Origin: Leptolyngbyaceae cyanobacterium
Lineage (GTDB): Bacteria; Cyanobacteriota; Cyanobacteriia; Phormidesmidales; Phormidesmidaceae
NCBI GenBank assembly: GCA_965263355.1
Contig: CBDHHL010000056.1
Coordinates: 1,280,001 to 1,344,000 of the forward strand
Reading direction: 5' to 3'
DNA: 64,000 bases
Part shown: piece after piece, positions 1 to 64,000 of the stretch
Layout: every line of letters starts with the position of its first letter
How positions within the stretch are numbered: position 1 is the first letter of the stretch
Translations under genes and position numbers: made by a program
The notes under the pieces: generated by a model
Told to the model about the DNA's origin: nothing
What the model saw: only the letters and a program-made list of their open reading frames with translations
Databases searched by the model: none

Positions 1-733
1 AGCCATCCCCAGCGTAATGCGCAATTTGAGAATATCGACCAGTTGCGCCAACACTACGAAGCCGATGGCAATCCCGTGATGAGTGTCGATACAAAAAAAA
101 AGAATTGATTGGTCCGTTCTATCGAGCAGGCTACACCTACAACACCGAAGTGATAGACGTCTATGACCATGATTGGCAATCGTTGGCGGAGGGGATAGCC
201 GTTCCGCATGGTCTCTACGATTTGCGCCAAAACAAGGGCTATATTCAGATTGGGACCAGTCGAGATACCACTGAATTTGCCTGTGATTCCATCTACCACT
301 GGTGGATGCACCATGGCCGGTACGACTATCCTAATGCCACCTCTATCTTGCTTCTGTGTGATGGTGGTAGCAGTAACGGTGCGCGCTATTATATCTTCAA
401 GCAAGACCGACAACTGCTCGCCAATGACCTGGGCATTGAGATTCGCATTGCCCATTATCCCCGTATACCTCCAAGCACAATCCGATTGAACATCGGTTGT
501 TTCCTCATGTGTCTCGGGCCTGTGAAGGGGTCTTCTTTGATTCTATCGAAATGGTGAGTGACTTCATGGCTAAAGCCACGACTCAGACAGGCCTCAAGGT
601 AGTCACAACTATCATTGATGCTGTGTACGAGACCGACAGAAAAGCGACCAAGGCATTTCTAGAGCAAATGCCTATCATCTTCGACGAGTTTCTGCCTCAA
701 TGGAACTATGTCGCTCGTCCTCAACAACTCTAA
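1..733 (+). pseudogene. ISAzo13 transposase with two frameshifts (A9 run at 93-101; C4 run at 459-462)
   Basis: Frame 1 stops at 106-108; ORFs 105..557 and 497..733 continue the protein. The conserved HYPPYTSK.NPIEH motif needs one more C at 459-462. Confidence 0.8.
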
Positions 734-763
734 ATCAGGACCTTATTTAATCCTTGTTCCTTA
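1..763 (+). mobile_element. ISAzo13-family insertion sequence, 3' part (left end outside window), transposase frameshifted
   Basis: Three consecutive frames give HPQRNAQFENI...PVMSVDTKKK | ELIG...DHDW...PHGLYD...GTSRDTTEFACDSI..WW...LLLCDGGSSN...AHYP | PYTSKHNPIEHRLFPHV...QWNY, typical of ISAzo13 DDE transposases. Right end estimated near TTATTTAATCCTTGTTCCTTA (743-763). Confidence 0.85.
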
Positions 764-1077
764 GCCAATAATTTTTCAACTTAAGTTGATATCTTTGGAA
801 ACTTATCTTTCAATTCTTAGACACCTATCGATTAAATTTAAATTGGCAATAAATAATGTTATCTGAAGAGGAATATACCAGTTATCTGTAAGCACGTAGA
901 AAGCCTAAGAGAGTCTTATTTCAGTGATTTTATCTAGCCTTATAGCTTATTTAATAGGAACTCACAGTTACTAAAACAGTTATTCAGCTAAAGTACGCAT
1001 TCTGATTCTGACTCCAAATTTTATTATGGATATGATCTGGGGAATACCTAGAGAGAAAACTATAGTATCGGCTTATT

Positions 1078-3402
1078 ATGAAAGGTAAAATTCAATTAGC
1101 CCCAGCCTTAGACTTTGAAGCAGTTGTTGCTGAAGTTAAAAAGACACCAAGGCTGCGTAAAGATATTGAATTTTACAGCAGAATTATTCACACTTTACCA
1201 GCACTCATCTGGCTAAAAGATCCTGATGGTGCATATCTAGCCTGTAATCATCGTTTTGAAGATTTTCTTGGTGCCTCTGAAGAAGAAATACTGGGTAAGA
1301 CCGATTACGATTTTATGAATGCCAGGTTGGCAGACTTGTTTTGTCGGTATGATAAGGACGTAATCCTAAAAGACTCTCCAGTAATCAATGAAGAATGGAT
1401 AACCTTTTCCAATAATGGGCATCGTGAACTTCTTGAGATAAATCGACTTCCCATGTATGGCAAAAATGGGGAGTTGGTTGGCGTACTAGGCATTGGACAC
1501 AATGTTACTATTCGTAGAGAATCAGAGTTTGTACATCAAGAGTCTGATGGAAGAGCCTTTTGTCTTGTAGGCACTCATGTTGATATAACTACTCGAAAGA
1601 AAGCAAAAACATTTGATGACAAGAATGCCGAGATTCTGGAAATGATTGCCACAGGGAAACCTGCATCAGAGATTTATGCAGAAATCGCATTAATGTATGA
1701 AGAACGTCACCCTGGGCTACGATGTTCAATGCTTGAATTACAGGATGGTCGACTTATGCACGGAGGAGCTCCAAGCCTGCCAAAGGAATATTGCGATGCT
1801 GTTCATGGTCTGAAAAACGGTCCTAACGTAGGTTCATGTGGTACATCAACTTATACTGGCAAGCGTGTTCTTGTTGAAAATATTGAAACCGATCCCAAAT
1901 GGGCCAAGATCAAGCATGTGGCACTTCCCCATGGTATGCGATGCTGTTGGTCTGAACCGATTAAAAATTCCTCAGGCATAGTTTTAGGTGCATTTGGGAT
2001 GTATTATAACTATCCCGCACTGCCAAATGAGGAGGAATCAAACGATCTTAAGTCTGCAGCAAGGCTGGCTGGGATTGTGATGGAGCGAGATCAGGCCCAA
2101 AAGCGTATACGAGAATTAGCGTATATCGATGACTTAACAGGAATTTCTAATCGTGCTAGCTTCTATCAGAAGCTTGAAATATCAATCAAACGGTCTAATC
2201 GCAGCAAATCACGTTTGGGGATTCTATACATTGACTTAGATGATTTTAAGAGTGTTAATGACACGTTAGGTCACGATGCTGGTGACTTACTACTACAGGA
2301 AATTGCTAAGCGGCTGCAGAAAGTTACTCGTGAAAATGATTTTGTTGCCCGCCTTAGTGGTGATGAATTCTGTATTCTTATCAATGATGTAAATAATAAC
2401 TATGCTGCAGCCTATGTGGCCCAACATTGCCTTAAAGTAATATCAAAGCCAGTCGAGCTATTGGCCAGAAAATTCACTCCAGCTTGCAGTATTGGGATTG
2501 CACATTACCCTGATGACGGTCCGGATCTTTCCACATTAATAAAAGCAGCGGATACGTCGCTTTATGCGGCAAAGGAACGGGGCAAAAATCAGTATGCCTT
2601 CTATAAGCCTGAATTAACTCGAAAAGCAGAGTATCGGTTTCGGATGGAACAAAATTTGCGAGAGGCGGTAGAAAAACAGCAGCTATCCTTGGTTTATCAA
2701 CCTCAAATTCAGCTTCTTACTGGCAATATTATCGGTGTTGAGGCATTGTCACGTTGGTATCATCCACGGTTAGGATATGTTTCACCTACTGATTTTATTG
2801 CTACAGCCGAGAAAATAGGAATGATTAAACCTCTCACTGAATGGGTATTAAAAACAGCCTGTAATCAAGCAGTTGCGTGGAAAAAGTTGGGTTTACCTGC
2901 GATTCGTATGGCGGTTAATATCTCTCCAGTTCACTTTCTCGATCAGGATTTCGTGTCATTGATTCAACGTGTTATTGATGAGACCGGCATGGTGCCATCA
3001 GAATTGGAACTCGAGGTGACTGAGAGTGTTGTGCAAACGGATCAGCAAAATCTCTCGACGTTTCAATCATTGAAAGAGCTGGGTGTATTGCTGGCAATCG
3101 ATGATTTCGGAACAGGCTATTCGTCGTTTGCATCTCTCAAACATTTGACAATTGATTGTCTGAAAATCGATAAGTATTTTATCAATGATATGCTAATTGA
3201 CTATAAAGCTAAAAGCTTGATTGGCTCTATGATAGAGATGTGTCGCAATCTGGAACATGAAGTCATTGCTGAAGGTGTTGAGACTGAAGAACAATGTCAT
3301 ACACTCCAAAATTTTGGTTGTGAAATTGCTCAAGGTTATCTATTTAGCAGACCTGTCAACTCTGATGAAATATCAAAACTTTTGAATAGTACTATTGCCT
3401 GA
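1078..3402 (+). CDS. PAS-GAF-GGDEF-EAL diguanylate cyclase/phosphodiesterase
   Basis: PAS (IWLKDPDGAYLACN..FE..LG...GKTDYDF), GAF (GSCGT...CWSEPI), SGDEF with RxxD I-site (REND), EALSRW, AIDDFGTGYSS, LKIDK, IAEGVET, QGYLFSRP. Confidence 0.93.
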   Translation: MKGKIQLAPALDFEAVVAEVKKTPRLRKDIEFYSRIIHTLPALIWLKDPDGAYLACNHRFEDFLGASEEEILGKTDYDFMNARLADLFCRYDKDVILKDSPVINEEWITFSNNGHRELLEINRLPMYGKNGELVGVLGIGHNVTIRRESEFVHQESDGRAFCLVGTHVDITTRKKAKTFDDKNAEILEMIATGKPASEIYAEIALMYEERHPGLRCSMLELQDGRLMHGGAPSLPKEYCDAVHGLKNGPNVGSCGTSTYTGKRVLVENIETDPKWAKIKHVALPHGMRCCWSEPIKNSSGIVLGAFGMYYNYPALPNEEESNDLKSAARLAGIVMERDQAQKRIRELAYIDDLTGISNRASFYQKLEISIKRSNRSKSRLGILYIDLDDFKSVNDTLGHDAGDLLLQEIAKRLQKVTRENDFVARLSGDEFCILINDVNNNYAAAYVAQHCLKVISKPVELLARKFTPACSIGIAHYPDDGPDLSTLIKAADTSLYAAKERGKNQYAFYKPELTRKAEYRFRMEQNLREAVEKQQLSLVYQPQIQLLTGNIIGVEALSRWYHPRLGYVSPTDFIATAEKIGMIKPLTEWVLKTACNQAVAWKKLGLPAIRMAVNISPVHFLDQDFVSLIQRVIDETGMVPSELELEVTESVVQTDQQNLSTFQSLKELGVLLAIDDFGTGYSSFASLKHLTIDCLKIDKYFINDMLIDYKAKSLIGSMIEMCRNLEHEVIAEGVETEEQCHTLQNFGCEIAQGYLFSRPVNSDEISKLLNSTIA

Positions 3403-3459
3403 GTAGCAATTCGCCCAGTAACTTTCATCATCTGGTTTTGTTTTTTGGGGTTTGCCTCC

Positions 3460-3924
3460 CTAAAGTTTTTGCATCATAAACACACTATTTGGATCCTCTA
3501 GATAATCACCAAAAGGGCCTTGATACTCAAATCCATGACGTGTGTATAGGGCACGTGCTGTAGCAAACTCATCCATCGAACCTGTTTCCAGATTTAGACA
3601 TTTGTAACCACGTTGTTTCGCATTTCTAATGATGTGTTTTAGCATTGTTGAGCCAATTCCCCTACCCCGATGGGCCTGAGCCGTGCGCATTGACTTAATC
3701 TCACCGCTAGTAGCGTCCAGTTCTTTTAATGCACCACAGCCCACCAACTCATCTCCTTCCCAAACAGACCAAAACGTAATCTCTGGTATACGCAGTGCCT
3801 TTAGACCCAATGCATGCACACTTTCAGGGGGCGTAATCTTGTACATTTCGTCCAGATGTTCCTGGAGAAATGCAGCAATGGCTTGACCCGTTAGATCATC
3901 TTCGCGAATCTGAAATTGACTCAT
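3460..3924 (-). CDS. GNAT family N-acetyltransferase (YedL-like)
   Basis: PPESVHAL, GCGALKEL, GEIKSMRT, RGRGIG acetyl-CoA motif, LETGS. Confidence 0.9.
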   Translation of the reverse strand: MSQFQIREDDLTGQAIAAFLQEHLDEMYKITPPESVHALGLKALRIPEITFWSVWEGDELVGCGALKELDATSGEIKSMRTAQAHRGRGIGSTMLKHIIRNAKQRGYKCLNLETGSMDEFATARALYTRHGFEYQGPFGDYLEDPNSVFMMQKL

Positions 3925-4003
3925 CGTTGTTACTGGCTAGAGACACTTTTCCATTGTGAAGCAAATGATCGAGGAATGTGTATACAAAATAACCAGAAGC
4001 AAA

Positions 4004-5068
4004 TTAAGGTAGCTGCACCTTTTCTACCCCTTCCCTTGTCGCAACAATTGCCCATCGGTGTGTAGTATCTAATGCTAACGCCTGAATAATTCCGTGGACA
4101 GGATACTCCGCCAGAACCTGTCCACTCGTCAAGTCGATGGTAGCCAACCAGGATCCTGCTCCATAGATGAGCGTTTGTCGATCTAAAAACGCAATGGTAC
4201 TTTGCCACGGATGGTAGGCGGCATGGGGATGTTGGATATACGGCATAGGCTTTTCCCAAACAATGTGGAAAAAACTGGCAACGAGTTCTTTGTCGGAAGA
4301 GAAGTCATGGTCTGCAGGTATTTGCTGTAGCTTACTGCGATCTAGATAGCGACAGGTAATAAATGCCTGGGGCGGAGAGCCAACACCCTTATAACTAGTA
4401 TGGAGTAGATAATCACCCTCCGCACTTAAACATAGACGATCCTCATGACAGCGGACATCTCCCCAAAAATTTCCTAGATAAATAAGCTGGTCCGTTGCTA
4501 AATCGTCGATTCGATACAGCTCAAATTGTATAAACTGATCGGTATTTTCAACAATCAAAAACTGTAAGTGTGGATCCACTGCGATTATGCCGGTATAGTC
4601 GGTCCATCGTCGCTTCAGGCGCAGAATTGAAGACGGTATTAATGGAGAAACCAGGGGTACACATTGTACATCTCCAAAATTCTCAGCGACTACCAGGTAA
4701 CCAGGGCAATGATGCAGCGTATCAATCTCAGGACATGCGTCATGGCCAACGATCAGATCATCCATATTGGTCTCTTCTAATGGCATATGCGCTAGCCGTT
4801 GTCGTTGCTGTAATTGCCAACTATGCCAGTCGAGGAACAAAAGTGTGCTGTTGGTTTGACCCGGCTCAACCAGAACTAACGTATCGTTGACCCGACAAAG
4901 GGGTGGAATCCGTTGCCAATGAAATAAGACATGATGATCGTCCAGCATGCGAGGTGTTTGGCCAGATACGTCCCACCGGAGCAGCCGATTTGGATGCACT
5001 GGTGTGATCACCTCTTGGCGCTCTGGATGATAAACAATCGACTTACAATCCACACAGGTCATTTTCAA
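4004..5068 (-). CDS. hypothetical protein, possibly beta-propeller
   Basis: 354-aa ORF (TTG start with GGAG-like context uncertain); beta-strand-rich WD-like segments; no family recognised. Confidence 0.55.
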   Translation of the reverse strand: MKMTCVDCKSIVYHPERQEVITPVHPNRLLRWDVSGQTPRMLDDHHVLFHWQRIPPLCRVNDTLVLVEPGQTNSTLLFLDWHSWQLQQRQRLAHMPLEETNMDDLIVGHDACPEIDTLHHCPGYLVVAENFGDVQCVPLVSPLIPSSILRLKRRWTDYTGIIAVDPHLQFLIVENTDQFIQFELYRIDDLATDQLIYLGNFWGDVRCHEDRLCLSAEGDYLLHTSYKGVGSPPQAFITCRYLDRSKLQQIPADHDFSSDKELVASFFHIVWEKPMPYIQHPHAAYHPWQSTIAFLDRQTLIYGAGSWLATIDLTSGQVLAEYPVHGIIQALALDTTHRWAIVATREGVEKVQLP

Positions 5069-5172
5069 GGAGACTTTAATGTACAGGCTTGGTAAACGTG
5101 AATCTTTCTGTAGATCTTAGATTCTCCCAAAAAGAACTGTCGTTCCCAGCTAAATGAAATTCTATGCTTTGC

Positions 5173-6963
5173 CTATACTATCTGCAGTGCATGCAATTTA
5201 GAGTAAAGACCGTCCTGTTGCAGCAGTTGTCGATGATGGCCGATTTCTTGGATTTTTCCTTGATCTAGCACGATAATCCGATCGGCTTGACGAATTGTCG
5301 ACAGCCGATGGGCGACGACAAATGTCGTGCGTCCTTTCATGAGCTTTGACAGAGCGGTCTGGATCATAGCTTCAGAAGCTGTATCGAGCGATGCAGTGGC
5401 CTCATCTAAAATCAGCACCCTGGGGTTACGAATAAGGGCCCGAGCAATGGCCAGCCGCTGCCGTTGACCGCCTGACAGTCGCACTCCATTTTCGCCAATG
5501 GATGTATTTAATCCCTCGGGCAGCTGGGCAATAAAGTCTTCTGCCTGGGCGTCTTGGATGGCTTGTTTCAGGTGTGCATCAGCCACAGTTTCAGTGCCGT
5601 AAAGAATGTTGTCTCGTACATTGCCCTCAAACAAAATTGTTTCCTGGGCTACTACCGAAACGAACTGTCGATAGGTGCGCAGGTCCAATTGATTCATATC
5701 TTGACCGTCTAGTAAAATCCGGCCACTTGTTGGTCGCAAAAAGCCAATGACCAGATTAACCAGGGTAGACTTTCCAGCCCCTGAGGGACCCACCAGGGCA
5801 ATGGTTTCTCCGGCTGCTACGGTTAGCTCAATCCCTTGCAAAGCTGGATATGGCTGTTCTGGATAGGTAAAACTAACGTTCTCAAAGCAAAATGCCCCAG
5901 TGATCTGCTTAACTGCCTGTTTACCCTGGTTAGACTCTACGTCAGCACATTCTAGTACTTCGCCCACCGAGCAAATAGCCTCTACACCAGTGGCCATTTG
6001 GGGCAGGACCGCCAAAATTTGGGCAATGGACTGGGTCAGCGTATTAAAGTACCCCGTTAGTAACACTACATCCCCGGTAGAAATGTTGAGCTGTCCTGTA
6101 TAGGCCAGATAGGCGGATGTGAGTAAACAGGCCGCATTAAATAAACGCAGGGTGATCCAGGTAGACGCATTGGTAATGGCATTGATGCCGTCTAAACGCA
6201 TGCCTGCTTGCTTGACGGATGCCAACTTGGTCTGGGTACGCTCAATGGCGGTGGCCTCAGCCCCATGGGCGCGGGTAACCGGAACCAGCTTAATCATGTC
6301 TGTAAGATGGGCCGACATCGCCTCTACCTGTTTGCGAAAGGTGTGGTTGCGATCGCGCATCGGCTGCCTCAATACCCGCACAATTAGTACAGCTGCCGGC
6401 ACCGTCGCTACAAAGAACAGCAAAAACCAGGGGGCGCGCTGAGACGTGACGACAATGGCTATGGCTATGGTCAATAATGCTGCCGGAATAAACTGAAAAA
6501 CATCCCGAGTCAGCTGTTGAATTTTTTCCACATCCTGCAATAGTTTTGCCTGGATGGCTCCAGTACTACGGCGACTGTGATAGCTAATGGATAGCTGCTG
6601 CAGCCGCCAGGTCATGGCCGAACGCAGGGTTAACTCCATCTGGCGTGTGGCTGCACTCATAGCCCAAATGTGCAGATAGTGCATGGGCAGATTTTGAATA
6701 ATGCTGACCACCAAAATCGCACCGTTAATCCAAAGGCTGGACAGACTATGCTGTTCTGGCTGCGTCAAAATATCGATAATGTTGGCGATTATCAGGGGCC
6801 GAATCCATTCGGGGCTGTGTTTAATAACAAAAAAGCCAAACGACAGCGCCAACTTCTGCCAGTCATGACGGTAGAGCAGACACAGTGTCCGCAAGGGAGC
6901 ATCACTGCGATAGTCAAACCCAAGGCCAGCGGGAAAACTCTGAGCGGCAGAAACCATGGGCAT
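5173..6963 (-). CDS. ABC transporter, fused permease/ATP-binding protein
   Basis: N-terminal TM domain; GPSGAGKS, LSGGQRQR, ILDEATASLD, VAHRLST. Confidence 0.93.
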   Translation of the reverse strand: MPMVSAAQSFPAGLGFDYRSDAPLRTLCLLYRHDWQKLALSFGFFVIKHSPEWIRPLIIANIIDILTQPEQHSLSSLWINGAILVVSIIQNLPMHYLHIWAMSAATRQMELTLRSAMTWRLQQLSISYHSRRSTGAIQAKLLQDVEKIQQLTRDVFQFIPAALLTIAIAIVVTSQRAPWFLLFFVATVPAAVLIVRVLRQPMRDRNHTFRKQVEAMSAHLTDMIKLVPVTRAHGAEATAIERTQTKLASVKQAGMRLDGINAITNASTWITLRLFNAACLLTSAYLAYTGQLNISTGDVVLLTGYFNTLTQSIAQILAVLPQMATGVEAICSVGEVLECADVESNQGKQAVKQITGAFCFENVSFTYPEQPYPALQGIELTVAAGETIALVGPSGAGKSTLVNLVIGFLRPTSGRILLDGQDMNQLDLRTYRQFVSVVAQETILFEGNVRDNILYGTETVADAHLKQAIQDAQAEDFIAQLPEGLNTSIGENGVRLSGGQRQRLAIARALIRNPRVLILDEATASLDTASEAMIQTALSKLMKGRTTFVVAHRLSTIRQADRIIVLDQGKIQEIGHHRQLLQQDGLYSKLHALQIV

Positions 6964-7061
6964 TGGTTAACCAAAAATGTGACGGTACTCCTTTATTGTG
7001 ACTTATACGAGATCCTGGCTGCTAGCCTCTGGTATCCCAGGGCAACCACAAGGGATTGCCC

Positions 7062-8048
7062 CTACGATGCCACCACATCTCGCACAAACTCGACTAGCTT
7101 TTCACTGCCAACTTTAGCGGCTATATTAATCGGGAGCCTTCGCAAATACCAATAAACTGTCCAGGAAAGTGACTCTTGGGGAGAGATTTTTGTATAGGCA
7201 CCTTGTTGCTCAATTTCAATGTAGGGACGCTCAGCATTGGCAAAAATTTCAATCTCGCCTTCAGTGGGGGCCTGGTGGTCAAGGGGAATATCCTGGAATG
7301 ATTTGATCAACAGTTTGTCCCCATCTAGATGGGCCAACCAGCCTTCAGCCCCATCGGCATAAAGCTTTTGGTTAGCCTGAATAGTCTGGCTATCATACTT
7401 AAACCAGGTAATGCCATTTAGTTCTTGGGTGGTTAACGGCTCAAATGGCCCTGACCCCAATGTAGCATCGCCGGTTGGATAAAAGGTTAAACCGTCTGGA
7501 TGGACCCGTGAAACTTCCCAGGGAGAGAAGGTTTGAGATGTCTCTGAGAAGTTAGTGATTGTATACTCAACCGCAACCCTAGACCGTTGTACATCAAGCA
7601 CAAATCGTTTAGTGATTTGTAATTCTAGCTCAGCACTGATTTCACTTTTCATCAATACTGCAGAGCTATTTGTCTCTACCGTGTAGGGGTCAGTATCGAT
7701 TTCTGCAATGGGTGGCCATTCCCAGATATTTTGAGGACTGGGCCAAAAGGTAGAACCATAGTTCTGGGGATCTACAGAGGGGGGTGTCAAAATGTTTTCG
7801 TCATCTAATCGAAATGCGATTATCCTAGCCCCATGGGATGGATCGACCTCAAACGTGAGATTATCTGACTGCAACACATAGGGGTTAGGTTGACGAGGGG
7901 CTGTAGTCTGAATGTCTCTATCTTGGCTGGCCATCACTGGCTGACTGAGCATAAGCCAGCTGAGGGAAAATGCCACAATCGTTAATAGAATTGATCGGAG
8001 ACGGTTTTGCCCATATTGTTTAGTCACCCTGCAACACCCGTAAAACAC
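7062..8048 (-). CDS. secreted DUF4380 / galactose-mutarotase-like protein
   Basis: Signal-peptide-like N-terminus; GARI...ENIL...GSTFWPSPQ..W.WPP, YIEIEQQG motifs. Confidence 0.6.
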   Translation of the reverse strand: MFYGCCRVTKQYGQNRLRSILLTIVAFSLSWLMLSQPVMASQDRDIQTTAPRQPNPYVLQSDNLTFEVDPSHGARIIAFRLDDENILTPPSVDPQNYGSTFWPSPQNIWEWPPIAEIDTDPYTVETNSSAVLMKSEISAELELQITKRFVLDVQRSRVAVEYTITNFSETSQTFSPWEVSRVHPDGLTFYPTGDATLGSGPFEPLTTQELNGITWFKYDSQTIQANQKLYADGAEGWLAHLDGDKLLIKSFQDIPLDHQAPTEGEIEIFANAERPYIEIEQQGAYTKISPQESLSWTVYWYLRRLPINIAAKVGSEKLVEFVRDVVAS

Positions 8049-8097
8049 TAAGCTATCATTTTACATAACTACAGGTGGCTCAGGGCAAGCTCACAAA

Positions 8098-8913
8098 TTA
8101 TAGTGACTGTCTCACGTCATCAGTTTTTTGAACTTGTTCTGGGCTAAAGCCCGCCTGTTGTAGGTGATCTAAAAACCAAGCTTCTTGGTAGGCAGACTCC
8201 AGGTAGATGGCCTGTTGATAGGCCTGTTGGGCGGCAAGGGTGTCTTGGTTATCCCAATGGGCAATGGCCAGGGCAACTAGGGGATGGGGGTTACCAGGTT
8301 CCAGGTCAGCCGCTTGTTGGGCATTTGCGATCGCACGCCCATAATCTTCCAACCGATGGTATGCCAGACTCAGATTGTAATAGCCGATTTCATTGTCTGG
8401 CTGTAGGGTAACTGCCTTAGTATGGGTCTCTACGGCGTTTTTCAACTGGCCATCCACCAGATACACAATACCCAATGCATTTAAGGCAGGAACATGGCCA
8501 TCATTTTGCGCTAGCGTCTGTTGTAGTACATCAATGGCATTATCCGATTGCCCATCCAAATGTAAAGTCCAGCCTAAAATCACCTGTCCAGAGAGATTCT
8601 GTGGGTCCAATGTAACGGCCTCTTGGAGGGCTGCGATCGCATCTGTATAGCGCCCCTGCCCACGATATTCTAGACCTAGCTGACGATATTGAGCCGCAGC
8701 GGCTTTTTCTGCGGCAGAGGGTTCAGGGCCAGGCGCTTTGGCTGTCTCCTGGTTAGAGGTAGCTGGGGGCTGATTGACCGAGGTGGAGGGACTGGCAGGC
8801 TGAGATGGTGGGGAAGACCCACGGCACCCCAATAGGCTGACGACTAGTAGGGCACTAACCATGGCTTTGGCCGCTTGGCTTGGATTGCTATTTCGCATTA
8901 TGAATAATGACAT
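8098..8913 (-). CDS. tetratricopeptide-repeat lipoprotein
   Basis: Lipobox-like LLGC, P/S/A linker, several TPR units (LG..Y...G.Y..AI...A..LDP). Confidence 0.85.
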   Translation of the reverse strand: MSLFIMRNSNPSQAAKAMVSALLVVSLLGCRGSSPPSQPASPSTSVNQPPATSNQETAKAPGPEPSAAEKAAAAQYRQLGLEYRGQGRYTDAIAALQEAVTLDPQNLSGQVILGWTLHLDGQSDNAIDVLQQTLAQNDGHVPALNALGIVYLVDGQLKNAVETHTKAVTLQPDNEIGYYNLSLAYHRLEDYGRAIANAQQAADLEPGNPHPLVALAIAHWDNQDTLAAQQAYQQAIYLESAYQEAWFLDHLQQAGFSPEQVQKTDDVRQSL

Positions 8914-8930
8914 CCTGTAAACATAGATGA

Positions 8931-9257
8931 CTAATTGCAGTAGCCCTTCACCGCATCCATCAGAATAGCCCCACAGAAATTTGTCTTTTTAGTCGTCACA
9001 TTATAAAGACGGGCGTGGCGTAAATTGGCCCCTTGCAGATTAGCATGGTTGAGATTGACAGAGTCCAACTGAGCCCATCTAAGATCAGCATTACTCAAGT
9101 CCGCCCCCGCCAAATCCGCATTGCGAATGCGGACGCCTTTTAATCGACAACCTGGGCAGCGTTTAGTCACCCTCAAGGCCATTACCTTCAGCGGCGTCTC
9201 CGCCTGAAGCAACAGCAGTAAAATGACGGTAGTAAACAAAATTCGGATCAGCTTCAT
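8931..9257 (-). CDS. pentapeptide repeat protein (exported)
   Basis: Signal peptide, CPGC, ADLAG-ADLSN-ADLRW-AQLDS-ANLQG repeats, FCGA. Confidence 0.9.
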   Translation of the reverse strand: MKLIRILFTTVILLLLLQAETPLKVMALRVTKRCPGCRLKGVRIRNADLAGADLSNADLRWAQLDSVNLNHANLQGANLRHARLYNVTTKKTNFCGAILMDAVKGYCN

Positions 9258-9285
9258 AGCTTTCCCCCAGCCCTAAAAGAACAAC

Positions 9286-9510
9286 ATAAAATACGAGTCA
9301 ATAAACTTTAACAACAAACTATCCCTGTTGAGTGATCAATTGAAGGTGATTTCATTTGGCATGAGCATCAAGATACCGACGAGACATTTATTGTACTTGA
9401 TGGTACGCTGCGCATCGATTTTAGGGATGGCAGCGTTAGCCTCAAAACCGGTGAAATGTTTGTGGTGCCAAAGGGGGTGGAGCATAAACCCTATGCCAAA
9501 AATAATGTAT
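9286..9510 (+). pseudogene. cupin-domain protein pseudogene
   Basis: Manual translation: (ATA)[17 protein letters not shown], then frameshift to [53 protein letters not shown] (both cupin metal motifs). No ATG start; internal segment and C-terminus appear lost. Confidence 0.75.
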
Positions 9511-9550
9511 TCACGAGTAATGCGTCCGAGGCAGCCCGAAGCAGATGGCG

Positions 9551-9583
9551 AAAACAAAAGCCTCTCCTAGGTAGGAAAGGCTT
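9551..9583 (-). terminator. intrinsic terminator
   Basis: Minus strand AAGCCUUUCCU-ACCU-AGGAGAGGCUU followed by UUGUUUU. Confidence 0.7.
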
Positions 9584-9591
9584 ATACGAAA

Positions 9592-9721
9592 TCCTGTTTG
9601 ATAGCACGGAGTAGAAGAGCCCAGGGATGCGCGGGAAAATAATGTACCCGTTAAGAGGCTTGGCGACAATTGGTTCCCCTTACGAAGGGGAGGAAATCCT
9701 ACAACACAATTTCAAACGGGT
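9592..9721 (-). ncRNA. ssrS: 6S RNA-like (SsaA/SsrS) element, apparently internally shortened (~130 nt)
   Basis: 5' CCGUUUGA pairs with 3' UCAAACAGG; GUAGGA pairs with UUCUAC; hairpin UCCCCUU-CGU-AAGGGGA; blocks CCGTTTGAA..GTGTTG, CGTAAGGGGA, TGTCGCCA..CCTCT..ACGG and TCAAACAGG resemble cyanobacterial 6S RNA as recalled from memory; followed by a terminator. Confidence 0.5.
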
Positions 9722-9805
9722 ATTCTATTTATTGGCAGATCCCTTACTTTATGATTGGCAGCAGACTCTCCTTTTTATTGTTCTTAAAGAGGAGAGAGTC
9801 TCTGA

Positions 9806-11923
9806 CTACTTCTTCAAGAACCACTGGGTAGGACGATAGGGATAGGCCCAATAGTAGTTATAGCTCTTAGCCGTAAATTCCTTAAAGTTACCCAGGTCAT
9901 TGCGGTGGTAAACCGGTTCAGCAGGGTTACCTACCGTACCAATAAACAAGAGATCCTGCTGAACAATATCAACAATCTCTTTACCCAAGGTGTCAGACTC
10001 AGGAGTACCCAGCGTGTACTGCTGGAACTCAGCCGACTTATCATCCAGCTCCTGCACCCAAGCAGGAGGCTCTAGCCCCTCAGCACCATCGGTTTCCAGA
10101 TACTTGGCCCAGAGATGACCGTTGCTCAGACCAAACTGATCACCAAAGGGAGCCACAAAGGGCTCACGGGAACCAACCAGTGTGGAAGAAGGATAGGACT
10201 TAGTCCAAGTCATCAAATCCAGGTCGTTAGCGACCTGACTCGCACGGTACTCGTCAGAGGTCACTTCCTTAAGTTGGACATTAATGCCAACATCATCCAG
10301 GTACTGGGCGAAGAGTTCGTGCATTTTAACAGGACCACCCTGACTGGAGTACTGCAGGTTGACTACTAGAGCACTGCCATCTAAGCGATCGCGTTTGCCA
10401 TCACCATCGGCATCCTCAAGCCCCATTTCATCCAGTAGAGCGTTAGCCTTATCAGTGCTGTACTCAGCCAGATAGTTTTTCTGCTCGTCGGTGACAAAGT
10501 TGACAGTACCGGGCTCAAAGGCAGTGTACTGAGCCGGTTCACCCAAGCCAAAGTACACCAGCTCATTCATCTCCTCACGGTTAAGTGCGTGGCTAGCTGC
10601 CTGACGGAAACGCAAGTCGCCAAAGATTTCCCGCAGACCTTCGTCCTTGTGGTTCACGTTAAAGGTGTATACCACCATAGATTCACCTACAGTTGGCACT
10701 ACATCCACTGTGTAGTCACCCTGCTCTTCATTCTGCTGTAGTACGGGAAGATCTTCACCAAAAACGGCCTGGGTCTTATAAACCGCTTCACCGTTAGAGA
10801 GCTTGAGGTTTTGTACTTCTTTTTCAGGGACGTATAGTTCGTCAATATTGCTGATGTAGGGCAGCTGCTGACCAGCAGTATCTACCTGGTGGAAGTAGGG
10901 GTTAGCCACCAGTTGACGCCCTTCAGTGGTGTCAGCAATCAGAATGTGGGACTCCAGCGTAGGCATAACAGGACGCTCTAAGGCTGCGGCCTTAGTCGCA
11001 TCCTTCAGCAAGGGAGAAGGTACATCTTTCCAGTCACTGTTACCGTAGTAGAAGTTTAGCGCCTCATCCCAGCTCTCAAAGCCAGCATCTTTAACATTTT
11101 TCTCTGCATTGGGGTCCACATCGGGGTGAAACTTACCCAGGAAGTGCTTAGGCAGGAAAGGCTGAGCGTAATCGGTGGCAAACAACGCCGTCAAACCAGG
11201 CTTGGCTTCAGCTAACGTAAAGGTAACGGTGGTCTCATCTACAGCCTCAACGGTCATGGGCTGACCCCCGACTAAGAAACGGTCGGGAGTCTCTTCGTAA
11301 ATAGTCTTATTAGAAATAACGTTGTTATACCAAAATGCCACGTCTTCAGCGGTGAAGGGCTGACCATCGGACCATTTGTGACCCTTGCGCAGATTAACGG
11401 TTAAGACGGTATAGTCATCGTTCCAGGCAAAGTCGCGGGCCACGTTGGGAACGATGGTCTGTAGGTCGTCAGCATAGCGGAAAAGGTTGACGTGACGTAC
11501 CGACAGTAGGTCAGATGTACCGGCTTCCGTTGCCTTGGAGAGACCGGTAAGGGTGCCACCATAGGCACCAATTTCGTTGTAAGGCATGACAACCAGGGGT
11601 TCTGCGGGCAGACGCTCACCCACAGCGGGTAACTTTTCGTTACCAACAATCTGTTCATTAAGAGCAGAGATTTCAGGGTTCTCACTAAAGGCCAGATCAC
11701 AGCTGCCAGCGGACTCAAGTTCGCTGAGTTCTAACTGTTGGGGGTAAGCTCCCTCAATGCCTTTTGCATCGGCTACGGTCGCCGTAGGACAGCCACCGTC
11801 AACAGTGGACGCGGTGTCAGAGGAAGAAGTACTGGTGGTGGTATCGGACCCAGTACCGCTACAGCCTACTAGGGTCAGGGCTAAGGCGGTAGCCAAGGTC
11901 GTTTTGGATGAGAAAAAGCGCAT
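9806..11923 (-). CDS. ABC transporter substrate-binding lipoprotein, family 5
   Basis: Lipobox LVGC; LPAVGERLPAEP, GGTL, PNVA, LRKGHKWSDGQPFTAEDVAF, NPYFHQVD..GQQLPYI, FRQA.S.ALNREE. Confidence 0.9.
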   Translation of the reverse strand: MRFFSSKTTLATALALTLVGCSGTGSDTTTSTSSSDTASTVDGGCPTATVADAKGIEGAYPQQLELSELESAGSCDLAFSENPEISALNEQIVGNEKLPAVGERLPAEPLVVMPYNEIGAYGGTLTGLSKATEAGTSDLLSVRHVNLFRYADDLQTIVPNVARDFAWNDDYTVLTVNLRKGHKWSDGQPFTAEDVAFWYNNVISNKTIYEETPDRFLVGGQPMTVEAVDETTVTFTLAEAKPGLTALFATDYAQPFLPKHFLGKFHPDVDPNAEKNVKDAGFESWDEALNFYYGNSDWKDVPSPLLKDATKAAALERPVMPTLESHILIADTTEGRQLVANPYFHQVDTAGQQLPYISNIDELYVPEKEVQNLKLSNGEAVYKTQAVFGEDLPVLQQNEEQGDYTVDVVPTVGESMVVYTFNVNHKDEGLREIFGDLRFRQAASHALNREEMNELVYFGLGEPAQYTAFEPGTVNFVTDEQKNYLAEYSTDKANALLDEMGLEDADGDGKRDRLDGSALVVNLQYSSQGGPVKMHELFAQYLDDVGINVQLKEVTSDEYRASQVANDLDLMTWTKSYPSSTLVGSREPFVAPFGDQFGLSNGHLWAKYLETDGAEGLEPPAWVQELDDKSAEFQQYTLGTPESDTLGKEIVDIVQQDLLFIGTVGNPAEPVYHRNDLGNFKEFTAKSYNYYWAYPYRPTQWFLKK

Positions 11924-11930
11924 GGTGCTT

Positions 11931-12821
11931 CTAGGATGTAGTTGTACGTGTTAACGGTTCGTTTGTAGGGGCGGGGGGCTGGTGCTGAGGTGAACGCTTG
12001 GGTGGAGCAGCTGTATAGCCAGGTACAGGAATGTCTGCCATGGCATCAGAGACGGTGATGCCAAGTAGGTTACAGAGGAGGGGCGCGATCGCAAGCTGAC
12101 TCAGCTCATCTCGATGTACCCCTGGTTCAAATCCAGAACCCAGGCAGAATAGCGGTGTTTCCCGTACATCCGGCAGCGGACCACCATGATTTTTATCAGC
12201 ATTCATGCCATGGTCAGCGGTAATTACAACGGTGTAACCAGCCGATTGCCAGCGAGGCACATATTGGGCCAACAGACTATCCATAGCGATGGTGCGATTG
12301 CGATACTCCGACGACTCACCGCCAAAACAATGGCCAGCGTAGTCAATCCCCATGGGATGCACCAACATAAAATCAGGCTGACAACCGAGCCTTAGCATCT
12401 CACCATCGGCAAACAAATGGGAGTCTGGATAATCGTCAGACCAATAAAACAGTCCATGCTGAATTGGCTGCCGAATATTGTGTTGTTGTCGTTCCGTAAA
12501 TGGATCAAAGGGCGACCCATTGTAAAGTTCACTAAACCAAGAGTAAGCAGCAGCAGCTGTTGTTAAACCATGGTTCACAGCCAAGTGAAACACACTTTCT
12601 TGATCAGATAGCCGCACCACCTCATTAGCCGTAATACCGCTAACAGATGTGGGCACCCCAGTCAACAACACTTCATATAATGGTCGAGATAGCGTGGGCA
12701 ACTCCGCCTTCACCTTGTAAAGACTAGCCTTTTTTATCTCCACCAAGTGAGTCAAGTATCCCATTGAGGTTTGAGCGACATCAAAACGCAAACCATCTAA
12801 AATAATGAGAATGACACCCAT
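11931..12821 (-). CDS. alkaline phosphatase superfamily hydrolase (nucleotide pyrophosphatase/phosphodiesterase type), no signal peptide
   Basis: LDGLR, LPTLSRP, D..GH, TADHG, HGG metal-binding motifs. Confidence 0.85.
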   Translation of the reverse strand: MGVILIILDGLRFDVAQTSMGYLTHLVEIKKASLYKVKAELPTLSRPLYEVLLTGVPTSVSGITANEVVRLSDQESVFHLAVNHGLTTAAAAYSWFSELYNGSPFDPFTERQQHNIRQPIQHGLFYWSDDYPDSHLFADGEMLRLGCQPDFMLVHPMGIDYAGHCFGGESSEYRNRTIAMDSLLAQYVPRWQSAGYTVVITADHGMNADKNHGGPLPDVRETPLFCLGSGFEPGVHRDELSQLAIAPLLCNLLGITVSDAMADIPVPGYTAAPPKRSPQHQPPAPTNEPLTRTTTS

Positions 12822-12946
12822 ACTTATGTCAGGCTGACAACAAAACAGTCTGCGGCAAAATTTGACATACTGCTCTTAAGATTTACCTTAAGGGTAGTGT
12901 GCAAGACAGAACTCCCTGCTCACACTAATACAGCTGATAGTTAGAT

Positions 12947-12976
12947 AGGTTAAAAGCGGGTTAAACTGTGGCTAAT
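12947..12976 (-). promoter_or_regulatory. Pho box (SphR/PhoB site), 3 repeats
   Basis: Minus strand ATTAGCCA-CAG-TTTAACCC-GCT-TTTAACCT, 11-bp period, matching the cyanobacterial PyTTAAPyPyW consensus, oriented toward the hydrolase/binding-protein genes. Confidence 0.7.
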
Positions 12977-12989
12977 AACAAGAGAACCC

Positions 12990-13706
12990 ATGCGCCAAGA
13001 TGCCTTACCCCTCTACCTTCAAATTGCTGACGAGCTGCGACGTAACATCGAAGAATCGGTGTTTAATGTCGGAGACCAGCTGCCAACAGAACTAGAACTC
13101 AGCAAACGGTTTGGGGTGCATCGTCACACCCTGCGACGGGCTGTAGACGTCCTACGGCAAGAAGGTCTTGTGGATGTGGAACGGGGGCGTGGCACCTTTG
13201 TGGTGGCTCCCATTGCCTTGCCAATTGGCAAGCGCGTTCGTTTTAACGAAGCCCTCAAAGCGCAGTCCTTAACCCCCACCTGGCAGGTGCTGCGAATTAT
13301 TGAAATCAAGGTTGATCCTAAGCTTTCAAAGCATTTGGAGTTAGAGTTGGGGGCACCTGTCGTTTTGTATGAACGTTTAGCACTGATTGACAATCTTCCC
13401 ATCGACATTAGCAGCAGTTACTTCCCTGGTGAGCGATTTCCACAACTCTCAACCCATTGTGAAACCTATCGCTCCATTTCCCAGATGCTGATGAAAGAAT
13501 ATAACTGTGACCACCTACGTCGGTCCACACGGATTTCTGCTCGGGTGGCTCGCCCCCGCGATGCTCGTCTGCTAAAGATGCCAGCCAACAGCCCCATTTT
13601 GTTGTCAGAGTCGATTAACGTCGATCAGTCTGGTACCGTCATTGAGTACGGCGTGACTCGTTTTCGAGGCGATCGCATGGAGCTGGTGATGGGGCACGAT
13701 GTGTAG
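12990..13706 (+). CDS. phnF: phosphonate metabolism transcriptional regulator PhnF (GntR/HutC, UTRA domain)
   Basis: PLYLQIA...LPTELEL...FGVHRHTLRRA...GRGTFV winged HTH; RVRF; EYGVTRFRGDR; adjacent to phnCDE. Confidence 0.9.
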   Translation: MRQDALPLYLQIADELRRNIEESVFNVGDQLPTELELSKRFGVHRHTLRRAVDVLRQEGLVDVERGRGTFVVAPIALPIGKRVRFNEALKAQSLTPTWQVLRIIEIKVDPKLSKHLELELGAPVVLYERLALIDNLPIDISSSYFPGERFPQLSTHCETYRSISQMLMKEYNCDHLRRSTRISARVARPRDARLLKMPANSPILLSESINVDQSGTVIEYGVTRFRGDRMELVMGHDV

Positions 13707-13839
13707 AGAGCCAGCAAGCGTTAGTAGTTTCAATCACATCGATTAGGATTTCAACGACAGGTTAAGACTCTTGGCTTAGGTGAAAGATCTACCCCTCAAG
13801 AGTTACAACAGATTATTGACAGAATCTAAACCTTTAACC

Positions 13840-13869
13840 CTTAACCTTTGCTTATCCAAATATTAATCT
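13840..13869 (+). promoter_or_regulatory. Pho box, 3 repeats, upstream of phnC
   Basis: CTTAACCT-TTG-CTTATCCA-AAT-ATTAATCT at 11-bp period. Confidence 0.75.
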
Positions 13870-13928
13870 ACCTTGGTTTATCTCTTAAGCTGCTAACGAT
13901 GACAATTACTAGTGGACGTTTCTAGTTA

Positions 13929-13946
13929 TAGATGTCTATACATCTA
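13929..13946. promoter_or_regulatory. putative PhnF operator
   Basis: Near-perfect palindrome TAGATGTCTATACATCTA containing the HutC-subfamily core GT-N-TA-N-AC, between the Pho box and phnC. Confidence 0.65.
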
Positions 13947-14072
13947 AAGGGAGCCCTCCGATTACTTTACTGATAATTGACCTGGACTAAAGGGGATTTC
14001 CTGATTGGATGTCATTTCGTATATGTCATCTCGCACAATCCGCACAAAGTTATTGAATCCGGCAGAGACGCA

Positions 14073-14906
14073 ATGCAATCAGTCGCAGAAGTTAATTCGA
14101 ATATGGCATCTACGCAGTCTGCTGTGCAGGTGATGGGTTTATCAAAGGCGTTTAAGGGACGGCCCGCTTTGCGGGATGTCAGTATGCAAGTTATTGCAGG
14201 TGAAATGGTCGCTCTAGTCGGTGCATCTGGCTCTGGAAAATCTACGTTGCTGCGCAATCTCAACGGGCTACAGCAGGCAGACAAAGGCAGCGTGGAAATA
14301 TTTGGCAACGTCTTACAGCTAGAGGGTGAACTCCATTCAAAAGCGCGTCAGATTCGTAGTCAAGTTGGATTTATTTTTCAGCAGTTTAATTTAGTGAACC
14401 GCTTGACAGCATTAGAAAATGTGCTGGTCGGTAATCTGTCTCAGGTCTCCCTGTGGCGTTCCTTGGTCCGCAACTTTACCAAGGCAGAAAAAATGCGCGC
14501 CTTGTCCGCCCTGGAGCGAGTCGGCATTTTAGACCAGGCCCATAAGCGGGCTTCGGCCCTCTCGGGTGGTCAGCAGCAGCGTGTTGCCATTGCTCGCTGT
14601 TTGATGCAGGGAGCCAAAATAATTTTGGCCGATGAGCCGATTGCATCCCTGGATCCAGACTCGGCCCGTAAGGTGATGGAACTATTAACCAGCCTGAATG
14701 AAGAACAGGGCATTACAGTGGTTACGTCACTGCACCAGGTGCAGGTGGTACAGCGTTATTTCAAGCGTTCCGTCGCCCTCCGCCAGGGTGAGGTTTGCTT
14801 TGATGGTTATACAGTTGATTTAGATGCAGCCCGCCTCAACAGCATCTATGGTTCAGCTGCTGAAGAGCTGGTAATGAGCGGTCACAGTGAGGTATTTACA
14901 AACTGA
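14073..14906 (+). CDS. phnC: phosphonate ABC transporter ATP-binding protein
   Basis: GASGSGKS, FQQFNLVNRL, LSGGQQQRVAIAR, ADEPIASLDP. ATG at 14073 preferred over the TTG at 13977. Confidence 0.93.
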   Translation: MQSVAEVNSNMASTQSAVQVMGLSKAFKGRPALRDVSMQVIAGEMVALVGASGSGKSTLLRNLNGLQQADKGSVEIFGNVLQLEGELHSKARQIRSQVGFIFQQFNLVNRLTALENVLVGNLSQVSLWRSLVRNFTKAEKMRALSALERVGILDQAHKRASALSGGQQQRVAIARCLMQGAKIILADEPIASLDPDSARKVMELLTSLNEEQGITVVTSLHQVQVVQRYFKRSVALRQGEVCFDGYTVDLDAARLNSIYGSAAEELVMSGHSEVFTN

Positions 14907-14989
14907 CACCAAGCTGACAACCGTTCATTGCCTGGGGTTCTCCCACACACGGTTACAAAAAACGGATAGGATCAAAGGAACACAAAATT

Positions 14990-16057
14990 ATGACTATTAA
15001 CTCCTTGCGTCGATTCGCATCTTTGCTGGCGGCTTCCACTATGATGGTCAGCACTCTAGCTGCTTGTAGCGGTGCTGGCGATGTTGTTGAAACAACAACT
15101 GATGCTGTAGAAGATGCAGCTACTGCAGTAACTGAAGGTGGCACTTGTGCTGCTGATATTAAAGAAATTGAGTTTGGTATTCTCTCCACTGAGTCTGCTG
15201 ACAACCTTAAGCCTAAGTGGGAGCCCCTTTTGGCTGATATGACTGATGCTGTGGGTCGTCCTGTTAAAGGTTTCTACGCCACTGACTATGCGGGTGTAAT
15301 CGAAGGTATGGGTGCTGGCAAAGTCCAGGTTGCTTGGTACGGTGGTAAGTCTTACATCGAAGCCGCTGAGCGTTCTGATGCTGAAGCCTTTGCTCAGACC
15401 GTATCTTTAGACGGTTCCAAAGGTTACTACTCTCACCTAATCACTAATAAAGAAAACCCCATTGTTGGTGAGATCGACCTTGAAGCAGGCGATGGCGACA
15501 AGTATGTGATTGAGAATGCGGCTGATTTAACCTTTGCATTCAACGACCCCAACTCCACCTCTGGATTCTTGGTTCCTACTTACTACGTATTTGCTCAGCA
15601 AGGTGCTAATGCTGACAAGATTTTCAAAGAGTTAGTATTTGCTGGTAGCCATGAAGCAACAGCTCTAGCTATTTCTGAGAATCAAGTGGACGTTGCAACT
15701 AACAATAATGAGAGCTTAGGCCGGCTCAAAGATACATCTCCCGATGCCCTTGAGAAGATTCAGATCATCTGGACCTCTCCCGTAATTCCCAGTGATCCTA
15801 TTGCTTATCGTAAGGATCTGCCCGATTGCTTGAAGGATTCCATCAAGGACTTCTTTGTTGGTTATGACAACCAGGAAGTCATGGAAGGGCTACAGTGGTC
15901 TGGCCTTGATGCTGCCAAGGATGAGGACTGGAATACTATCCGCGAGTTGCAAATCGCTAAGGACCTTCTAGAAGTTCAGAACGATGAGAACTTGAGCGAT
16001 GCTGACAAGCAAACCAAGCTAGATGAGCTTAACAAAAAGCTTGAAGCGCTGAAGTAG
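14990..16057 (+). CDS. phnD: phosphonate ABC transporter substrate-binding lipoprotein
   Basis: LAAC lipobox; FGILSTES, DYAGVIE, GYYS, DPNSTSG, GSHE, VATNN, IPSDP. Confidence 0.93.
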   Translation: MTINSLRRFASLLAASTMMVSTLAACSGAGDVVETTTDAVEDAATAVTEGGTCAADIKEIEFGILSTESADNLKPKWEPLLADMTDAVGRPVKGFYATDYAGVIEGMGAGKVQVAWYGGKSYIEAAERSDAEAFAQTVSLDGSKGYYSHLITNKENPIVGEIDLEAGDGDKYVIENAADLTFAFNDPNSTSGFLVPTYYVFAQQGANADKIFKELVFAGSHEATALAISENQVDVATNNNESLGRLKDTSPDALEKIQIIWTSPVIPSDPIAYRKDLPDCLKDSIKDFFVGYDNQEVMEGLQWSGLDAAKDEDWNTIRELQIAKDLLEVQNDENLSDADKQTKLDELNKKLEALK

Positions 16058-16066
16058 GGTGCCAAC

Positions 16067-16185
16067 TTAAAGCGGAAAGTTTTCCCAAGGATAGACGTCA
16101 GAAGTCAGGAGCCAGAAGCAATATCCCTGCTGAAGTCTGGCTCCTGGATTCTAGATTCCTACTTAACCAGAATTTTTCGGTTTGA
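16067..16185. repeat. small inverted-repeat element (REP/MITE-like) between phnD and phnE
   Basis: Inner IR CAGGAGCCAGA (16106-16116) / TCTGGCTCCTG (16136-16146); imperfect outer IR CTTAAAGCGGAAAG / TTTTTCGGTTTGAG. Confidence 0.45.
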
Positions 16186-16251
16186 GTGGATACTCCTTGA
16201 GTAAACTCTTTCACTGAAGATCTGAAGATCTTACTTTCCTGAAATGTGCGG

Positions 16252-16282
16252 CATAGGCAGCCCATAGGCTGCCTGTGTTTTC
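16252..16282 (+). terminator. hairpin/terminator after phnD
   Basis: CATAGGCAGCC-CATA-GGCTGCCTGTG followed by TTTTC. Confidence 0.6.
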
Positions 16283-16314
16283 TTAAGTTATGTTCAAGTT
16301 TTTCTATCCCAACT

Positions 16315-17244
16315 ATGTCTAAGTCGGTAGTTGCTTCCCAAACCTACGATAATGGTGTCGTGTCAGCTGACGTGATGCGGGTCTTGGCTGAAGAGAAAAA
16401 ACTGGTCACGCCTACGCGGATTGTGTGGTTGCTGGTTGCGATCGCAGTCCTTATCTACTCTGCCCAGGTCAGCGAACTGAGTTTTGGTGAGTTGTTCCAG
16501 GGTAGTGGCAATATGGCAGAATACATCTCTCGCTATTATCCTCCAGATTTCACCGATGCTGGTTTTCCCAAGTTTCGTCCCGAAAAATGTCCGACCTCGG
16601 ATATTGCCATGGGGTTGTTGGGGACCAATCAGCTACTTTGTATCCCTACTCAAGGCTATATTTTCGACATTATAGAAACCATTGGTATGGGGGTGTGGGG
16701 AACATTAATGGCTGCCATTGTGGCAGTCCCATTGAGTGTGGTTGCCGCTGAAAATATTGCGCCGTTGAGCTTAGTATTTATTGTTCGGCGATTTCTAGAT
16801 GCCATGCGTGCCATTAATGAAATTGTTTTTGCCCTGGTTTTTATTGTGGCAGTTGGTCTGGGGCCTTTTGCTGGTGTACTAGCATTATTTGTCCATACGG
16901 CAGGAACCTTGGGTAAGTTGTTTTCTGAAGCCATTGAAGCCATTGAGCCAGGTCCTGTAGAAGGCATTCGCTCAACAGGCGCTTCTAAATTACAAGAGGT
17001 TATCTTTGGTGTCCTGCCTCAGGTGATGCCTTTGTGGACGTCATTTACCCTTTATCGGTTTGAGGCGAATGTTAGATCGGCTTCTGTATTAGGAATTGTT
17101 GGTGCAGGTGGGATTGGTGTTTCACTAATTCAAAGTTTCCGTGGATTCAAATACGGAAAAGTTGCAGCTATTTTGCTGCTTCTCATCATTGCCGTAGGCA
17201 TTATCGATACGGTTTCATCTAAGATTCGCCAACGTTTAATCTAG
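16315..17244 (+). CDS. phnE: phosphonate ABC transporter permease
   Basis: ETIGMGVWGT, RAINEIV, GLGPFAGVLAL, GKLFSEAIE, YRFEANVRSASVLG.VGAGGIG. ATG at 16315 preferred because the upstream GTG frame crosses the hairpin. Confidence 0.93.
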   Translation: MSKSVVASQTYDNGVVSADVMRVLAEEKKLVTPTRIVWLLVAIAVLIYSAQVSELSFGELFQGSGNMAEYISRYYPPDFTDAGFPKFRPEKCPTSDIAMGLLGTNQLLCIPTQGYIFDIIETIGMGVWGTLMAAIVAVPLSVVAAENIAPLSLVFIVRRFLDAMRAINEIVFALVFIVAVGLGPFAGVLALFVHTAGTLGKLFSEAIEAIEPGPVEGIRSTGASKLQEVIFGVLPQVMPLWTSFTLYRFEANVRSASVLGIVGAGGIGVSLIQSFRGFKYGKVAAILLLLIIAVGIIDTVSSKIRQRLI

Positions 17245-17260
17245 AGGAAAAAAAGGTCTG

Positions 17261-17306
17261 GCTCCCCTTCTCCCAATCCTGGGAGAAGGGGCTGGGGGAT
17301 GAGGGC
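17261..17306. repeat. cyanobacterial short dispersed palindromic repeat
   Basis: CCCCTTCTCCCA-ATCC-TGGGAGAAGGGG-CTGGGGGATGAGGG between the convergent phnE genes; may act as a bidirectional terminator. Confidence 0.65.
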
Positions 17307-17464
17307 CTTCGATCATGACACAACTCTCCAACTTATGTATACACAGTAGACAAAATTAGGGGTTTTGATCAGGGGTTGAAAAATCTCAAATATGAGAAAT
17401 TACTAGCTGTTGAAACCTGTAGTTTCTTCTACGGTAAAGCTACAGTTCTGAGCCTAGACAAGGC

Positions 17465-18289
17465 TTAAATAATTCTCTTACGAATCACGCTGGATACCTG
17501 TTCGACGAGAAGAACAACCACAAAGATCACAATGATCACCATCAGGGCTTCGTCATAGCGCAAGAGTTGCATTGAGGTAGATAGCTCCACACCAATGCCC
17601 CCAGCCCCCACTAAGCCTAAAACCACCGCAGATCTCACAGAGGCCTCTAAGGCAAACAAAGTAGACGCAACAAATGATGGCAATGTGGTTGGGAAAATTG
17701 CCCCCATAATAATGCTGGCTTCTGACGCACCAATGGCCCTGAGTGCCTCGACGGGACCCGGTTCAATTTCCTCAATACGCTCAGCAAAGAACTTACCACA
17801 AAACCCCATGGTGTCTACGGTTAGGGCCATGATGCCAGCGGCTGGCCCTAACCCAACAACAATGATAAAAATAAGTCCCCAGATCAGGTCGGGAATCACT
17901 CGCAACAGAGTGACTAAACTGCGGCTTAGGGAAAATACCCAGGGATAAGGGGTGGTGTTTTTGGCCGCCAAAATAGAGAGAGGTAAGCTGAGTAACGCCC
18001 CAAAAACAGTGCCGACCAGGGCCATTTCAAATGTCTCTAGGGTGGAGCGAATGACACTACCTAAACGAGCTGGATTGGGGGGTAGGGCCTGATCTAGAAA
18101 GTTCCACAGACGAAAGAAACCTTGCCAAATTCTGTTGGGGGTTAGTTCACTAATCCATAGACCGTGGGTAAAAAATGCAAAACACACTAATATCCCGACA
18201 AATGCCAATGGTGACGGTTTTTGCCACCGGGGCGGGGCTGTGTGTGGAAAGGCTTCGTGCTCAGGCTGAGACGGGCTGGGATGAGTCAT
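17465..18289 (-). CDS. phnE: phosphonate-type ABC transporter permease (second system)
   Basis: ETFEMALVGT, RVIPDLIW, GLGP.AG, GKFFAE.IE, VRSAVVLGLVGAGGIG. Confidence 0.9.
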   Translation of the reverse strand: MTHPSPSQPEHEAFPHTAPPRWQKPSPLAFVGILVCFAFFTHGLWISELTPNRIWQGFFRLWNFLDQALPPNPARLGSVIRSTLETFEMALVGTVFGALLSLPLSILAAKNTTPYPWVFSLSRSLVTLLRVIPDLIWGLIFIIVVGLGPAAGIMALTVDTMGFCGKFFAERIEEIEPGPVEALRAIGASEASIIMGAIFPTTLPSFVASTLFALEASVRSAVVLGLVGAGGIGVELSTSMQLLRYDEALMVIIVIFVVVLLVEQVSSVIRKRII

Positions 18290-19022
18290 AGAGCCAGCGT
18301 AGTTCTTGATCAGTTAATTGATGGGTGGGTGCATCAATGTGCACCTCTCCGTTGCGCAAACCAATGATGCGGTTAGCATAGTCCTTGGCAAGATCTAGCT
18401 GATGTAAGGTGCAGACTACGGTGAGCTGACGCTCTTGAACAATTTCCCACAGCAAATCCATCACCTCTCGGCCTGACTTGGGGTCGAGACTAGCAACAGG
18501 TTCATCCACCAAAAGTAAACTTGGATCTTGCATCAGCATACGTGCGATCGCAACCCGTTGTTGTTGTCCACCAGAAAGCGTATCCACACGTTGTTTCGCC
18601 AAGTGGGCCAGATTAACCCGTGCCAAACACTGCATTGCCCGCTCACGTTCTAGCTGTGGTGCAGTGGCCGGAAACCAATAACGCGGTCCCTTACTACGCC
18701 CTAATGCCCCTTGCAAAACATTGTGAAACGCACTCAAACTAGAGACCAAATTAAAATGCTGAAAAACCATGCCAATTTGGCGACGCAGCTGTCTCAGCTT
18801 TGGGGCACTAGCAGTTTCAATTGCCGCATCTCCGATCTGGATGCTGCCCTCAGCAAACGTCTCTAGGCCCACAATACAACGCAGCAGTGTAGACTTTCCA
18901 GAGCCGTTCGCCCCTAACAGCACAATCCCCTCTCCTGGCTGAGCCGAAAAACTCACATTTTTGAGAGCAATTGTGCCATTGCCATAAGTTTTCGACAATT
19001 GACGAACGGCTAGGGAAAGCAT
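18261..19022 (-). CDS. phnC: phosphonate-type ABC transporter ATP-binding protein (second system)
   Basis: GANGSGKS, FQHFNLV, LSGGQQQRVAIAR, DEPVASLDP. Confidence 0.88.
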   Translation of the reverse strand: MLSLAVRQLSKTYGNGTIALKNVSFSAQPGEGIVLLGANGSGKSTLLRCIVGLETFAEGSIQIGDAAIETASAPKLRQLRRQIGMVFQHFNLVSSLSAFHNVLQGALGRSKGPRYWFPATAPQLERERAMQCLARVNLAHLAKQRVDTLSGGQQQRVAIARMLMQDPSLLLVDEPVASLDPKSGREVMDLLWEIVQERQLTVVCTLHQLDLAKDYANRIIGLRNGEVHIDAPTHQLTDQELRWLYDSSQPVSA

Positions 19023-19035
19023 CAGTTAATCCCCC

Positions 19036-19929
19036 TTAATCACCCACAAATTCAGTGAAGTCATTAATTCCAATCGCCTGATATGCCTCACGGATAGAAT
19101 TGTAGTCAGAATCCTGTACCTCAATCACCTCGGAGCCAGTGTATTTCTTGTTAGCTTCAACAGAAATAATGGCAGATACCAGTTTATCCTGGTTGTCGAC
19201 CATGGCTTGCTTAAGCTCATCCACATAGTCAGATGCTAAGGTGCTGCTGGCCACAAACACATCACTAGGTAGCAATGGGCCTGTTTCAATCAGCGGCAGG
19301 TCTTCTGGTTTTAAGCCTTCCGCTTCCAGGAATCGCTCATAATCTAGGGCAGAGCCACCCCAAGCATCCGTTTCGCCATTTTTAAATGCTTGCAGGTCTG
19401 TATCGCCTAGCAGCAAAATCTCTACATCATCTGGGCTGATGCCACCATCCACTAAAATTTTGGTTGGCCCCAGCTGACCACTTGTAGAACCCAAGTCAGA
19501 CATGGCAACTTTCTTACCCTTAAGACCGCTGATACTGTCAATACTACTATCAGGCTGGACAGCAATTACCGAACGATAGTTAGGACGAGTAATGGCAACA
19601 AAGGGCACCGCGTTGGTTTTTGCACGGATAACAACATATTCTGCAGGGCCTGTCAGGACCACGTCCACTTGATCAGACTGTAAAGCCACAGCTGCAGCAG
19701 TCCGATCAGCCACGGGAAAGAACTCAATATCCTTACCAGTGGACGACTCTAACGCATCACGGAATGGTTCGTAGTCCCGTTGTAATTCTTCTAACCCTTG
19801 GACATCCGTAACAGCAAACTTAAGTGTGTCCGGTGTGCGATCGGTAGTTGGTTGACCACTGGTACAGGCGGCAGCGACCAATCCTAACGAGAAGAAAATC
19901 GCGGTATTAAAAAAAGAACGGCGTTTCAT
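19036..19929 (-). CDS. phnD: PhnD/PtxB-family substrate-binding lipoprotein (second system)
   Basis: KRRSF..AAAC Tat-like lipoprotein signal; FAVTD, GPAEY, YRSVI, GSTSG; first gene of a D-C-E operon. Confidence 0.8.
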   Translation of the reverse strand: MKRRSFFNTAIFFSLGLVAAACTSGQPTTDRTPDTLKFAVTDVQGLEELQRDYEPFRDALESSTGKDIEFFPVADRTAAAVALQSDQVDVVLTGPAEYVVIRAKTNAVPFVAITRPNYRSVIAVQPDSSIDSISGLKGKKVAMSDLGSTSGQLGPTKILVDGGISPDDVEILLLGDTDLQAFKNGETDAWGGSALDYERFLEAEGLKPEDLPLIETGPLLPSDVFVASSTLASDYVDELKQAMVDNQDKLVSAIISVEANKKYTGSEVIEVQDSDYNSIREAYQAIGINDFTEFVGD

Positions 19930-19999
19930 GGGTTGGAGCCTGGTAAAGAATGCTGTATCAATACATACATCTAGACAATACTGGACCCAGTCCGCCGAC

Positions 20000-20040
20000 T
20001 TATTAATGCCCGTTTATGAAGTGATTAAGCTTTGAGTAAG
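20000..20040 (-). promoter_or_regulatory. Pho box array upstream of second phnD
   Basis: Minus strand CTTACTCA-AAG-CTTAATCA-CTT-CATAAACG-GGC-ATTAATAA at 11-bp period (two good, two degenerate repeats). Confidence 0.55.
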
Positions 20041-20104
20041 CCTCTTCTATAAATGGTTTTGTATACTGGCCTGACAAGAGATTTTTTATCATCGGGCTCT
20101 ACCA

Positions 20105-20767
20105 ATGAATAATACAGCCACAGCTCACTTAGAATGGGATCAGCGTTGGCAAACGGAAGCAGGGCGAGCAGATTGGCTGGTGCCCGAAGCAGATGTAGTG
20201 GAGTTTACACAATCATTAAAAGAGTCACTGGGGTATACGCCCAAGGCACTGGACCTAGGTTGTGGTGTAGGTCGACATGCGGTTTATTTAGCCCAGTTGG
20301 GGTTTGAAACCTATGGATTAGATGGCAGTACAGCGGGTATTGTCCACGGTCAGAAAGAAGCATGTGCCCTCAACCTGTCTATCTATTTCACTGAAGGTTC
20401 AATGGAATATTTACCCTATGAGACCAACTTCTTTGACTATGTGTTGGCATTTAACGTGATTTACCATGGCGACCCTACCGTGGTTAGTCAATGTGTCAAA
20501 GAGATTCATCGAGTTCTCAAGCCAGGTGGTTTTTTCCAAGGGACGATGCTGTCTAAGCGAAATGGTAAATATGGCCTGGGAACTGAAATTGCGCTCAATA
20601 CCTTTGTAATTCCCAACGATGGTGACAAGGACCATCCTCATTTCTATTGCGACGCTAAAGAGGTGTGTCAATTGTTCACAGGCTTTGAGCTACGCAGTCT
20701 GGTAGACCAGGTACATAAAAAGAAAGACTCGTGGCACTGGCATCTGATTGCAGAATGTCGTGATTAA
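20105..20767 (+). CDS. class I SAM-dependent methyltransferase
   Basis: ALDLGCGVGRH, GLDGS, FDYVLAFNVIYH, RVLKPGG. Confidence 0.9.
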   Translation: MNNTATAHLEWDQRWQTEAGRADWLVPEADVVEFTQSLKESLGYTPKALDLGCGVGRHAVYLAQLGFETYGLDGSTAGIVHGQKEACALNLSIYFTEGSMEYLPYETNFFDYVLAFNVIYHGDPTVVSQCVKEIHRVLKPGGFFQGTMLSKRNGKYGLGTEIALNTFVIPNDGDKDHPHFYCDAKEVCQLFTGFELRSLVDQVHKKKDSWHWHLIAECRD

Positions 20768-20891
20768 GCCGAGAGCGGGACCTCTCAATTAGAGTCTCAT
20801 GCAAAGACTGACAAAGACTTATTTAGAGGCTGCCCAGAGTTGATCATCAATCACATTAAGGCTATGGACAGCCGTCATCAGTTACTTAAGC

Positions 20892-21305
20892 TTAATCAGT
20901 TTGAGGCAAGCCGCGTTTTTTGCGAATAGCTGCCATCCCCATACCAATAAGCCCAGGCAAAAGAGCTGGAGTAGGAATTTCTTCGGATTCACTACCGCCC
21001 CCCTCAAGAAAGGCAATCGCAAGAATGGCACCGAACAATAGGATAACTCCAGCCTCTTCTAAATCGCTGTCATTGTCAGTGCCAGTTCCGGTTCCTTGCG
21101 AAATTAGTCCTGGTGTGTCGATGCCAAAATTGACGTCTCCCAACCCAGCTGGCTGGCTGCCAAGGGAAAAGGAATCAGTCGCATTAAACGTGTTAAAGCT
21201 ACCAGAGCGGATAGTAGCTGCATAGGTAGGTCCAACTGATGAAACTAATGAGGTTAAAATAGCCCCTAGAGCCACACAAGAAATTCTTTTCAACATTGTC
21301 ATCAA
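20892..21305 (-). CDS. PTPA-CTERM sorting-domain protein (short)
   Basis: Signal peptide; C-terminus EIPTPALLPGLIGMGMAAIRKKR. Confidence 0.85.
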   Translation of the reverse strand: MMTMLKRISCVALGAILTSLVSSVGPTYAATIRSGSFNTFNATDSFSLGSQPAGLGDVNFGIDTPGLISQGTGTGTDNDSDLEEAGVILLFGAILAIAFLEGGGSESEEIPTPALLPGLIGMGMAAIRKKRGLPQTD

Positions 21306-21434
21306 GCAAATAGAAGAACAACAAAACCATGAAGTGAATAAGTCTCAATACCTGGCAGATGACTTAAAAAATAACCTAGTAGAGCCTACACGTTAGACGT
21401 GCAATTTTTCTCAAAACTAAGCCGAAAAATTGGC

Positions 21435-21479
21435 ACAAGCGTAAAAAGACAAGCGCAAAAAGACAAGCGCAAAAAGACA
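21435..21479. repeat. tandem repeat, 3 x 14 bp
   Basis: ACAAGCGTAAAAAG ACAAGCGCAAAAAG ACAAGCGCAAAAAG ACA. Confidence 0.9.
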
Positions 21480-21550
21480 CTATGCGTCTATTGCTTTACC
21501 CTTATTCGTGGATTAAACGAAAGTTTAGAGAATAAGCGTCTGAATAACTG

Positions 21551-21593
21551 TTTAGGGATGGAAAATTGGCAGACCACCAATTCCATCCCTAAA
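21551..21593. repeat. inverted repeat, 13-bp arms
   Basis: TTTAGGGATGGAA ... TTCCATCCCTAAA. Confidence 0.8.
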
Positions 21594-21963
21594 ACTGGTA
21601 TATCAGGTTGACTGAGGTCTCCGTAAGTACCCTGATAGTCTATTTAATAGAACTTTACTCTCTACGTTGATTTACTCTTGATTACTTGTTCTAGAAAGCT
21701 TTTATACTTATCTTTGCGAGCCACTTGGCTGACTGTAACGTTGTTCTAATAAAAAATCCTGGCTATCTGCTATCCAATGTTAGTGAACTCGGATTTGGCA
21801 TAAGTCTAAGAAGGGATATGTGAGGCGTTCTATGTAGCATACAAAAACCCCCATCTCCTTACATAAGGTGACGGGGGAAAATCTTCTCAAAGAATAGAAA
21901 ATTCTATAGCCCTCAAAATCTGATTATCTGGGGCTTTTGAGGCTTTATTGTTATGCCGGACCT

Positions 21964-23127
21964 CTAGGTAAGCTCACTTCGCAATGCCTGACGTTTAGCA
22001 ACATACTCCTGTAAGACCTGGTTATGGCCATCGAGTTGCTGTTGCATTGCAGCATATTGTCTCAGCAGGCTGGCTAACTCAGTGCGACGCTCAGTTAGTT
22101 TGGTGGCAATATGGTTGAGGGTTTGTTGTTCCATGGCGACCATTTGCTGCTGGTGGGATAAATCCATTAACTCCTGCAGGGTATCTGTGTAGGTAACCTC
22201 CTGCCAGAGGGGATCGGGAGATTCTACACTGACGGCATCAATATAGTCTACCAAGACAGTCTGGGCTGTGTATCGTAGTTGATTTTCAATTTGATAATAT
22301 ATGGCGTAAAGTTCTCCCAGCTGGGTATTGTCCAGGTCAGGGCTGCTAAATTCAATGGCAATGTCGTTTTCTAATGTCCGCAGCTGTTGCAGCTGACTTT
22401 GATATTGGGCATCTGCCGTTAATAGATCGGTGACAAAGCCAACTTCATCTGGCTGTAAGGCCAAGATAGATGTGACATCGGATATGTTTTGGTCGAGCTG
22501 TTGCGATCGCACCAACAATTCAGCTTGTCGATTAGCCAGGTCACTGCTGCGATAGGACAGAACCGTACGATGGGTTTGCAGATTTTGAGTCGTGTGCTTT
22601 GCCTGAAACAGCTGCATGTCTGCTCGCAGCTGACGGACCTGATCCTGGAGTTGAGGTACCTTTTGATCAATAAACTCCAACCCTTTACAGGTGCTCTCCT
22701 GACAAGTGCTGTCACTACCGGCACTAAAGGCTACACTTGACGTCGCCTGGGGATTTGCTATGGGGGGTGTAGACACCTCAGCCTCAGCCTCCTCAGCGTC
22801 TGCTTGGTTTACCGTTGTCCTATTGGTTGAGTTTGTATCCGTATCATCAAGCTGATACCAAAGCCCAGTTTCTGTATGCTGCATAATCGCCCCAGCAGAA
22901 CAGACAACCGTAGCCCCAATGGCTAAAGCCGTATGATATGGCCAGGGAGAAGAATAGGCCGTAGACACTGAGAGGTCATCTACCCAGTAATCATTATCGG
23001 ATGCAATATTTTCAGAGTCTATATCTTGATCTTGACGTTGGTAGAGCGTTTGATCCCCAAGACAGTCAGCAACTAATCGTTGCCAGGCGTGAATAGGTTT
23101 ATTATTGATGTTACAGAAAGAAGTCAT
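21964..23127 (-). CDS. coiled-coil protein resembling the periplasmic part of Wzc/GumC, no kinase domain
   Basis: EFIDQKVPQLQDQVRQLRADMQLF aligns by eye with EFVEQKLPDLTKKVESLQDQLQAL of the Wzc at 60466; QYQSQLQQLRTLENDIA with RYQTLLNSLLELDAQIA. Confidence 0.6.
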   Translation of the reverse strand: MTSFCNINNKPIHAWQRLVADCLGDQTLYQRQDQDIDSENIASDNDYWVDDLSVSTAYSSPWPYHTALAIGATVVCSAGAIMQHTETGLWYQLDDTDTNSTNRTTVNQADAEEAEAEVSTPPIANPQATSSVAFSAGSDSTCQESTCKGLEFIDQKVPQLQDQVRQLRADMQLFQAKHTTQNLQTHRTVLSYRSSDLANRQAELLVRSQQLDQNISDVTSILALQPDEVGFVTDLLTADAQYQSQLQQLRTLENDIAIEFSSPDLDNTQLGELYAIYYQIENQLRYTAQTVLVDYIDAVSVESPDPLWQEVTYTDTLQELMDLSHQQQMVAMEQQTLNHIATKLTERRTELASLLRQYAAMQQQLDGHNQVLQEYVAKRQALRSELT

Positions 23128-23753
23128 ACCAACGAAGACAGAAACTACATGACTTGGCTTAATGCTGTTTACAGGAGTTTCTAGAAAATGTCCGGGGATT
23201 TCAGAAAAAATGCGTTGCCCTATAGCAATATATGCGATATGTAAAGATACTATGCTCCTGAGCCCTTAAACGTTTGACTTCAAATAGACCCATCACTCCC
23301 CAAAATTTGGGTAAAAACTTCTCTACAGATTTATCCTGAGTTACAGCACTATGCCCGTAAAGTGTGGGGGCATTCAAATCAACATCTTTAAACTTGATAG
23401 TCCAATGCTTATCTACGCGGGTAGATAACGTTGCATGGGTTAAACATCCGCAAGTCAGAAAGCAGCCTTCAAAATAGGCATTTGTTTTGACTGCTGATTG
23501 TCGCTCCCTAACGGCTGGAAAAAATTTTGGAAATTTTTCTCTTTTAAGTTAATAGCCCTAACCTTAAACTTAGTTAAGTTCCAGAAAATACAGCAGTTTA
23601 CATAAGCTGCTTCCAGATTGCTTACAAAAATACTACTAAAACTATAAGCACTTGATGAAAGTAACAAAACTTGTGTAAAGCCAGGGGTTTCTTTCCAGAT
23701 ATTGACAAAATATTACGATAACTGAACCAGACAGAATATGAGACATAAGTCCG

Positions 23754-23781
23754 CAAGTTATTCGCTTCAAGTTATTCGCTT
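23754..23781. repeat. tandem repeat, 2 x 14 bp, upstream of priming transferase
   Basis: CAAGTTATTCGCTT CAAGTTATTCGCTT. Confidence 0.85.
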
Positions 23782-23882
23782 ATAGATACCCAGCAGGCTG
23801 TTGTCGTTAATCAAAATTGACCAACGCCCGCTTTTGAAAGGATACAGATACCACCCCTAGCGTTCAGATAGCTTTTTGCGTT

Positions 23883-24539
23883 ATGCGACTCTCATCATAC
23901 TCTCCCATGGCGCAGGTAATTGCACCTGCGATTCATCCTTCTATTGGTAGTAAAACTAAGCGGTGTATAGATATTGTTGGGGCCCTATTCGGCTTATCGA
24001 TTACCGCAATCTTGTTTCTGCCCATAGTATTAGTCATTAAATTAGATTCCTCAGGCCCAATTTTTTTTACACAGCGACGCTGTGGCTTAAAGGGTAAACC
24101 CTTCAGGATTTGGAAGTTTCGTTCGATGGTGACCAATGCTGACCAGCTAAAGCATTTAGTCAAAAACGAAGCGGCTGGACATATTTTTAAGAATCGAAAT
24201 GATCCTAGAATTACTCGGGTAGGTCAGTTTCTTCGAAAAACAAGTCTCGACGAGTTACCACAGTTTTTCAATGTATTAGTCGGTACCATGAGCTTGGTCG
24301 GTACTCGCCCCCCTACCCCCGACGAAGTGGCAAAATACTCTCAACATCATCTACAGCGTTTGAACGTAAAACCAGGCATTACCGGTGAGTGGCAGGTCTA
24401 CGGACGTTCCAATGTAGAAAATTTTGATGAAATTGTACGGATGGATCTGAACTATCAACGAAAGTGGTCAGTATGGTACGACCTATTTCTGATTTTGCGA
24501 ACCATTATCGTTGTTTTAGGTAAACAGGGGGCCTATTAA
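23883..24539 (+). CDS. priming sugar transferase (polyprenyl-phosphate hexose-1-phosphate transferase, small form)
   Basis: KR.IDI, GPIFF.Q.R.G..GKPF.IWKFRSM, DPRIT.VG.FLRKTSLDELPQF.NVL.G.MSLVG.RP, KPGITG.WQV. Confidence 0.93.
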   Translation: MRLSSYSPMAQVIAPAIHPSIGSKTKRCIDIVGALFGLSITAILFLPIVLVIKLDSSGPIFFTQRRCGLKGKPFRIWKFRSMVTNADQLKHLVKNEAAGHIFKNRNDPRITRVGQFLRKTSLDELPQFFNVLVGTMSLVGTRPPTPDEVAKYSQHHLQRLNVKPGITGEWQVYGRSNVENFDEIVRMDLNYQRKWSVWYDLFLILRTIIVVLGKQGAY

Positions 24540-24678
24540 TAGTTGGCACATATGGCTAAGACGTCATCAGCCGCCATTCTTGCGCTAACTTACATTTGCC
24601 AATAATAACATTTCTGCTTTCCTAACAGTACCAGCGTTTGGTTAATTGTCCTACAAGTTGCCATCTATCTCGTTTGCC

Positions 24679-25311
24679 ATGACAAGCCTTCCTAGACCGT
24701 TCCCTTCTAAACCTGCTAAGTCATCTGCCAGCTATGACGCACCACAACCGTCTACAGGTAAGAACATTTGCTTAATTGTTGGCTTCACTTGCTTACTCGG
24801 TTTTCTAGTGGATGTGCTGGTGTTAAGTACACCGCCTGATCCATTTGGGTTACAGTGGCGTGTTAACGTACTACAGCAAATAGGCGATCGCAGTATTGTG
24901 TTACTATTTTCAGTTGCCCTTCTGATGTATGGTTTCTTAGATAAACGTCAGATTAAACGGCCATTAGGCTATGTATGTCTGGCTTTAGGGGTGGCCTTTA
25001 TTCTCTCTTGTGTGTTAGTGATTCGCGATAGTCTTATCTTACAAAAGGAGACTCTGCAAAATATCGCTAACCAAGAGCAGTATGTGCAGTCTCAAATTGA
25101 CGAAGCCCGCAATGGTGGCGATGAGCTAGAGGCACCCTTGACACCAGAACAGTTGCAACAAGCGTCTCAGCAACTTACAAGCCAGGCAACAACTCTAAAG
25201 GAGAATGCTCGTCAGGGGATTACTAAAGCAGGTGTGGCCAGTATGGGTAATTTAATTGCGGTAGGCCTTGGCATGCTTGGATTAGGTCGGTTAGGGATCA
25301 AGCGTTCTTAG
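24679..25311 (+). CDS. hpsJ: HpsJ-like membrane protein, cyanoexosortase-associated
   Basis: Three N-terminal TM helices with P..LQWR...QQIGDR, Q-rich soluble region, one C-terminal TM; lies upstream of the PTPA-CTERM array and exosortase. Confidence 0.6.
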   Translation: MTSLPRPFPSKPAKSSASYDAPQPSTGKNICLIVGFTCLLGFLVDVLVLSTPPDPFGLQWRVNVLQQIGDRSIVLLFSVALLMYGFLDKRQIKRPLGYVCLALGVAFILSCVLVIRDSLILQKETLQNIANQEQYVQSQIDEARNGGDELEAPLTPEQLQQASQQLTSQATTLKENARQGITKAGVASMGNLIAVGLGMLGLGRLGIKRS

Positions 25312-25404
25312 GGGCGTAAGCGTCGTTATGAAGATGTTGGCTTAGAGGCTTAATTGCTGTATTGCGATCGCAATTTCTATTCTCTGATAGTTTAACCACT
25401 ATAA

Positions 25405-25443
25405 AAATCCCTATACTTGGCTAAGCGTCAGGTATAGGGATTT
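25405..25443 (+). terminator. hairpin terminator
   Basis: AAATCCCTATAC ... GTATAGGGATTT followed by CTCTTTC. Confidence 0.65.
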
Positions 25444-25843
25444 CTCTTTCTATAACTTCTATCGTTAGCATGAACGTTATGTTGCGCTCATCAAAGTGTC
25501 ACCTTTTAGGGATAAAACAGCTTTATGAGTTTCATAATAATGAACAAGAAAGCTTGATGAACTTTCTTGTTTTGTTTTTGTATGTGCATCTTAACATTTT
25601 TGTATACGAATGCATGTATACGTCAACCGCTCCCTGTTTACTTGTGCGACGTTAACAGACAATCCAGACTTTAAACAAAGTGGGCAACTTAGCTTAAGCC
25701 ATGTCCAACGTTTAACCTGTAGCGTTACCTACAGAAAAAACAATTTTTCGGACGTGGATAAGATTTAAAAGGCTAGAGCTAGAGGTTTGAAGCGGTCTCT
25801 ACCAATACGTTTTATTCAAACCCAATTCTTCCCCACAAAAAAC

Positions 25844-26518
25844 ATGACGAATCAAATTCTAAAAGGTGCCCTATTTGCAGGGACATTAACTGTAGGCTTT
25901 TTGGCTCAAACTGAGTTTGCCAGTGCTGCATCTATTGTCTATGATTTTACCAGGTTTGGTGCCCCATTGATTGATGTTGCTCCTACTAGTTTTACTGCGG
26001 GTGGTGTGACTACCACTGTAAGCGGTAATGGTGTCGTGACCCAGACTGCTGCTGGTCTTGGTATTGCTAGACCCCTAAGTGTGGCTCCTCCAGAAGAGAT
26101 TGACGGTCTTGCTCTAAATGGCCCAGACTACATTGAGTTTGACTTTGGTAACATTTTTGTTGATATTGCCTCTGTGACATTTGGTTTGGTGGGCACCAAT
26201 GTGCCTATTCCAGGTATCGGTACCGTTGGTAATGACGACTTTAGCCTATCTGTCGACGGAAATTCTGTTCTGGAGAATACTGATATTCCTGGCGGTAATG
26301 GTTTAGACACTGGCGTTGGAGTCTTTGACTTTACATCAGTGTTGGCACCTTCAGGTAAGGTTTGGAGATTCACCGCGCCGGACCTGGATGATGATTTTAC
26401 CATTGCTAGCCTAACCATTGAGACTGAGGAGATTCCCACGCCAGCTTTACTACCTGGCTTAATCGGTATGGGAGTTGCGGCTTTTCGCAGACGTCGTGGT
26501 GATGTGTTAGATAGCTAA
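25844..26518 (+). CDS. PTPA-CTERM sorting-domain protein
   Basis: Signal peptide from ATG 25844 (MTNQILKGALF...ASA); C-terminus EIPTPALLPGLIGMGVAAFRRRR. Confidence 0.9.
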   Translation: MTNQILKGALFAGTLTVGFLAQTEFASAASIVYDFTRFGAPLIDVAPTSFTAGGVTTTVSGNGVVTQTAAGLGIARPLSVAPPEEIDGLALNGPDYIEFDFGNIFVDIASVTFGLVGTNVPIPGIGTVGNDDFSLSVDGNSVLENTDIPGGNGLDTGVGVFDFTSVLAPSGKVWRFTAPDLDDDFTIASLTIETEEIPTPALLPGLIGMGVAAFRRRRGDVLDS

Positions 26519-26572
26519 TGACATGTTAGTAATCATTAACTAAACAGTTAGGCCTGACCGCTGTGGAGTTAG

Positions 26573-26610
26573 CGAGGGTACTGTGACAATGCATCACAGC
26601 ACCCTCGTTT
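26573..26610 (+). terminator. hairpin terminator
   Basis: CGAGGGTACTGTGA-CAATGCA-TCACAGCACCCTCG-TTT. Confidence 0.6.
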
Positions 26611-26918
26611 CTGATTGAGATTTTTGACTAAGATAGCGTCAGGACATAAAAGATGTATTTTAGCGCAAATCTTATCGACTTTCTTTGTTAGATACTAATA
26701 ATACAATATTGTCTTATGTGGAGATAATTACTATAACTTAAGGTGGGTAATATTAAGATACAAAATGCCCCTATGTTACCTACTGTAAGATTTCAGGTTC
26801 TGTATCTCCTATCTTAGGTCAGTAGCTAGGTTGGGCCTTTAATTTGAGGGCTTAAACCCTTAACGATATCAACGAAACCTAGTTTTCATGTATTATTTCT
26901 CTCGGAGATGCTTGAATA

Positions 26919-27557
26919 ATGAAACTCAACCAATTTTGGAGTGCGGCGTTAGCTGTCTCCACATTTTCAACTGTTGCATTGGCTACACAAGAAGCGAAGG
27001 CGATGGCGCTATTTACCCTTGACTTCACGGATACTAGTCTCTTTACCAGAGGGACAGTCTCACCCGGTGATATTGATGGAATTGACTTAGGCGTTGTCAC
27101 CGTAGATGTACGAGGAAGAACTCGTGGCAGTAACCAGGCACAAGATCTTAGCTTCACCGGAAATGGTGTCGGTATTGTTGGGCATGGCAGTAACACTATC
27201 AACGGTTCCAATGGAGGGAGCTCTGATGAGCGTTTTCGCCTTGATTTTTCTAAGCAGGTGAAATTTACTGAGATTGTCTTTGGCAACGTTAATAATAACG
27301 GCAGTGATGATTATACCCTTAGAATAGATGGCAGTACTTTTGGGAGTGCCAATACTGATATCCCTCTTTCTGGTGTACTTTCACTTGATACTATTTTTGG
27401 TACTCGATTTGACGTTGAGGCACGCCAAAATAATGATAACTTTCGCATCACTAGTATTTCTGGTGAGGTGGTTCCCACACCTGCTCTTTTGCCTGGCTTA
27501 GTAGGGTTAGGTGCTGCCGCTTTGCGTAGACGTCGTCAAGAAGCCACTGACGCTTAG
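26919..27557 (+). CDS. PTPA-CTERM sorting-domain protein
   Basis: Signal peptide (..QEAKA); C-terminus VPTPALLPGLVGLGAAALRRRR. Confidence 0.92.
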   Translation: MKLNQFWSAALAVSTFSTVALATQEAKAMALFTLDFTDTSLFTRGTVSPGDIDGIDLGVVTVDVRGRTRGSNQAQDLSFTGNGVGIVGHGSNTINGSNGGSSDERFRLDFSKQVKFTEIVFGNVNNNGSDDYTLRIDGSTFGSANTDIPLSGVLSLDTIFGTRFDVEARQNNDNFRITSISGEVVPTPALLPGLVGLGAAALRRRRQEATDA

Positions 27558-27608
27558 AATCCACGTTAGGTGTAAACAGCTTATTTATTATGCATTAGTT
27601 GTTTAGCC

Positions 27609-27656
27609 AGTCAAGGTCTATTTTTATGTAGCCCCAGTAATACAAAGACCTTGACT
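27609..27656 (+). terminator. 3'-UTR hairpin
   Basis: AGTCAAGGTCT / AGACCTTGACT, 11-bp perfect stem. Confidence 0.65.
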
Positions 27657-27776
27657 ATGTGAGCCTATCCCATTGGTGCTAAATATAGACTCAGACTTGA
27701 TTATCAGCTTAATTGACGTCTTATCAATCTATTATTGTTCTACTTAACGTAGTCAAAAATTATACTCTTGCTAATA

Positions 27777-27910
27777 TTTGGAGATTTGCTGCGTCTGATT
27801 TAATGTTGATTTTACCATTGCCAGCCTAACCATTGAAACTGAGGCGAGTCCCTCACCAGCGTTGTTGTCTGGCTTATTTGGTTGGATTCGCAGCCTTTTG
27901 TAAGCGTTGA
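27777..27910 (+). pseudogene. degenerate copy of the 3' end of the PTPA-CTERM gene at 25844
   Basis: TTTGGAGATT...GATTTTACCATTGCCAGCCTAACCATTGAAACTGAGG.GA.TCCC.C.CCAGC matches 26361-26495 (DFTIASLTIETE..P.PALL.GL) with indels. Confidence 0.85.
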
Positions 27911-28260
27911 CTAGTTATTCGATCATCCAAATCTACTTTTATTGTGTATTACGGCTGTTGCTTGCAAGTCTGCTTCAGACTGAAATACTGTTCAGCAAGA
28001 AGAACTTTGCTGACTTCCTTTATCGAATATTTATAATGATATCTTGTCTTACTAAAAAGCGTTGTTATAATTTTGGATAAAGTCCATTGAGGGTAAGGAA
28101 CATACTTTTTAGAAGTTCTTTTACCCATACGTCAGATGATGTATCTCCCGGCTCAGAGTAGCTAAAATAATTTGTTCGTTTCAAGGTACAGGCTTATTTC
28201 TACAGATAGAATTGACCAATCCTAATTTGTTTCATGTAGTTTTTTGGGAATACTTATCCA

Positions 28261-28890
28261 ATGAAAATAGGTAAGCTGTGGAGTGCGGCTATTACTGCCT
28301 CTACTTTTTCTGTTTTAGCTTTTTCCGCTCAAGAGGTTAAGGCCATGTCCTTTACTCTTGACTTTACAGACAATAGTGTATTCTTTGGTGCGCCATCTAG
28401 CATTTCTAATGTTAATTTAGGCGGCGTCAATGTAAATGTAAATGCTACTACGCGTGGTGGTGAAGATAGTCGACTGTTGACCTTTAACAATGCTGGTGTT
28501 GGCATCTTAGGTGATGGCATAGACAACATTAGTGGATCAGCTGGTATAGATAACGATGAAGTGCTCGAGCTTACCTTTTCTAAATTAGTGAGATTCACGT
28601 CAATTAATTTTGTTGGTATTACGCCTGGTAGCGATGACTTTGCGTTAAGAATTGATGGCACTATTTTTGGTGCCGACCCTACTCCCATCAGTTCTAATGC
28701 GTTTAATTTCGTATCGCCAGGTACAGATTTTGGTGCCCTATTTAGGATTGAAACCCGAGACAATAACGATCGATTTCGTATAAATAGTATTTCTGGTGAG
28801 GTGATTCCTACGCCTGCACTGTTGCCTGGGTTATTAGGACTAGGTGTTGCAGCATGGCGTAGACGTCGTCAAGATGCAACTGATGCCTAA
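28261..28890 (+). CDS. PTPA-CTERM sorting-domain protein (paralog of 26919..27557)
   Basis: Shared FTLDFTD, FSK.V.FT.I.F, SDD..LRIDG, NND.FRI.SISGEV.PTPALLPGL.GLG.AA.RRRRQ.ATDA. Confidence 0.92.
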   Translation: MKIGKLWSAAITASTFSVLAFSAQEVKAMSFTLDFTDNSVFFGAPSSISNVNLGGVNVNVNATTRGGEDSRLLTFNNAGVGILGDGIDNISGSAGIDNDEVLELTFSKLVRFTSINFVGITPGSDDFALRIDGTIFGADPTPISSNAFNFVSPGTDFGALFRIETRDNNDRFRINSISGEVIPTPALLPGLLGLGVAAWRRRRQDATDA

Positions 28891-28939
28891 AGTAAAGCTG
28901 TAGTTTTATAACAGCTGATTATGTATCAGTCCTTTGCCC

Positions 28940-28988
28940 AGTGAAGGTCTATTTTCATTTTGGCTCTGGTAGTAAATAGACCTTCACT
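28940..28988 (+). terminator. 3'-UTR hairpin
   Basis: AGTGAAGGTCTATTT / AAATAGACCTTCACT, 15-bp perfect stem. Confidence 0.7.
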
Positions 28989-29175
28989 ATCTGTCTACCC
29001 CTGTCTCCTGCCCTGACTTATTCTGGGCTTCTCGGGCTATGGTTTCTTTTACTTTTCCCGGAGTGGTCGCCAACTCTTCAGTAAATTACTTAGATAGAGT
29101 ATGAAAAGATAGTCAACTATCTAAAACGTTTAACGGTGCCATCTGGAAAAATAGTCTAGTGTGGAGTAGAACGCT

Positions 29176-30096
29176 ATGAACTGGATGCAGCAGATTAGTC
29201 AAAGGGGGCTTGAGTGCCTAAAAGGCATTATAAAGACTAATCATGGGCGAATAGTGTTACTGGGCCTTTTTATTGGTCTGCTTTATTTTCCAGTGTGGGT
29301 ACATGATTTAGTGATTCGTTCGATTAGTGGTTCTACCGGACTAGCACTTATTTCCTGTGCCGCTCTGATGGCACTCTTTCCCCTATGGAAAAATCGCCGG
29401 TATTTAACCCAACTATCGGCCTCCGAGGAAGATCAAGTTATTGGCAACCTTCTAATTTTGGGAAGCATTGCTATCTTGCCATTTTTTTACTCAGAGATGT
29501 GGGCGAAAGCGTTAATTTGGTTATTTATTTTAATTGGGATTACCCTTAGCACCTGGGGTGCTGCATTTTTTGCTAAGTACCCGCTCACAACATTTTTGAT
29601 TCCGCTAACGGTTTACACTCGACCTGGCATCCTTGCGCAAGGGGCTTGGCGTTTTGTAATGCCCCCTGATTTTCTGGAAAATATTATGGCTGCCGCCAGC
29701 GTAAAGGTGTTGCAGTTGATGGGGCAAGCGGCTGTCGCCCAAGGGCGGTTTATTACCATGCCAACGGGGGGCGCAGTGGAAGTGGCCTGGCGTTGTAATG
29801 GTTTTAATATGGCAGTAGCTATGGCTGTAACCGGGTTGCTGCTAGGTATCTTTTTTAAGCGCACGCGATCGCAGATTGCGCGATTAATGGTAGTCGGTGC
29901 TGTTGTGGGTCTGGTATTTAATGTACCTCGGGTGATGCTAATGGCTATGGCCCATGCCTATTGGGGCGAATGGTGGTTTGACTTTTGGCATGGGTCCTGG
30001 GGCGCACAGATTTTTGTTGGGGTATTGTTTACAGTTTACTATTATGTGGCTATGGCAATGCTCAATAGACAAAAGCGCAGTCTAAAAAAGGGTTAA
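29176..30096 (+). CDS. crtC: cyanoexosortase (probably type C, PTPA-CTERM-associated)
   Basis: Multi-TM protein with exosortase triad: VEVAWRCNG (Cys), NVPR (Arg), FWHG (His); directly after the PTPA-CTERM genes. Subtype assigned from context. Confidence 0.82.
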   Translation: MNWMQQISQRGLECLKGIIKTNHGRIVLLGLFIGLLYFPVWVHDLVIRSISGSTGLALISCAALMALFPLWKNRRYLTQLSASEEDQVIGNLLILGSIAILPFFYSEMWAKALIWLFILIGITLSTWGAAFFAKYPLTTFLIPLTVYTRPGILAQGAWRFVMPPDFLENIMAAASVKVLQLMGQAAVAQGRFITMPTGGAVEVAWRCNGFNMAVAMAVTGLLLGIFFKRTRSQIARLMVVGAVVGLVFNVPRVMLMAMAHAYWGEWWFDFWHGSWGAQIFVGVLFTVYYYVAMAMLNRQKRSLKKG

Positions 30097-30245
30097 CTGG
30101 CAATTTTTCTAAAACTGATTAGTGTCGCCAATAAACTCTCCTTTTCATTTCCTAAATCGTTATTAACAGTAACTGTTGGCAATGACTTGATTACTCAAAG
30201 GCCGTAAAGCTGATCTATTTCTAAGTCTAGAAAATCAGGTTGAGC

Positions 30246-31484
30246 TTAATTCTTTAATCTACTGGCTAGTGTTTTATCAAAAACTTGCTGCGTAAGACGC
30301 AAAATACGTAGTACGTAGTATAAGAAAAATAAATTTGATGGTAGTTCTATAGTAGCCAAGTCTGCCAATGTTGGTTCTAAGAGCGTTAAACAAAAACGTA
30401 GACGTTGGTGCCAACCAGGCATTAATTTGAGTTGGTGGAGTGTATAGGATACTTCAAATTTTGATTGGAGGGAATAGTGTTCCTGAGTGAAGATACTCTG
30501 TTGGATTGCCTTAGCCACAGTGTGAGTACAAGTGGAGTTCATTAGCTGTTGTTGTATAGTGTCAGGTAATATAACCCCGCATAGATCTTGTGCTAAGCTC
30601 AGACCTAACAAAAAGCTAGGTAACATTCCTAAATCGTTTGATCTGTCAAGTAGATACTCCCAGTTTAGATTTTCCTGTGCTTTTATCAACATTGCCAAAT
30701 CGCAAATCTTACCCAAATGACACCAAAGATCTTCAGCACCTTGGGCACATGAGATAAGGATACTGATCTCTGGAGTAAGACAAATAACTTGACGTCCTCC
30801 AAGATTTATTGTCTGGGTGTGTTGCCAAATCCATCTGACGTCAAACAAATGGGAAAATTGTTTTGATAGAATACCTTGGTGAATATCTAGGAAGAATTGA
30901 CTTTTAGGATTATATAAGCTAAATTCTTTCTGCGACTTAAGATATTCAAACTGTTGTTGCTTACTCAGTTTTGCTAGGTACGTCCTTTCTGTGGCAGCCA
31001 TGATGGTGTCACATTGATATCCATGTTTAACTGCAATATCCCTGAGAACTAAAAAGTCATTTGGGGCAACCAATAAATCGAGGTCGGAGAACATACGAAG
31101 TGATAAATCTCCGTAGGCAATCTGCGCTATTGTTGGACCTTTAAAGGTGATAGATTTAATACTATGGGCATCTAAAATATCCAGAAACGCTATCAGCTCC
31201 TGTACTAGTCTGAAGTTGCGCTGAATAGTCTGTAGGTGTAGTCTACGTAATTCCTGTAGGATATGATCTGGTACCGCTTGAGAAGAGAAAGGAGAAAGAG
31301 ATTTATATAGTAACGGCAGTAATCTATGAAACCGTGCTAGTTTTAGTAGCTTTTCCCAGTCTATTTTTGACTGTTTTATAATCTGCTGTATCTGTGCCTG
31401 ACGATTTAAGTCTGGATCGACATTAATACAGTTCAGCAGTAAGGCTATTTCTGGTTTCAAGGTAGACATATTTAAATCGCCCAT
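30246..31484 (-). CDS. nucleotidyltransferase family protein (lasso-cluster type, PsmN/PadeN-like)
   Basis: IDWEKLL..A..H.L.PLL, FKGP..A...YGD..LR..SDLDLLV, DIH. Confidence 0.85.
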   Translation of the reverse strand: MGDLNMSTLKPEIALLLNCINVDPDLNRQAQIQQIIKQSKIDWEKLLKLARFHRLLPLLYKSLSPFSSQAVPDHILQELRRLHLQTIQRNFRLVQELIAFLDILDAHSIKSITFKGPTIAQIAYGDLSLRMFSDLDLLVAPNDFLVLRDIAVKHGYQCDTIMAATERTYLAKLSKQQQFEYLKSQKEFSLYNPKSQFFLDIHQGILSKQFSHLFDVRWIWQHTQTINLGGRQVICLTPEISILISCAQGAEDLWCHLGKICDLAMLIKAQENLNWEYLLDRSNDLGMLPSFLLGLSLAQDLCGVILPDTIQQQLMNSTCTHTVAKAIQQSIFTQEHYSLQSKFEVSYTLHQLKLMPGWHQRLRFCLTLLEPTLADLATIELPSNLFFLYYVLRILRLTQQVFDKTLASRLKN

Positions 31485-31528
31485 AGGTAGGTGCCCATTT
31501 ATATCAACTTATTAATTAGCAACTATCG

Positions 31529-33358
31529 CTACCAATAGTTTTTAGCCTGAATTTCGAAGAGATAAGCATAGGTACGTTGCTGTCTCATAAGCTCCTGGTG
31601 AGTACCGCTCTCTACTATTCTGCCTTTATCCATTACATAAATCCGATCGGCCATCTTAACGGTTGAAAGGCGATGGGTAATTAAAATAGCGGCCTGATCT
31701 TGAATCAAATGTTTAAAGTTTCGAAATACTTCATATTCTGCTTTAGGATCCATTGCACTGGTAGGTTCATCCAAAACAATCAGTTGAGATTTTCGTAAAA
31801 AAGCTCTTGCTAAGGCTACTTTTTGCCACTGGCCTATACTAAGTTCTTCACCTTGATCAAAAATCTTACCGAGTATAGTGTCATACCCTGAGGGTAATCT
31901 TTGAATTACCTCATGGGCTCCTGCTTTCTTCGCTGCGAATACTACCTCGGGGGCATTTGATGCAAGCTGAGTGTTCCCAATCCAAATGTTATCATGTGCT
32001 GAGAAATGATATTTAGCATAATCTTGGAAAATGACACTTATTTGCTGTCGCATTTCTGTCACGTCAAATGTTCGCAAATCCATGTCATCAACTGTGATGC
32101 GACCACTTGTTGGATCATAAAGACGGCAAAGTAGTTTGATGAGACTGGTTTTTCCTGAACCATTTTCACCTACCAGGGCAACTGTTTCTCCTGGGTTAAT
32201 AGTTAGGGAAATATCTGTCAGGGCTTGGCGTTCAGTACCCTCATATTGAAAACTTACATTCTCAAACCGAATTCCTTTTTTTAAGGTTTTAGGAAATGCT
32301 TTTGGTTGAGCAGGAACTTGGATTTGAGGTTGTAAATCAAGGAATTCATAGAGGTTGGTCAAAAAGAGATTATCTTCATATAAGCCAGACACACTTTTTA
32401 CGAGTACTGCTAGTGCTGTGTGACCACGCTGCAGTGCCTGGTGATAAACCACTAAATCACCCAATTTTAGACGATTATTAAAGGTCTCATAAAGAATAAA
32501 GCCATAGATGGCTGCAATAAAAATACCCGTAATCAATTGGGCTGCTAGCGAATAAATAGCTTTATAGGTGACCAGTTTAAGTTTAGCGTTGTAAATCTTT
32601 TGGCGTAAATGGCGAAAACGTTGATTAAAGAGATCGCCTAAACTAAACAAACGTATTTCCTTGGCAAATAACTCTCCGGTTAATAGCCAGCCCAAATACA
32701 TGGACTGACGGTCAACAGGTGTCCATTTTCGTTGCCAATGATAAAGTTTACGAGAGTAAATTACTTTAACAGCCAAACTTGGTAAGGCTGCTAGTAGTAA
32801 AATGCCTGTGATGCCCCAATGAAGAGTGAGCAGCAAGCCTAGCATGGCGGCTAGAGAGATGAGGTTTTGCCCTACCTGAGCCAGTCTAGTGAGAATTTGA
32901 TTGGGGCGATAGGTAGCTTCTTGCTGAGCACGCTGTAAAGTGTCGTGATAGCGAGCATTTTCATAATAAGCAAGATCTACCTCATAGGATTTGGCATATA
33001 AAATATGCCGCATATAGTCTGATACTTTCTGTGTTTGAGCGACTGCTATCAGCTCAGAAAAAGATGTGCAGAGTAACGTAATTAAGGCAATAAGACTAAT
33101 GGCTAATAAAGGTGGCCATAGTTGGGGGAATACATTAGTGAGCGTGTCTGTTGCATTCGCTGCAACTAATGCCTCAGTAAGTGAATCTACAATGAGTTTC
33201 GTCAGATAGATAGTGGCGGTGGGTAAAAGACCTTGTAATATGATGAGAGCAACCCGAACCACTGTCCACTTTGGACTACTTTGCCAGACCAGTTGTAGTG
33301 CAGGCCGTAGCAAACTAACGAATTTAAGTTTTTTCCTGACATATCTTAAAACTTGCAT
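31529..33358 (-). CDS. ABC exporter, fused permease/ATPase (lasso D-like)
   Basis: TM domain, AKEIRLF, GENGSGKT, LSIGQWQKVALARAF, LDEPTSAMD. Confidence 0.92.
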   Translation of the reverse strand: MQVLRYVRKKLKFVSLLRPALQLVWQSSPKWTVVRVALIILQGLLPTATIYLTKLIVDSLTEALVAANATDTLTNVFPQLWPPLLAISLIALITLLCTSFSELIAVAQTQKVSDYMRHILYAKSYEVDLAYYENARYHDTLQRAQQEATYRPNQILTRLAQVGQNLISLAAMLGLLLTLHWGITGILLLAALPSLAVKVIYSRKLYHWQRKWTPVDRQSMYLGWLLTGELFAKEIRLFSLGDLFNQRFRHLRQKIYNAKLKLVTYKAIYSLAAQLITGIFIAAIYGFILYETFNNRLKLGDLVVYHQALQRGHTALAVLVKSVSGLYEDNLFLTNLYEFLDLQPQIQVPAQPKAFPKTLKKGIRFENVSFQYEGTERQALTDISLTINPGETVALVGENGSGKTSLIKLLCRLYDPTSGRITVDDMDLRTFDVTEMRQQISVIFQDYAKYHFSAHDNIWIGNTQLASNAPEVVFAAKKAGAHEVIQRLPSGYDTILGKIFDQGEELSIGQWQKVALARAFLRKSQLIVLDEPTSAMDPKAEYEVFRNFKHLIQDQAAILITHRLSTVKMADRIYVMDKGRIVESGTHQELMRQQRTYAYLFEIQAKNYW

Positions 33359-33392
33359 AGTGTTTATGGCATGGCTGCCAATGGTGTTGATA

Positions 33393-34256
33393 CTACCCTA
33401 AATCTGTTTTGATGGTGTTGATAAGCTCAGGTAATTGTTGCAATGATTGCCTTTTGGGTAGTTGTGCTACAGGCACTGTTTTTAGTAAATGTTGACACTG
33501 CTCAAAATGAGTCCGCATAAAGTCTGGCCCCACCAGCGTATTCATAGTGCGTGAATAGCTTACCAAGCTCATAAAAGCCTGCGCACCTGAGACAGGTTCT
33601 ATCGTTGTTGACGATTCGCCACCCAATAGATACAGCTTCTTTAAAAGGATAGAGCGCTCAAAGAAATGAGTTTCTACTGGATGGATTCGTTTATTTGTAG
33701 AAGCGCCAAAGTCTATGGGAGAGTTAAGATGCTTTGCAGCAGTCACAGCTGAATCAGGCAAAAGCTTTACGAGTGGATAACTGGGAATAGCAAAGCATCC
33801 CTTCGTTTGAATATCAACGGTTAGGACATCATCGGTAATCAGGTCATGGCCCTGGCTATGAAATGCTGTTGCTAGGGTAGATTTTCCCCAACCTGAATGA
33901 CCTAGAAAAGCAATCGCTTCAGATCCAATGCGAACACTACTGCCATGTAAAATCAGATAACCTCTCTGGCGTAGGATAACAGACATGCCAGCAGCTAGTA
34001 CACTAACTCTGAGAAGTTCAGAATCAACATTTGCAACAGGAGAGACAATTAGCTCGCAGCCCTCCTTAAATAAAAAGTTAGCAATATCAGGTAAAGAGCC
34101 ACATAGTTGATTCGTTGTGTTGAGCTGCTCTTCTTTGCTTAAATCTAAAGTCTCGAGTCTTATATTTACATCTGGTTTATCTGATAGAGGTTGAGTATTT
34201 AGCAGTGATATATCACTTGAAATTGTTAGGCCGTATGCACTAAATAGATAAGCCAT
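33393..34256 (-). CDS. HPr-kinase-like lasso peptide kinase (PadeK/PsmK-like)
   Basis: YGL.I.S, LRQRG..ILHGS, GHSGWGKSTLA Walker A, LITDD; directly downstream of the precursor. Confidence 0.85.
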   Translation of the reverse strand: MAYLFSAYGLTISSDISLLNTQPLSDKPDVNIRLETLDLSKEEQLNTTNQLCGSLPDIANFLFKEGCELIVSPVANVDSELLRVSVLAAGMSVILRQRGYLILHGSSVRIGSEAIAFLGHSGWGKSTLATAFHSQGHDLITDDVLTVDIQTKGCFAIPSYPLVKLLPDSAVTAAKHLNSPIDFGASTNKRIHPVETHFFERSILLKKLYLLGGESSTTIEPVSGAQAFMSLVSYSRTMNTLVGPDFMRTHFEQCQHLLKTVPVAQLPKRQSLQQLPELINTIKTDLG

Positions 34257-34375
34257 AACTATTTATTGAGTAAATAGTATCAATTAATACTTTAATCTTC
34301 TAACACCATTTAGAATAATATCTAAATTAAGTAAGCGAGGTTTCTTGCTGTAACTAGCATTACATCCTTTATTAA

Positions 34376-34400
34376 CAGCCCCCGGATTATCCGAGGGCTG
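34376..34400 (-). terminator. stem-loop directly after lasso precursor
   Basis: Minus strand CAGCCCUCGGA-UAA-UCCGGGGGCUG, 8 nt after the stop, followed by UUAAUAAAA (weak U tract). Confidence 0.65.
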
Positions 34401-34407
34401 ATTTGCC

Positions 34408-34578
34408 TTAAAGCGTGGTGTTAACGATTACATCATTAGAGCCAGTTTGATTAAGACCTAATAATGGATTACCATTAACAATAGTTGCATCAGACTGAGG
34501 TGCGCCTCCTGTAGCCTGAGTAAGCTCCTTTGCATTCCCAAAAGAGTTAAGCTTGGGTGCCTTGTATGCTTTCTTCAT
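34408..34578 (-). CDS. lasso peptide precursor (A), 56 aa, not in ORF track
   Basis: Manual translation MKKAYKAPKLNSFGNAKELTQ-ATGGAPQSDATIVNGNPLLGLNQTGSNDVIVNTTL; leader YxxPxL motif, Gly, Thr at -2; Asp9 in core; GGAG RBS 8 nt upstream; lies between cyclase and kinase. Confidence 0.92.
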   Translation of the reverse strand: MKKAYKAPKLNSFGNAKELTQATGGAPQSDATIVNGNPLLGLNQTGSNDVIVNTTL

Positions 34579-34708
34579 GTACTTTTCTCCGATTTTAATG
34601 GATATTAATTGACAGGAATCAGTTAGTAGATGCGCCCATTATTCTACTAATAAAAAACTCTATAAGTCATCTACTAAAGTCTTATATTAGTATCAGATTT
34701 TAATATCT

Positions 34709-36736
34709 TCATCCAGTCTCCTTAGATTCAATAAAAGAGAACCAAATTGCCATTGTCATCGCAGACCAGATAATGCCGCTATCTTTTTCAGAAAGCTCTT
34801 GATTGCTCACAAAAAGCCTGCTGAGCTTTAGAAAGAAACTATAATTAATATAGTTGCTGATTAATGCTTCAGAATCAGAGAGTAGTTTTTCTAATCTAGT
34901 CTTATCAAATTTATTTAAAGTTCCATGAAATGCCTGTGCTGGAGTTTTTTTCCAATGACGCCATTGGATTTCGTGGGGTAATATATTTTCCATGGCTCGT
35001 CTTAAGATTACCCTTGACCAACCTCTATAAAGCTTCTGCTGAGATGGAACAGCAAGACAAAACTCTACTAATCTTTTATCTAAAAATGGATAGCGAGTTT
35101 CAATTGAGAAGGCGTAGCTCATCAGATCCATTATTTCTAAAGGGATTATAAAGAGACCTCCTGAAATTTTTTCCCATTGTCTATATCGAACAACTTGAGG
35201 TCCATCATGCGTAGTTTGTGGCGCTGATGTAGATCTTTTATTTTTTATGAGATCCCAGAAATCTTCTCTAATCAGAGATTGTGATTTATCTTTATCTATT
35301 TCTTTCCTCTGTCTTACCCAGTTATCTCTGCAGAATATCGCAAATTCTTTAAGCAATCCTGGTATCAATCCCTTTAAACAATAATCAACCACCAGTTGAG
35401 CTTTAGAAATGCATAACATGGGAGCAAGGTTATTTATAGCTCTAGCAATTAAAATAATCTTGCGTTGTTCTACTAGTTTTTCTAGTTGAGGTAATCCATG
35501 CTGTTTAGCTAGCAAAGAAAGCGGATAATTAGTCTTCTCACTTAGTTGATTAGCCTCTTGGACAAAAAGGTGCCATTGATTTTGACAGGCAATTTCTGTC
35601 AACCTCATGATTCCATGGGAAACGATGGTATCACCGTCAAACCCATTCAAAAGAATACGAACATCGGTTTGCTTCGCCATTTTATTGATGCCCCACATTA
35701 AATATCCATTGCCAATGGTGGGTTCTTCAACAGACTTAAACATTTCTACGCAGTTTGTCAGTGGTCCTGAGCGATCAGCATGGATGTAGTGGGGGATAAA
35801 ATCGTCATGATTGAGCACAAGGTCAATATATTCACGCTCATCAGACTCAGGAAAGTCATCAAAAATGTTAGAAAACGTATGTAGTTCTTGTTTTCCATGT
35901 TTCTGTAATAGGTTGCGAGCGGTGCAGGCAATAGATGAGGAGTCTAAGCCGCCACTCAGGTGGGAACCAATGGGAAACGCACTACGTAACCGACAATACA
36001 CGGCCTCTGTAAACAGCTTTTTGAAAGTTTTGGCGTAGTCTTCGTCAGATTCTAAGCAAATTTCACGGGTGGGGTCTAATGCCCAATATTTTTGAGGTTT
36101 GGAATATCCTTGAGCTGTGACGATTAGGCTGCTAGCAGGGGGTAAACGCCAAATATCTTGATACGAGGTGATCTCTTTGTCGTCTAGGTGACCTGTGAGA
36201 TAGTCTGCAATTCTTGCTTCGTTGATTTTGCAAGGAATACTTGATAGTCGTATTAATGCTTTAATTTCTGAAGCAAAAAGAAATCGGTGGTCAGATTTAT
36301 AGTAGTAAAAAGGTTTGACTCCAAAATGATCGCGGGCACAAAATAGCTGCTGTCCATCCCAAATTGAAAAGGCGAAGTCTCCAAGTAAATGATCAGGACA
36401 ATCTGTGCCCCATTTTTCATAGGCTGCCAAAATAAATTCGCTATCGGCAATCTTCTCTAATGGTCGATTGGGTAACGTTAGTACTCTAGCTAGCTCATCC
36501 CGGTTGTCAATACGTGCTTCAGCAGTGATCGATAAATTACCCTTTACCAAAGGGAGCCGTTCATTGAGTGATTCCGGGGTTGTCCAGAGCATACGGTGGC
36601 CCATACCGACGGAGCCGTCATACCAGATATCAGAGCTATCAGGACCACGATGGGCTAAAATTTCAACCATTTGATGTAGCTCATTGGCGTCTATTAGCTT
36701 CTGATTTAGATGGTATATACCGACAATACCACTCAT
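34709..36736 (-). CDS. lasso peptide cyclase (C), asparagine-synthetase-like
   Basis: HRGPD, ARIDNR.EL, ARDHFGVKPFYY, LSGGLDSS, GFDGD, PFLDKRLVEF; begins MSGI (no glutaminase Cys); overlaps B2 by 4 nt. Confidence 0.92.
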   Translation of the reverse strand: MSGIVGIYHLNQKLIDANELHQMVEILAHRGPDSSDIWYDGSVGMGHRMLWTTPESLNERLPLVKGNLSITAEARIDNRDELARVLTLPNRPLEKIADSEFILAAYEKWGTDCPDHLLGDFAFSIWDGQQLFCARDHFGVKPFYYYKSDHRFLFASEIKALIRLSSIPCKINEARIADYLTGHLDDKEITSYQDIWRLPPASSLIVTAQGYSKPQKYWALDPTREICLESDEDYAKTFKKLFTEAVYCRLRSAFPIGSHLSGGLDSSSIACTARNLLQKHGKQELHTFSNIFDDFPESDEREYIDLVLNHDDFIPHYIHADRSGPLTNCVEMFKSVEEPTIGNGYLMWGINKMAKQTDVRILLNGFDGDTIVSHGIMRLTEIACQNQWHLFVQEANQLSEKTNYPLSLLAKQHGLPQLEKLVEQRKIILIARAINNLAPMLCISKAQLVVDYCLKGLIPGLLKEFAIFCRDNWVRQRKEIDKDKSQSLIREDFWDLIKNKRSTSAPQTTHDGPQVVRYRQWEKISGGLFIIPLEIMDLMSYAFSIETRYPFLDKRLVEFCLAVPSQQKLYRGWSRVILRRAMENILPHEIQWRHWKKTPAQAFHGTLNKFDKTRLEKLLSDSEALISNYINYSFFLKLSRLFVSNQELSEKDSGIIWSAMTMAIWFSFIESKETG

Positions 36737-37170
36737 CGTTTGACTCCTATTGCAGATAGTGGTTTAAATCGATTCAAATCCTTTAACCAGCCAATGATGA
36801 CCTGGTTTTGATATTCGATCCAGGCATGGGCTTCTAAGTCATTTGAATCACTTTTGGCAACACCAATATGTAACTGATGGTCATAGCCATATCGATTGAG
36901 CAGGAGTTGAGCTGTTAGTGCCTTTACCAAACATTTAGCGCCTCCGGGAGTGTAGTGGCTGCTAAGGGTAACGGCCCATATAATAAATCTCAAAGAGACT
37001 GACTCATGCTCACAGGTCCACACAGAAGTAATCTGTGCTAATTGATGTCTAACTGTATTGAAAGAAAATAGCCACAGGGCAAGACGCAAACTGTTAATCA
37101 GCAAACAAGCGTAGCAAATTACCTTGCGCTCATGCCATGACAAGCTCCATAGCTTAGATAGACGTCTCAT
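36733..37170 (-). CDS. lasso peptide leader peptidase (B2), transglutaminase-like
   Basis: KCLVKAL (Cys), L.IGV, AHAWIE (His). ATG at 37170 overlaps the end of B1. Confidence 0.92.
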   Translation of the reverse strand: MRRLSKLWSLSWHERKVICYACLLINSLRLALWLFSFNTVRHQLAQITSVWTCEHESVSLRFIIWAVTLSSHYTPGGAKCLVKALTAQLLLNRYGYDHQLHIGVAKSDSNDLEAHAWIEYQNQVIIGWLKDLNRFKPLSAIGVKR

Positions 37171-37462
37171 CACTGACCTCAATCAGACAAGCTGCTTTCA
37201 TATCTTCAAGAATCCGTGTAAGGTCTTGTTTGCAGATGTCGGGTTCTACATCATATTCTGCAACTAATTTTTGATATATATCGTCAAAGGAACAAGGTTG
37301 CTGAATGAGTTCCCAGATACGTGCTCCTACTTCATTCAGGCCATAGTAAATACCTGAAGTCAAATTTAATATGATTGCTTCTCCCCCTAACTCAGATGCA
37401 ATTTGATCTTGAGCTGGTGAAATAGTCGCAATTGATGAAATATCTCCAATCTGTAAAGACAT
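37154..37462 (-). CDS. lasso peptide RiPP recognition element (B1), PqqD family
   Basis: GEAIILNL.SG.YYGLNEVGARIWELIQ...EYDV.....DL...L. Confidence 0.92.
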   Translation of the reverse strand: MSLQIGDISSIATISPAQDQIASELGGEAIILNLTSGIYYGLNEVGARIWELIQQPCSFDDIYQKLVAEYDVEPDICKQDLTRILEDMKAACLIEVSDETSI

Positions 37463-37661
37463 GGCTGATTAAGTATAAGAAAGGTTTAGTAATCTTGCTC
37501 TGTTGCTATACAATCTCTACGTAGTGCCATGGTGCTCAGCATAGACTGATTAGCCTAGTTATTTTCTCCAAAGAAGAAGTTCTATATCTGAAAAAAATAT
37601 TGATTTTGGCATCAACTTCATCAAAAAAAACTAACTTTTTACTTATATTTTGCAGTTTTTT

Positions 37662-38999
37662 TTAAGAGGCTTGCTTGAGGCATAGCTCATGCCAGCGCAG
37701 ACCAATTAACACGATACTGGTTAATGCAAAGCCAGGTTCTTCCATCAGAGTAAAAATGAAACCATTAACTAAAAAGTTCAGTACTAAGAATCGAGATACA
37801 TCATCTCTACAGGTTTTTCTCCAGGTTATGAACCATAAGGCGATATAACTAATCAAACCTAAAAATCCTAAATCTCCCCAGATGCCAGCCCAACCCCATA
37901 ACGGTGAGAAAAAGCTAGAGTCTAGGTAATGCCCTTGCCAGGCTTCCCATACTGCCTCACTAGCTGGATGGATTGTTGCGCCTAGTGACCCAACCAAGGA
38001 CCAATAATCTTTAAGCATCCAACCGCCAATGCGACCAATGGTATGTCCAGGACCTAAGCCCAGTAGCCAGTGGAAAGCAGAGGTATAGTAGGTAGGAATA
38101 ATTCTTAAAGGTTCAGTTTTCAAGAGGGTAGCATCACCATTAGGACCGTAAATCTCAGGGCGAATCCAAGTTTGATAAGCATGAAAAAGTTCTACATTAT
38201 AAATGCACCAGTAGAATGCATAACCGATTAAAAGTGCTGCAATGATATATTGAAAGGCGACTCTAAGGTCGGTAATCTTACTAAGGATCAGACATCCCCA
38301 AGCCAGAATCGCTACAAAAAGTACTTGTTTAGCATCTGCAAATAAGATTTGGCTTAGGACTGCGCCTAGTACAGAAATACGTACCCAAAGTGGTACCGTT
38401 TTGGCACTAACGTAGTAATACAGGCCAAATACTAAAGACGCACTAGCACCGACTACATGGCCGCCGGAGGATAAGTAAAAGACACCCTGAACATTGTCTT
38501 CAAGGGTCATGCGGGTATGTCTGAGCAGCCCCGTTTCCAAGCCAACTTTTTGGCTCAGTGCTAATCCAATATGAATAGCTCCAAAGCCAAGAATCCACTT
38601 TTTGAAACGGCTGAGAGATTCTGTTGTGAATGGAATAGAAATTATCGCTGTTAAAAAGATAAAGGGTTCTGAAATAATCATGAGCCCAAGAAAGACGTTA
38701 ACTAGCCCTGCATTATTTAGTAACGCACTGGCGGTTGCGATCGCAAACAATCCCATTAATCCACTAATCAATGCCTTCACAATAGTCAGCTGCTGTCGGT
38801 TTTGTCGTCGACTGCTAAACACAACCAAACTACAGGCAACAGGTGCCACCATAAAATGAACAAAATTTATTGGAGCCGGAGCCCCAAGTGACTGAAGAAT
38901 TCTTGGAAAAAAGGCAGCTGCAAATGCAATTATTAACAAGCGTGAGCTTGAAATAAAGCCTGCTTCTGCTTTGGAACGAGGGAGAGATTGAGTCTGCAT
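37662..38999 (-). CDS. polytopic membrane protein, probable Wzy polymerase / O-antigen-ligase-like
   Basis: About 11 hydrophobic segments, large late periplasmic loop, LLGLGPG and GDLG.LG motifs; last gene of the GT run. Confidence 0.6.
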   Translation of the reverse strand: MQTQSLPRSKAEAGFISSSRLLIIAFAAAFFPRILQSLGAPAPINFVHFMVAPVACSLVVFSSRRQNRQQLTIVKALISGLMGLFAIATASALLNNAGLVNVFLGLMIISEPFIFLTAIISIPFTTESLSRFKKWILGFGAIHIGLALSQKVGLETGLLRHTRMTLEDNVQGVFYLSSGGHVVGASASLVFGLYYYVSAKTVPLWVRISVLGAVLSQILFADAKQVLFVAILAWGCLILSKITDLRVAFQYIIAALLIGYAFYWCIYNVELFHAYQTWIRPEIYGPNGDATLLKTEPLRIIPTYYTSAFHWLLGLGPGHTIGRIGGWMLKDYWSLVGSLGATIHPASEAVWEAWQGHYLDSSFFSPLWGWAGIWGDLGFLGLISYIALWFITWRKTCRDDVSRFLVLNFLVNGFIFTLMEEPGFALTSIVLIGLRWHELCLKQAS

Positions 39000-40225
39000 T
39001 ATGGCAATATGGCCGCTGATGTTTGGGCAGATAAAGAAACTGGTAACAAGTTAGAATAGATAGATACCAGTTGCTTATAATTTGCTGTGGCTGTATAGTT
39101 CGCTTCAAACTCGGCACGGGCATTCCGCCGCATCTGTGCACATGCATCAGGCTGATTTAACATCCAAGTGACTTGACGTGCTAAATCACTCGAGTCGCCT
39201 GGGTTGAAATGTAAACCGGTATAGCCAGATTTCACAATTTCTGTAATGGCACCGATTTTAGAGGCAATCACAGGAGTGCCTGTTGCAAATGCTTCTACAG
39301 CTACACGACCAAACGTTTCGTACCATTTAGAAGGAAATATCAAAAACTTGGCTTCCCCCATCAGCTGATGTACTTCAGCCATAGGCCGACGGCCTAACCA
39401 TTCTATGTGTGATTGTTGTTGAGCTGCTTCAGTTACCAATGTAGACAGAGGGCCATCACCGACAACTTTTAGTGGAAAGGATACGTTTAACTGCCGCCAT
39501 GCAGCCAGTAGAGTATCTAAGCCTTTTTCCACTGATAAGCGACCTACAAAAAGGGCGTAATTACCTTTGCCATTACCTACACTTGGTTCTGGAGCAACAA
39601 AGTTTGGTTTGACCACAATTTTGTTGGCAGATAGACCTCCTTCAATAAATTTTTGACGTGCAAACTCTGTCAATGCAATATAGCGATCGACTTTACTATG
39701 CCAGGTATTTATGGCTCTATGGGCTGACAGCATAGCTGCCACTCCTGCACTGGCGATGCGATTTTCTCGATAACAGCCGTGCATAATGCCTGGGTAGGGA
39801 ATCGGCTTGCCGACACATGATTCACACACTTGGCCTTGCCGAAAAAATAGCCCATTAGGACACACCAAACGATAGTTATGCAGGGTTTGGACTACAGGAA
39901 TTCCTTCCGCCTTGGCTGCGTAATAAATAGAAGGGGAGATAAGGGGAAAGAAGTTTTGGACATGCACAATATCGTAGTGATTTTGCGAAAGGCTTTGACG
40001 AATGGTCTGATACGTTTTTTTCGACCAAACAGTCTGCGCTGCTAGCGTTAGTTTAGTAGCCTGAGAAATACTGTCGTTGTTTTCTTCGTAGAGGTCTACA
40101 TGGTGCCCATGCTGGCGCAACAGTTCCACCTCGGCTTCGTAGCATTCTTCTTCGCCACCTCGAATTTGATAGCGGTTGTGAACCCCTAGGATACGCATGT
40201 GCAATTTAGTCCAAGCTTTCTTCAA
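38999..40225 (-). CDS. glycosyltransferase family 4
   Basis: HNRYQIRGGEE, TLHNYRL.CP, VGRLSVEKG, PSKWYETFG...EAFA.GTPVI. Confidence 0.92.
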   Translation of the reverse strand: MKKAWTKLHMRILGVHNRYQIRGGEEECYEAEVELLRQHGHHVDLYEENNDSISQATKLTLAAQTVWSKKTYQTIRQSLSQNHYDIVHVQNFFPLISPSIYYAAKAEGIPVVQTLHNYRLVCPNGLFFRQGQVCESCVGKPIPYPGIMHGCYRENRIASAGVAAMLSAHRAINTWHSKVDRYIALTEFARQKFIEGGLSANKIVVKPNFVAPEPSVGNGKGNYALFVGRLSVEKGLDTLLAAWRQLNVSFPLKVVGDGPLSTLVTEAAQQQSHIEWLGRRPMAEVHQLMGEAKFLIFPSKWYETFGRVAVEAFATGTPVIASKIGAITEIVKSGYTGLHFNPGDSSDLARQVTWMLNQPDACAQMRRNARAEFEANYTATANYKQLVSIYSNLLPVSLSAQTSAAILP

Positions 40226-40714
40226 ATCTACACAATCTCGCTCAAAAGTCAGGGCAGTTTATGAGATATATTCTAAACACCTGAAATGTTGCCATCCAGA
40301 CCTTTCAAGGTGTGCTGGCAATAAGTTTTACATTTGGACGAAGCTATCATTTGGTAAGGATTGGGACCTTACTCTGTAATTTAGACTGGCAGGTCAAATG
40401 TACTATTTTTAGATAATTTTGGCTAGTTTAGAGCTACGTAAGAAGTAATACTCCAAAAAAATAAACTATTGCTATCAGGAACCTTGAATTTATAGACAAA
40501 GCTTTCTTAAACTTTGAAAGCTAGGTTTATTTCCTAGAGAGGCTTTTGAAAATTATTAAAAATATTCATTTGACCTTGAAAGGGCTGATGTTGATATCCT
40601 AAAATACCTATACGGAAAAATAAATACTGCACTTATCTGCAGAAACTCTCTAGTAGTAGCTCGTGAGCTACCTACTATGAACAACCCTCAGTTAATACAT
40701 TTCCTTGATACAAG

Positions 40715-41740
40715 CTATGCTTTCTTGCTAGAAGAATAGCCCAATACTTGTGGCACAAACCTTTTCATAAAAATTGAAATACACACAGTAACAAAAGTTG
40801 CTAATGCAGTATAAATTATTGCTATCCCGATCCCCTTATCAAATATTGCTTTGTCTATATTCAATCCATATACTAGGAAGCCTGTAATTAGAGGAATAAC
40901 TAAGAGATGAGTTGAAAAAATAACTAATGTGTTTTCACCGATAATTGAGAGCACAGGATTATGTGGGATTAGTTTAGAAATAAAAGAAAATAAGAAGATT
41001 CCAGAAAATGCAGCTATATAAAACAAAAAATAGTTACCATAATCGCCTATATAAAATTCCACAGTAGAATTCAGAAAAGCTGTGAGTATAAATACCAAAA
41101 GCAATATAACTGCTATATACCAGCGTTGAATCCAAAGTTGATCATTACTATGTAACTGAAAACTAAGAATATAACCTACAGTAAAGAATACGAGTCCAGT
41201 CAAAGAAATTCCTAGGTTCCAAGGTATTGCTATGCCTTCAGGTGCCTTACACATATACCCAAGCACGGATATAGGCAGTAGCATAAAAGTGAATAAGAAC
41301 TTTCTGTTTCGTAATTTAAATAAAAAATAAAAATATATCTGAGTCGTAAATAATGCAGTAAAAAACCAGAGAGCAACATTATTACTAATCCATCCTTCCA
41401 CAGCTGTACCATAAAAAATACCAATCAATGCTTTTGGTGGGTCAAATGATTGAGCCTTAAAGTTTTGAAGAAAAAAAAGCCATATAAAAAAGGTTGATAT
41501 TGAGAAGAAAAGGTAGGGAATTAATAATCTCTGAGCCATCTTCTTTAAAACTAAAATAAATTTTTCCTCATAGAAACTGTCTTTTACTAAAAGCCCTGAA
41601 ACAAAGAAAAATAGTGGTATAAAAAAAGACTTTATATAAACTTCAAACCACATTCCACTAACACGACCTGTATGTACTAAAACTACTAATAAAATCCCAA
41701 TTGCACGTAGATTATCTATCCAATATATCCGCTTACTCAT
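40715..41740 (-). CDS. acyltransferase family 3 (polysaccharide O-acetyltransferase)
   Basis: RIYWID.LRAIGILLVV..H, PLFFFVSG, RLLIPY, LWF; about 10 TM segments. Confidence 0.9.
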   Translation of the reverse strand: MSKRIYWIDNLRAIGILLVVLVHTGRVSGMWFEVYIKSFFIPLFFFVSGLLVKDSFYEEKFILVLKKMAQRLLIPYLFFSISTFFIWLFFLQNFKAQSFDPPKALIGIFYGTAVEGWISNNVALWFFTALFTTQIYFYFLFKLRNRKFLFTFMLLPISVLGYMCKAPEGIAIPWNLGISLTGLVFFTVGYILSFQLHSNDQLWIQRWYIAVILLLVFILTAFLNSTVEFYIGDYGNYFLFYIAAFSGIFLFSFISKLIPHNPVLSIIGENTLVIFSTHLLVIPLITGFLVYGLNIDKAIFDKGIGIAIIYTALATFVTVCISIFMKRFVPQVLGYSSSKKA

Positions 41741-41875
41741 AGTATTTTAATGGTATAAATTTAGTATAAAAATATCTTTTTTGATAACATCTTGAAAATT
41801 CAACTGTAAATAATAAGCGTGGTTTTTCAGGAGCTACGACAAAAAGAATTCTCTAAACTAAAGAATAAATTGGAG

Positions 41876-43138
41876 CTATAGTTCTAATTTATTCTTTGTA
41901 GCCTCCGATAACTCTTGATATAGCTGACTTAACTCTTGTCCTTTGGCATACCAACTGTACTGCTCTTTTATCAGTCTCTTCCCTGCTTCACCCATGTTTT
42001 TTCGCAAGTTAGAGTCTTTGGCCAAGCGAGCCATAGCATCACTTAAATCTTTGATCACTTGCTCTGGCGCATGGGCAACAATCCTAAATCCAGTTTCATC
42101 AGTAACCTGTGCGGCAGGACCTCCAAGGTCTAAACACAAAATCGGTCGTCCCGCTGCCATGCCTTCCAAACAAACCCAGCCACCAGAGTCATGTAGGCTA
42201 GGATGTACTAGCACATGGCTTTGGGCAAGTTTTTCTAATGTTTGCTCACGAGGCAGTCGTCCCCAAAATTTAACTTTGTTGGCAACGCCTAACTCTTTGG
42301 CCAATGCCTCAAAGTTTTCCATTTCAGGGCCGTCACCTAAAATCCAATATTCGGCATTAAGTAAGTTAGCCTTAGCAAAGGCCTTAATCCCTAAGTAAAA
42401 TCCTTTCCAATGCAGCAGACGTCCCATGCTGATAAAGCGCAAAGGGCCATCCTCTGGCAATGGACAGTGGTTTAGTTTTTCTATTTCTTCTAGGGCTAGG
42501 CCAGACTCTGATGCTATTTGTACCTGAGTAGCTCCCATTTTACTAAGTTGCTTTGCTGTATCTTGAGTAGTTGCACGTACCACAGCACTACGCTGTGCTG
42601 TTAACCGAGTAAAGGGATCAATTTCACCGACTTTATGAGCTAGCCAGCGCAGTTTTTCATACCGCTTTGCCTTGGTACTAAAGTCTTTGAAAAAGGGTTT
42701 AGGTGCTTGTTCACCACCGCCTACAGGTCCCCATACAAAAGGAATGGGCAATAGAGAGAGCCAGCTGGGTGTTGAATAACGGACAAAGGTAACATGGTGA
42801 GCCACGTCAAAGTTAATCTCTTTATGTAAGCGACGAGCCACAAAATAGGCCTGAATTTGCCAAAGATAATAGTGAATTTGCATTGCACCAGATTGCCCCA
42901 GACGCATGCTATCTTGCCAGAAAGGTAGAGTAAAATAGACAAATTTCAGATTTGGAGTTGGATTGCGAGCAAGTTCTGCTTCGATGGCGTCTTTACTTTC
43001 ATCGGGACGAGTCAAAGCCCAAACCTGATGATGTCTAGCCACTTCACGAACAATGTTCCAGCCAACACCTGGTTCGGATCCTTTGCCAGGTTCACATGAA
43101 TACGCTGATATAAGAACTTTCATGAGTACTGCTTCCAA
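41876..43138 (-). CDS. glycosyltransferase family 4
   Basis: SAYSCEPGKGSEPGVGW, WGPVGGGE, GRLLHWKG, PSLHDSGG...EGMAAG.P. Confidence 0.92.
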   Translation of the reverse strand: MEAVLMKVLISAYSCEPGKGSEPGVGWNIVREVARHHQVWALTRPDESKDAIEAELARNPTPNLKFVYFTLPFWQDSMRLGQSGAMQIHYYLWQIQAYFVARRLHKEINFDVAHHVTFVRYSTPSWLSLLPIPFVWGPVGGGEQAPKPFFKDFSTKAKRYEKLRWLAHKVGEIDPFTRLTAQRSAVVRATTQDTAKQLSKMGATQVQIASESGLALEEIEKLNHCPLPEDGPLRFISMGRLLHWKGFYLGIKAFAKANLLNAEYWILGDGPEMENFEALAKELGVANKVKFWGRLPREQTLEKLAQSHVLVHPSLHDSGGWVCLEGMAAGRPILCLDLGGPAAQVTDETGFRIVAHAPEQVIKDLSDAMARLAKDSNLRKNMGEAGKRLIKEQYSWYAKGQELSQLYQELSEATKNKLEL

Positions 43139-43207
43139 AATATTCAGCTATAGAGATAGCCACTTAGATTGATACTGCTGACTACAAATTTATAGAACAA
43201 GAGGAGA

Positions 43208-44077
43208 TCAGAGACTTATTTGAGACTGGCAAATAGTCCAAAAAGATGTGCCATGTGGAACCGCAACACAATTCCATGACCTTTCAACTTCTAAGTCCAA
43301 CATTCCATCACTTCGGAGTCTAAAAATCTTATATTTATCCTGACTCAGGATAGTTTGGATTACATCTAGTTTAAAGTGCTTTTTGCTTATATGATTATAC
43401 TCAAATATTATTAGTGGGCTATTTTTTCTGATAAATGTTAGTCCACCTCTAAGAACGTTCGGCTCAAACCCTTCTACATCAACAAGCATAATTGGATTTA
43501 AAACATCCTTCGGCAGCTCACTATCAAGAGTTGTTGGATAATAAACTTCTGCCTCTAAATCAGTTCTATAATCAATTACTCCAGAACCTTTTTGATTCCC
43601 CTTTTTATTATCAAAATACAAAGGAGAATTAGAATCACTGACAACAGCATCTATGACTTTAGCATCATGGAAATCGTTCAATTGCAGTGTTTTTTTAATA
43701 CTTTCAGAACATTCTTTAATCGGTTCAAAAGCATATATTTTCCTCACTTTTTTATAAGGAATCATACTTACAACCATCTCACCGATATTGGCACCCACGT
43801 CGATAAACTCACAAGATTCGGGAATATTTTCAACAACATGTTTTAGAATCTTATGCGTTTCAGGCTCTGTCCAGCAATCAGAAATGAGTTTATTATAGCA
43901 GGTAGATACTTTATGATTGAAATGCATCTTTCTGCCTTTAATGGTAAAAAAATGATCATCTCTAACTTGCTCTAATAGAAATTTATGTCCCTTTATCTGA
44001 ATTCCAAATATCTCTTTTAAAGACTTAAAAAGATAGCCGTATAATCTTGCAATCAGGAAAAACATATTGACAAGCAC
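43208..44077 (-). CDS. FkbM family methyltransferase
   Basis: FIDVGANIG, AFEP, VDVEGFE, IIFE. Confidence 0.9.
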   Translation of the reverse strand: MLVNMFFLIARLYGYLFKSLKEIFGIQIKGHKFLLEQVRDDHFFTIKGRKMHFNHKVSTCYNKLISDCWTEPETHKILKHVVENIPESCEFIDVGANIGEMVVSMIPYKKVRKIYAFEPIKECSESIKKTLQLNDFHDAKVIDAVVSDSNSPLYFDNKKGNQKGSGVIDYRTDLEAEVYYPTTLDSELPKDVLNPIMLVDVEGFEPNVLRGGLTFIRKNSPLIIFEYNHISKKHFKLDVIQTILSQDKYKIFRLRSDGMLDLEVERSWNCVAVPHGTSFWTICQSQISL

Positions 44078-44138
44078 CTAAAATAGAATCAAAACTTTTA
44101 AACCGCATTAAAATCAAAATAATGAATATTTAGATTTT

Positions 44139-45194
44139 TTATTTAAATAAAAAATCTAAATATTCATTTAGAACGATGTTCTTAGAGAAGTTTTCTTCCA
44201 TTAAATTACGGCTTTCTCTCTTCATTCTTTCAATAGTTTCTCGATTTTTAATTAAATAATCGAGCTTCTGCATTAAATCCTCTGAGGATTCACAAATAAA
44301 TCCATTTATTCCATTTTTGATGATTTCAGGAGCACCTAAAGCATGCTTAGTTGTCAGGACTGCTAATCCAGCACAAGCAGCCTCTCCTAAAACTGAAGGA
44401 TAACTATCACACTTTGTTGGAAGCACAAATATATCATGGCTAGAAAAGATTTCAGAATGTTTTGCTTCGCCATACTTTACATTAGCTTCAACTTTAATTC
44501 CAGGATAATAATCAATAGGATAGTTTGTCATAAAGGTCAGTCTTAGATTAGTCTTTTTAGACTCTTTAAACCACTGAATTAACTCTGGTCCACCCTTACG
44601 ACCAAAGTCTCCACCAACAAAAAGTAGTCTGACTTCGTCATCATTTCTATTAATACTCGGTGAAAATCTTTGTAAATCTTGGTCAAAAGGAAGCTTGACA
44701 TTGACAAGTTTATGGCGAGGAACTTTATAATCAGTCTCAATCTGATTAATAACAGCATTTGTAAGACACATTACCCGTTTTTGGGTATGTAGAACTTTTT
44801 TATGGATAGCTGTTTGGAGAAAGTTAGACATGCACTGATTATGAATCGATTCATAAAGCTTACGTGTCCAATCCGTAACAATAAAACTAGTGTTTTTAGA
44901 TGTTACTGGCAGTGCAAATAATGCAGGACTAACACCATGAAATAATATTATTCGACCTTCATTCTTAGCTTGTAATACGGCTCTCTGTAATGCAAAAGAT
45001 GCTAAAAACCTTTTAAATATTCGAATTGTATAACCTAAAATTGAGGTTGGATGTTTCTTATTCTTTTCAGGATGAAATTGATAGGTCTTTAAGTCAACGT
45101 TACCGCTAAATAAACTAGTGAATTTATTTTCAAAAGTTGTATTGCCTAAATCTACAGGAAAGGTTACCAAAAATAACTTCTTAGTCATCATCAA
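44139..45194 (-). CDS. glycosyltransferase family 4
   Basis: LFVGGDFGRKGG, FVLPT..D.Y..VLGEA...GL, EII..G.NG. Confidence 0.88.
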   Translation of the reverse strand: MMMTKKLFLVTFPVDLGNTTFENKFTSLFSGNVDLKTYQFHPEKNKKHPTSILGYTIRIFKRFLASFALQRAVLQAKNEGRIILFHGVSPALFALPVTSKNTSFIVTDWTRKLYESIHNQCMSNFLQTAIHKKVLHTQKRVMCLTNAVINQIETDYKVPRHKLVNVKLPFDQDLQRFSPSINRNDDEVRLLFVGGDFGRKGGPELIQWFKESKKTNLRLTFMTNYPIDYYPGIKVEANVKYGEAKHSEIFSSHDIFVLPTKCDSYPSVLGEAACAGLAVLTTKHALGAPEIIKNGINGFICESSEDLMQKLDYLIKNRETIERMKRESRNLMEENFSKNIVLNEYLDFLFK

Positions 45195-45572
45195 AGCCTA
45201 GTAATAAAAAACTTGAATTAGCTATAGTGCTTAAAATCTGGGATGTATTAAAGCTAATGACTTAAAGATTTAATAAATTAGAGTGATTTAAGCTAGTTTT
45301 CTACCATCAATGAGTCTTTTTAGCAGTAGTTAAACCTAATATCGAATAGTTATTCATTGAAAAGAACATGAATATAATATATGGTGATTTTATAATAAGT
45401 TCTCTCTATTTTTTGATCTAAAATTTATCTAAAAATTGTTGTTACTATGACTTACATCAGTAATTGATAAAATCCCCTTATTTCTCAGTATATTTTGGAT
45501 GTGATTTAGTCTCTTTTAGGGATCTTTGACTTGAACTTTTTGAGAGTATCAGGTAGATGACTAATAAAAGGT

Positions 45573-46679
45573 CTAGCTTAATACATCAGTGTATATTTTT
45601 TGGACTTTTTTAGTATTTTTTTCCCAGTTAAATAGCTGAACTCTACTAAGACTTTTTTGCCTAAGATTTTGATATTCATGTCTATTATCATATAGATAAT
45701 ATGCTGCATCTGCTATTTCATTGGGCTTCTTGGGGTCTATAAGGACGCCTGAATCACCAACAACTTCAGGCATAGCTGAAACCTTAGAAGTAATTACAGG
45801 AGTTCCACAGGCCATTGCTTCTACCAGTGTTAGTCCAAACCCTTCATGTAAAGAAGGGGCAATCAATAGATCAGCAATGTTATATAGTTTCATAAGATGG
45901 GTTTGGTTTGGTTTGCCGACATATTGTATTTCTGTCTGGATATTATGCTCTCTTATTAGTTCTTTTTGACGATCACTAAAGTCACTACCTGCCTTTAAAA
46001 GCATGACAGAAAGCCCGCGTTGTTTCAGCATAGAAACTGCTTTAATCAGATTTTCAAGATTCTTACGGGGATGATTAGACCCTACATTCAAAAGACATAA
46101 GGTATTAGACGAAATATTGTAAGCGGCACGAGTTTGGGAAATTTTTTCCTGAGGCAAGGGTAAAAAACTAGATTCAACCGAATTATATACAACCGTAATT
46201 TTAGCTGGATCAATGTTAAGGAAATTCACCATGTCATTGGCTGTCGTTTGAGATACGGCGATAATATGATCGGCATATCTCATCGACTTCACTGCTCTCA
46301 TCCATAAACCGTCACTAATTAGAGGCAGCCGAATCGAGTCACTCAAGTTTTTTCTATAGAAAAGGTTGATTAAGTCATGACATGTAACGACAACCTTTCT
46401 CTTGCTCTGTTTTAGCCAACGAACGATATGTGCTTCACTGTGATCTACAACATGAAAAATATCTGCAGACTGTTGTGTAATAGCGTGAGGAAAACGCCAG
46501 AATCTTTCGTAAGATTTCTGAGTTCGTAAAATTATTGACTGACTACTACGATCAATATTTTGAGGCTTGAGTTGGATAATATCCCATTCAGGCTGAATTG
46601 TCTGAAAGCCATGGACTAAACTATCAGCATAAACATCCATGCTGAAATTTTGCATTGTTCGTACTATCCCAAGTCTCAT
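45573..46679 (-). CDS. glycosyltransferase family 4 (mannosyltransferase-like)
   Basis: VTCHDL, IIAVS..T, VGS..PRKN, PSLHEGFGL..VEAMACGTPVI. Confidence 0.92.
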   Translation of the reverse strand: MRLGIVRTMQNFSMDVYADSLVHGFQTIQPEWDIIQLKPQNIDRSSQSIILRTQKSYERFWRFPHAITQQSADIFHVVDHSEAHIVRWLKQSKRKVVVTCHDLINLFYRKNLSDSIRLPLISDGLWMRAVKSMRYADHIIAVSQTTANDMVNFLNIDPAKITVVYNSVESSFLPLPQEKISQTRAAYNISSNTLCLLNVGSNHPRKNLENLIKAVSMLKQRGLSVMLLKAGSDFSDRQKELIREHNIQTEIQYVGKPNQTHLMKLYNIADLLIAPSLHEGFGLTLVEAMACGTPVITSKVSAMPEVVGDSGVLIDPKKPNEIADAAYYLYDNRHEYQNLRQKSLSRVQLFNWEKNTKKVQKIYTDVLS

Positions 46680-46771
46680 AGCTTAATTACTAGTTATGCC
46701 TATTTTTGATTGTTTGAGAAAACTTCACTTGGTGAATATCCTAGCTAGTGGGGTATATGATGAGTTACAAA

Positions 46772-47401
46772 CTAGTATTTGTCTCCCATTAATAAATAGC
46801 TACCATAAATGCCTAAAAATGGAAATCGAGTCCCAAGATAGAGAGATATTTTCCCACTTCCAAAAACTTTTATGCGAGAAAATCCAATCATTTTCAAACG
46901 AAACTTAAGTGCATCAGGAAAATGCTGTGAAACGTGCGATGCCTGAAGAACAGTCTCTTTGTTAATAGTATTCTTTATACTGTATGGATTAGGAGTTGTC
47001 AGGAGTAGACGCCCCTTAGGACGTAAAACTCGAAAAAACTCTGATAGAGTTTTTTCAACATCAGCAGGATAAAGGTGTTCAATGAACTCACCTGCAGTAA
47101 CAATATCGAATGAATTATCCTCTACGGGGATATCAGTTGATAAACCATAGATGCTCTTTTTATAAACCCCCTTAGGTAGTCTTTCTAACTTGTCTTTAGC
47201 ACAATCCAACGCAAAAATTTCTAATTTTGATTCTAGTTTTTTTAACGTTTGGCCACCTTGCCCCATATTGCAGCCCACATCGAGAACTGTACTAGTATCT
47301 TTTGAAAAATGTCGATAAAACTGTGAATATCTAGTCTGAGTAAAAGGGTCTTCCCAGCCGATGGCATCTTGCAGGTTCAACTGTTCATATTTACTAAGCA
47401 T
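46772..47401 (-). CDS. class I SAM-dependent methyltransferase
   Basis: VLDVGCNMG, SFD.V...E.IEHL, RVLRP.G.L.LTTPN. Confidence 0.9.
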   Translation of the reverse strand: MLSKYEQLNLQDAIGWEDPFTQTRYSQFYRHFSKDTSTVLDVGCNMGQGGQTLKKLESKLEIFALDCAKDKLERLPKGVYKKSIYGLSTDIPVEDNSFDIVTAGEFIEHLYPADVEKTLSEFFRVLRPKGRLLLTTPNPYSIKNTINKETVLQASHVSQHFPDALKFRLKMIGFSRIKVFGSGKISLYLGTRFPFLGIYGSYLLMGDKY

Positions 47402-47652
47402 AATTTTTTCCTAGGGATAAGTAATAAATTTCTCTCAAGTTGGTGGGTAAGCTATGACAATAGTTAGAGCTATTGCTTAACCTCACACGATGACCCTTGG
47501 CACAATAGATACCGATAGCTAATTTTTTCACGTTCTCACAGCTTCAATTATCTATTCGATTTTAGAAAATGTATAAGTAATCAGTATTTATTTAAGTATT
47601 AGTAGATGTTGGTTGAGCAAATTGCCAAATCCTTATATGTCTAAGCTATTGC

Positions 47653-48891
47653 CTAATTGGTAAGAAGTTGAGTGCAAGTTTGGTGGTTTTGGGTTTTCTG
47701 TTGTTTTATACGGTCGATAATTGTTAAGAAAGCATTGACTTCACAATTTAAGTCTTGATTAGCAAATACTTCTTGAGCATTTTGGCTGTAGAGTTGACGC
47801 GTTTGAGTGTTGGTTAGTGAAAGAATAGCATTGGCGAGCGCATCAGGTTTACCACATGGGTAAACAAGACCATTGTAATGATGACGCACAGTATCACTAT
47901 AACCCCAGTTACCACATCGATCGCTAATGATGGCTGCACATCCACAGGCCATAGCTTCAGAAACTACTAATGGATGTGGATCTGACCATGAGCTAGCAAC
48001 AAATACATCCAAAGCCGCATAATAGAGTGGTAGCTTACTCTGATTAATAAATCCAACATTTAAGACCTCACCATTAAGCTCGCTCAGGCGTTGGTCAATA
48101 GCTGAGTTTAACTCACCACCACCCATCATAATGCCTCGAACTCGTGGGTCTTTACGATGAGCTTGAACAATCGCATCGATAAACTCAAAGGGATTTTTAC
48201 GCTCAATATATTTTCCAACAAAACCGTACAGAATTGTGTCGTTATTCCAAGCAAGTTCTGTTCTAACTTGTTTAATTGCTTCTGGATTATTTCTCAACGT
48301 TTGTTCGTAGCGTTCTCGATCCACTGGATAGCAACCCCTAACAATTTTATCGGCAGGAACGCCATAATGCCGAAGATATATCTCATTATGATCACCACTA
48401 GAAATCCAATGATCTACCCAACTATACATAGAGGGATAAAGTAAAGTGGTAATGAGCTTTCTTAAATAGCTAAAATGTGCATCAGTAATAATAGTTGAGT
48501 CGTTTTGCATAATAATGGGGATGCCTTGTTGTTTGCAAAGCAAGACAGCTAATCGGTAAGAATAGGCATAGAAGCTACTAATAAAAACAGCATCAAAGTT
48601 TTTAGATCTAAGTTGACTAATTAAACCCGGATTAAAAAGTGATCGTTTAATTGTTGGTGCAATATTACCGTCCCAATTTTGAAGATATTTATAGTTGTAA
48701 CCACTTGTCAGATCTACGTCCCAAGCTGCAGCATTACCTAAACCTTTAGCTCCTTGGGGTTGATTTTCAGTACAAAGATAAAATGCTGAGACAGAAACTC
48801 CTGGTTGGGCATTGAGTTTACGCCAGAGGGGCGCATGATGCTGAGTGGGATGTGTAAAAACAACGCCTAGGCAAAAGTCATCAGTTAACAT
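47653..48891 (-). CDS. glycosyltransferase family 4
   Basis: THP.QH..PL, WDVDL..GY, FVGK.IERKN, D.HPLVVSEAMACG. Confidence 0.9.
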   Translation of the reverse strand: MLTDDFCLGVVFTHPTQHHAPLWRKLNAQPGVSVSAFYLCTENQPQGAKGLGNAAAWDVDLTSGYNYKYLQNWDGNIAPTIKRSLFNPGLISQLRSKNFDAVFISSFYAYSYRLAVLLCKQQGIPIIMQNDSTIITDAHFSYLRKLITTLLYPSMYSWVDHWISSGDHNEIYLRHYGVPADKIVRGCYPVDRERYEQTLRNNPEAIKQVRTELAWNNDTILYGFVGKYIERKNPFEFIDAIVQAHRKDPRVRGIMMGGGELNSAIDQRLSELNGEVLNVGFINQSKLPLYYAALDVFVASSWSDPHPLVVSEAMACGCAAIISDRCGNWGYSDTVRHHYNGLVYPCGKPDALANAILSLTNTQTRQLYSQNAQEVFANQDLNCEVNAFLTIIDRIKQQKTQNHQTCTQLLTN

Positions 48892-48996
48892 GGATCTGAC
48901 TACCTACTACTAATGGTTTAATAAAGGAACAATAACAGTACAAGTCTTCTCAGTTAGAAAATATTTAAAAAAGTTGTTTCTCAAAAAGGAATGAGA

Positions 48997-50151
48997 TTAG
49001 GAGATTCCTTGAACAATAGTTTGAGCTACGTTTTCCCAGGTGAATTTTTTTAGAACCGTTGCTTTACCTGCCTGACCCATTTGAGATGTTTGTTCTGGGT
49101 TATTAATAGCTTCAATAATAGAGCTTGCCAAATGTTTGGGCTTCATCGGTGGCGCTAGCCATCCTGTGATACCATTTTCAACAATTCCTGAGACAGATCC
49201 GGAGTCATAAGAAATAACCGCTAAACCTGTAGCCTGGGCTTCTGCAATAGCTCGTCCAAATGACTCCGCCCTAGACGGGAGTATGGCAAGGTGTGCCCAA
49301 TCGAGTTCTTTTCTTAGCTCATCAGGCTCTAAACGCCCTAAAAAGAGCACATTTTTTTCAAGGCCATATTGATTAATGGCATGTTTGACTTTTTCAACCT
49401 CACCCCAACCTGCAATTTTTAGTTGCCAATTATGATAGCCATCTTCTGTAATGGAATCTAGGGCTTCAAGTACATCAAAGATACCTTTAATAGGAGCTAG
49501 AGAACCATAGAAAATAAAGTTTGATATTTCTGTATAAGGTAGGCGTACAGACGACTTGAGAAAAATAGAATCTATTCCTCTGTAAGTAATGTGAATACAC
49601 TGATCATCTATAGCAAATAGGTTGATAAGTTCCTGGCGTGTAAACTCAGAAGATACAAACACAGCATCCGCTGCTTTAAGCATACGCCAGCGGAAATATC
49701 GATTGCTCAGATTTGAAAGCCATCGCATCTTGCGGGTACGATTAAGCAAAACCTCATAAGATGGATGGGCTGCGATCATACCAAAAGTAATATTATGCTT
49801 GGCTAAATAACCTCTTAAAAAGGCGGCCTCATAATCCCAACATAAGACTGCATGAAGGGGAGTTTTGCTATGCAGGTTTATGATTGCTTGCCTAAATGAC
49901 ATAGCAGTAAAGAAATAATGCCCCTTTTGTTTAGATACGGGAATAACTGAAATTGAGCTATCAGCCAGAGTAAATGGCGCATCATCAGAGATATGTAACA
50001 GAGTAACTTCTATTCCTAACTTTTCTAGATGACGTGCAATTTGGAGACAGCTTCTTGCGCCGCCGCCAGGATCTCTAAAGGGAGATGCAGGATAGGTGAT
50101 AGCTATTCTGAAAGCTTTATGCATATCTAATAAAAGAGAACAAAGTCTCAC
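48997..50151 (-). CDS. glycosyltransferase family 4
   Basis: PGGG, G.L.PIKG, PSRAESFG..IAEAQA.GL.VI. Confidence 0.9.
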   Translation of the reverse strand: MRLCSLLLDMHKAFRIAITYPASPFRDPGGGARSCLQIARHLEKLGIEVTLLHISDDAPFTLADSSISVIPVSKQKGHYFFTAMSFRQAIINLHSKTPLHAVLCWDYEAAFLRGYLAKHNITFGMIAAHPSYEVLLNRTRKMRWLSNLSNRYFRWRMLKAADAVFVSSEFTRQELINLFAIDDQCIHITYRGIDSIFLKSSVRLPYTEISNFIFYGSLAPIKGIFDVLEALDSITEDGYHNWQLKIAGWGEVEKVKHAINQYGLEKNVLFLGRLEPDELRKELDWAHLAILPSRAESFGRAIAEAQATGLAVISYDSGSVSGIVENGITGWLAPPMKPKHLASSIIEAINNPEQTSQMGQAGKATVLKKFTWENVAQTIVQGIS

Positions 50152-50224
50152 CTCAAGTTGGTAATCTCTAAGCAGAACTTTAATGCTGAATTGTGCAAAT
50201 AAGCTAAGTCACTACGACAAAAGC

Positions 50225-51100
50225 CTATTTAGATACTCTGGTGCATAAAAAGTTACCCGAAATATTTTCACCTAATTTTTTAATAGAAGTTAGCTTATAG
50301 TTGTTAAAAGGAAGATACTCGATGCGTGAAATGGCATAACCTGTTTTTGCAAGTAGTTCAAAGACCTCCTTAGAGCTACTACCTAACTTAATAAGATGAT
50401 CGTTAGTTACTTCAATCAATAAATTTTCTATTTTTCCTTCTCTCAAAGTGTTAAGCATCCCTTTGAGCACTAACATTTCTGCACCTTCTACATCGATTTT
50501 CAATAGTTTTATATGGTCAATGGTGTGATTCTCAATGTAATTATCAAAGGTTACCATTTTTACAGTTTCCTTTGACTTATCAGGATAATTCTCAGAGTTT
50601 CGGACTATGCTAGCACCACCGCCATTTTTACCATTTACCCCTGAAAGAACTATTTCACCATTAGAATCAGAAATAGCGAGATTTTCAGTTACTACATTAT
50701 TGAAGTTGTTGATTTCGACATTTCTATTCAAATGAGCAAAGATATTACTTCCTGGTTCAAAGGCTATAACTTTCCCTTCAGAGCCAACAATATTTCCTAC
50801 CAATACTGTATACCAGCCAATATTTGCCCCAATATCAACAAAAACATCTCCTGAATTTAAGATTTTTTTCAGTATCTTTGCTTCTCGAAGTTCGTAGAAT
50901 CCACGAAAGAATAAATTTCGCTGAATATATTCTTTATAGTCTTTGATTTCGAACTTCCCCTTCAAATTATCTACTGATATAGAGATGATAGTTGGTTCTT
51001 CCGGATATTTGATATTTGAATCATGCCTCTCAATCAGCTTAATAATTCTATTTGGAATTAGCTTTGAAGATGTAAATCTCCTCAGTATTGATGCTTTCAT
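50225..51100 (-). CDS. FkbM family methyltransferase
   Basis: FVDIGANIG, IAFEP, KIDVEGAE. Confidence 0.92.
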   Translation of the reverse strand: MKASILRRFTSSKLIPNRIIKLIERHDSNIKYPEEPTIISISVDNLKGKFEIKDYKEYIQRNLFFRGFYELREAKILKKILNSGDVFVDIGANIGWYTVLVGNIVGSEGKVIAFEPGSNIFAHLNRNVEINNFNNVVTENLAISDSNGEIVLSGVNGKNGGGASIVRNSENYPDKSKETVKMVTFDNYIENHTIDHIKLLKIDVEGAEMLVLKGMLNTLREGKIENLLIEVTNDHLIKLGSSSKEVFELLAKTGYAISRIEYLPFNNYKLTSIKKLGENISGNFLCTRVSK

Positions 51101-51258
51101 AGTTCTAGAATTCCAGCTTATCAGGACAAGGTAAAATGCTTTTAATCTAAATATTTATGGTATCAACTTTACTATTTTTACATAGTGAATAGTCCAATTT
51201 CAGGCTATTTTTTCTTGTTTAATTGATTTCTTAGAAGTCTTAGTCAAGATATTTTTTA

Positions 51259-51301
51259 CTCTAACCTATAAAAATAATAATTATATTTTTATAGGTTAGA
51301 G
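51259..51301. repeat. perfect 18-bp inverted repeat (possible terminator)
   Basis: CTCTAACCTATAAAAATA-ATAATTA-TATTTTTATAGGTTAGAG. Confidence 0.85.
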
Positions 51302-51373
51302 ACTTAGTGTTGCATGACCTTTTTATGGCTTCTCTTATTTCCCACTAAAGTTTAGATTTTGGCTCTATATGGA

Positions 51374-51506
51374 TTTCTGGGAGGTCTAAATCAAGAAACG
51401 GCTAAAACCCTTATCACGCAAGGCTTTTAGTCCAGGAAGTGTAGTGCCTCTGAAATATGGTTTGGGTAAGGCTTACAGGCCATTTAATTAGTTCACCTCC
51501 CTGAAA
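51374..51506. mobile_element. MITE-like element (~133 bp)
   Basis: Terminal IR TTTCTGGGAGGT / ACCTCCCTGAAA (11 of 12), internal CTAAAACCCTT...AAGGCTTTTAG palindrome; higher GC than flanks. Confidence 0.5.
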
Positions 51507-51527
51507 CAGCTATTGAGCCTAGATTTT

Positions 51528-52970
51528 TTAATGATTATTCTTTGTAATAAACGAAGTAATCTCCTCGATTAGGATAGGCTCACAATAGTACAGCATAAAT
51601 AGATACAAAAAAGAGCCAACTGAATATGTAACTATTAGCAGTTGACTATTCGTTAAGTGACTTGAAAGAAGAGATCTTAAGAGCCCTAAGATAGCTATTA
51701 AGATTGATGATACGAGAAGTGGAGAAATATATTGTTTTATCATTTCTTTTCTGCTCATTCTCAAAAAAACACAACTGATATAAATACTAATTGGAGCAGT
51801 GAGCAATGCCATAGCTACAAAGCCTTGCGAAACAGCAACTATTCCTTTATTAAAGACAAGAAAGAATACAGCAATATTAGCTGCTGTTTCTATAAGTCTA
51901 ATCTTTAAGGCTAATCCTGGTTTACCAATAGCAACAATCAATGTGCTATTTAGATATGTCAATGAGTGTATAATTCCCAAAATGGCTAGCCATCGCATGA
52001 CAGATATACTATCTTGCCATTGCTCTCCAAAGAAAACATTGACGATTTCAGGTGAAGTTAAAGCAACAGAACTAAATATAGGAAAAGAAAAAAGACTAAT
52101 AATATGTATTAACTTTGAAAAGAATTTTCTTAGTTTATTTATATCATTCTGCATTCTTGAGAAGGCAGGTACAGAGACTCGTTGTATAATCCCCATTAAA
52201 GATTCAGTTAGCAGTAATAGTAATCGGTAGGCAATGCTATATGTACCAAGTGCAGTAGTCCCTAAATAATAACCAATCAAAAAGTCATCCGCTCTTCTAT
52301 AGAAGAAATTTAGGCATTGTAAACCAATAACATTAGCGCCAAAACTAAACAACTCCCTAAAATGTTTAAGTGAAATCTTTAAACCAGGTCGCCAACGTGC
52401 AATATGCCAGAGCATAAGTAATCTGACACAGCTATGGGTAATTGACTTTAAAACTAGACTCCAAACACCCAATCCCCCAATTGCAGCAGCAATTCCAACA
52501 ATACCTGAGAGAAATGTAGCAGTTAAAGAGCGAGCTGAAAGAGATTTAAAGTCTAGATTTCTGATTAAGATTGCTTCTTGAACCTTGCTAAAGCCAGCTA
52601 ATATAAACCCAACTGAAAGCCATCTAATAACTGGTTTTAACAAGGGCTCATTCATCAAGTGAGCAATACTTCCAGCGATTGATATCATACATACAGTAAT
52701 GATGCCGCTTACGCTGAGGCTCACCCAAAAAGCTGTATTCAAATGTTCTTCTTCAATCTCTTTTCGCTGAACAATTGCTTGGGAGAAACCTTGGTCAATA
52801 AATAACTGTAAAAAATCTAGAAATACGGACGATAAAGCGACAAGGCCAAAGGCTTCTGGCTCTAGTAAGCGAGCTAAAGCAAAAAACACAGCCGCTGAAA
52901 TAAGACGTTGGCCCCAGCTTTCAAGTGCAGACCATAAGACTCCATGAACAGTTTTGAGTTTTATATTCAT
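51528..52970 (-). CDS. wzx: Wzx polysaccharide flippase (PST family)
   Basis: LARLL.PE.FGL, D.G...A..Q, G.GVWSLV, W.P, D...IG..LG...LG.Y..A. Confidence 0.9.
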   Translation of the reverse strand: MNIKLKTVHGVLWSALESWGQRLISAAVFFALARLLEPEAFGLVALSSVFLDFLQLFIDQGFSQAIVQRKEIEEEHLNTAFWVSLSVSGIITVCMISIAGSIAHLMNEPLLKPVIRWLSVGFILAGFSKVQEAILIRNLDFKSLSARSLTATFLSGIVGIAAAIGGLGVWSLVLKSITHSCVRLLMLWHIARWRPGLKISLKHFRELFSFGANVIGLQCLNFFYRRADDFLIGYYLGTTALGTYSIAYRLLLLLTESLMGIIQRVSVPAFSRMQNDINKLRKFFSKLIHIISLFSFPIFSSVALTSPEIVNVFFGEQWQDSISVMRWLAILGIIHSLTYLNSTLIVAIGKPGLALKIRLIETAANIAVFFLVFNKGIVAVSQGFVAMALLTAPISIYISCVFLRMSRKEMIKQYISPLLVSSILIAILGLLRSLLSSHLTNSQLLIVTYSVGSFLYLFMLYYCEPILIEEITSFITKNNH

Positions 52971-53199
52971 GAATCTGTAATTGCTAGTTGATATTTTTAG
53001 TAAAGAGCATCAATAGATTTTTCCAAAAAGAGATTTCAACTTAATCTGAAAAATCTTAGATAAGTTAGGATTCAGAGAATAAGGAGTAGAGAGGGTTGGA
53101 TTCTGATTTCTACCCTCTGAATCCTATCCTTAGAAAAACACTCCACTTTAATTTGCTGTTCTTAGCAAAATCCTGAAAATACTGGAAATAGAAAAGGTT

Positions 53200-54096
53200 C
53201 TATTTATGATGAGAGGCTAACTTGAGTTTTTGTATCATCTTTCTATCCTTACAACAAAGAACATCATGATACTTTGTACTTTCTGGCGTAAATTCTTGAA
53301 TAGGATTTAATATCGTTTCACAGTTTTGAGTATCAATGCCAAAAAGTGAAAAGCCATAATGTTCCATCTTTTGAAACAGAGAGATTTTTTCTTCTAATGG
53401 AATATGTGTGTTTTCAAATACGATAAATTTGAGTTTGTTTTGTTCTAGTAACCATGGTAATAGGTAAAGTTCTGCACCCTCTACATCAACTTTGGCACCA
53501 AAGTTTCTATCTGTTAATAGAGGTGGTAGATAGGTTTGAATATTTTTTACTTTCAAAGAAATCTTATCTGTTGCTTCTGAATCTTTGAATACAAAACTTG
53601 CTTCACCCGTGTGCTCACTAGAGCGACACATTTCAAGAACACCATCCTGGTTCATCAAGCCAACATCATGTAAAACCACGTTAGACAAGCTATTATTATG
53701 AATAGCATCCTTTAATCTATGACAAAGCTCAGGCTGAGGTTCAAAAAGATGAATTTCTCCATCAGAGCCTACAATATCCTGACACATTAAGCCAACTACA
53801 CCATAATTTGCACCGATATCTAAGAAAATGTCTCCTGGGCTCAGTAAAGATTGACATGTTTCAATAGTTTCTGGATAGGCTGAACCATATATATAGAGCA
53901 TTCTGCCGTTATAATCTTTAACATCCACAGTGATAGAGATGCCATTGTTAAGATGAGTCAGTATCTGAGTGTTTTGCTTTGGTAGTAAGAACTTGATATA
54001 ACGGCTATTGGACACTCGCTTATAAAGCGATCTTCCATTAGGTGAATATTTTAGAAAATATCGGATGATGTTTAAGATAGTTAGATTTAGGTTCAT
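53200..54096 (-). CDS. FkbM family methyltransferase
   Basis: FLDIGANYG, FEPQ, KVDVEGAE. Confidence 0.92.
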   Translation of the reverse strand: MNLNLTILNIIRYFLKYSPNGRSLYKRVSNSRYIKFLLPKQNTQILTHLNNGISITVDVKDYNGRMLYIYGSAYPETIETCQSLLSPGDIFLDIGANYGVVGLMCQDIVGSDGEIHLFEPQPELCHRLKDAIHNNSLSNVVLHDVGLMNQDGVLEMCRSSEHTGEASFVFKDSEATDKISLKVKNIQTYLPPLLTDRNFGAKVDVEGAELYLLPWLLEQNKLKFIVFENTHIPLEEKISLFQKMEHYGFSLFGIDTQNCETILNPIQEFTPESTKYHDVLCCKDRKMIQKLKLASHHK

Positions 54097-54159
54097 GTGA
54101 TTGTTTAGTTAGTGATTTTGCTGCTTACTTAATACAATTAGTGCTCTCTCAATACTTTT

Positions 54160-55173
54160 TCAGGATATTTCAGTATTTCTGATTCTTATATGAGTTTTAT
54201 CTGTGAGGTGAGGTTTCAACTGTTCAATTAAATCTGCTGTTCTAATTTTGACGCCTCGATTATGTAGATGATACTGAGAATCATAAAATAAGGAAATATC
54301 ATACATAGCCTGCTCTGGTGTCCCGATGATGGGAACTTCAAGATGTGCATAAAAATCTGCGATACTTTTGAAAAGGGATTGAGTATTGGGTTGTTGATAA
54401 ATCTCAAAACGAATTGTATTTGGCCATGTGGCTAATACTTCAATATCATTATCACGACAATATTTGATAAATTTCTCGATACTACTTAACCCTTTACTCT
54501 CAGATACGTAATGACTTTTTATCAAAGATTGCCAAGGCGGTAATTTGTCGCGCTTCTCAATTTGCTCTGCCGTCATGGTTTCTTCAAACATAATCGTTGC
54601 ATCACCATATTCATTCATACGGGAAAATTGTTCTTCTAAATCGATGTCCTCATTTTTGTCTCTAGACTCAATCCCTTCTACTAGTCTTAGAAAGCTTACA
54701 CCTCCCATGAATTTCATCTGAGTGTCCCACCCAGATTGTTTAAAGTAGGGATAGTCGCGTGCAAATATATAATCTATCGCAGTATTATTCGGCTCTCCAT
54801 TATAGAGGTAGCTCTCATACTCAAGCGGTAGTAGTACAACATCTCCAGGCTTAACCCATTTTTTTGCATTGTAGAAAATATAATCAATTCCTAGAGCAAA
54901 AGCAATACCGCCATTGAAACAGTTGATTTCAATCTCTTCTTCAATTTGCTGACAGCTCAGTCCTTGAAGTGAATTAGAACCAGAAATAAATACTAGTTTA
55001 TTCTGATCCTTAGGCATTTTTTGATATAGCTCATGCTTAACCAAAAGCGTCTTATGGCGAATTTCTGAACTTTTGGTTGGTGCACCAACCTGAGCATATA
55101 CTACACCTACATAAGTAAGACATAGAATAATTAACCCAGCAATAACACCTTGAAAGTATTTTCCGTATTTCAT
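54160..55173 (-). CDS. membrane-anchored SGNH/DltD/AlgJ-like partner of MBOAT
   Basis: N-terminal TM, SGSNS, FYD..YHL...G...T; 2 nt downstream of the MBOAT gene. Confidence 0.6.
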   Translation of the reverse strand: MKYGKYFQGVIAGLIILCLTYVGVVYAQVGAPTKSSEIRHKTLLVKHELYQKMPKDQNKLVFISGSNSLQGLSCQQIEEEIEINCFNGGIAFALGIDYIFYNAKKWVKPGDVVLLPLEYESYLYNGEPNNTAIDYIFARDYPYFKQSGWDTQMKFMGGVSFLRLVEGIESRDKNEDIDLEEQFSRMNEYGDATIMFEETMTAEQIEKRDKLPPWQSLIKSHYVSESKGLSSIEKFIKYCRDNDIEVLATWPNTIRFEIYQQPNTQSLFKSIADFYAHLEVPIIGTPEQAMYDISLFYDSQYHLHNRGVKIRTADLIEQLKPHLTDKTHIRIRNTEIS

Positions 55174-55175
55174 GC

Positions 55176-56681
55176 TTAGAAGTTAAAGTATAGAAACTCA
55201 CTACTAGGTGCCCGAAGAGCACACTTGACTGTCAAAAAAAGCAGTCCAGAAAGCGATAGACCAAATATGAAATTAGGCCGCCAATTTAAAGCTTTCCAAG
55301 TATTATCGGCTTTTTCAGATAGCTCGGTAATTGTGGGCTTGTAGTTCTGCATTAGCTGACTTATATTAGGCAATATTAAAACCCACAAGCATAGACCTAC
55401 AATCTGTATCAAGGTCTGTGGATAAACCTCTGAGAGTGATACTTGAAAGCCATTCAGACCTAGCATCGATTTCCATATATTCACTGCACTAGAAACTGTT
55501 TCCGCTCGAAATATTACCCAGCTAAAGACTACTAGTCCAAACGTTAGTAACTGTGCAGGTAATTTACTTATCCAATTTCCTTCTTTTGTGCTTTTATCAA
55601 ACAAATGTTTGGTTAACTTTCTCCAGACATGGTTTATGCTCAGGTAGAATCCATGAATACCCCCCCAAAGCACAAAAGTCCATCCAGCTCCGTGCCATAA
55701 TCCTCCAAGCAACATCGTAATCATCAAATTGCTAATTTGGCGTACCTGCCCATGACGATTGCCGCCTAGGGGAATATATAAATAGTCACGTAAGAAATTA
55801 GACAGTGTGATGTGCCAGCGACGCCAAAAGTCTGAAATATCAGTTGCTTTGTAAGGAGAATTAAAGTTGAGAGGCAATACAATTCCAAACATTCTGGCAA
55901 TACCCAATGCCATCTCTGAATAGCCAGAAAAGTCAAAGTACAGCTGAAAACTATAAGCAAGTGCTCCTATCCATGCCTGGCAAAGCGTTAGCGAATCTCC
56001 CCCTAATGAAGATGTAAACATCGTATTTGCAATAGGAGCCATATTGTCTGCAATAACAATTTTCTTGTAGAGTCCAGCACAAAAAATTGTTACGCCAACA
56101 GTAAAATCTTCGATATTAAACTGATATATTTTCTTATTCCTAAACTGATGCATCATCTCCTTGTGATGCACAATCGGTCCTGCAATCAGCTGAGGAAAGA
56201 AAGTCACAAATAGACAATAATCGAGAAAACTATATTCTTTAGTCTCACCACGATAGGCATCTACTAAATATGAAATTTGCTGAAATGTAAAAAAGGAAAT
56301 TGCTAAAGGTAATAGGATTTCAGGGTTATGTAAATCTAACCCTAGTAAAGCATTGAGTGATTCTATAAAGAAGTTAGCGTATTTAAAGTAACCTAGAAGA
56401 GCAATATTGATTATAATTCCACCTATTAGATAAGTTTGCTTTATTCGTATTTTTTTAGATGGTTGAATATTGCTAATATGATTTCCTAGAAAAAAATTAA
56501 ATCCGATAGAGCCTAAAATTAAAAATAAATAGTTTGGATTCCACCAGCTATAAAAAAATAAAGATGCTGCTGTAATTAATATGATAGATATCTTACGCAG
56601 TCCTATTAAGTTAGAACTAAAAAATAACAGTAGCGTTACAGGTAGAAATACAAATATAAATTCAGTAGAATTAAAGAGCAT
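55176..56681 (-). CDS. MBOAT O-acyltransferase (AlgI/DltB-like)
   Basis: MLFNS.EF, LPLAISFFTFQ, FFPQLIAGPI, DFSGYS, FWRRWHITLS, GLWHGA. Confidence 0.94.
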   Translation of the reverse strand: MLFNSTEFIFVFLPVTLLLFFSSNLIGLRKISIILITAASLFFYSWWNPNYLFLILGSIGFNFFLGNHISNIQPSKKIRIKQTYLIGGIIINIALLGYFKYANFFIESLNALLGLDLHNPEILLPLAISFFTFQQISYLVDAYRGETKEYSFLDYCLFVTFFPQLIAGPIVHHKEMMHQFRNKKIYQFNIEDFTVGVTIFCAGLYKKIVIADNMAPIANTMFTSSLGGDSLTLCQAWIGALAYSFQLYFDFSGYSEMALGIARMFGIVLPLNFNSPYKATDISDFWRRWHITLSNFLRDYLYIPLGGNRHGQVRQISNLMITMLLGGLWHGAGWTFVLWGGIHGFYLSINHVWRKLTKHLFDKSTKEGNWISKLPAQLLTFGLVVFSWVIFRAETVSSAVNIWKSMLGLNGFQVSLSEVYPQTLIQIVGLCLWVLILPNISQLMQNYKPTITELSEKADNTWKALNWRPNFIFGLSLSGLLFLTVKCALRAPSSEFLYFNF

Positions 56682-56937
56682 GACTTAAATTCAATTTCTC
56701 AGTCCTATTGACTTTTCGATTAACCACTTTCTATGATAAAGAGACTTTAAAGACTTTTGCATAGAAAAAGAGTTTTTTGGGAAGTCCCTTCAAATTAAAA
56801 CTAAACTGTGATTTAAGCAATCTCCACAGTTTTCTATTACTGCCTAAGCAGCTTGCTGAAAATTTATGACTATACATACTCAACAAGCTGCTAAAAGGTT
56901 TCCGAATTAAGCTGCTATAACAAGTTAATCAACAAGA

Positions 56938-57807
56938 CTACCTTGTTATTCGCTGCTTCAGAGTAACTTCGGGATTAATCCAGCCAAATCTGGGCTCTAA
57001 ACCCAGCTTAATTTTCACCAGCTGTTTAGCTGCTAACAGAAGAAACAATGGACTCGTTTTTGCATAGCGTTTCCATAACCTCCGAGGCTCTTGTATTAAA
57101 CGATACAACCACTCAAGTCCACTCTTCTGAATCCAAACAGGAGCCCACTTCTTTTCACCAGCAAAGATCGGAAATACGCCACCTAGACCAACCATTACTG
57201 CCTGGACTCGGTCCTTATGCTCATGCATCCACCACTCTTGCTTAGGGCAACCTAATGACACCAGCACCAACCCAGCACCACTATCATTGATCTCCTGCAC
57301 TAACGCCTCATCCTCATCCCGAGTTAACGGCCTAAACGGTGGCGATACCATTCCCACCACGTTTAAAGAAGGAAATTCTACCTTCAACCGTTGTTCCATG
57401 CCATATAACACTCCAGGGGTGGAGCCTAAGAAAAAGACACTAATATCTTGCTGAGCCGCTTTCTTACACAAACTCAACAAAATATCCATCCCCGCTACCC
57501 GATCCTGCTTGCGCCTTCTGAGACGACTAGTCACCCATACCAGCGGCATACCATCCGGCGTCAGCATATCCGCCTGGTACAAAACCCTAGCAAACCCCTC
57601 ATGGGCCTTTGCCTCAATTAACATATGCACATTGGCCACACACACGACCTTACTAAGTCGCTGATGTGCCCAGCCCAGCATAGTATCAATTTGCCTAGAA
57701 AACGGTTCTGCGGTTACAGGAAAACTTATTACACTTTGCGTTTCCAGGGTTTGATTATTCTCCTGCCAAAGGTCTATAAGGCTGGACTTAGTAGTCGAAT
57801 ACAGCAT
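56938..57807 (-). CDS. WecB/TagA/CpsF family glycosyltransferase (GT26)
   Basis: ANVH, PDGMP, RVAG.D, PPFR, LGCPKQE, GLEW.YRL.QEPRRLWKRY. Confidence 0.94.
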   Translation of the reverse strand: MLYSTTKSSLIDLWQENNQTLETQSVISFPVTAEPFSRQIDTMLGWAHQRLSKVVCVANVHMLIEAKAHEGFARVLYQADMLTPDGMPLVWVTSRLRRRKQDRVAGMDILLSLCKKAAQQDISVFFLGSTPGVLYGMEQRLKVEFPSLNVVGMVSPPFRPLTRDEDEALVQEINDSGAGLVLVSLGCPKQEWWMHEHKDRVQAVMVGLGGVFPIFAGEKKWAPVWIQKSGLEWLYRLIQEPRRLWKRYAKTSPLFLLLAAKQLVKIKLGLEPRFGWINPEVTLKQRITR

Positions 57808-58846
57808 AATGACTCTCGAATCTCTCTAAGGGCGGGTTACAAATGATTTCAGTTCATAAGGTGATCACTCAAAGCAAACAACCTATGAGAATGTATTGAC
57901 AAGTTTGCTACTTTGATCTACCAATCTGTTATTACTAATGAATGCGCTAATGGCTAAGAAATGCTTACCGTGCAGCTTATTATCATGGTTTCTGTTAGCA
58001 CATTTATAGATCATGAAATGCACTGTTGCTGCTGCCAGACTGACGAAGTTTAAAGACGTTCAAACAACCTGACACCAAGTATTTTATTTGTTTTTCACTT
58101 ATCTATATAGGCACACTTGTGCTACACAAGGACCTACTTAACAACAGGTTAGTGATATGCGCCCCGAAATTCCAATTAACAGATGCCTACTCAAAAATAG
58201 GAAAATTAATGGAACAACTTTCTATTCATTGTCTTCAAACTATCTCAGGAGAATTACCTATTAATCAAAAATTATTGATTAGATAAAACTCCAAAACCCT
58301 GAAATGTGTTGATAGATCCTCTGACTCATGGGCACAAGCAAAAAACTAGGGCAGAATTTATTCCTGCTGATTTACCTTACGTTACATTAACCCGAGAAAA
58401 CGGACATAAATTAACATCTACACGGAAATTACACATTACTTGCTGCAGGTTTACCATGGTACCTTCATGACTTTTTTATGAAGCTATGCCATTAATTTTA
58501 TGAACACCCTGCTTCTGAGTCAGTATAGACAAAAAAAATTGCTCTGTCATTGTATGGACGAAAAAAGTTCCCCCGCCCATACAAAAAATAAATATCCCTG
58601 TAGGGTTACTCCCTTGTGGATGCCCGTCGATACTGGGCGCTATTAGCCAGGATTACATAGGTCTATCTGACAAAGATTAGCTTCTGTCAAAATCAACCTT
58701 GCTCCTTCGCCCCCTGCTCCCATTTCCCCATTCTCCAAAAACTATTAAATTCAATCCAACGGTTTAAAAATCAAACGGATTAATACAGTTCGCTGCAGAA
58801 AACTAATACACCTCTAAAGGTTTGCCTTTTTGCAGCCTGGCACAGT

Positions 58847-60343
58847 GTGTTTGAAGCTTGTGTGCTCATGTCTCACATTGCAATCCGCTTGATACCTATG
58901 TTGAATCGTCACTCCTCCCAGTCAACCTTAGCCCTCCTTTCCATTGCCCTATGGGCAATCGGTATCTCGCCGGCCCCCGCCAGGGCAAATCTGCCACCCT
59001 TACCAAATAATGGTCTTGCCGAGGTTGCTACCCCCACAGTTGAAACCCCTTATACCCTCGGGGCCGGTGACGTTGTTGGCATTGATATCTTTAGAGTGCC
59101 GCAATACAGTGGTGAGCGTGAAGTACAGGTAGATGGCACCCTAAATTTACCATTAGTAGGCCCCGTCGATGTCACAGGCCTCACCATCGAAGAAACCACA
59201 GCACTCTTGTCTAATAAATATGGTCAATATCTAAGACGGCCCATAGTCACACTGAGTTTATTAACTCGACGGCCATTACAAGTCGGCATTTCTGGCGAAA
59301 TCAATACGCCAGGGGCCTATACCCTCACCCAAACCGGGACCCAGGCACCCCGACTAACGCAACTACTGGAACAGGCTGGCGGCGTTACCCAGGTAGCCGA
59401 TATTAGCCACGTAGAAATTCAACGCATGGAACGCAACGGCCTCAAGGTCTTTAGCATTGATCTATGGCAGCTATTGGAAACGGGTAACTCTCGATACGAT
59501 ATTTCCTTGAGGGATGGCGATTCGATTTTTATTCCCACCGGTACGCTCTCCCTGAAAGCAGCCTCTCGTTTAGCCGATGCCAGTTTTGCTGCCAGTGTCA
59601 GTGAATCAATTAATGTGGCTGTTATTGGTGAAGTCTATCGCCCAGGTCCCTACACCCTCCAGGGCGGTCTGGCCACCACCCGTGATGCCGGGGTACCAGG
59701 GGCATCCGCTAGTTCCAGTGCGCCTACCACTGTCACCAGCGCACTCCAGGTGGCCGGTGGCATCAAACCCCGAGCCGACATTCGTAAGGTGCAAGTAGTC
59801 CGACCAACCCGGACGGGCGGCACCCAGGTGATCGATGTGGACCTGTGGCAGCTGTTGGAAGTGGGCGATGTCTATCAAGATGTGGTGCTGCAGCCCAACG
59901 ATACTATCTTTGTTCCCGTGGCAACGGCCATCAGTCCTGAGGAATTACCCACAGTTATTGGCTCTAGCCTCTCTCCCAATGCGATTCGTGTCAACATTGT
60001 TGGCGAGGTTACCCAAGCAGGTCTTCGAGAAGTTCCACCGGATACCACCCTTAATCAGGCAATCTTAGCAGCGGGAGGCTTTAATAACCGGGCGAAGGAA
60101 AGCAAAGTCGAACTAATTCGTCTGAATCCGGATGGCACCGTCACCCGTGAAACAATTCCTGTGGACTTTGCCCAGGGGATCAATGATGCCAATAATCCTA
60201 TTTTGCAAAATAATGACGTGGTTATCGTCAACCCATCGTCCCTGGCTCGTATTACAGATGAGATTGGCGCAGTGTTAGGTCCCGTTGGTCAAGTGATTAA
60301 TAACGTGATTTCCCCCCTCAGGTTCCTCAACATACTCGATTAG
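58847..60343 (+). CDS. wza: polysaccharide export protein with SLBB domains (Wza/OPX)
   Basis: YTLGAGD, DG...LPLVG, GE...PG.Y, repeated SLBB units (AGG....AD...V). True start may be ATG 58868 or 58898. Confidence 0.9.
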   Translation: MFEACVLMSHIAIRLIPMLNRHSSQSTLALLSIALWAIGISPAPARANLPPLPNNGLAEVATPTVETPYTLGAGDVVGIDIFRVPQYSGEREVQVDGTLNLPLVGPVDVTGLTIEETTALLSNKYGQYLRRPIVTLSLLTRRPLQVGISGEINTPGAYTLTQTGTQAPRLTQLLEQAGGVTQVADISHVEIQRMERNGLKVFSIDLWQLLETGNSRYDISLRDGDSIFIPTGTLSLKAASRLADASFAASVSESINVAVIGEVYRPGPYTLQGGLATTRDAGVPGASASSSAPTTVTSALQVAGGIKPRADIRKVQVVRPTRTGGTQVIDVDLWQLLEVGDVYQDVVLQPNDTIFVPVATAISPEELPTVIGSSLSPNAIRVNIVGEVTQAGLREVPPDTTLNQAILAAGGFNNRAKESKVELIRLNPDGTVTRETIPVDFAQGINDANNPILQNNDVVIVNPSSLARITDEIGAVLGPVGQVINNVISPLRFLNILD

Positions 60344-60355
60344 AGAATAACAACT

Positions 60356-60385
60356 TAAAGCCCCCAAGATTGGGGGTTGGGGGCA
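60356..60385. repeat. cyanobacterial short dispersed G-rich repeat
   Basis: GCCCCCAAGATTGGGGGTTGGGGGC between wza and wzc. Confidence 0.5.
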
Positions 60386-60465
60386 TGGATAACTAATGGA
60401 TTCTTTTCCAAAAATATCCTCAGATTTTTTTTTAACTACTGACCTTTATTATTTATCTTCTACCC

Positions 60466-62649
60466 ATGAGAGCCGATACACTTCCCGCTTCCTCCGCTAG
60501 GATAGTCCCAGAGCGCATACTGACAGAAGACGAAGGTGGTCTCAATGTGGGTGCCCTACTTAAAACTCTGCAGCGTAAATGGTGGTTAATCACAGGGGTA
60601 ACTGTAGCTACCATGGGCCTAGCTGCCGTTAGAGTATTAACTGAAACGCCTATATACAACGGTGGTTTTGAAATCTTAGTTCAGGCTCAAAGTACTGAGA
60701 CTGAGGTGATTTCCAACATTCCAGAAACGTTTACTGGACAAGATCGAGAACAATTGCAATCGACCCTGGTTGATGGCGATTTACTCAAAATCTTGACGGG
60801 GCCTAAAGTTTTGCAACCTGTCGTCGAAGGAATTAAAGATAGATATCCCGACTATTGTCCATCGACATTGCCGGGGGTAGCTCTACCTGAGTCTGGTAGC
60901 AATCAGTTGAGTGTTAACTATGATCCTTGTTATCAGGTTTTAGTAAAACGGCTACGTGTGGCACCGTTGGGTCAAGGTTCAGATATCATTCGGGTGACAT
61001 TGTTAGATCCTGATCCACAAACGGTGCAGGTGATTTTAGATTTAGTATCCCAGGCCTATCTCACCTTTAGTCTAGAGTCCAAACAGGCGGATATTCGTCG
61101 TGCCATTGAGTTTGTTGAGCAAAAGTTACCCGATCTGACTAAAAAAGTAGAATCTCTGCAGGATCAGCTGCAAGCCCTACGGTTAAATTTCAATATTATT
61201 GATCCTGATTCCCGTGGGTCCCAGTTGGCAGGACAAGTAGGGGCATTTTCTAAACAACAGCTTGATCTGCAAATTGCCTTAGAACAAAATCGGGCCAACT
61301 ATGAGAACCTGCGGGCTCAGTTAAGTGGCCCTCAAGAACAGGCATCTTCGTCTGCTTTAGCGCAAAACCCTAGATACCAGACATTGCTTAATAGTTTGCT
61401 AGAGCTAGATGCCCAAATTGCAGAGGCATCGACTCTATATCTTGATAGTAGTCCTGATATGGAGGTACTAAAAGAACAACGCCAGAAATTACTACTGCTC
61501 CTGGAGCAACAGGGGGAACAATCTCAACGGGATCTGGCGAGTCAAATGCAGGAACTGGAAGCCCAAGAGCGTTCTTTAAATCGGACCTTGCAGGGGTTAA
61601 GTTCAGAGGTAGATGAACTCTCTGGCATTTCGCGGGAATATTTGGAAATTCAGCGAGAGCTAGGGATTGCGACGGAAAACCTGAATCAATTTTTGGCCAA
61701 GCAAGCGGCGTTAGAAATTGACGCGGCCCAGCGAGAAATTCCTTGGGAAATTGTTACGCCTCCTACAGAATTTCCCGTACCGCCAACCAGTCTGTTGCAG
61801 AATTTGCTATTAGGGGGAGTACTTGGACTGCTATTGGGTTCGGCACTTGCGCTGCTACTAGATAAGTCAGCCGGTGTGCTTTATTCAGACAAAGACATCC
61901 AGCGGGCAATGATGCCGTTTCCCATTTTGGGTAAAATCCCTGTTCCCCAGATTGTTACCCAAAATGTTTTTGCACCCAGAAAATCCTTACAATTGGCTAC
62001 GGATAAATCTTCTTCTGGAAGAGAAAAAACTGACAGTTCAACTGTCTACACTGAAGATCCGTTTATGGAGGCATTTCGCTCACTCTATACCAACCTCAGA
62101 TTGAGTAGTGTCGATCACCCCCTAAAATCGGTAGTGGTCAGTTCTGTTATGGAAGGGGAAGGGAAATCTATTGCCGCCATCCATTTGGCTGAGGCAGCCA
62201 CACTAATGGGACAGCGGGTACTGCTGGTGGATACAAACCTGCGGGCTCCTAAGATTCACAGCTATCTGAAATTACCCAATGATGCGGGTTTAACGGACCT
62301 TGCCTTGAGTGATCCCAGTGCTATCACTAAAAGTACGTTTTTACATGAGCCGATTGATGGCCTTAAGGTGCTCTGTGCCGGTACCAAGGGCCATGATGCT
62401 GGCCATATCTTGACAACTAAGCGGGTGCAGCGACTGATTCAACAACTTAAAACTAGATTTGACTTAGTGGTGTTTGATGCACCATCTTTGCTAGGCCAGT
62501 CAGACGCGTTCTTAATTGCGGAACAAGCAGATGGCATGTTGATTGTTGCCCGTCCCGGTCAACTTAAGCAAAGCCTGGTTGACCAGGCCATGGACCAAAT
62601 TACCATCGCTAATGCCAATGTCTTTGGCGTCGCTGTCCGAGAAAACTAA
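60466..62649 (+). CDS. wzc: polysaccharide co-polymerase / BY-kinase (Wzc, GumC family)
   Basis: Two TMs flanking coiled coil; EAFRSL, SSVMEGEGKS, LLVDTNLR, VVFDAP; no C-terminal Tyr cluster. Confidence 0.9.
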   Translation: MRADTLPASSARIVPERILTEDEGGLNVGALLKTLQRKWWLITGVTVATMGLAAVRVLTETPIYNGGFEILVQAQSTETEVISNIPETFTGQDREQLQSTLVDGDLLKILTGPKVLQPVVEGIKDRYPDYCPSTLPGVALPESGSNQLSVNYDPCYQVLVKRLRVAPLGQGSDIIRVTLLDPDPQTVQVILDLVSQAYLTFSLESKQADIRRAIEFVEQKLPDLTKKVESLQDQLQALRLNFNIIDPDSRGSQLAGQVGAFSKQQLDLQIALEQNRANYENLRAQLSGPQEQASSSALAQNPRYQTLLNSLLELDAQIAEASTLYLDSSPDMEVLKEQRQKLLLLLEQQGEQSQRDLASQMQELEAQERSLNRTLQGLSSEVDELSGISREYLEIQRELGIATENLNQFLAKQAALEIDAAQREIPWEIVTPPTEFPVPPTSLLQNLLLGGVLGLLLGSALALLLDKSAGVLYSDKDIQRAMMPFPILGKIPVPQIVTQNVFAPRKSLQLATDKSSSGREKTDSSTVYTEDPFMEAFRSLYTNLRLSSVDHPLKSVVVSSVMEGEGKSIAAIHLAEAATLMGQRVLLVDTNLRAPKIHSYLKLPNDAGLTDLALSDPSAITKSTFLHEPIDGLKVLCAGTKGHDAGHILTTKRVQRLIQQLKTRFDLVVFDAPSLLGQSDAFLIAEQADGMLIVARPGQLKQSLVDQAMDQITIANANVFGVAVREN

Positions 62650-62975
62650 GAGATTTACAGAAAACGACTTCAGTGCCTGTTAAAGAGATTAATTTTGAGC
62701 TGGTTTATGTGAGCTAGGCCACAATTGAAGGTGCTCATAGAGCCTAAGCCTCTATGTGTTGTTTTATCAATATCTCACACTTTCTTGATTTAAGTTCATA
62801 GCCTTTAAAGATAACGTGATGATTATGACAAATAAACAACTATTTATTTGGTTCCCAACGATGGAGTAAGTATAAGTATGCAGTCCTCTTAGGAATAAAT
62901 GCATTCCTTGAACACCATATATTTGGCTATTAGAGCTATCTATTAACACGTTTATTGATTAAGGAAGTTGAAAAT

Positions 62976-64000
62976 ATGATTCAGACCAAACGTGCACTAA
63001 TTACAGGAATCACAGGTCAAGATGGATCTTACCTTGCAGAATTTTTATTAGAAAAAGGCTACGAGGTCCACGGAATTATTCGCCGTACCTCAACGTTCAA
63101 CACAGATCGTATTGATCATATTTATATTGACCCCCACAGCGATAATGCTCGTCTATTTCTCCACTACGGTGACCTCAATGATGGCACCATGTTGCGGCGC
63201 ATTCTAGAGCAAGTTAAGCCCGATGAAGTCTATAATCTTGGGGCTCAGTCTCACGTACGTGTCAGCTTTGATTCTCCAGAATATACCGTTGATACGGTAG
63301 CCATGGGAGCCCTACGCCTTATGGAAGCTATTCGTGACTATCAGCAACGTACGGATGCAGAAGTGCGTTTCTATCAAGCAGGCTCTTCCGAAATGTTCGG
63401 TAAGGTTCAAGAAATCCCCCAGAAAGAAACGACTCCCTTTTATCCCCGCAGTCCTTATGCCTGCGCTAAGGTCTATGCCCACTGGCAGACTGTTAACTAT
63501 CGTGAGTCCTATAATATGTTTGCCTGCAATGGCATACTGTTTAACCATGAGTCCCCCCGTCGTGGTGAAACCTTTGTAACTCGAAAAATCACTCGTGCTG
63601 TGGCCCGGATTGTGGCTGGTCGTCAGCAGACTCTTTACCTTGGTAATTTGGATTCTAAGCGGGACTGGGGCTATGCGAAAGACTATGTCCGTGCTATGTG
63701 GCTAATGCTACAGCAGGATGAGCCTGATGATTATGTTGTTGCTACAGGTGAAACCCATACTATCAAAGAGTTTTTAGATATTGCCTTTGCTTATGTCAAC
63801 CTTGACTGGCATGATTACGTCAAATTTGATCCTCGCTATCTGCGTCCCGCTGAAGTCGATATTCTGATCGGTGATCCGACATATACCAAGGAAAAATTGG
63901 GCTGGAAACCTTCCATCAACTTTCCAGGTTTAGTTAAGCTCATGGTAGATGGAGATTTAGAAGCTATCGGCCTAGACCCGGTCAGTCAGCAGTCTGATGC
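62976..64000 (+). CDS. gmd: GDP-mannose 4,6-dehydratase (runs off window end)
   Basis: Manual translation [46 protein letters not shown]...[12 protein letters not shown]...[11 protein letters not shown]...PRSPYACAK...[17 protein letters not shown]; missing from the ORF track because there is no stop in the window. Confidence 0.97.

What the first reader, a model, noticed from the sequence alone, without database searches (positions are those of the whole stretch)
30246..57807. Complete lasso-peptide cluster at the end of a Wzx/Wzy glycan gene run: candidate glycan-carrying lasso peptide system
Seen: B1, B2, C, precursor, kinase, ABC exporter and nucleotidyltransferase (37462 to 30246) follow, on the same strand and 199 bp after the Wzy/ligase-like gene, an unbroken run of GT26, MBOAT, Wzx, six GT4 and methyl/acyltransferase genes; I saw no strong hairpin in that gap. 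Known: in paeninodin- and pseudomycoidin-type clusters the HPr-like kinase phosphorylates the peptide, and the nucleotidyltransferase is implicated in glycosylating the phosphoserine. Inference: here the lasso peptide may not be an antibiotic but a protease-stable, phospho-linked primer, carrier or anchor for the exported glycan, i.e. a RiPP built into sheath/EPS assembly. I cannot confirm that this arrangement is unreported.
Basis: partly seen in the sequence, partly recalled or inferred. Interest (0 to 1): 0.88.

Follow-up and report, generated by a model that had tools for sequence, protein, structure and literature searches.

The report
Cyanobacterial lasso peptide inside polysaccharide locus
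A complete gene set for a knotted "lasso" peptide sits inside a cyanobacterial surface-sugar gene cluster, a pairing that recurs in relatives, and the peptide is predicted to be phosphorylated and likely sugar-decorated on an internal serine conserved across its family, which would make it a likely partner of the cell's polysaccharide coat rather than an antibiotic.

Summary
Observation confirmed: an intact B1-B2-C-A-kinase-ABC-nucleotidyltransferase cassette (37462-30246) follows a Wzx/six-GT4 run. Wza/Wzc, a priming transferase and cyanoexosortase C flank it. The link to glycan genes is more than chance. All 4 of 4 long cyanobacterial sister loci carry glycan genes, often orthologues of this window's. 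In a Pseudomonadota sample, 17 of 24 kinase+nucleotidyltransferase loci had glycan genes nearby, versus 0 of 18 canonical lasso loci and 5 of 40 random windows. The pairing is not new: it is in print for Bacilli (PMC13381572, role untested), and this scan noted it in 65 findings on other DNA. New here: the precursor lacks the paeninodin C-terminal serine. An internal tail serine (core Ser26) aligns in 80 of 81 homologues, and its motif occurs in 8 of 8 cyclase-selected clade loci versus 1 of 42 others, making it the predicted kinase site. Against a primer role: a lipid-carrier pathway is complete, and in 3 relatives the same glycan genes face the cassette on the opposite strand. Best reading: an exported phospho(glyco)-lasso acting with the polysaccharide layer (about 0.5). 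Covalent glycan anchor: about 0.12. New variant of a known kind.

The parts
37154..37462 (-). B1, RiPP recognition element (PqqD)
   Evidence: PF05402 70.4 bits over cut-off; NF033536 78.4, just under its cut-off of 80
36733..37182 (-). B2 leader peptidase
   Evidence: NF033537 97.6 bits over cut-off
34709..36736 (-). C, lasso isopeptide-bond cyclase
   Evidence: NF033535 848 bits over cut-off; falls among named cyanobacterial cyclases in the tree
34408..34578 (-). Precursor A: 21-aa leader (YxxPxL, Thr at -2), predicted 35-aa core with Ala1-Asp9 ring, 26-aa tail, conserved internal Ser26, C-terminal Leu
   Evidence: NF033528 over cut-off; family alignment
34376..34400 (-). Strong hairpin right after the precursor stop (likely stabilises or attenuates the precursor mRNA)
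   Evidence: -25.8 kcal/mol for the 81-nt stretch, z -3.82, 1 of 200 shuffles as good; strongest 40-nt hairpin of 17 gaps scanned
33393..34256 (-). HprK-like peptide kinase
   Evidence: weak PF07475/TIGR04352 hits; H104, K125, D142, D143 conserved in 19-20 of 20 homologues
31529..33358 (-). MsbA-like ABC exporter
30246..31484 (-). PsmN-like nucleotidyltransferase (NTP_transf_5)
   Evidence: PF14907 178.9 bits; D134 and D136 in 16 of 16 homologues
37662..38999 (-). WaaL/Wzy-fold membrane glycosyltransferase (polymerase or ligase not resolved)
   Evidence: homologues of 36-61% identity next to the cassette in L010, L014, L023
38999..51100 (-). Six GT4 glycosyltransferases, acyltransferase_3, two FkbM and one class I methyltransferase
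   Evidence: orthologues beside the cassette in relatives
51528..52970 (-). Wzx flippase
   Evidence: PF13440 316 bits
53200..56681 (-). FkbM methyltransferase, unnamed single-TM protein, MBOAT acyltransferase
56938..57807 (-). WecG/TagA (GT26) glycosyltransferase
   Evidence: TIGR00696 over cut-off
58847..62649 (+). Wza export protein and Wzc co-polymerase/tyrosine kinase, divergent from the GT run
29176..30096 (+). Cyanoexosortase C, convergent on the nucleotidyltransferase
   Evidence: NF033464 376.7 bits over cut-off
25787..28890 (+). Three PTPA-CTERM surface proteins
   Evidence: NF033465 over cut-off, three times
23883..25311 (+). Priming polyprenyl glycosylphosphotransferase (Bac_transf) and HpsJ-like protein (CrtC-associated)
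   Evidence: PF02397 229 bits; NF050019 over cut-off

Best explanation
This is an intact cyanobacterial lasso-peptide cassette with a kinase and a nucleotidyltransferase, lodged in a Wzx/Wzy-type polysaccharide locus, whose product is predicted to be an exported lasso peptide phosphorylated and likely hexosylated on internal Ser26 that likely works alongside the surface polysaccharide rather than priming it. Inferred steps: B1 binds the leader; the kinase phosphorylates Ser26 of the precursor; B2 cuts after the Thr-Gln leader end; C closes an Ala1-Asp9 ring; the nucleotidyltransferase adds hexose(s) on the phosphate, as PsmN is required to do for pseudomycoidin, drawing on the locus's nucleotide sugars; the ABC pump exports it. 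The polymer itself is inferred to be built on a lipid carrier by the priming transferase, GTs, Wzx, the WaaL/Wzy-fold protein and Wza/Wzc. The peptide would be a non-covalent matrix component, modulator or signal of the sheath/EPS.
For: Gene identities and catalytic residues. Ser26 column 80 of 81, Asp28 74 of 81, C-terminal Ser only 10 of 81; motif 69 of 81 versus shuffle mean 3.7, max 9 of 500 runs. Motif in 8 of 8 cyclase-selected clade loci versus 1 of 42 others. Internal-serine precedent: BsfK Ser3 (PMC10368454), LppK Ser3 (PMC13381572). Linkage: 4 of 4 clade loci of at least 10 kb; 17 of 24 K+NT versus 0 of 18 canonical and 5 of 40 random; 10 of 17 after clustering, Fisher p 6e-4 versus random; also an archaeal and an alphaproteobacterial plasmid cluster. 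Co-induction of lasso and EPS genes in Paenibacillus (PMC13381572). Complete lipid-carrier pathway in the window.
Against: No product, transcript or phenotype was observed. The 81 homologues came from a profile that contains the motif, so only the 8-versus-42 count is free of that bias. A conserved Ser could serve threading or target binding instead; Ser8 and five Thr are alternative sites. 7 of 24 K+NT loci had no Wzy-type gene within about 10 kb. Canonical lasso loci are nearly one clade, so that contrast is close to a single evolutionary event. Lasso and GT blocks are both low in GC and poor in HIP1 sites, as in a variable island. PsmN activity was not shown in vitro (PMC11912497 introduction).
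Confidence: 0.5

Rival explanations
1. Covalent anchor or acceptor: after export, the WaaL-fold protein transfers the lipid-linked glycan onto the phospho(glyco)-Ser26 peptide, giving a RiPP-polysaccharide conjugate.
For: The adjacent gene's best fold match is the ligase WaaL; its homologues sit directly beside the nucleotidyltransferase in 3 of 4 long clade loci; a methyltransferase that lies in the GT run here lies inside the cassette in L023 at 62% identity; in Paenibacillus no peptide mass could be assigned and the authors note that neighbouring polysaccharide genes could modify it (PMC13381572).
Against: It is the only Wzy/WaaL-type gene seen in the window, and a Wzx-Wza-Wzc pathway needs a polymerase; the fold does not separate ligase from polymerase (established knowledge, recalled). 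Four PTPA-CTERM proteins and CrtC are alternative glycan partners. Neighbouring glycan genes differ widely across phyla.
Confidence: 0.12
2. Passenger: the cassette makes an independent competition or signalling peptide and accumulates in polysaccharide loci because these are recombination hotspots or supply nucleotide sugars.
For: Low GC (0.40 and 0.37 versus 0.47) and few HIP1 sites in both blocks; mosaic identities among cassette genes; opposite orientation in relatives; many gains and losses of paeninodins (PMC13381572 Discussion); 7 of 24 K+NT loci without such genes.
Against: Canonical lasso clusters were never near glycan genes (0 of 18); orthologous glycan genes stay adjacent through rearrangement in distant cyanobacteria; the same pairing appears in an archaeon, Proteobacteria and Bacilli.
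Confidence: 0.23
3. Regulator: the phospho-peptide is a signal that tunes polysaccharide synthesis or export, with the sugar or nucleotide modification serving only as a steric lock or on/off switch.
For: Hairpin after the precursor gene suggests high precursor output; the steric-lock idea is proposed in PMC6993621; long variable tail around fixed motifs.
Against: No receptor, isopeptidase or regulator gene is conserved next to the cassette in the clade loci examined; response regulators two to three genes upstream in L011 and L014 were not followed up.
Confidence: 0.15

Closest known systems
Pseudomycoidin (psmCAKB1B2ND, Bacillus pseudomycoides; PMC6993621) and paeninodin
   Same: Same seven gene functions; Ala1 and acceptor at position 9; kinase His-Lys-Asp-Asp; nucleotidyltransferase with the DxD pair; co-location with polysaccharide loci reported for paeninodins (PMC13381572).
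   Different: No C-terminal Ser; 26-residue tail with an internal conserved Ser26; Tyr rather than Trp leader motif; gene order B1-B2-C-A-K-D-N; cyanobacterial host with Wza/Wzc and exosortase.
Bsf lasso cluster (Bradymonas sediminis; PMC10368454)
   Same: A, B1, B2, C, D, K, N; kinase acts on a non-terminal serine.
   Different: Bsf site is ring Ser3 and the leader has Ile at -2; here position 3 is Gly (78 of 81) and -2 is Thr.
Linear polyphosphorylated peptides (LPP; PMC13381572)
   Same: RRE, HprK-like kinase, NTP transferase, MsbA-like pump, embedded in capsular polysaccharide loci; role unknown, biofilm speculated.
   Different: LPP use a SipW-like peptidase and no cyclase; this cassette has B2 and C.
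Davasins / IgtG (PMC11912497)
   Same: Serine-glycosylated lasso peptides exist.
   Different: IgtG is described as a deacetylase/GT2 protein acting on the mature lasso; no GT2 was found in this window's run.
NCBIfam cyanobacterial lasso family NF033528/NF033535
   Same: The precursor and cyclase pass the cut-offs.
   Different: The precursor model is 35 positions long and matched only residues 1-30 here, not the tail serine motif; no characterised product was found in the searches.

Membership tests
Lasso peptide gene cluster | Asparagine-synthetase-like cyclase C | tested here: met
   NF033535 848 bits, cut-off 525
Lasso peptide gene cluster | Leader peptidase B2 and RRE B1 | tested here: met
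   NF033537 and PF05402 over cut-off
Lasso peptide gene cluster | Precursor with YxxPxL leader, Thr at -2, Asp/Glu at core 7-9 | tested here: met
   Y5, P8, L10, T20, D30 (core Asp9); invariant or nearly so in 50 aligned precursors
Lasso peptide gene cluster | Threaded lariat topology of the product | not testable with these tools
   needs NMR or thermal/protease unthreading tests
Paeninodin/pseudomycoidin type | HprK-like kinase with His-Lys-Asp-Asp | tested here: met
   H104, K125, D142, D143; motif as given in PMC9266682
Paeninodin/pseudomycoidin type | C-terminal serine as phospho-acceptor | tested here: not met
   ends in Leu; 10 of 81 homologues end in Ser
Paeninodin/pseudomycoidin type | Trp-type leader motif, restricted to Bacillota (PMC13381572 Discussion) | tested here: not met
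   Tyr5; cyanobacterial context
Paeninodin/pseudomycoidin type | PsmN-like nucleotidyltransferase with two metal-binding Asp | tested here: met
   PF14907; D134/D136 in 16 of 16. PsmN itself was not aligned
Paeninodin/pseudomycoidin type | Product is phosphorylated and hexosylated | not testable with these tools
   needs mass spectrometry
Bsf type | Ser3 in ring and Ile/Val at -2 | tested here: not met
   Gly3 and Thr -2
LPP | No cyclase; SipW-like peptidase | tested here: not met
   cyclase and B2 present; no signal peptidase hit among the window genes scanned
Wzx/Wzy-dependent polysaccharide pathway | Priming transferase, GTs, Wzx, Wza, Wzc | tested here: met
Wzx/Wzy-dependent polysaccharide pathway | Wzy polymerase (as opposed to a ligase) | tested here: inconclusive
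   WaaL fold Z 18.0, SEDS polymerases Z about 9; PF04932 in 1 of 85 homologues at E 0.008
Cyanoexosortase C / PTPA-CTERM system | CrtC, PTPA-CTERM targets, HpsJ-like C | tested here: met
   all over cut-off; its link to the lasso cassette was not seen in other loci (single-sequence profile)

The most novel reading that the evidence does not exclude
Cyanobacterial lasso peptides of this clade are protease-proof acceptors for a Wzx-flipped glycan: kinase and nucleotidyltransferase build a Ser26-phospho-sugar stub, the peptide is exported, and the neighbouring WaaL-fold enzyme ligates the lipid-linked polysaccharide to it, making a RiPP-polysaccharide conjugate that nucleates or tethers the sheath.
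Probability: 0.12. Interest if true: 0.9.

Novelty: new variant of a known kind. Interest (0 to 1): 0.55.

Why it matters
The role of kinase/nucleotidyltransferase-tailored lasso peptides is stated to be unknown, with a biofilm role only speculated for Bacilli (PMC13381572). This locus extends the pairing to cyanobacteria with controls, ties it to the kinase/nucleotidyltransferase type rather than to lasso clusters in general, and names one residue (core Ser26) and exact masses to look for. It predicts a third phosphorylation position for lasso peptides (internal tail) besides the C-terminal and ring serines. Cyanobacterial lasso peptides are called underexplored (PMC9967302), so one knockout and one S26A experiment in a tractable relative would address a standing question and, in the bolder case, reveal a peptide-polysaccharide conjugate.

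Tried and rejected
No whole genome is held, and the five metagenome loci tried are not in held genomes, so there is no genome-wide cyanobacterial control; the controlled test was done in Pseudomonadota. The single genome-contig scan gave one locus. No RNA holder listed: no evidence on expression. Promoter/terminator scan: promoters at chance level (38 versus 48 expected), nothing listed in the 199-bp gap. Rfam: no match. Sequence searches of solved structures: kinase only weak HPr-kinase hits, nucleotidyltransferase none, Wzy-like profile none significant; local profile comparison of the Wzy-like family with a small Wzy_C profile was uninformative. Idea that PTPA-CTERM proteins share the acceptor motif: one has a match, but the position is Asn in another paralogue and the proteins have no lasso leader; rejected as likely chance. 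Exosortase linkage: not seen in any other locus, with a weak single-sequence profile. The 263 unlabelled ORFs of the canonical loci were not checked against Pfam/NCBIfam, so 0 of 18 rests on my local profiles. Tietz 2017 and Zhu 2016 are not held. Supplements of PMC13381572 (Fig. S3, S23, Data 2) were not read and may show wider taxa.
Full report
Observation. The host is a cyanobacterium: the best named cyclase hits are all cyanobacterial at 45-49%, and the best named hit of the Wzy-like protein is Leptolyngbya sp. PCC 7375 at 76%.

The Wzy-like gene. It has no family hit itself; 1 of 85 homologues touches PF04932 at E 0.008, and the Atlas lists an O-antigen-ligase-named cluster with PF04932 in 15% of members. 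Its AlphaFold model (pLDDT 94.6) matches WaaL (E 4.8e-5; Z 18.0, rmsd 5.3, 362 aligned, next rows SEDS polymerases at Z about 9). That fixes the fold, not the reaction.

Is the linkage more than chance? (a) Metagenome scan with a 57-cyclase alignment kept the best 80 of 522 loci. In a FastTree of 119 cyclases (support values not displayed) the window groups with L009, L010, L012, L013, L014, L015, L023 and 13 named cyanobacterial proteins. The four of these loci at least 10 kb long all carry glycan genes; the other three are too short to show flanks. The neighbours are often close homologues of this window's own genes: Wzy-like 61, 42, 36%; GT4a 66, 46%; GT4b 66, 53%; GT4c 54%; WecG 57% (and 58% in L011); class I methyltransferase 62%. 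But in L010, L014 and L023 the Wzy-like/GT4 block converges on the nucleotidyltransferase from the other strand, so adjacency is kept and co-transcription is not. Over all 26 loci of at least 10 kb (25 metagenomic plus L001), read: 11 of 14 with a nucleotidyltransferase had a core glycan gene (two weak: L001, L026) against 3 of 12 without one seen, several of those cut off by the contig end. Profile seeds came from these loci, so this count is descriptive; 135 of 194 flank ORFs were checked in Pfam. (b) Controlled test: 401 Pseudomonadota genomes, B2 over cut-off in 50; 60 of the 65 matches fetched with about 10 kb each side (four skipped as second matches close to a fetched one, one at a contig start), plus 40 random 20-kb windows from the same contigs. 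With local profiles: kinase+nucleotidyltransferase loci 17 of 24, cyclase-only canonical loci 0 of 18, kinase only 2 of 5, other B2 loci 4 of 13, random 5 of 40. After clustering the nucleotidyltransferases at 40% identity, 10 of 17 clusters; Fisher p 6e-4 against random. Limits: the profiles were iterated on lasso loci but not on random windows; canonical clusters are nearly one clade; the seven negative loci stayed negative in NCBIfam (102 of 126 unlabelled ORFs from 11 loci), two of them lying in lipid A operons. (c) The two best of five plasmid hits, a haloarchaeon and an alphaproteobacterium, both have the cassette among flippase/GT genes (the other three were not opened). (d) Weak: by eye, five longest-contig lengths are shared between the top-120 cyclase and Wzy-like lists, three of them draft contigs of 95-170 kb.

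The precursor. Leader and ring follow lasso rules (Thr -2, Ala1, Asp9). The core ends in Leu, so the C-terminal Ser modified by PadeK, ThcoK, SyanK and PsmK (PMC9266682 and PMC6993621, passages) is absent. A profile search gave 81 homologues: Asp9 column 81 of 81, Gly3 78, Gly15 78, Ser26 80, Asp28 74, with variable residues around; residue 1 is Val or Ile in 65; only 10 end in Ser. The motif [GD]-S-x-[DN]-hydrophobic is in 69 of 81 tails (30 of 39 after redundancy filtering) against a shuffle mean of 3.7. Because the profile contained the motif, I counted again in loci chosen only by cyclase: 8 of 8 clade loci (window included) against 1 of 42 others, 11 of which have a C-terminal Ser. The kinase keeps His-Lys-Asp-Asp and the nucleotidyltransferase its DxD. 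Related kinases do act on non-terminal serines: BsfK on ring Ser3 (PMC10368454, passages) and LppK on Ser3 (PMC13381572, passages). Ser26 as the phospho-acceptor is an inference, not shown.

Mechanism. Shown: genes, motifs, fold, linkage. Inferred: phosphorylation at Ser26, hexosylation through the PsmN-like enzyme, export, and a role with the polysaccharide layer. A primer role is unlikely because the lipid-carrier machinery is complete (established Wzx/Wzy chemistry, recalled). A covalent-acceptor role remains open because the adjacent enzyme has the WaaL fold and stays beside the nucleotidyltransferase. A passenger role remains open because both blocks are low in GC (0.40, 0.37 versus 0.47) and poor in HIP1 sites (0 in 7.2 kb and 1 in 19 kb versus 8 in 20.8 kb; but also 0 in the 7-kb wecG-wza-wzc block).

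What is in print. PMC13381572 (passages and whole Discussion; supplements not read) reports lasso-type clusters embedded in capsular polysaccharide loci of Bacilli, synchronous induction with an EPS gene, unknown role and an untested biofilm idea. PMC7533575 (passages) found glycosyltransferases with 36% of rumen lasso clusters. PMC6993621 (passages) mentions a cyanobacterial cluster with a glycosyltransferase. PMC9332814 and PMC9967302 (passages) annotate cyanobacterial clusters without characterising a product. PMC11912497: first 10,000 of 34,483 characters read. PMC12188702 (passages) gives the exosortase-EPS background. Nine searches showed no paper on the cyanobacterial linkage or an internal tail serine; the library lacks most subscription papers. 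This scan has 65 findings in at least 59 genomes with the words lasso, peptide, glycan, locus (eight read as short notes), none returned for the internal serine with exosortase.

Verdict. Real and non-random; a known kind of system in a known kind of neighbourhood, with a new predicted modification site and a controlled demonstration that the link follows the kinase/nucleotidyltransferase type. Interest 0.55.

Noticed in passing
window 20892-21305 (-): A fourth PTPA-CTERM-type protein (137 aa, ends in the same sorting motif), outside the tandem trio; not scored against the family model.
   Followed up: partly
window 27803-27882 (+): Degenerate copy (83% over 80 nt) of the 3' end of the first PTPA-CTERM gene, between the second and third genes.
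   Followed up: no
window 21964-23127 (-); L025 7-1734; L026 6838-8592: Unnamed coiled-coil protein whose homologues (24-25%) lie divergent from B1 in two other lasso loci; my local profile scores the L026 copy as Wzc-like, Pfam and NCBIfam do not.
   Followed up: partly
L023 8653-9876 and 10112-10756: Inside the cassette, an unnamed 407-aa protein with a C-terminal RRE, then a methyltransferase 62% identical to the window's 46772-47401 gene, which here lies in the GT run.
   Followed up: partly
L091 and L141: Kinase+nucleotidyltransferase lasso-type genes lie in or beside lipid A operons (lpxA, lpxI, lpxB) in two Pseudomonadota genomes.
   Followed up: no
P0121-P0201: Most family members start the core with Val or Ile and many carry a Cys pair in the distal tail, which the window's peptide lacks.
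   Followed up: no
L010 12151-13551; L023 5045-5638; L011: Three near-identical precursor copies in L010, two identical in L023, and two tandem cassettes with different precursor types in L011.
   Followed up: no
L089, L092, L117: Stand-alone B2-like genes with no cyclase in the 20-kb window sit among glycan genes, suggesting the RRE/peptidase/kinase module and not the ring is what tracks with glycans.
   Followed up: no
window 44121-44168: Perfect 48-bp AT-rich palindrome overlapping the end of a GT4 gene.
   Followed up: no
window 54160-55173 (-): Unnamed single-TM protein paired with the MBOAT gene; Atlas leads PF27429/PF07611 at 11-18% of members; probably the periplasmic partner of an acyl-transfer pair (recalled analogy).
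   Followed up: partly
window 9806-19929: Two phosphonate/phosphite ABC transporter sets, phnF and a PhnA-like hydrolase; unrelated to the finding.
   Followed up: no

Follow-up and report, generated by a model that had tools for sequence, protein, structure and literature searches.

An invariant internal serine in a family of long predicted cyanobacterial lasso peptides, with neighbouring genes for a kinase and a nucleotidyltransferase

The closest described counterparts of the cyanobacterial locus analysed here are the pseudomycoidin cluster of Bacillus pseudomycoides (psmCAKB1B2ND; PMC6993621) and the paeninodin cluster, both with the same seven gene types as found here, including a kinase and a PF14907-type enzyme, an Ala1-Asp9 ring, weak plug residues and a hypothesised lock by modification. 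In the absence of K and N, pseudomycoidin is obtained in unthreaded form; Leu21 fails to hold the tail, Phe21 holds it, and a phospho-hexose lock was put forward by the authors as a hypothesis (PMC6993621). The same paper also refers to a cyanobacterial cluster that includes a homologue of PsmK. The bsf cluster of Bradymonas sediminis (PMC10368454) is likewise composed of A, B1, B2, C, D, K and N, and its kinase BsfK targets Ser3 within the ring; together with LppK, which also uses a Ser3 (PMC13381572), it puts internal Ser residues on record as kinase sites. The known lasso kinases act on the intact precursor (PMC9266682, PMC10368454). Among long lasso peptides, pandonodin (class IV, 33 aa) and achromonodin-1 with its 20-aa loop (PMC13352647, 10.1101/2023.06.21.545946) are the nearest in kind, their clusters not being described as phosphorylated in the available text of these sources. 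Predicted lasso cores span 12 to 160 aa, and the lasso peptides with a solved structure, 47 in number, belong to three phyla, none of them cyanobacterial (PMC12214591). A cyanobacterial core predicted to have 36 residues, from genes in the A-C-B2-B1 adjacency also found here, has already been published (PMC9332814). The open-access main texts covered (among them PMC9576775, PMC12639078 and PMC12480086) yielded neither a characterised cyanobacterial lasso peptide nor a description of the tail Ser considered below.

The window, a stretch of 64,000 nt from a Leptolyngbyaceae cyanobacterium, holds a complete cluster in the order B1-B2-C-A-kinase-ABC-nucleotidyltransferase, all genes lying on the same strand within an exopolysaccharide locus (Table 1). 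In keeping with membership of the lasso peptides, intact RRE, peptidase and cyclase genes are adjacent, and the core carries its Asp acceptor at position 9. The best relatives of cyclase C are 44–50% identical, the named ones being cyanobacterial; like the marker genes of the surrounding locus, they suggest a cyanobacterial origin. The glutamine-amidotransferase-like N-terminal domain of the cyclase is full-length, and its second residue is Ser in all 49 sequences aligned, a position at which asparagine synthetases have Cys. The kinase retains an intact His104...GxGKS...Asp-Asp motif, its spacing being equal to that of the BsfK catalytic motif (PMC10368454). Family searches revealed no peptidase domain in the ABC exporter and no peptidase other than B2 in the cluster.

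Table 1. Features of the lasso peptide cluster and its surroundings (positions in the 64,000-nt window).
Feature	Position	Strand	Evidence or content
PsmN-like nucleotidyltransferase	30246..31484	-	PF14907 178.9 bits; DxD motif present
MsbA-like ABC exporter	31529..33358	-	domain search
HprK-like peptide kinase, 287 aa, directly downstream of precursor	33393..34256	-	weak HprK family matches below cut-off
11-bp RNA hairpin directly 3' of precursor stop	34376..34400	-	z -4.3
Lasso precursor A, 56 aa (leader 21 aa, core 35 aa)	34408..34578	-	NF033528 37.9 bits, cut-off 33
Core: predicted Ala1-Asp9 ring, predicted I12-V13-N14-G15-N16-P17 hairpin, invariant Ser26	34411..34515	-	
Leader with YxxPxL and Thr(-2)	34516..34578	-	Thr(-2) 54/54
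Lasso cyclase C, 675 aa	34709..36736	-	NF033535 848 bits, cut-off 525
Leader peptidase B2	36733..37182	-	NF033537 97.6 bits, cut-off 33; Cys and His-Ala-Trp motifs present
Leader-binding RRE B1, PqqD fold	37154..37462	-	PF05402; NF033536 78.4 bits, just under cut-off 80
Convergent block downstream	23883..30096	+	priming sugar transferase, HpsJ-like C, three PTPA-CTERM proteins, cyanoexosortase C
Wzy-type polysaccharide locus	37662..62649	.	~9-TM orphan, six GT4 glycosyltransferases, FkbM methyltransferases, acyltransferases, Wzx flippase, WecG, Wza, Wzc

The initial annotation had described the 56-codon open reading frame as an unannotated lasso precursor. The frame, its division into leader and core, and the YxxPxL and Thr(-2) elements of the leader were found just as described, and the frame is a real cyanobacterial lasso peptide precursor gene. 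The word "unannotated" applies to the list of open reading frames used at that time, but not beyond it: the frame is already called as a protein (P0001), and its score exceeds the curated cut-off of the NCBIfam model NF033528 (lasso_cyano, cyanobacterial lasso peptide; Table 1), so that the precursor belongs to an already modelled family. It is the sole precursor of this kind in the window, as the family profile run against 1825 six-frame segments gave an E-value of 2.5e-23 for it and of 3.1 for the next best segment, and its leader weakly resembles the leader peptides of solved lassos (best E 0.011). A ribosome-binding-like GGAG is located 9–12 nt 5' of the ATG, and none of 200 shuffles was as stable as the hairpin behind the stop codon, which probably has a stabilising or attenuating effect on the precursor transcript. 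A promoter scan remained at chance level (18 matches versus 23 in shuffles). Contigs of sequencing run X1 contain the precursor without differences, base 34480 being uncovered, and X1 may itself be the source of the window.

A full phmmer search with the precursor returned 14 relatives, and a profile built from 12 sequences then gave 49 matches among 124 candidates, 39 of them new. The resulting set comprises 54 precursors including the query; counts that concern the tail refer to 53, P0129 (44 aa) being left out since it ends before the tail. The family is not a single clone (22 clusters at 60% identity). Many of its members carry the name 'lasso peptide' in the genera Scytonema, Plectonema, Tolypothrix and Rivularia; named relatives include KAB8330902.1, NJM71423.1, MBD2605343.1, MCV3215229.1, MBW4477280.1 and BDA71993.1. 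The NF033528 cut-off was passed by the query and 48 of the 52 relatives scanned (49/53). One relative with an accession adjacent to that of its cyclase, and six more for which a cyclase match is found on a contig of equal length, suggest that the linkage of precursor and cyclase is shared. Elsewhere the yield was low. Scanning genome contigs with the precursor gave 3 unrelated weak matches, a first metagenome scan and two viral scans gave none, a plasmid search gave 5 records, none cyanobacterial, a single-sequence word search recovered the query alone, and a fold search with the predicted structure gave nothing at E <= 0.001; an atlas search with relative P0144 led to unnamed clusters only. 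A second metagenome scan produced 80 loci, mostly with generic asparagine-synthase-like genes, and the lasso precursors found there were rejected as family members, their similarity lying in the leader and the precursors belonging to other families. Other lasso precursors do end in Ser (L008, 2539-2891; L011, 1977-2132; L014, 187-396), two of them with a core Asp10 followed by G-F-T-F-M-G and one with a predicted two-Cys core of about 46 aa.

Inspection of homologous precursors for conserved positions, a check that the initial annotation had suggested, proved informative. Thr(-2) is kept in all 54 precursors, the acceptor Asp stands at core position 9 in 52 and at position 10 in the other two, and Ser26 is present in 53 of 53; with these three positions invariant, the earlier reading of a lasso precursor cleaved after Thr-Gln and closed to an Ala1-Asp9 ring holds and is well supported. 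The core starts with Val, Ala or Ile in 52 of the 54 and has Gly at position 3 in 50, where Ser and Thr never occur; Asn14 is kept in 47/53 and Gly15 in 51/53. An alternative cleavage at core Thr2-Gly3 was dismissed, as it would place the Asp at position 6 and Thr2 is kept in only 8/53. In P0172 and P0175, the two relatives with the acceptor at core position 10, positions 7–9 lack Asp and Glu, predicting a 10-residue ring. Cyclisation of the precursor is highly probable.

Two further statements of the initial annotation fared less well. The "26-aa tail" denotes the 26 residues after Asp9, that is, loop plus tail rather than the tail alone, and the internal echo SDATIVN/SNDVIVN was matched or beaten by 4324 of 10,000 core shuffles (p 0.43), so that we attribute it to chance and reject it as a meaningful repeat. 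The claim of an unusual length survives in one respect: 35 aa exceeds the 33 aa of pandonodin, the longest characterised lasso peptide (PMC13352647). Within the family, though, where cores range from 29 to 54 aa, it is below the median of 43, with 38 of 53 cores being longer than 35 aa; in comparison with pandonodin and achromonodin-1, 45 of the 53 predicted cores are above 33 aa, and the query has no Cys, aromatic or basic plug.

Ser26 belongs to a G-S-x-D-hydrophobic motif: the residue before it is Gly in 41 cores and Asp in 12, the second residue behind it is Asp in 46 of the 53 or Asn in 6, and position 29 is hydrophobic in nearly all. The Ser lies at core position 24–27 in 47/53. In no other query-aligned column does Ser or Thr reach more than 39/53, and at the column with that count the query has Leu; in relative P0151, the core has no second Ser. 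A profile truncated before the GS motif still recovered all 39 new relatives at E <= 4.7e-8, and thus the conservation of Ser26 is not an artefact of the search, although any candidate still needed short words in common with the initial set. The 35 positions of NF033528 cover leader, ring and hairpin, with the tail Ser and the Cys-pair subtype outside the model. Nineteen cores, the query among them with 9, are Cys-free and have 5–10 residues behind the Ser, while 34 of the 53 contain exactly two Cys, both behind the Ser, with 15–27 residues after it and the first Cys at Ser+4/+5 in 33. In these 34 relatives (e.g., P0156, P0165 and P0171), the two-Cys extension lies right behind the invariant Ser, cores measure 41–54 aa and the Cys spacing is 7–17; they are predicted to be very large class IV-like lasso peptides, the Cys pair being a possible counterpart of the tail disulfide of pandonodin.

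Against this background, the family differs from each of the described systems. It shares the kinase and the PsmN-like enzyme with paeninodin and pseudomycoidin, but the leader has YxxP instead of the WxxP of that subfamily (PMC13381572), the cores are 29–54 aa long, and the modified Ser, there the last residue, would here be followed by 5–27 residues, since none of the 53 cores ends in Ser and that of the query ends in Leu. Nor does it have the traits of the Bsf subfamily (Ser/Thr at core position 3, Ile/Val(-2)): the bsf cluster resembles ours in gene content, kinase motif spacing and an internal Ser site, yet BsfK modifies ring Ser3 of a precursor with Ile(-2) (PMC10368454), whereas the candidate site here is in the loop or tail and Thr is found at -2. 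The single tail disulfide of class IV has no basis in the query, which has no Cys.

Taken together, the complete cluster, the intact catalytic motifs, the presence of Ser26 in 53/53 and the lack of any core ending in Ser support a working model to which we, as a whole, give about an even chance; direct observations are confined to genes, intact motifs and conservation. B1 would bind the leader, and the kinase, probably with the help of B1, would phosphorylate Ser26 on the linear precursor, with a timing as for PadeK, PsmK and BsfK. B2 would then cut after Gln(-1), and C would close the nine-residue Ala1-Asp9 macrolactam round the C-terminal part. In the loop, residues 12–17 probably fold into an Asn-Gly hairpin, such that the strand is predicted to cross the ring between residues 18 and 25. 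By analogy with pseudomycoidin, the PsmN-like PF14907 enzyme would be needed to add one or two hexoses to the phosphate, the ABC transporter would export the product, and the decorated Ser26, as a bulky group, would act as tail stopper. The monoisotopic mass calculated for the full core is 3403.72 after cyclisation, 3483.69 with a phosphate added, 3645.74 with one hexose on it and 3807.79 with two. The individual steps differ in their likelihood. Ser26 is probably the kinase site, its pairing with a kinase gene being seen in this window; the transfer of a hexose to the phosphate falls slightly short of an even chance, and that the modified Ser26 is what holds the threaded form is a tentative and rather doubtful proposition, both being argued by analogy. 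The initial annotation had considered a lock by an added group as its second option, and this option gains a concrete candidate not named there: Ser26, encoded in a cluster that also comprises kinase and nucleotidyltransferase genes. On the other side, Ser26 is part of a motif of small residues and could be kept for folding or cyclase fit, and the Cys pair in 34/53 relatives is a possible alternative stopper, yet the Ser is retained.

How such a peptide would be held in the threaded state is a matter of the plug. The core indeed has no F, Y, W, R, K or H, as stated initially, a property it shares with only two other cores (3/53 including the query). Aromatic residues occur just after the ring in 43/53 cores, but between Asp+7 and Ser+5, F, Y or W is found in only 6/53 and is absent from 47; in 11 of the 19 Cys-free members, none of the six residue types occurs after the turn. 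The missing aromatic plug is thus true of the query but no peculiarity of it, being a family property of the region around the tail Ser, and non-aromatic lower plugs are not rare: 14 of the 20 residue types occur at this site in the 47 solved lassos (PMC12214591), so that Ile, Val or Leu might suffice. Two AlphaFold2 models, of the precursor and of the core only, both show a hairpin at residues 12–17, at low confidence (pTM 0.34); together with the Asn-Gly motif, this suggests that these residues are loop rather than plug. An S8-T24 bridge seen in the precursor model was rejected, as the core-only model did not reproduce it, and the threading register was therefore not located.

These data bear on three other explanations, the likelihoods of which, like that of the surface-polymer role taken up below, overlap and do not sum to one. 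According to the first, the product is a class II lasso of the ordinary type, kept in place by residues of the peptide itself, either the conserved Asp-Ile/Leu/Val stretch (29–31) or, in relatives, a tail disulfide loop; any phosphate or sugar on Ser26 would serve solubility, export or recognition instead of locking. We regard this as somewhat unlikely, roughly on a par with the sugar-phosphate lock itself: D28 (46/53), the hydrophobic position 29, the wide range of plug residues in solved lassos (PMC12214591) and the class IV-like Cys pair behind the Ser are all in line with it, but Leu failed to hold the tail in the closest characterised Ala1-Asp9 system (PMC6993621), and the query and 18 relatives are devoid of Cys.

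Alternatively, the mature product might be a branched-cyclic (lariat) phospho-glycopeptide, threading being transient or irrelevant. That unmodified pseudomycoidin is unthreaded (PMC6993621), that three cores including the query are without any aromatic or basic residue, and that related kinase-nucleotidyltransferase systems operate without a cyclase (LPP; PMC13381572) would fit such a product. However, the cluster encodes an intact cyclase whose score exceeds the lasso cyclase cut-off by a wide margin, and the spacing between Asp and Ser is tight (17 in 37/53, 16–18 in 46/53), as expected of a folded substrate, which makes a lariat unlikely in our view.

Less probable still is that the C-terminal nine residues are a follower whose removal leaves a 26-mer ending in Ser, paeninodin-like and of ordinary size. 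The Ser position would be near the pseudomycoidin length in the 47/53 cores mentioned above, and carboxypeptidases often trim lasso tails (PMC13352647), but B2 is the sole peptidase found in the cluster, the residues behind the Ser are conserved, paired Cys included, and the characterised kinases use the intact precursor (PMC9266682). Our preferred reading is phospho-glycosylation of Ser26 as the tailoring step of the family.

The genomic surroundings add a further aspect. The lasso cluster lies embedded where a run of glycosyltransferase genes ends, in the same orientation as these, and the polysaccharide locus is upstream of it. Directly upstream of B1, a 445-aa protein with about nine predicted membrane helices (37662-38999, minus strand) has no Pfam or NCBIfam match and is a candidate Wzy polymerase or glycan ligase. 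A fourth PTPA-CTERM protein of the 20892-30096 region is encoded on the minus strand (20892-21305). Further away, the segment 11931-19929 contains a pair of phosphonate-type ABC transporter operons in convergent orientation, along with genes for a GntR/UTRA regulator and a phosphodiesterase, and two minus-strand frames are without a confident family match (387 aa, 21964-23127; 337 aa, 54160-55173). It is conceivable that the peptide is a surface-polymer component, the nucleotidyltransferase activating phospho-Ser26 as attachment point for a Wzy-type glycan and the lasso acting as capsule or slime anchor, primer or cross-link. Besides the position of the cluster, with Wzx, Wza, Wzc and cyanoexosortase C nearby, it would agree with this role that the paeninodin and LPP clusters are co-localised and co-expressed with capsule genes and that their native products escaped MS (PMC13381572). 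Yet the argument is one of neighbourhood, a Wza/Wzc match was present in only 2 of 17 lasso-type metagenome loci, most of them short, and the 445-aa membrane protein is without a family match; we consider this role improbable, if somewhat less so than trimming to a 26-mer. The most far-reaching version, in which lassos of 29–54 residues, larger than any characterised, are widespread in cyanobacteria, an internal-Ser sugar-phosphate holds their mechanical bond and the same Ser links the peptide to exopolysaccharide, appears very improbable at present.

Part of the picture was thus already known, as the family corresponds to an NCBI model and internal kinase sites exist elsewhere; the length is ordinary for the family and the echo is due to chance. 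What remains, as judged from sequence, is an internal Ser that is invariant throughout the family and has kinase and nucleotidyltransferase genes nearby, and Cys-free cores offer little else by which a nine-residue ring could be locked. A phospho-sugar in place of a bulky residue as the lock of a lasso has been an open proposal since 2019, and the query is a clean test case for it, with one candidate tail Ser, no aromatic, basic or Cys residue, and all pathway genes within a single 7-kb block. Should the full-length product be made, the query would exceed the 33-aa record, and its relatives of up to 54 aa with a predicted tail disulfide would make roomy scaffolds. Finally, the finding bears on the question of why lasso clusters of the kinase type are located within polysaccharide loci.
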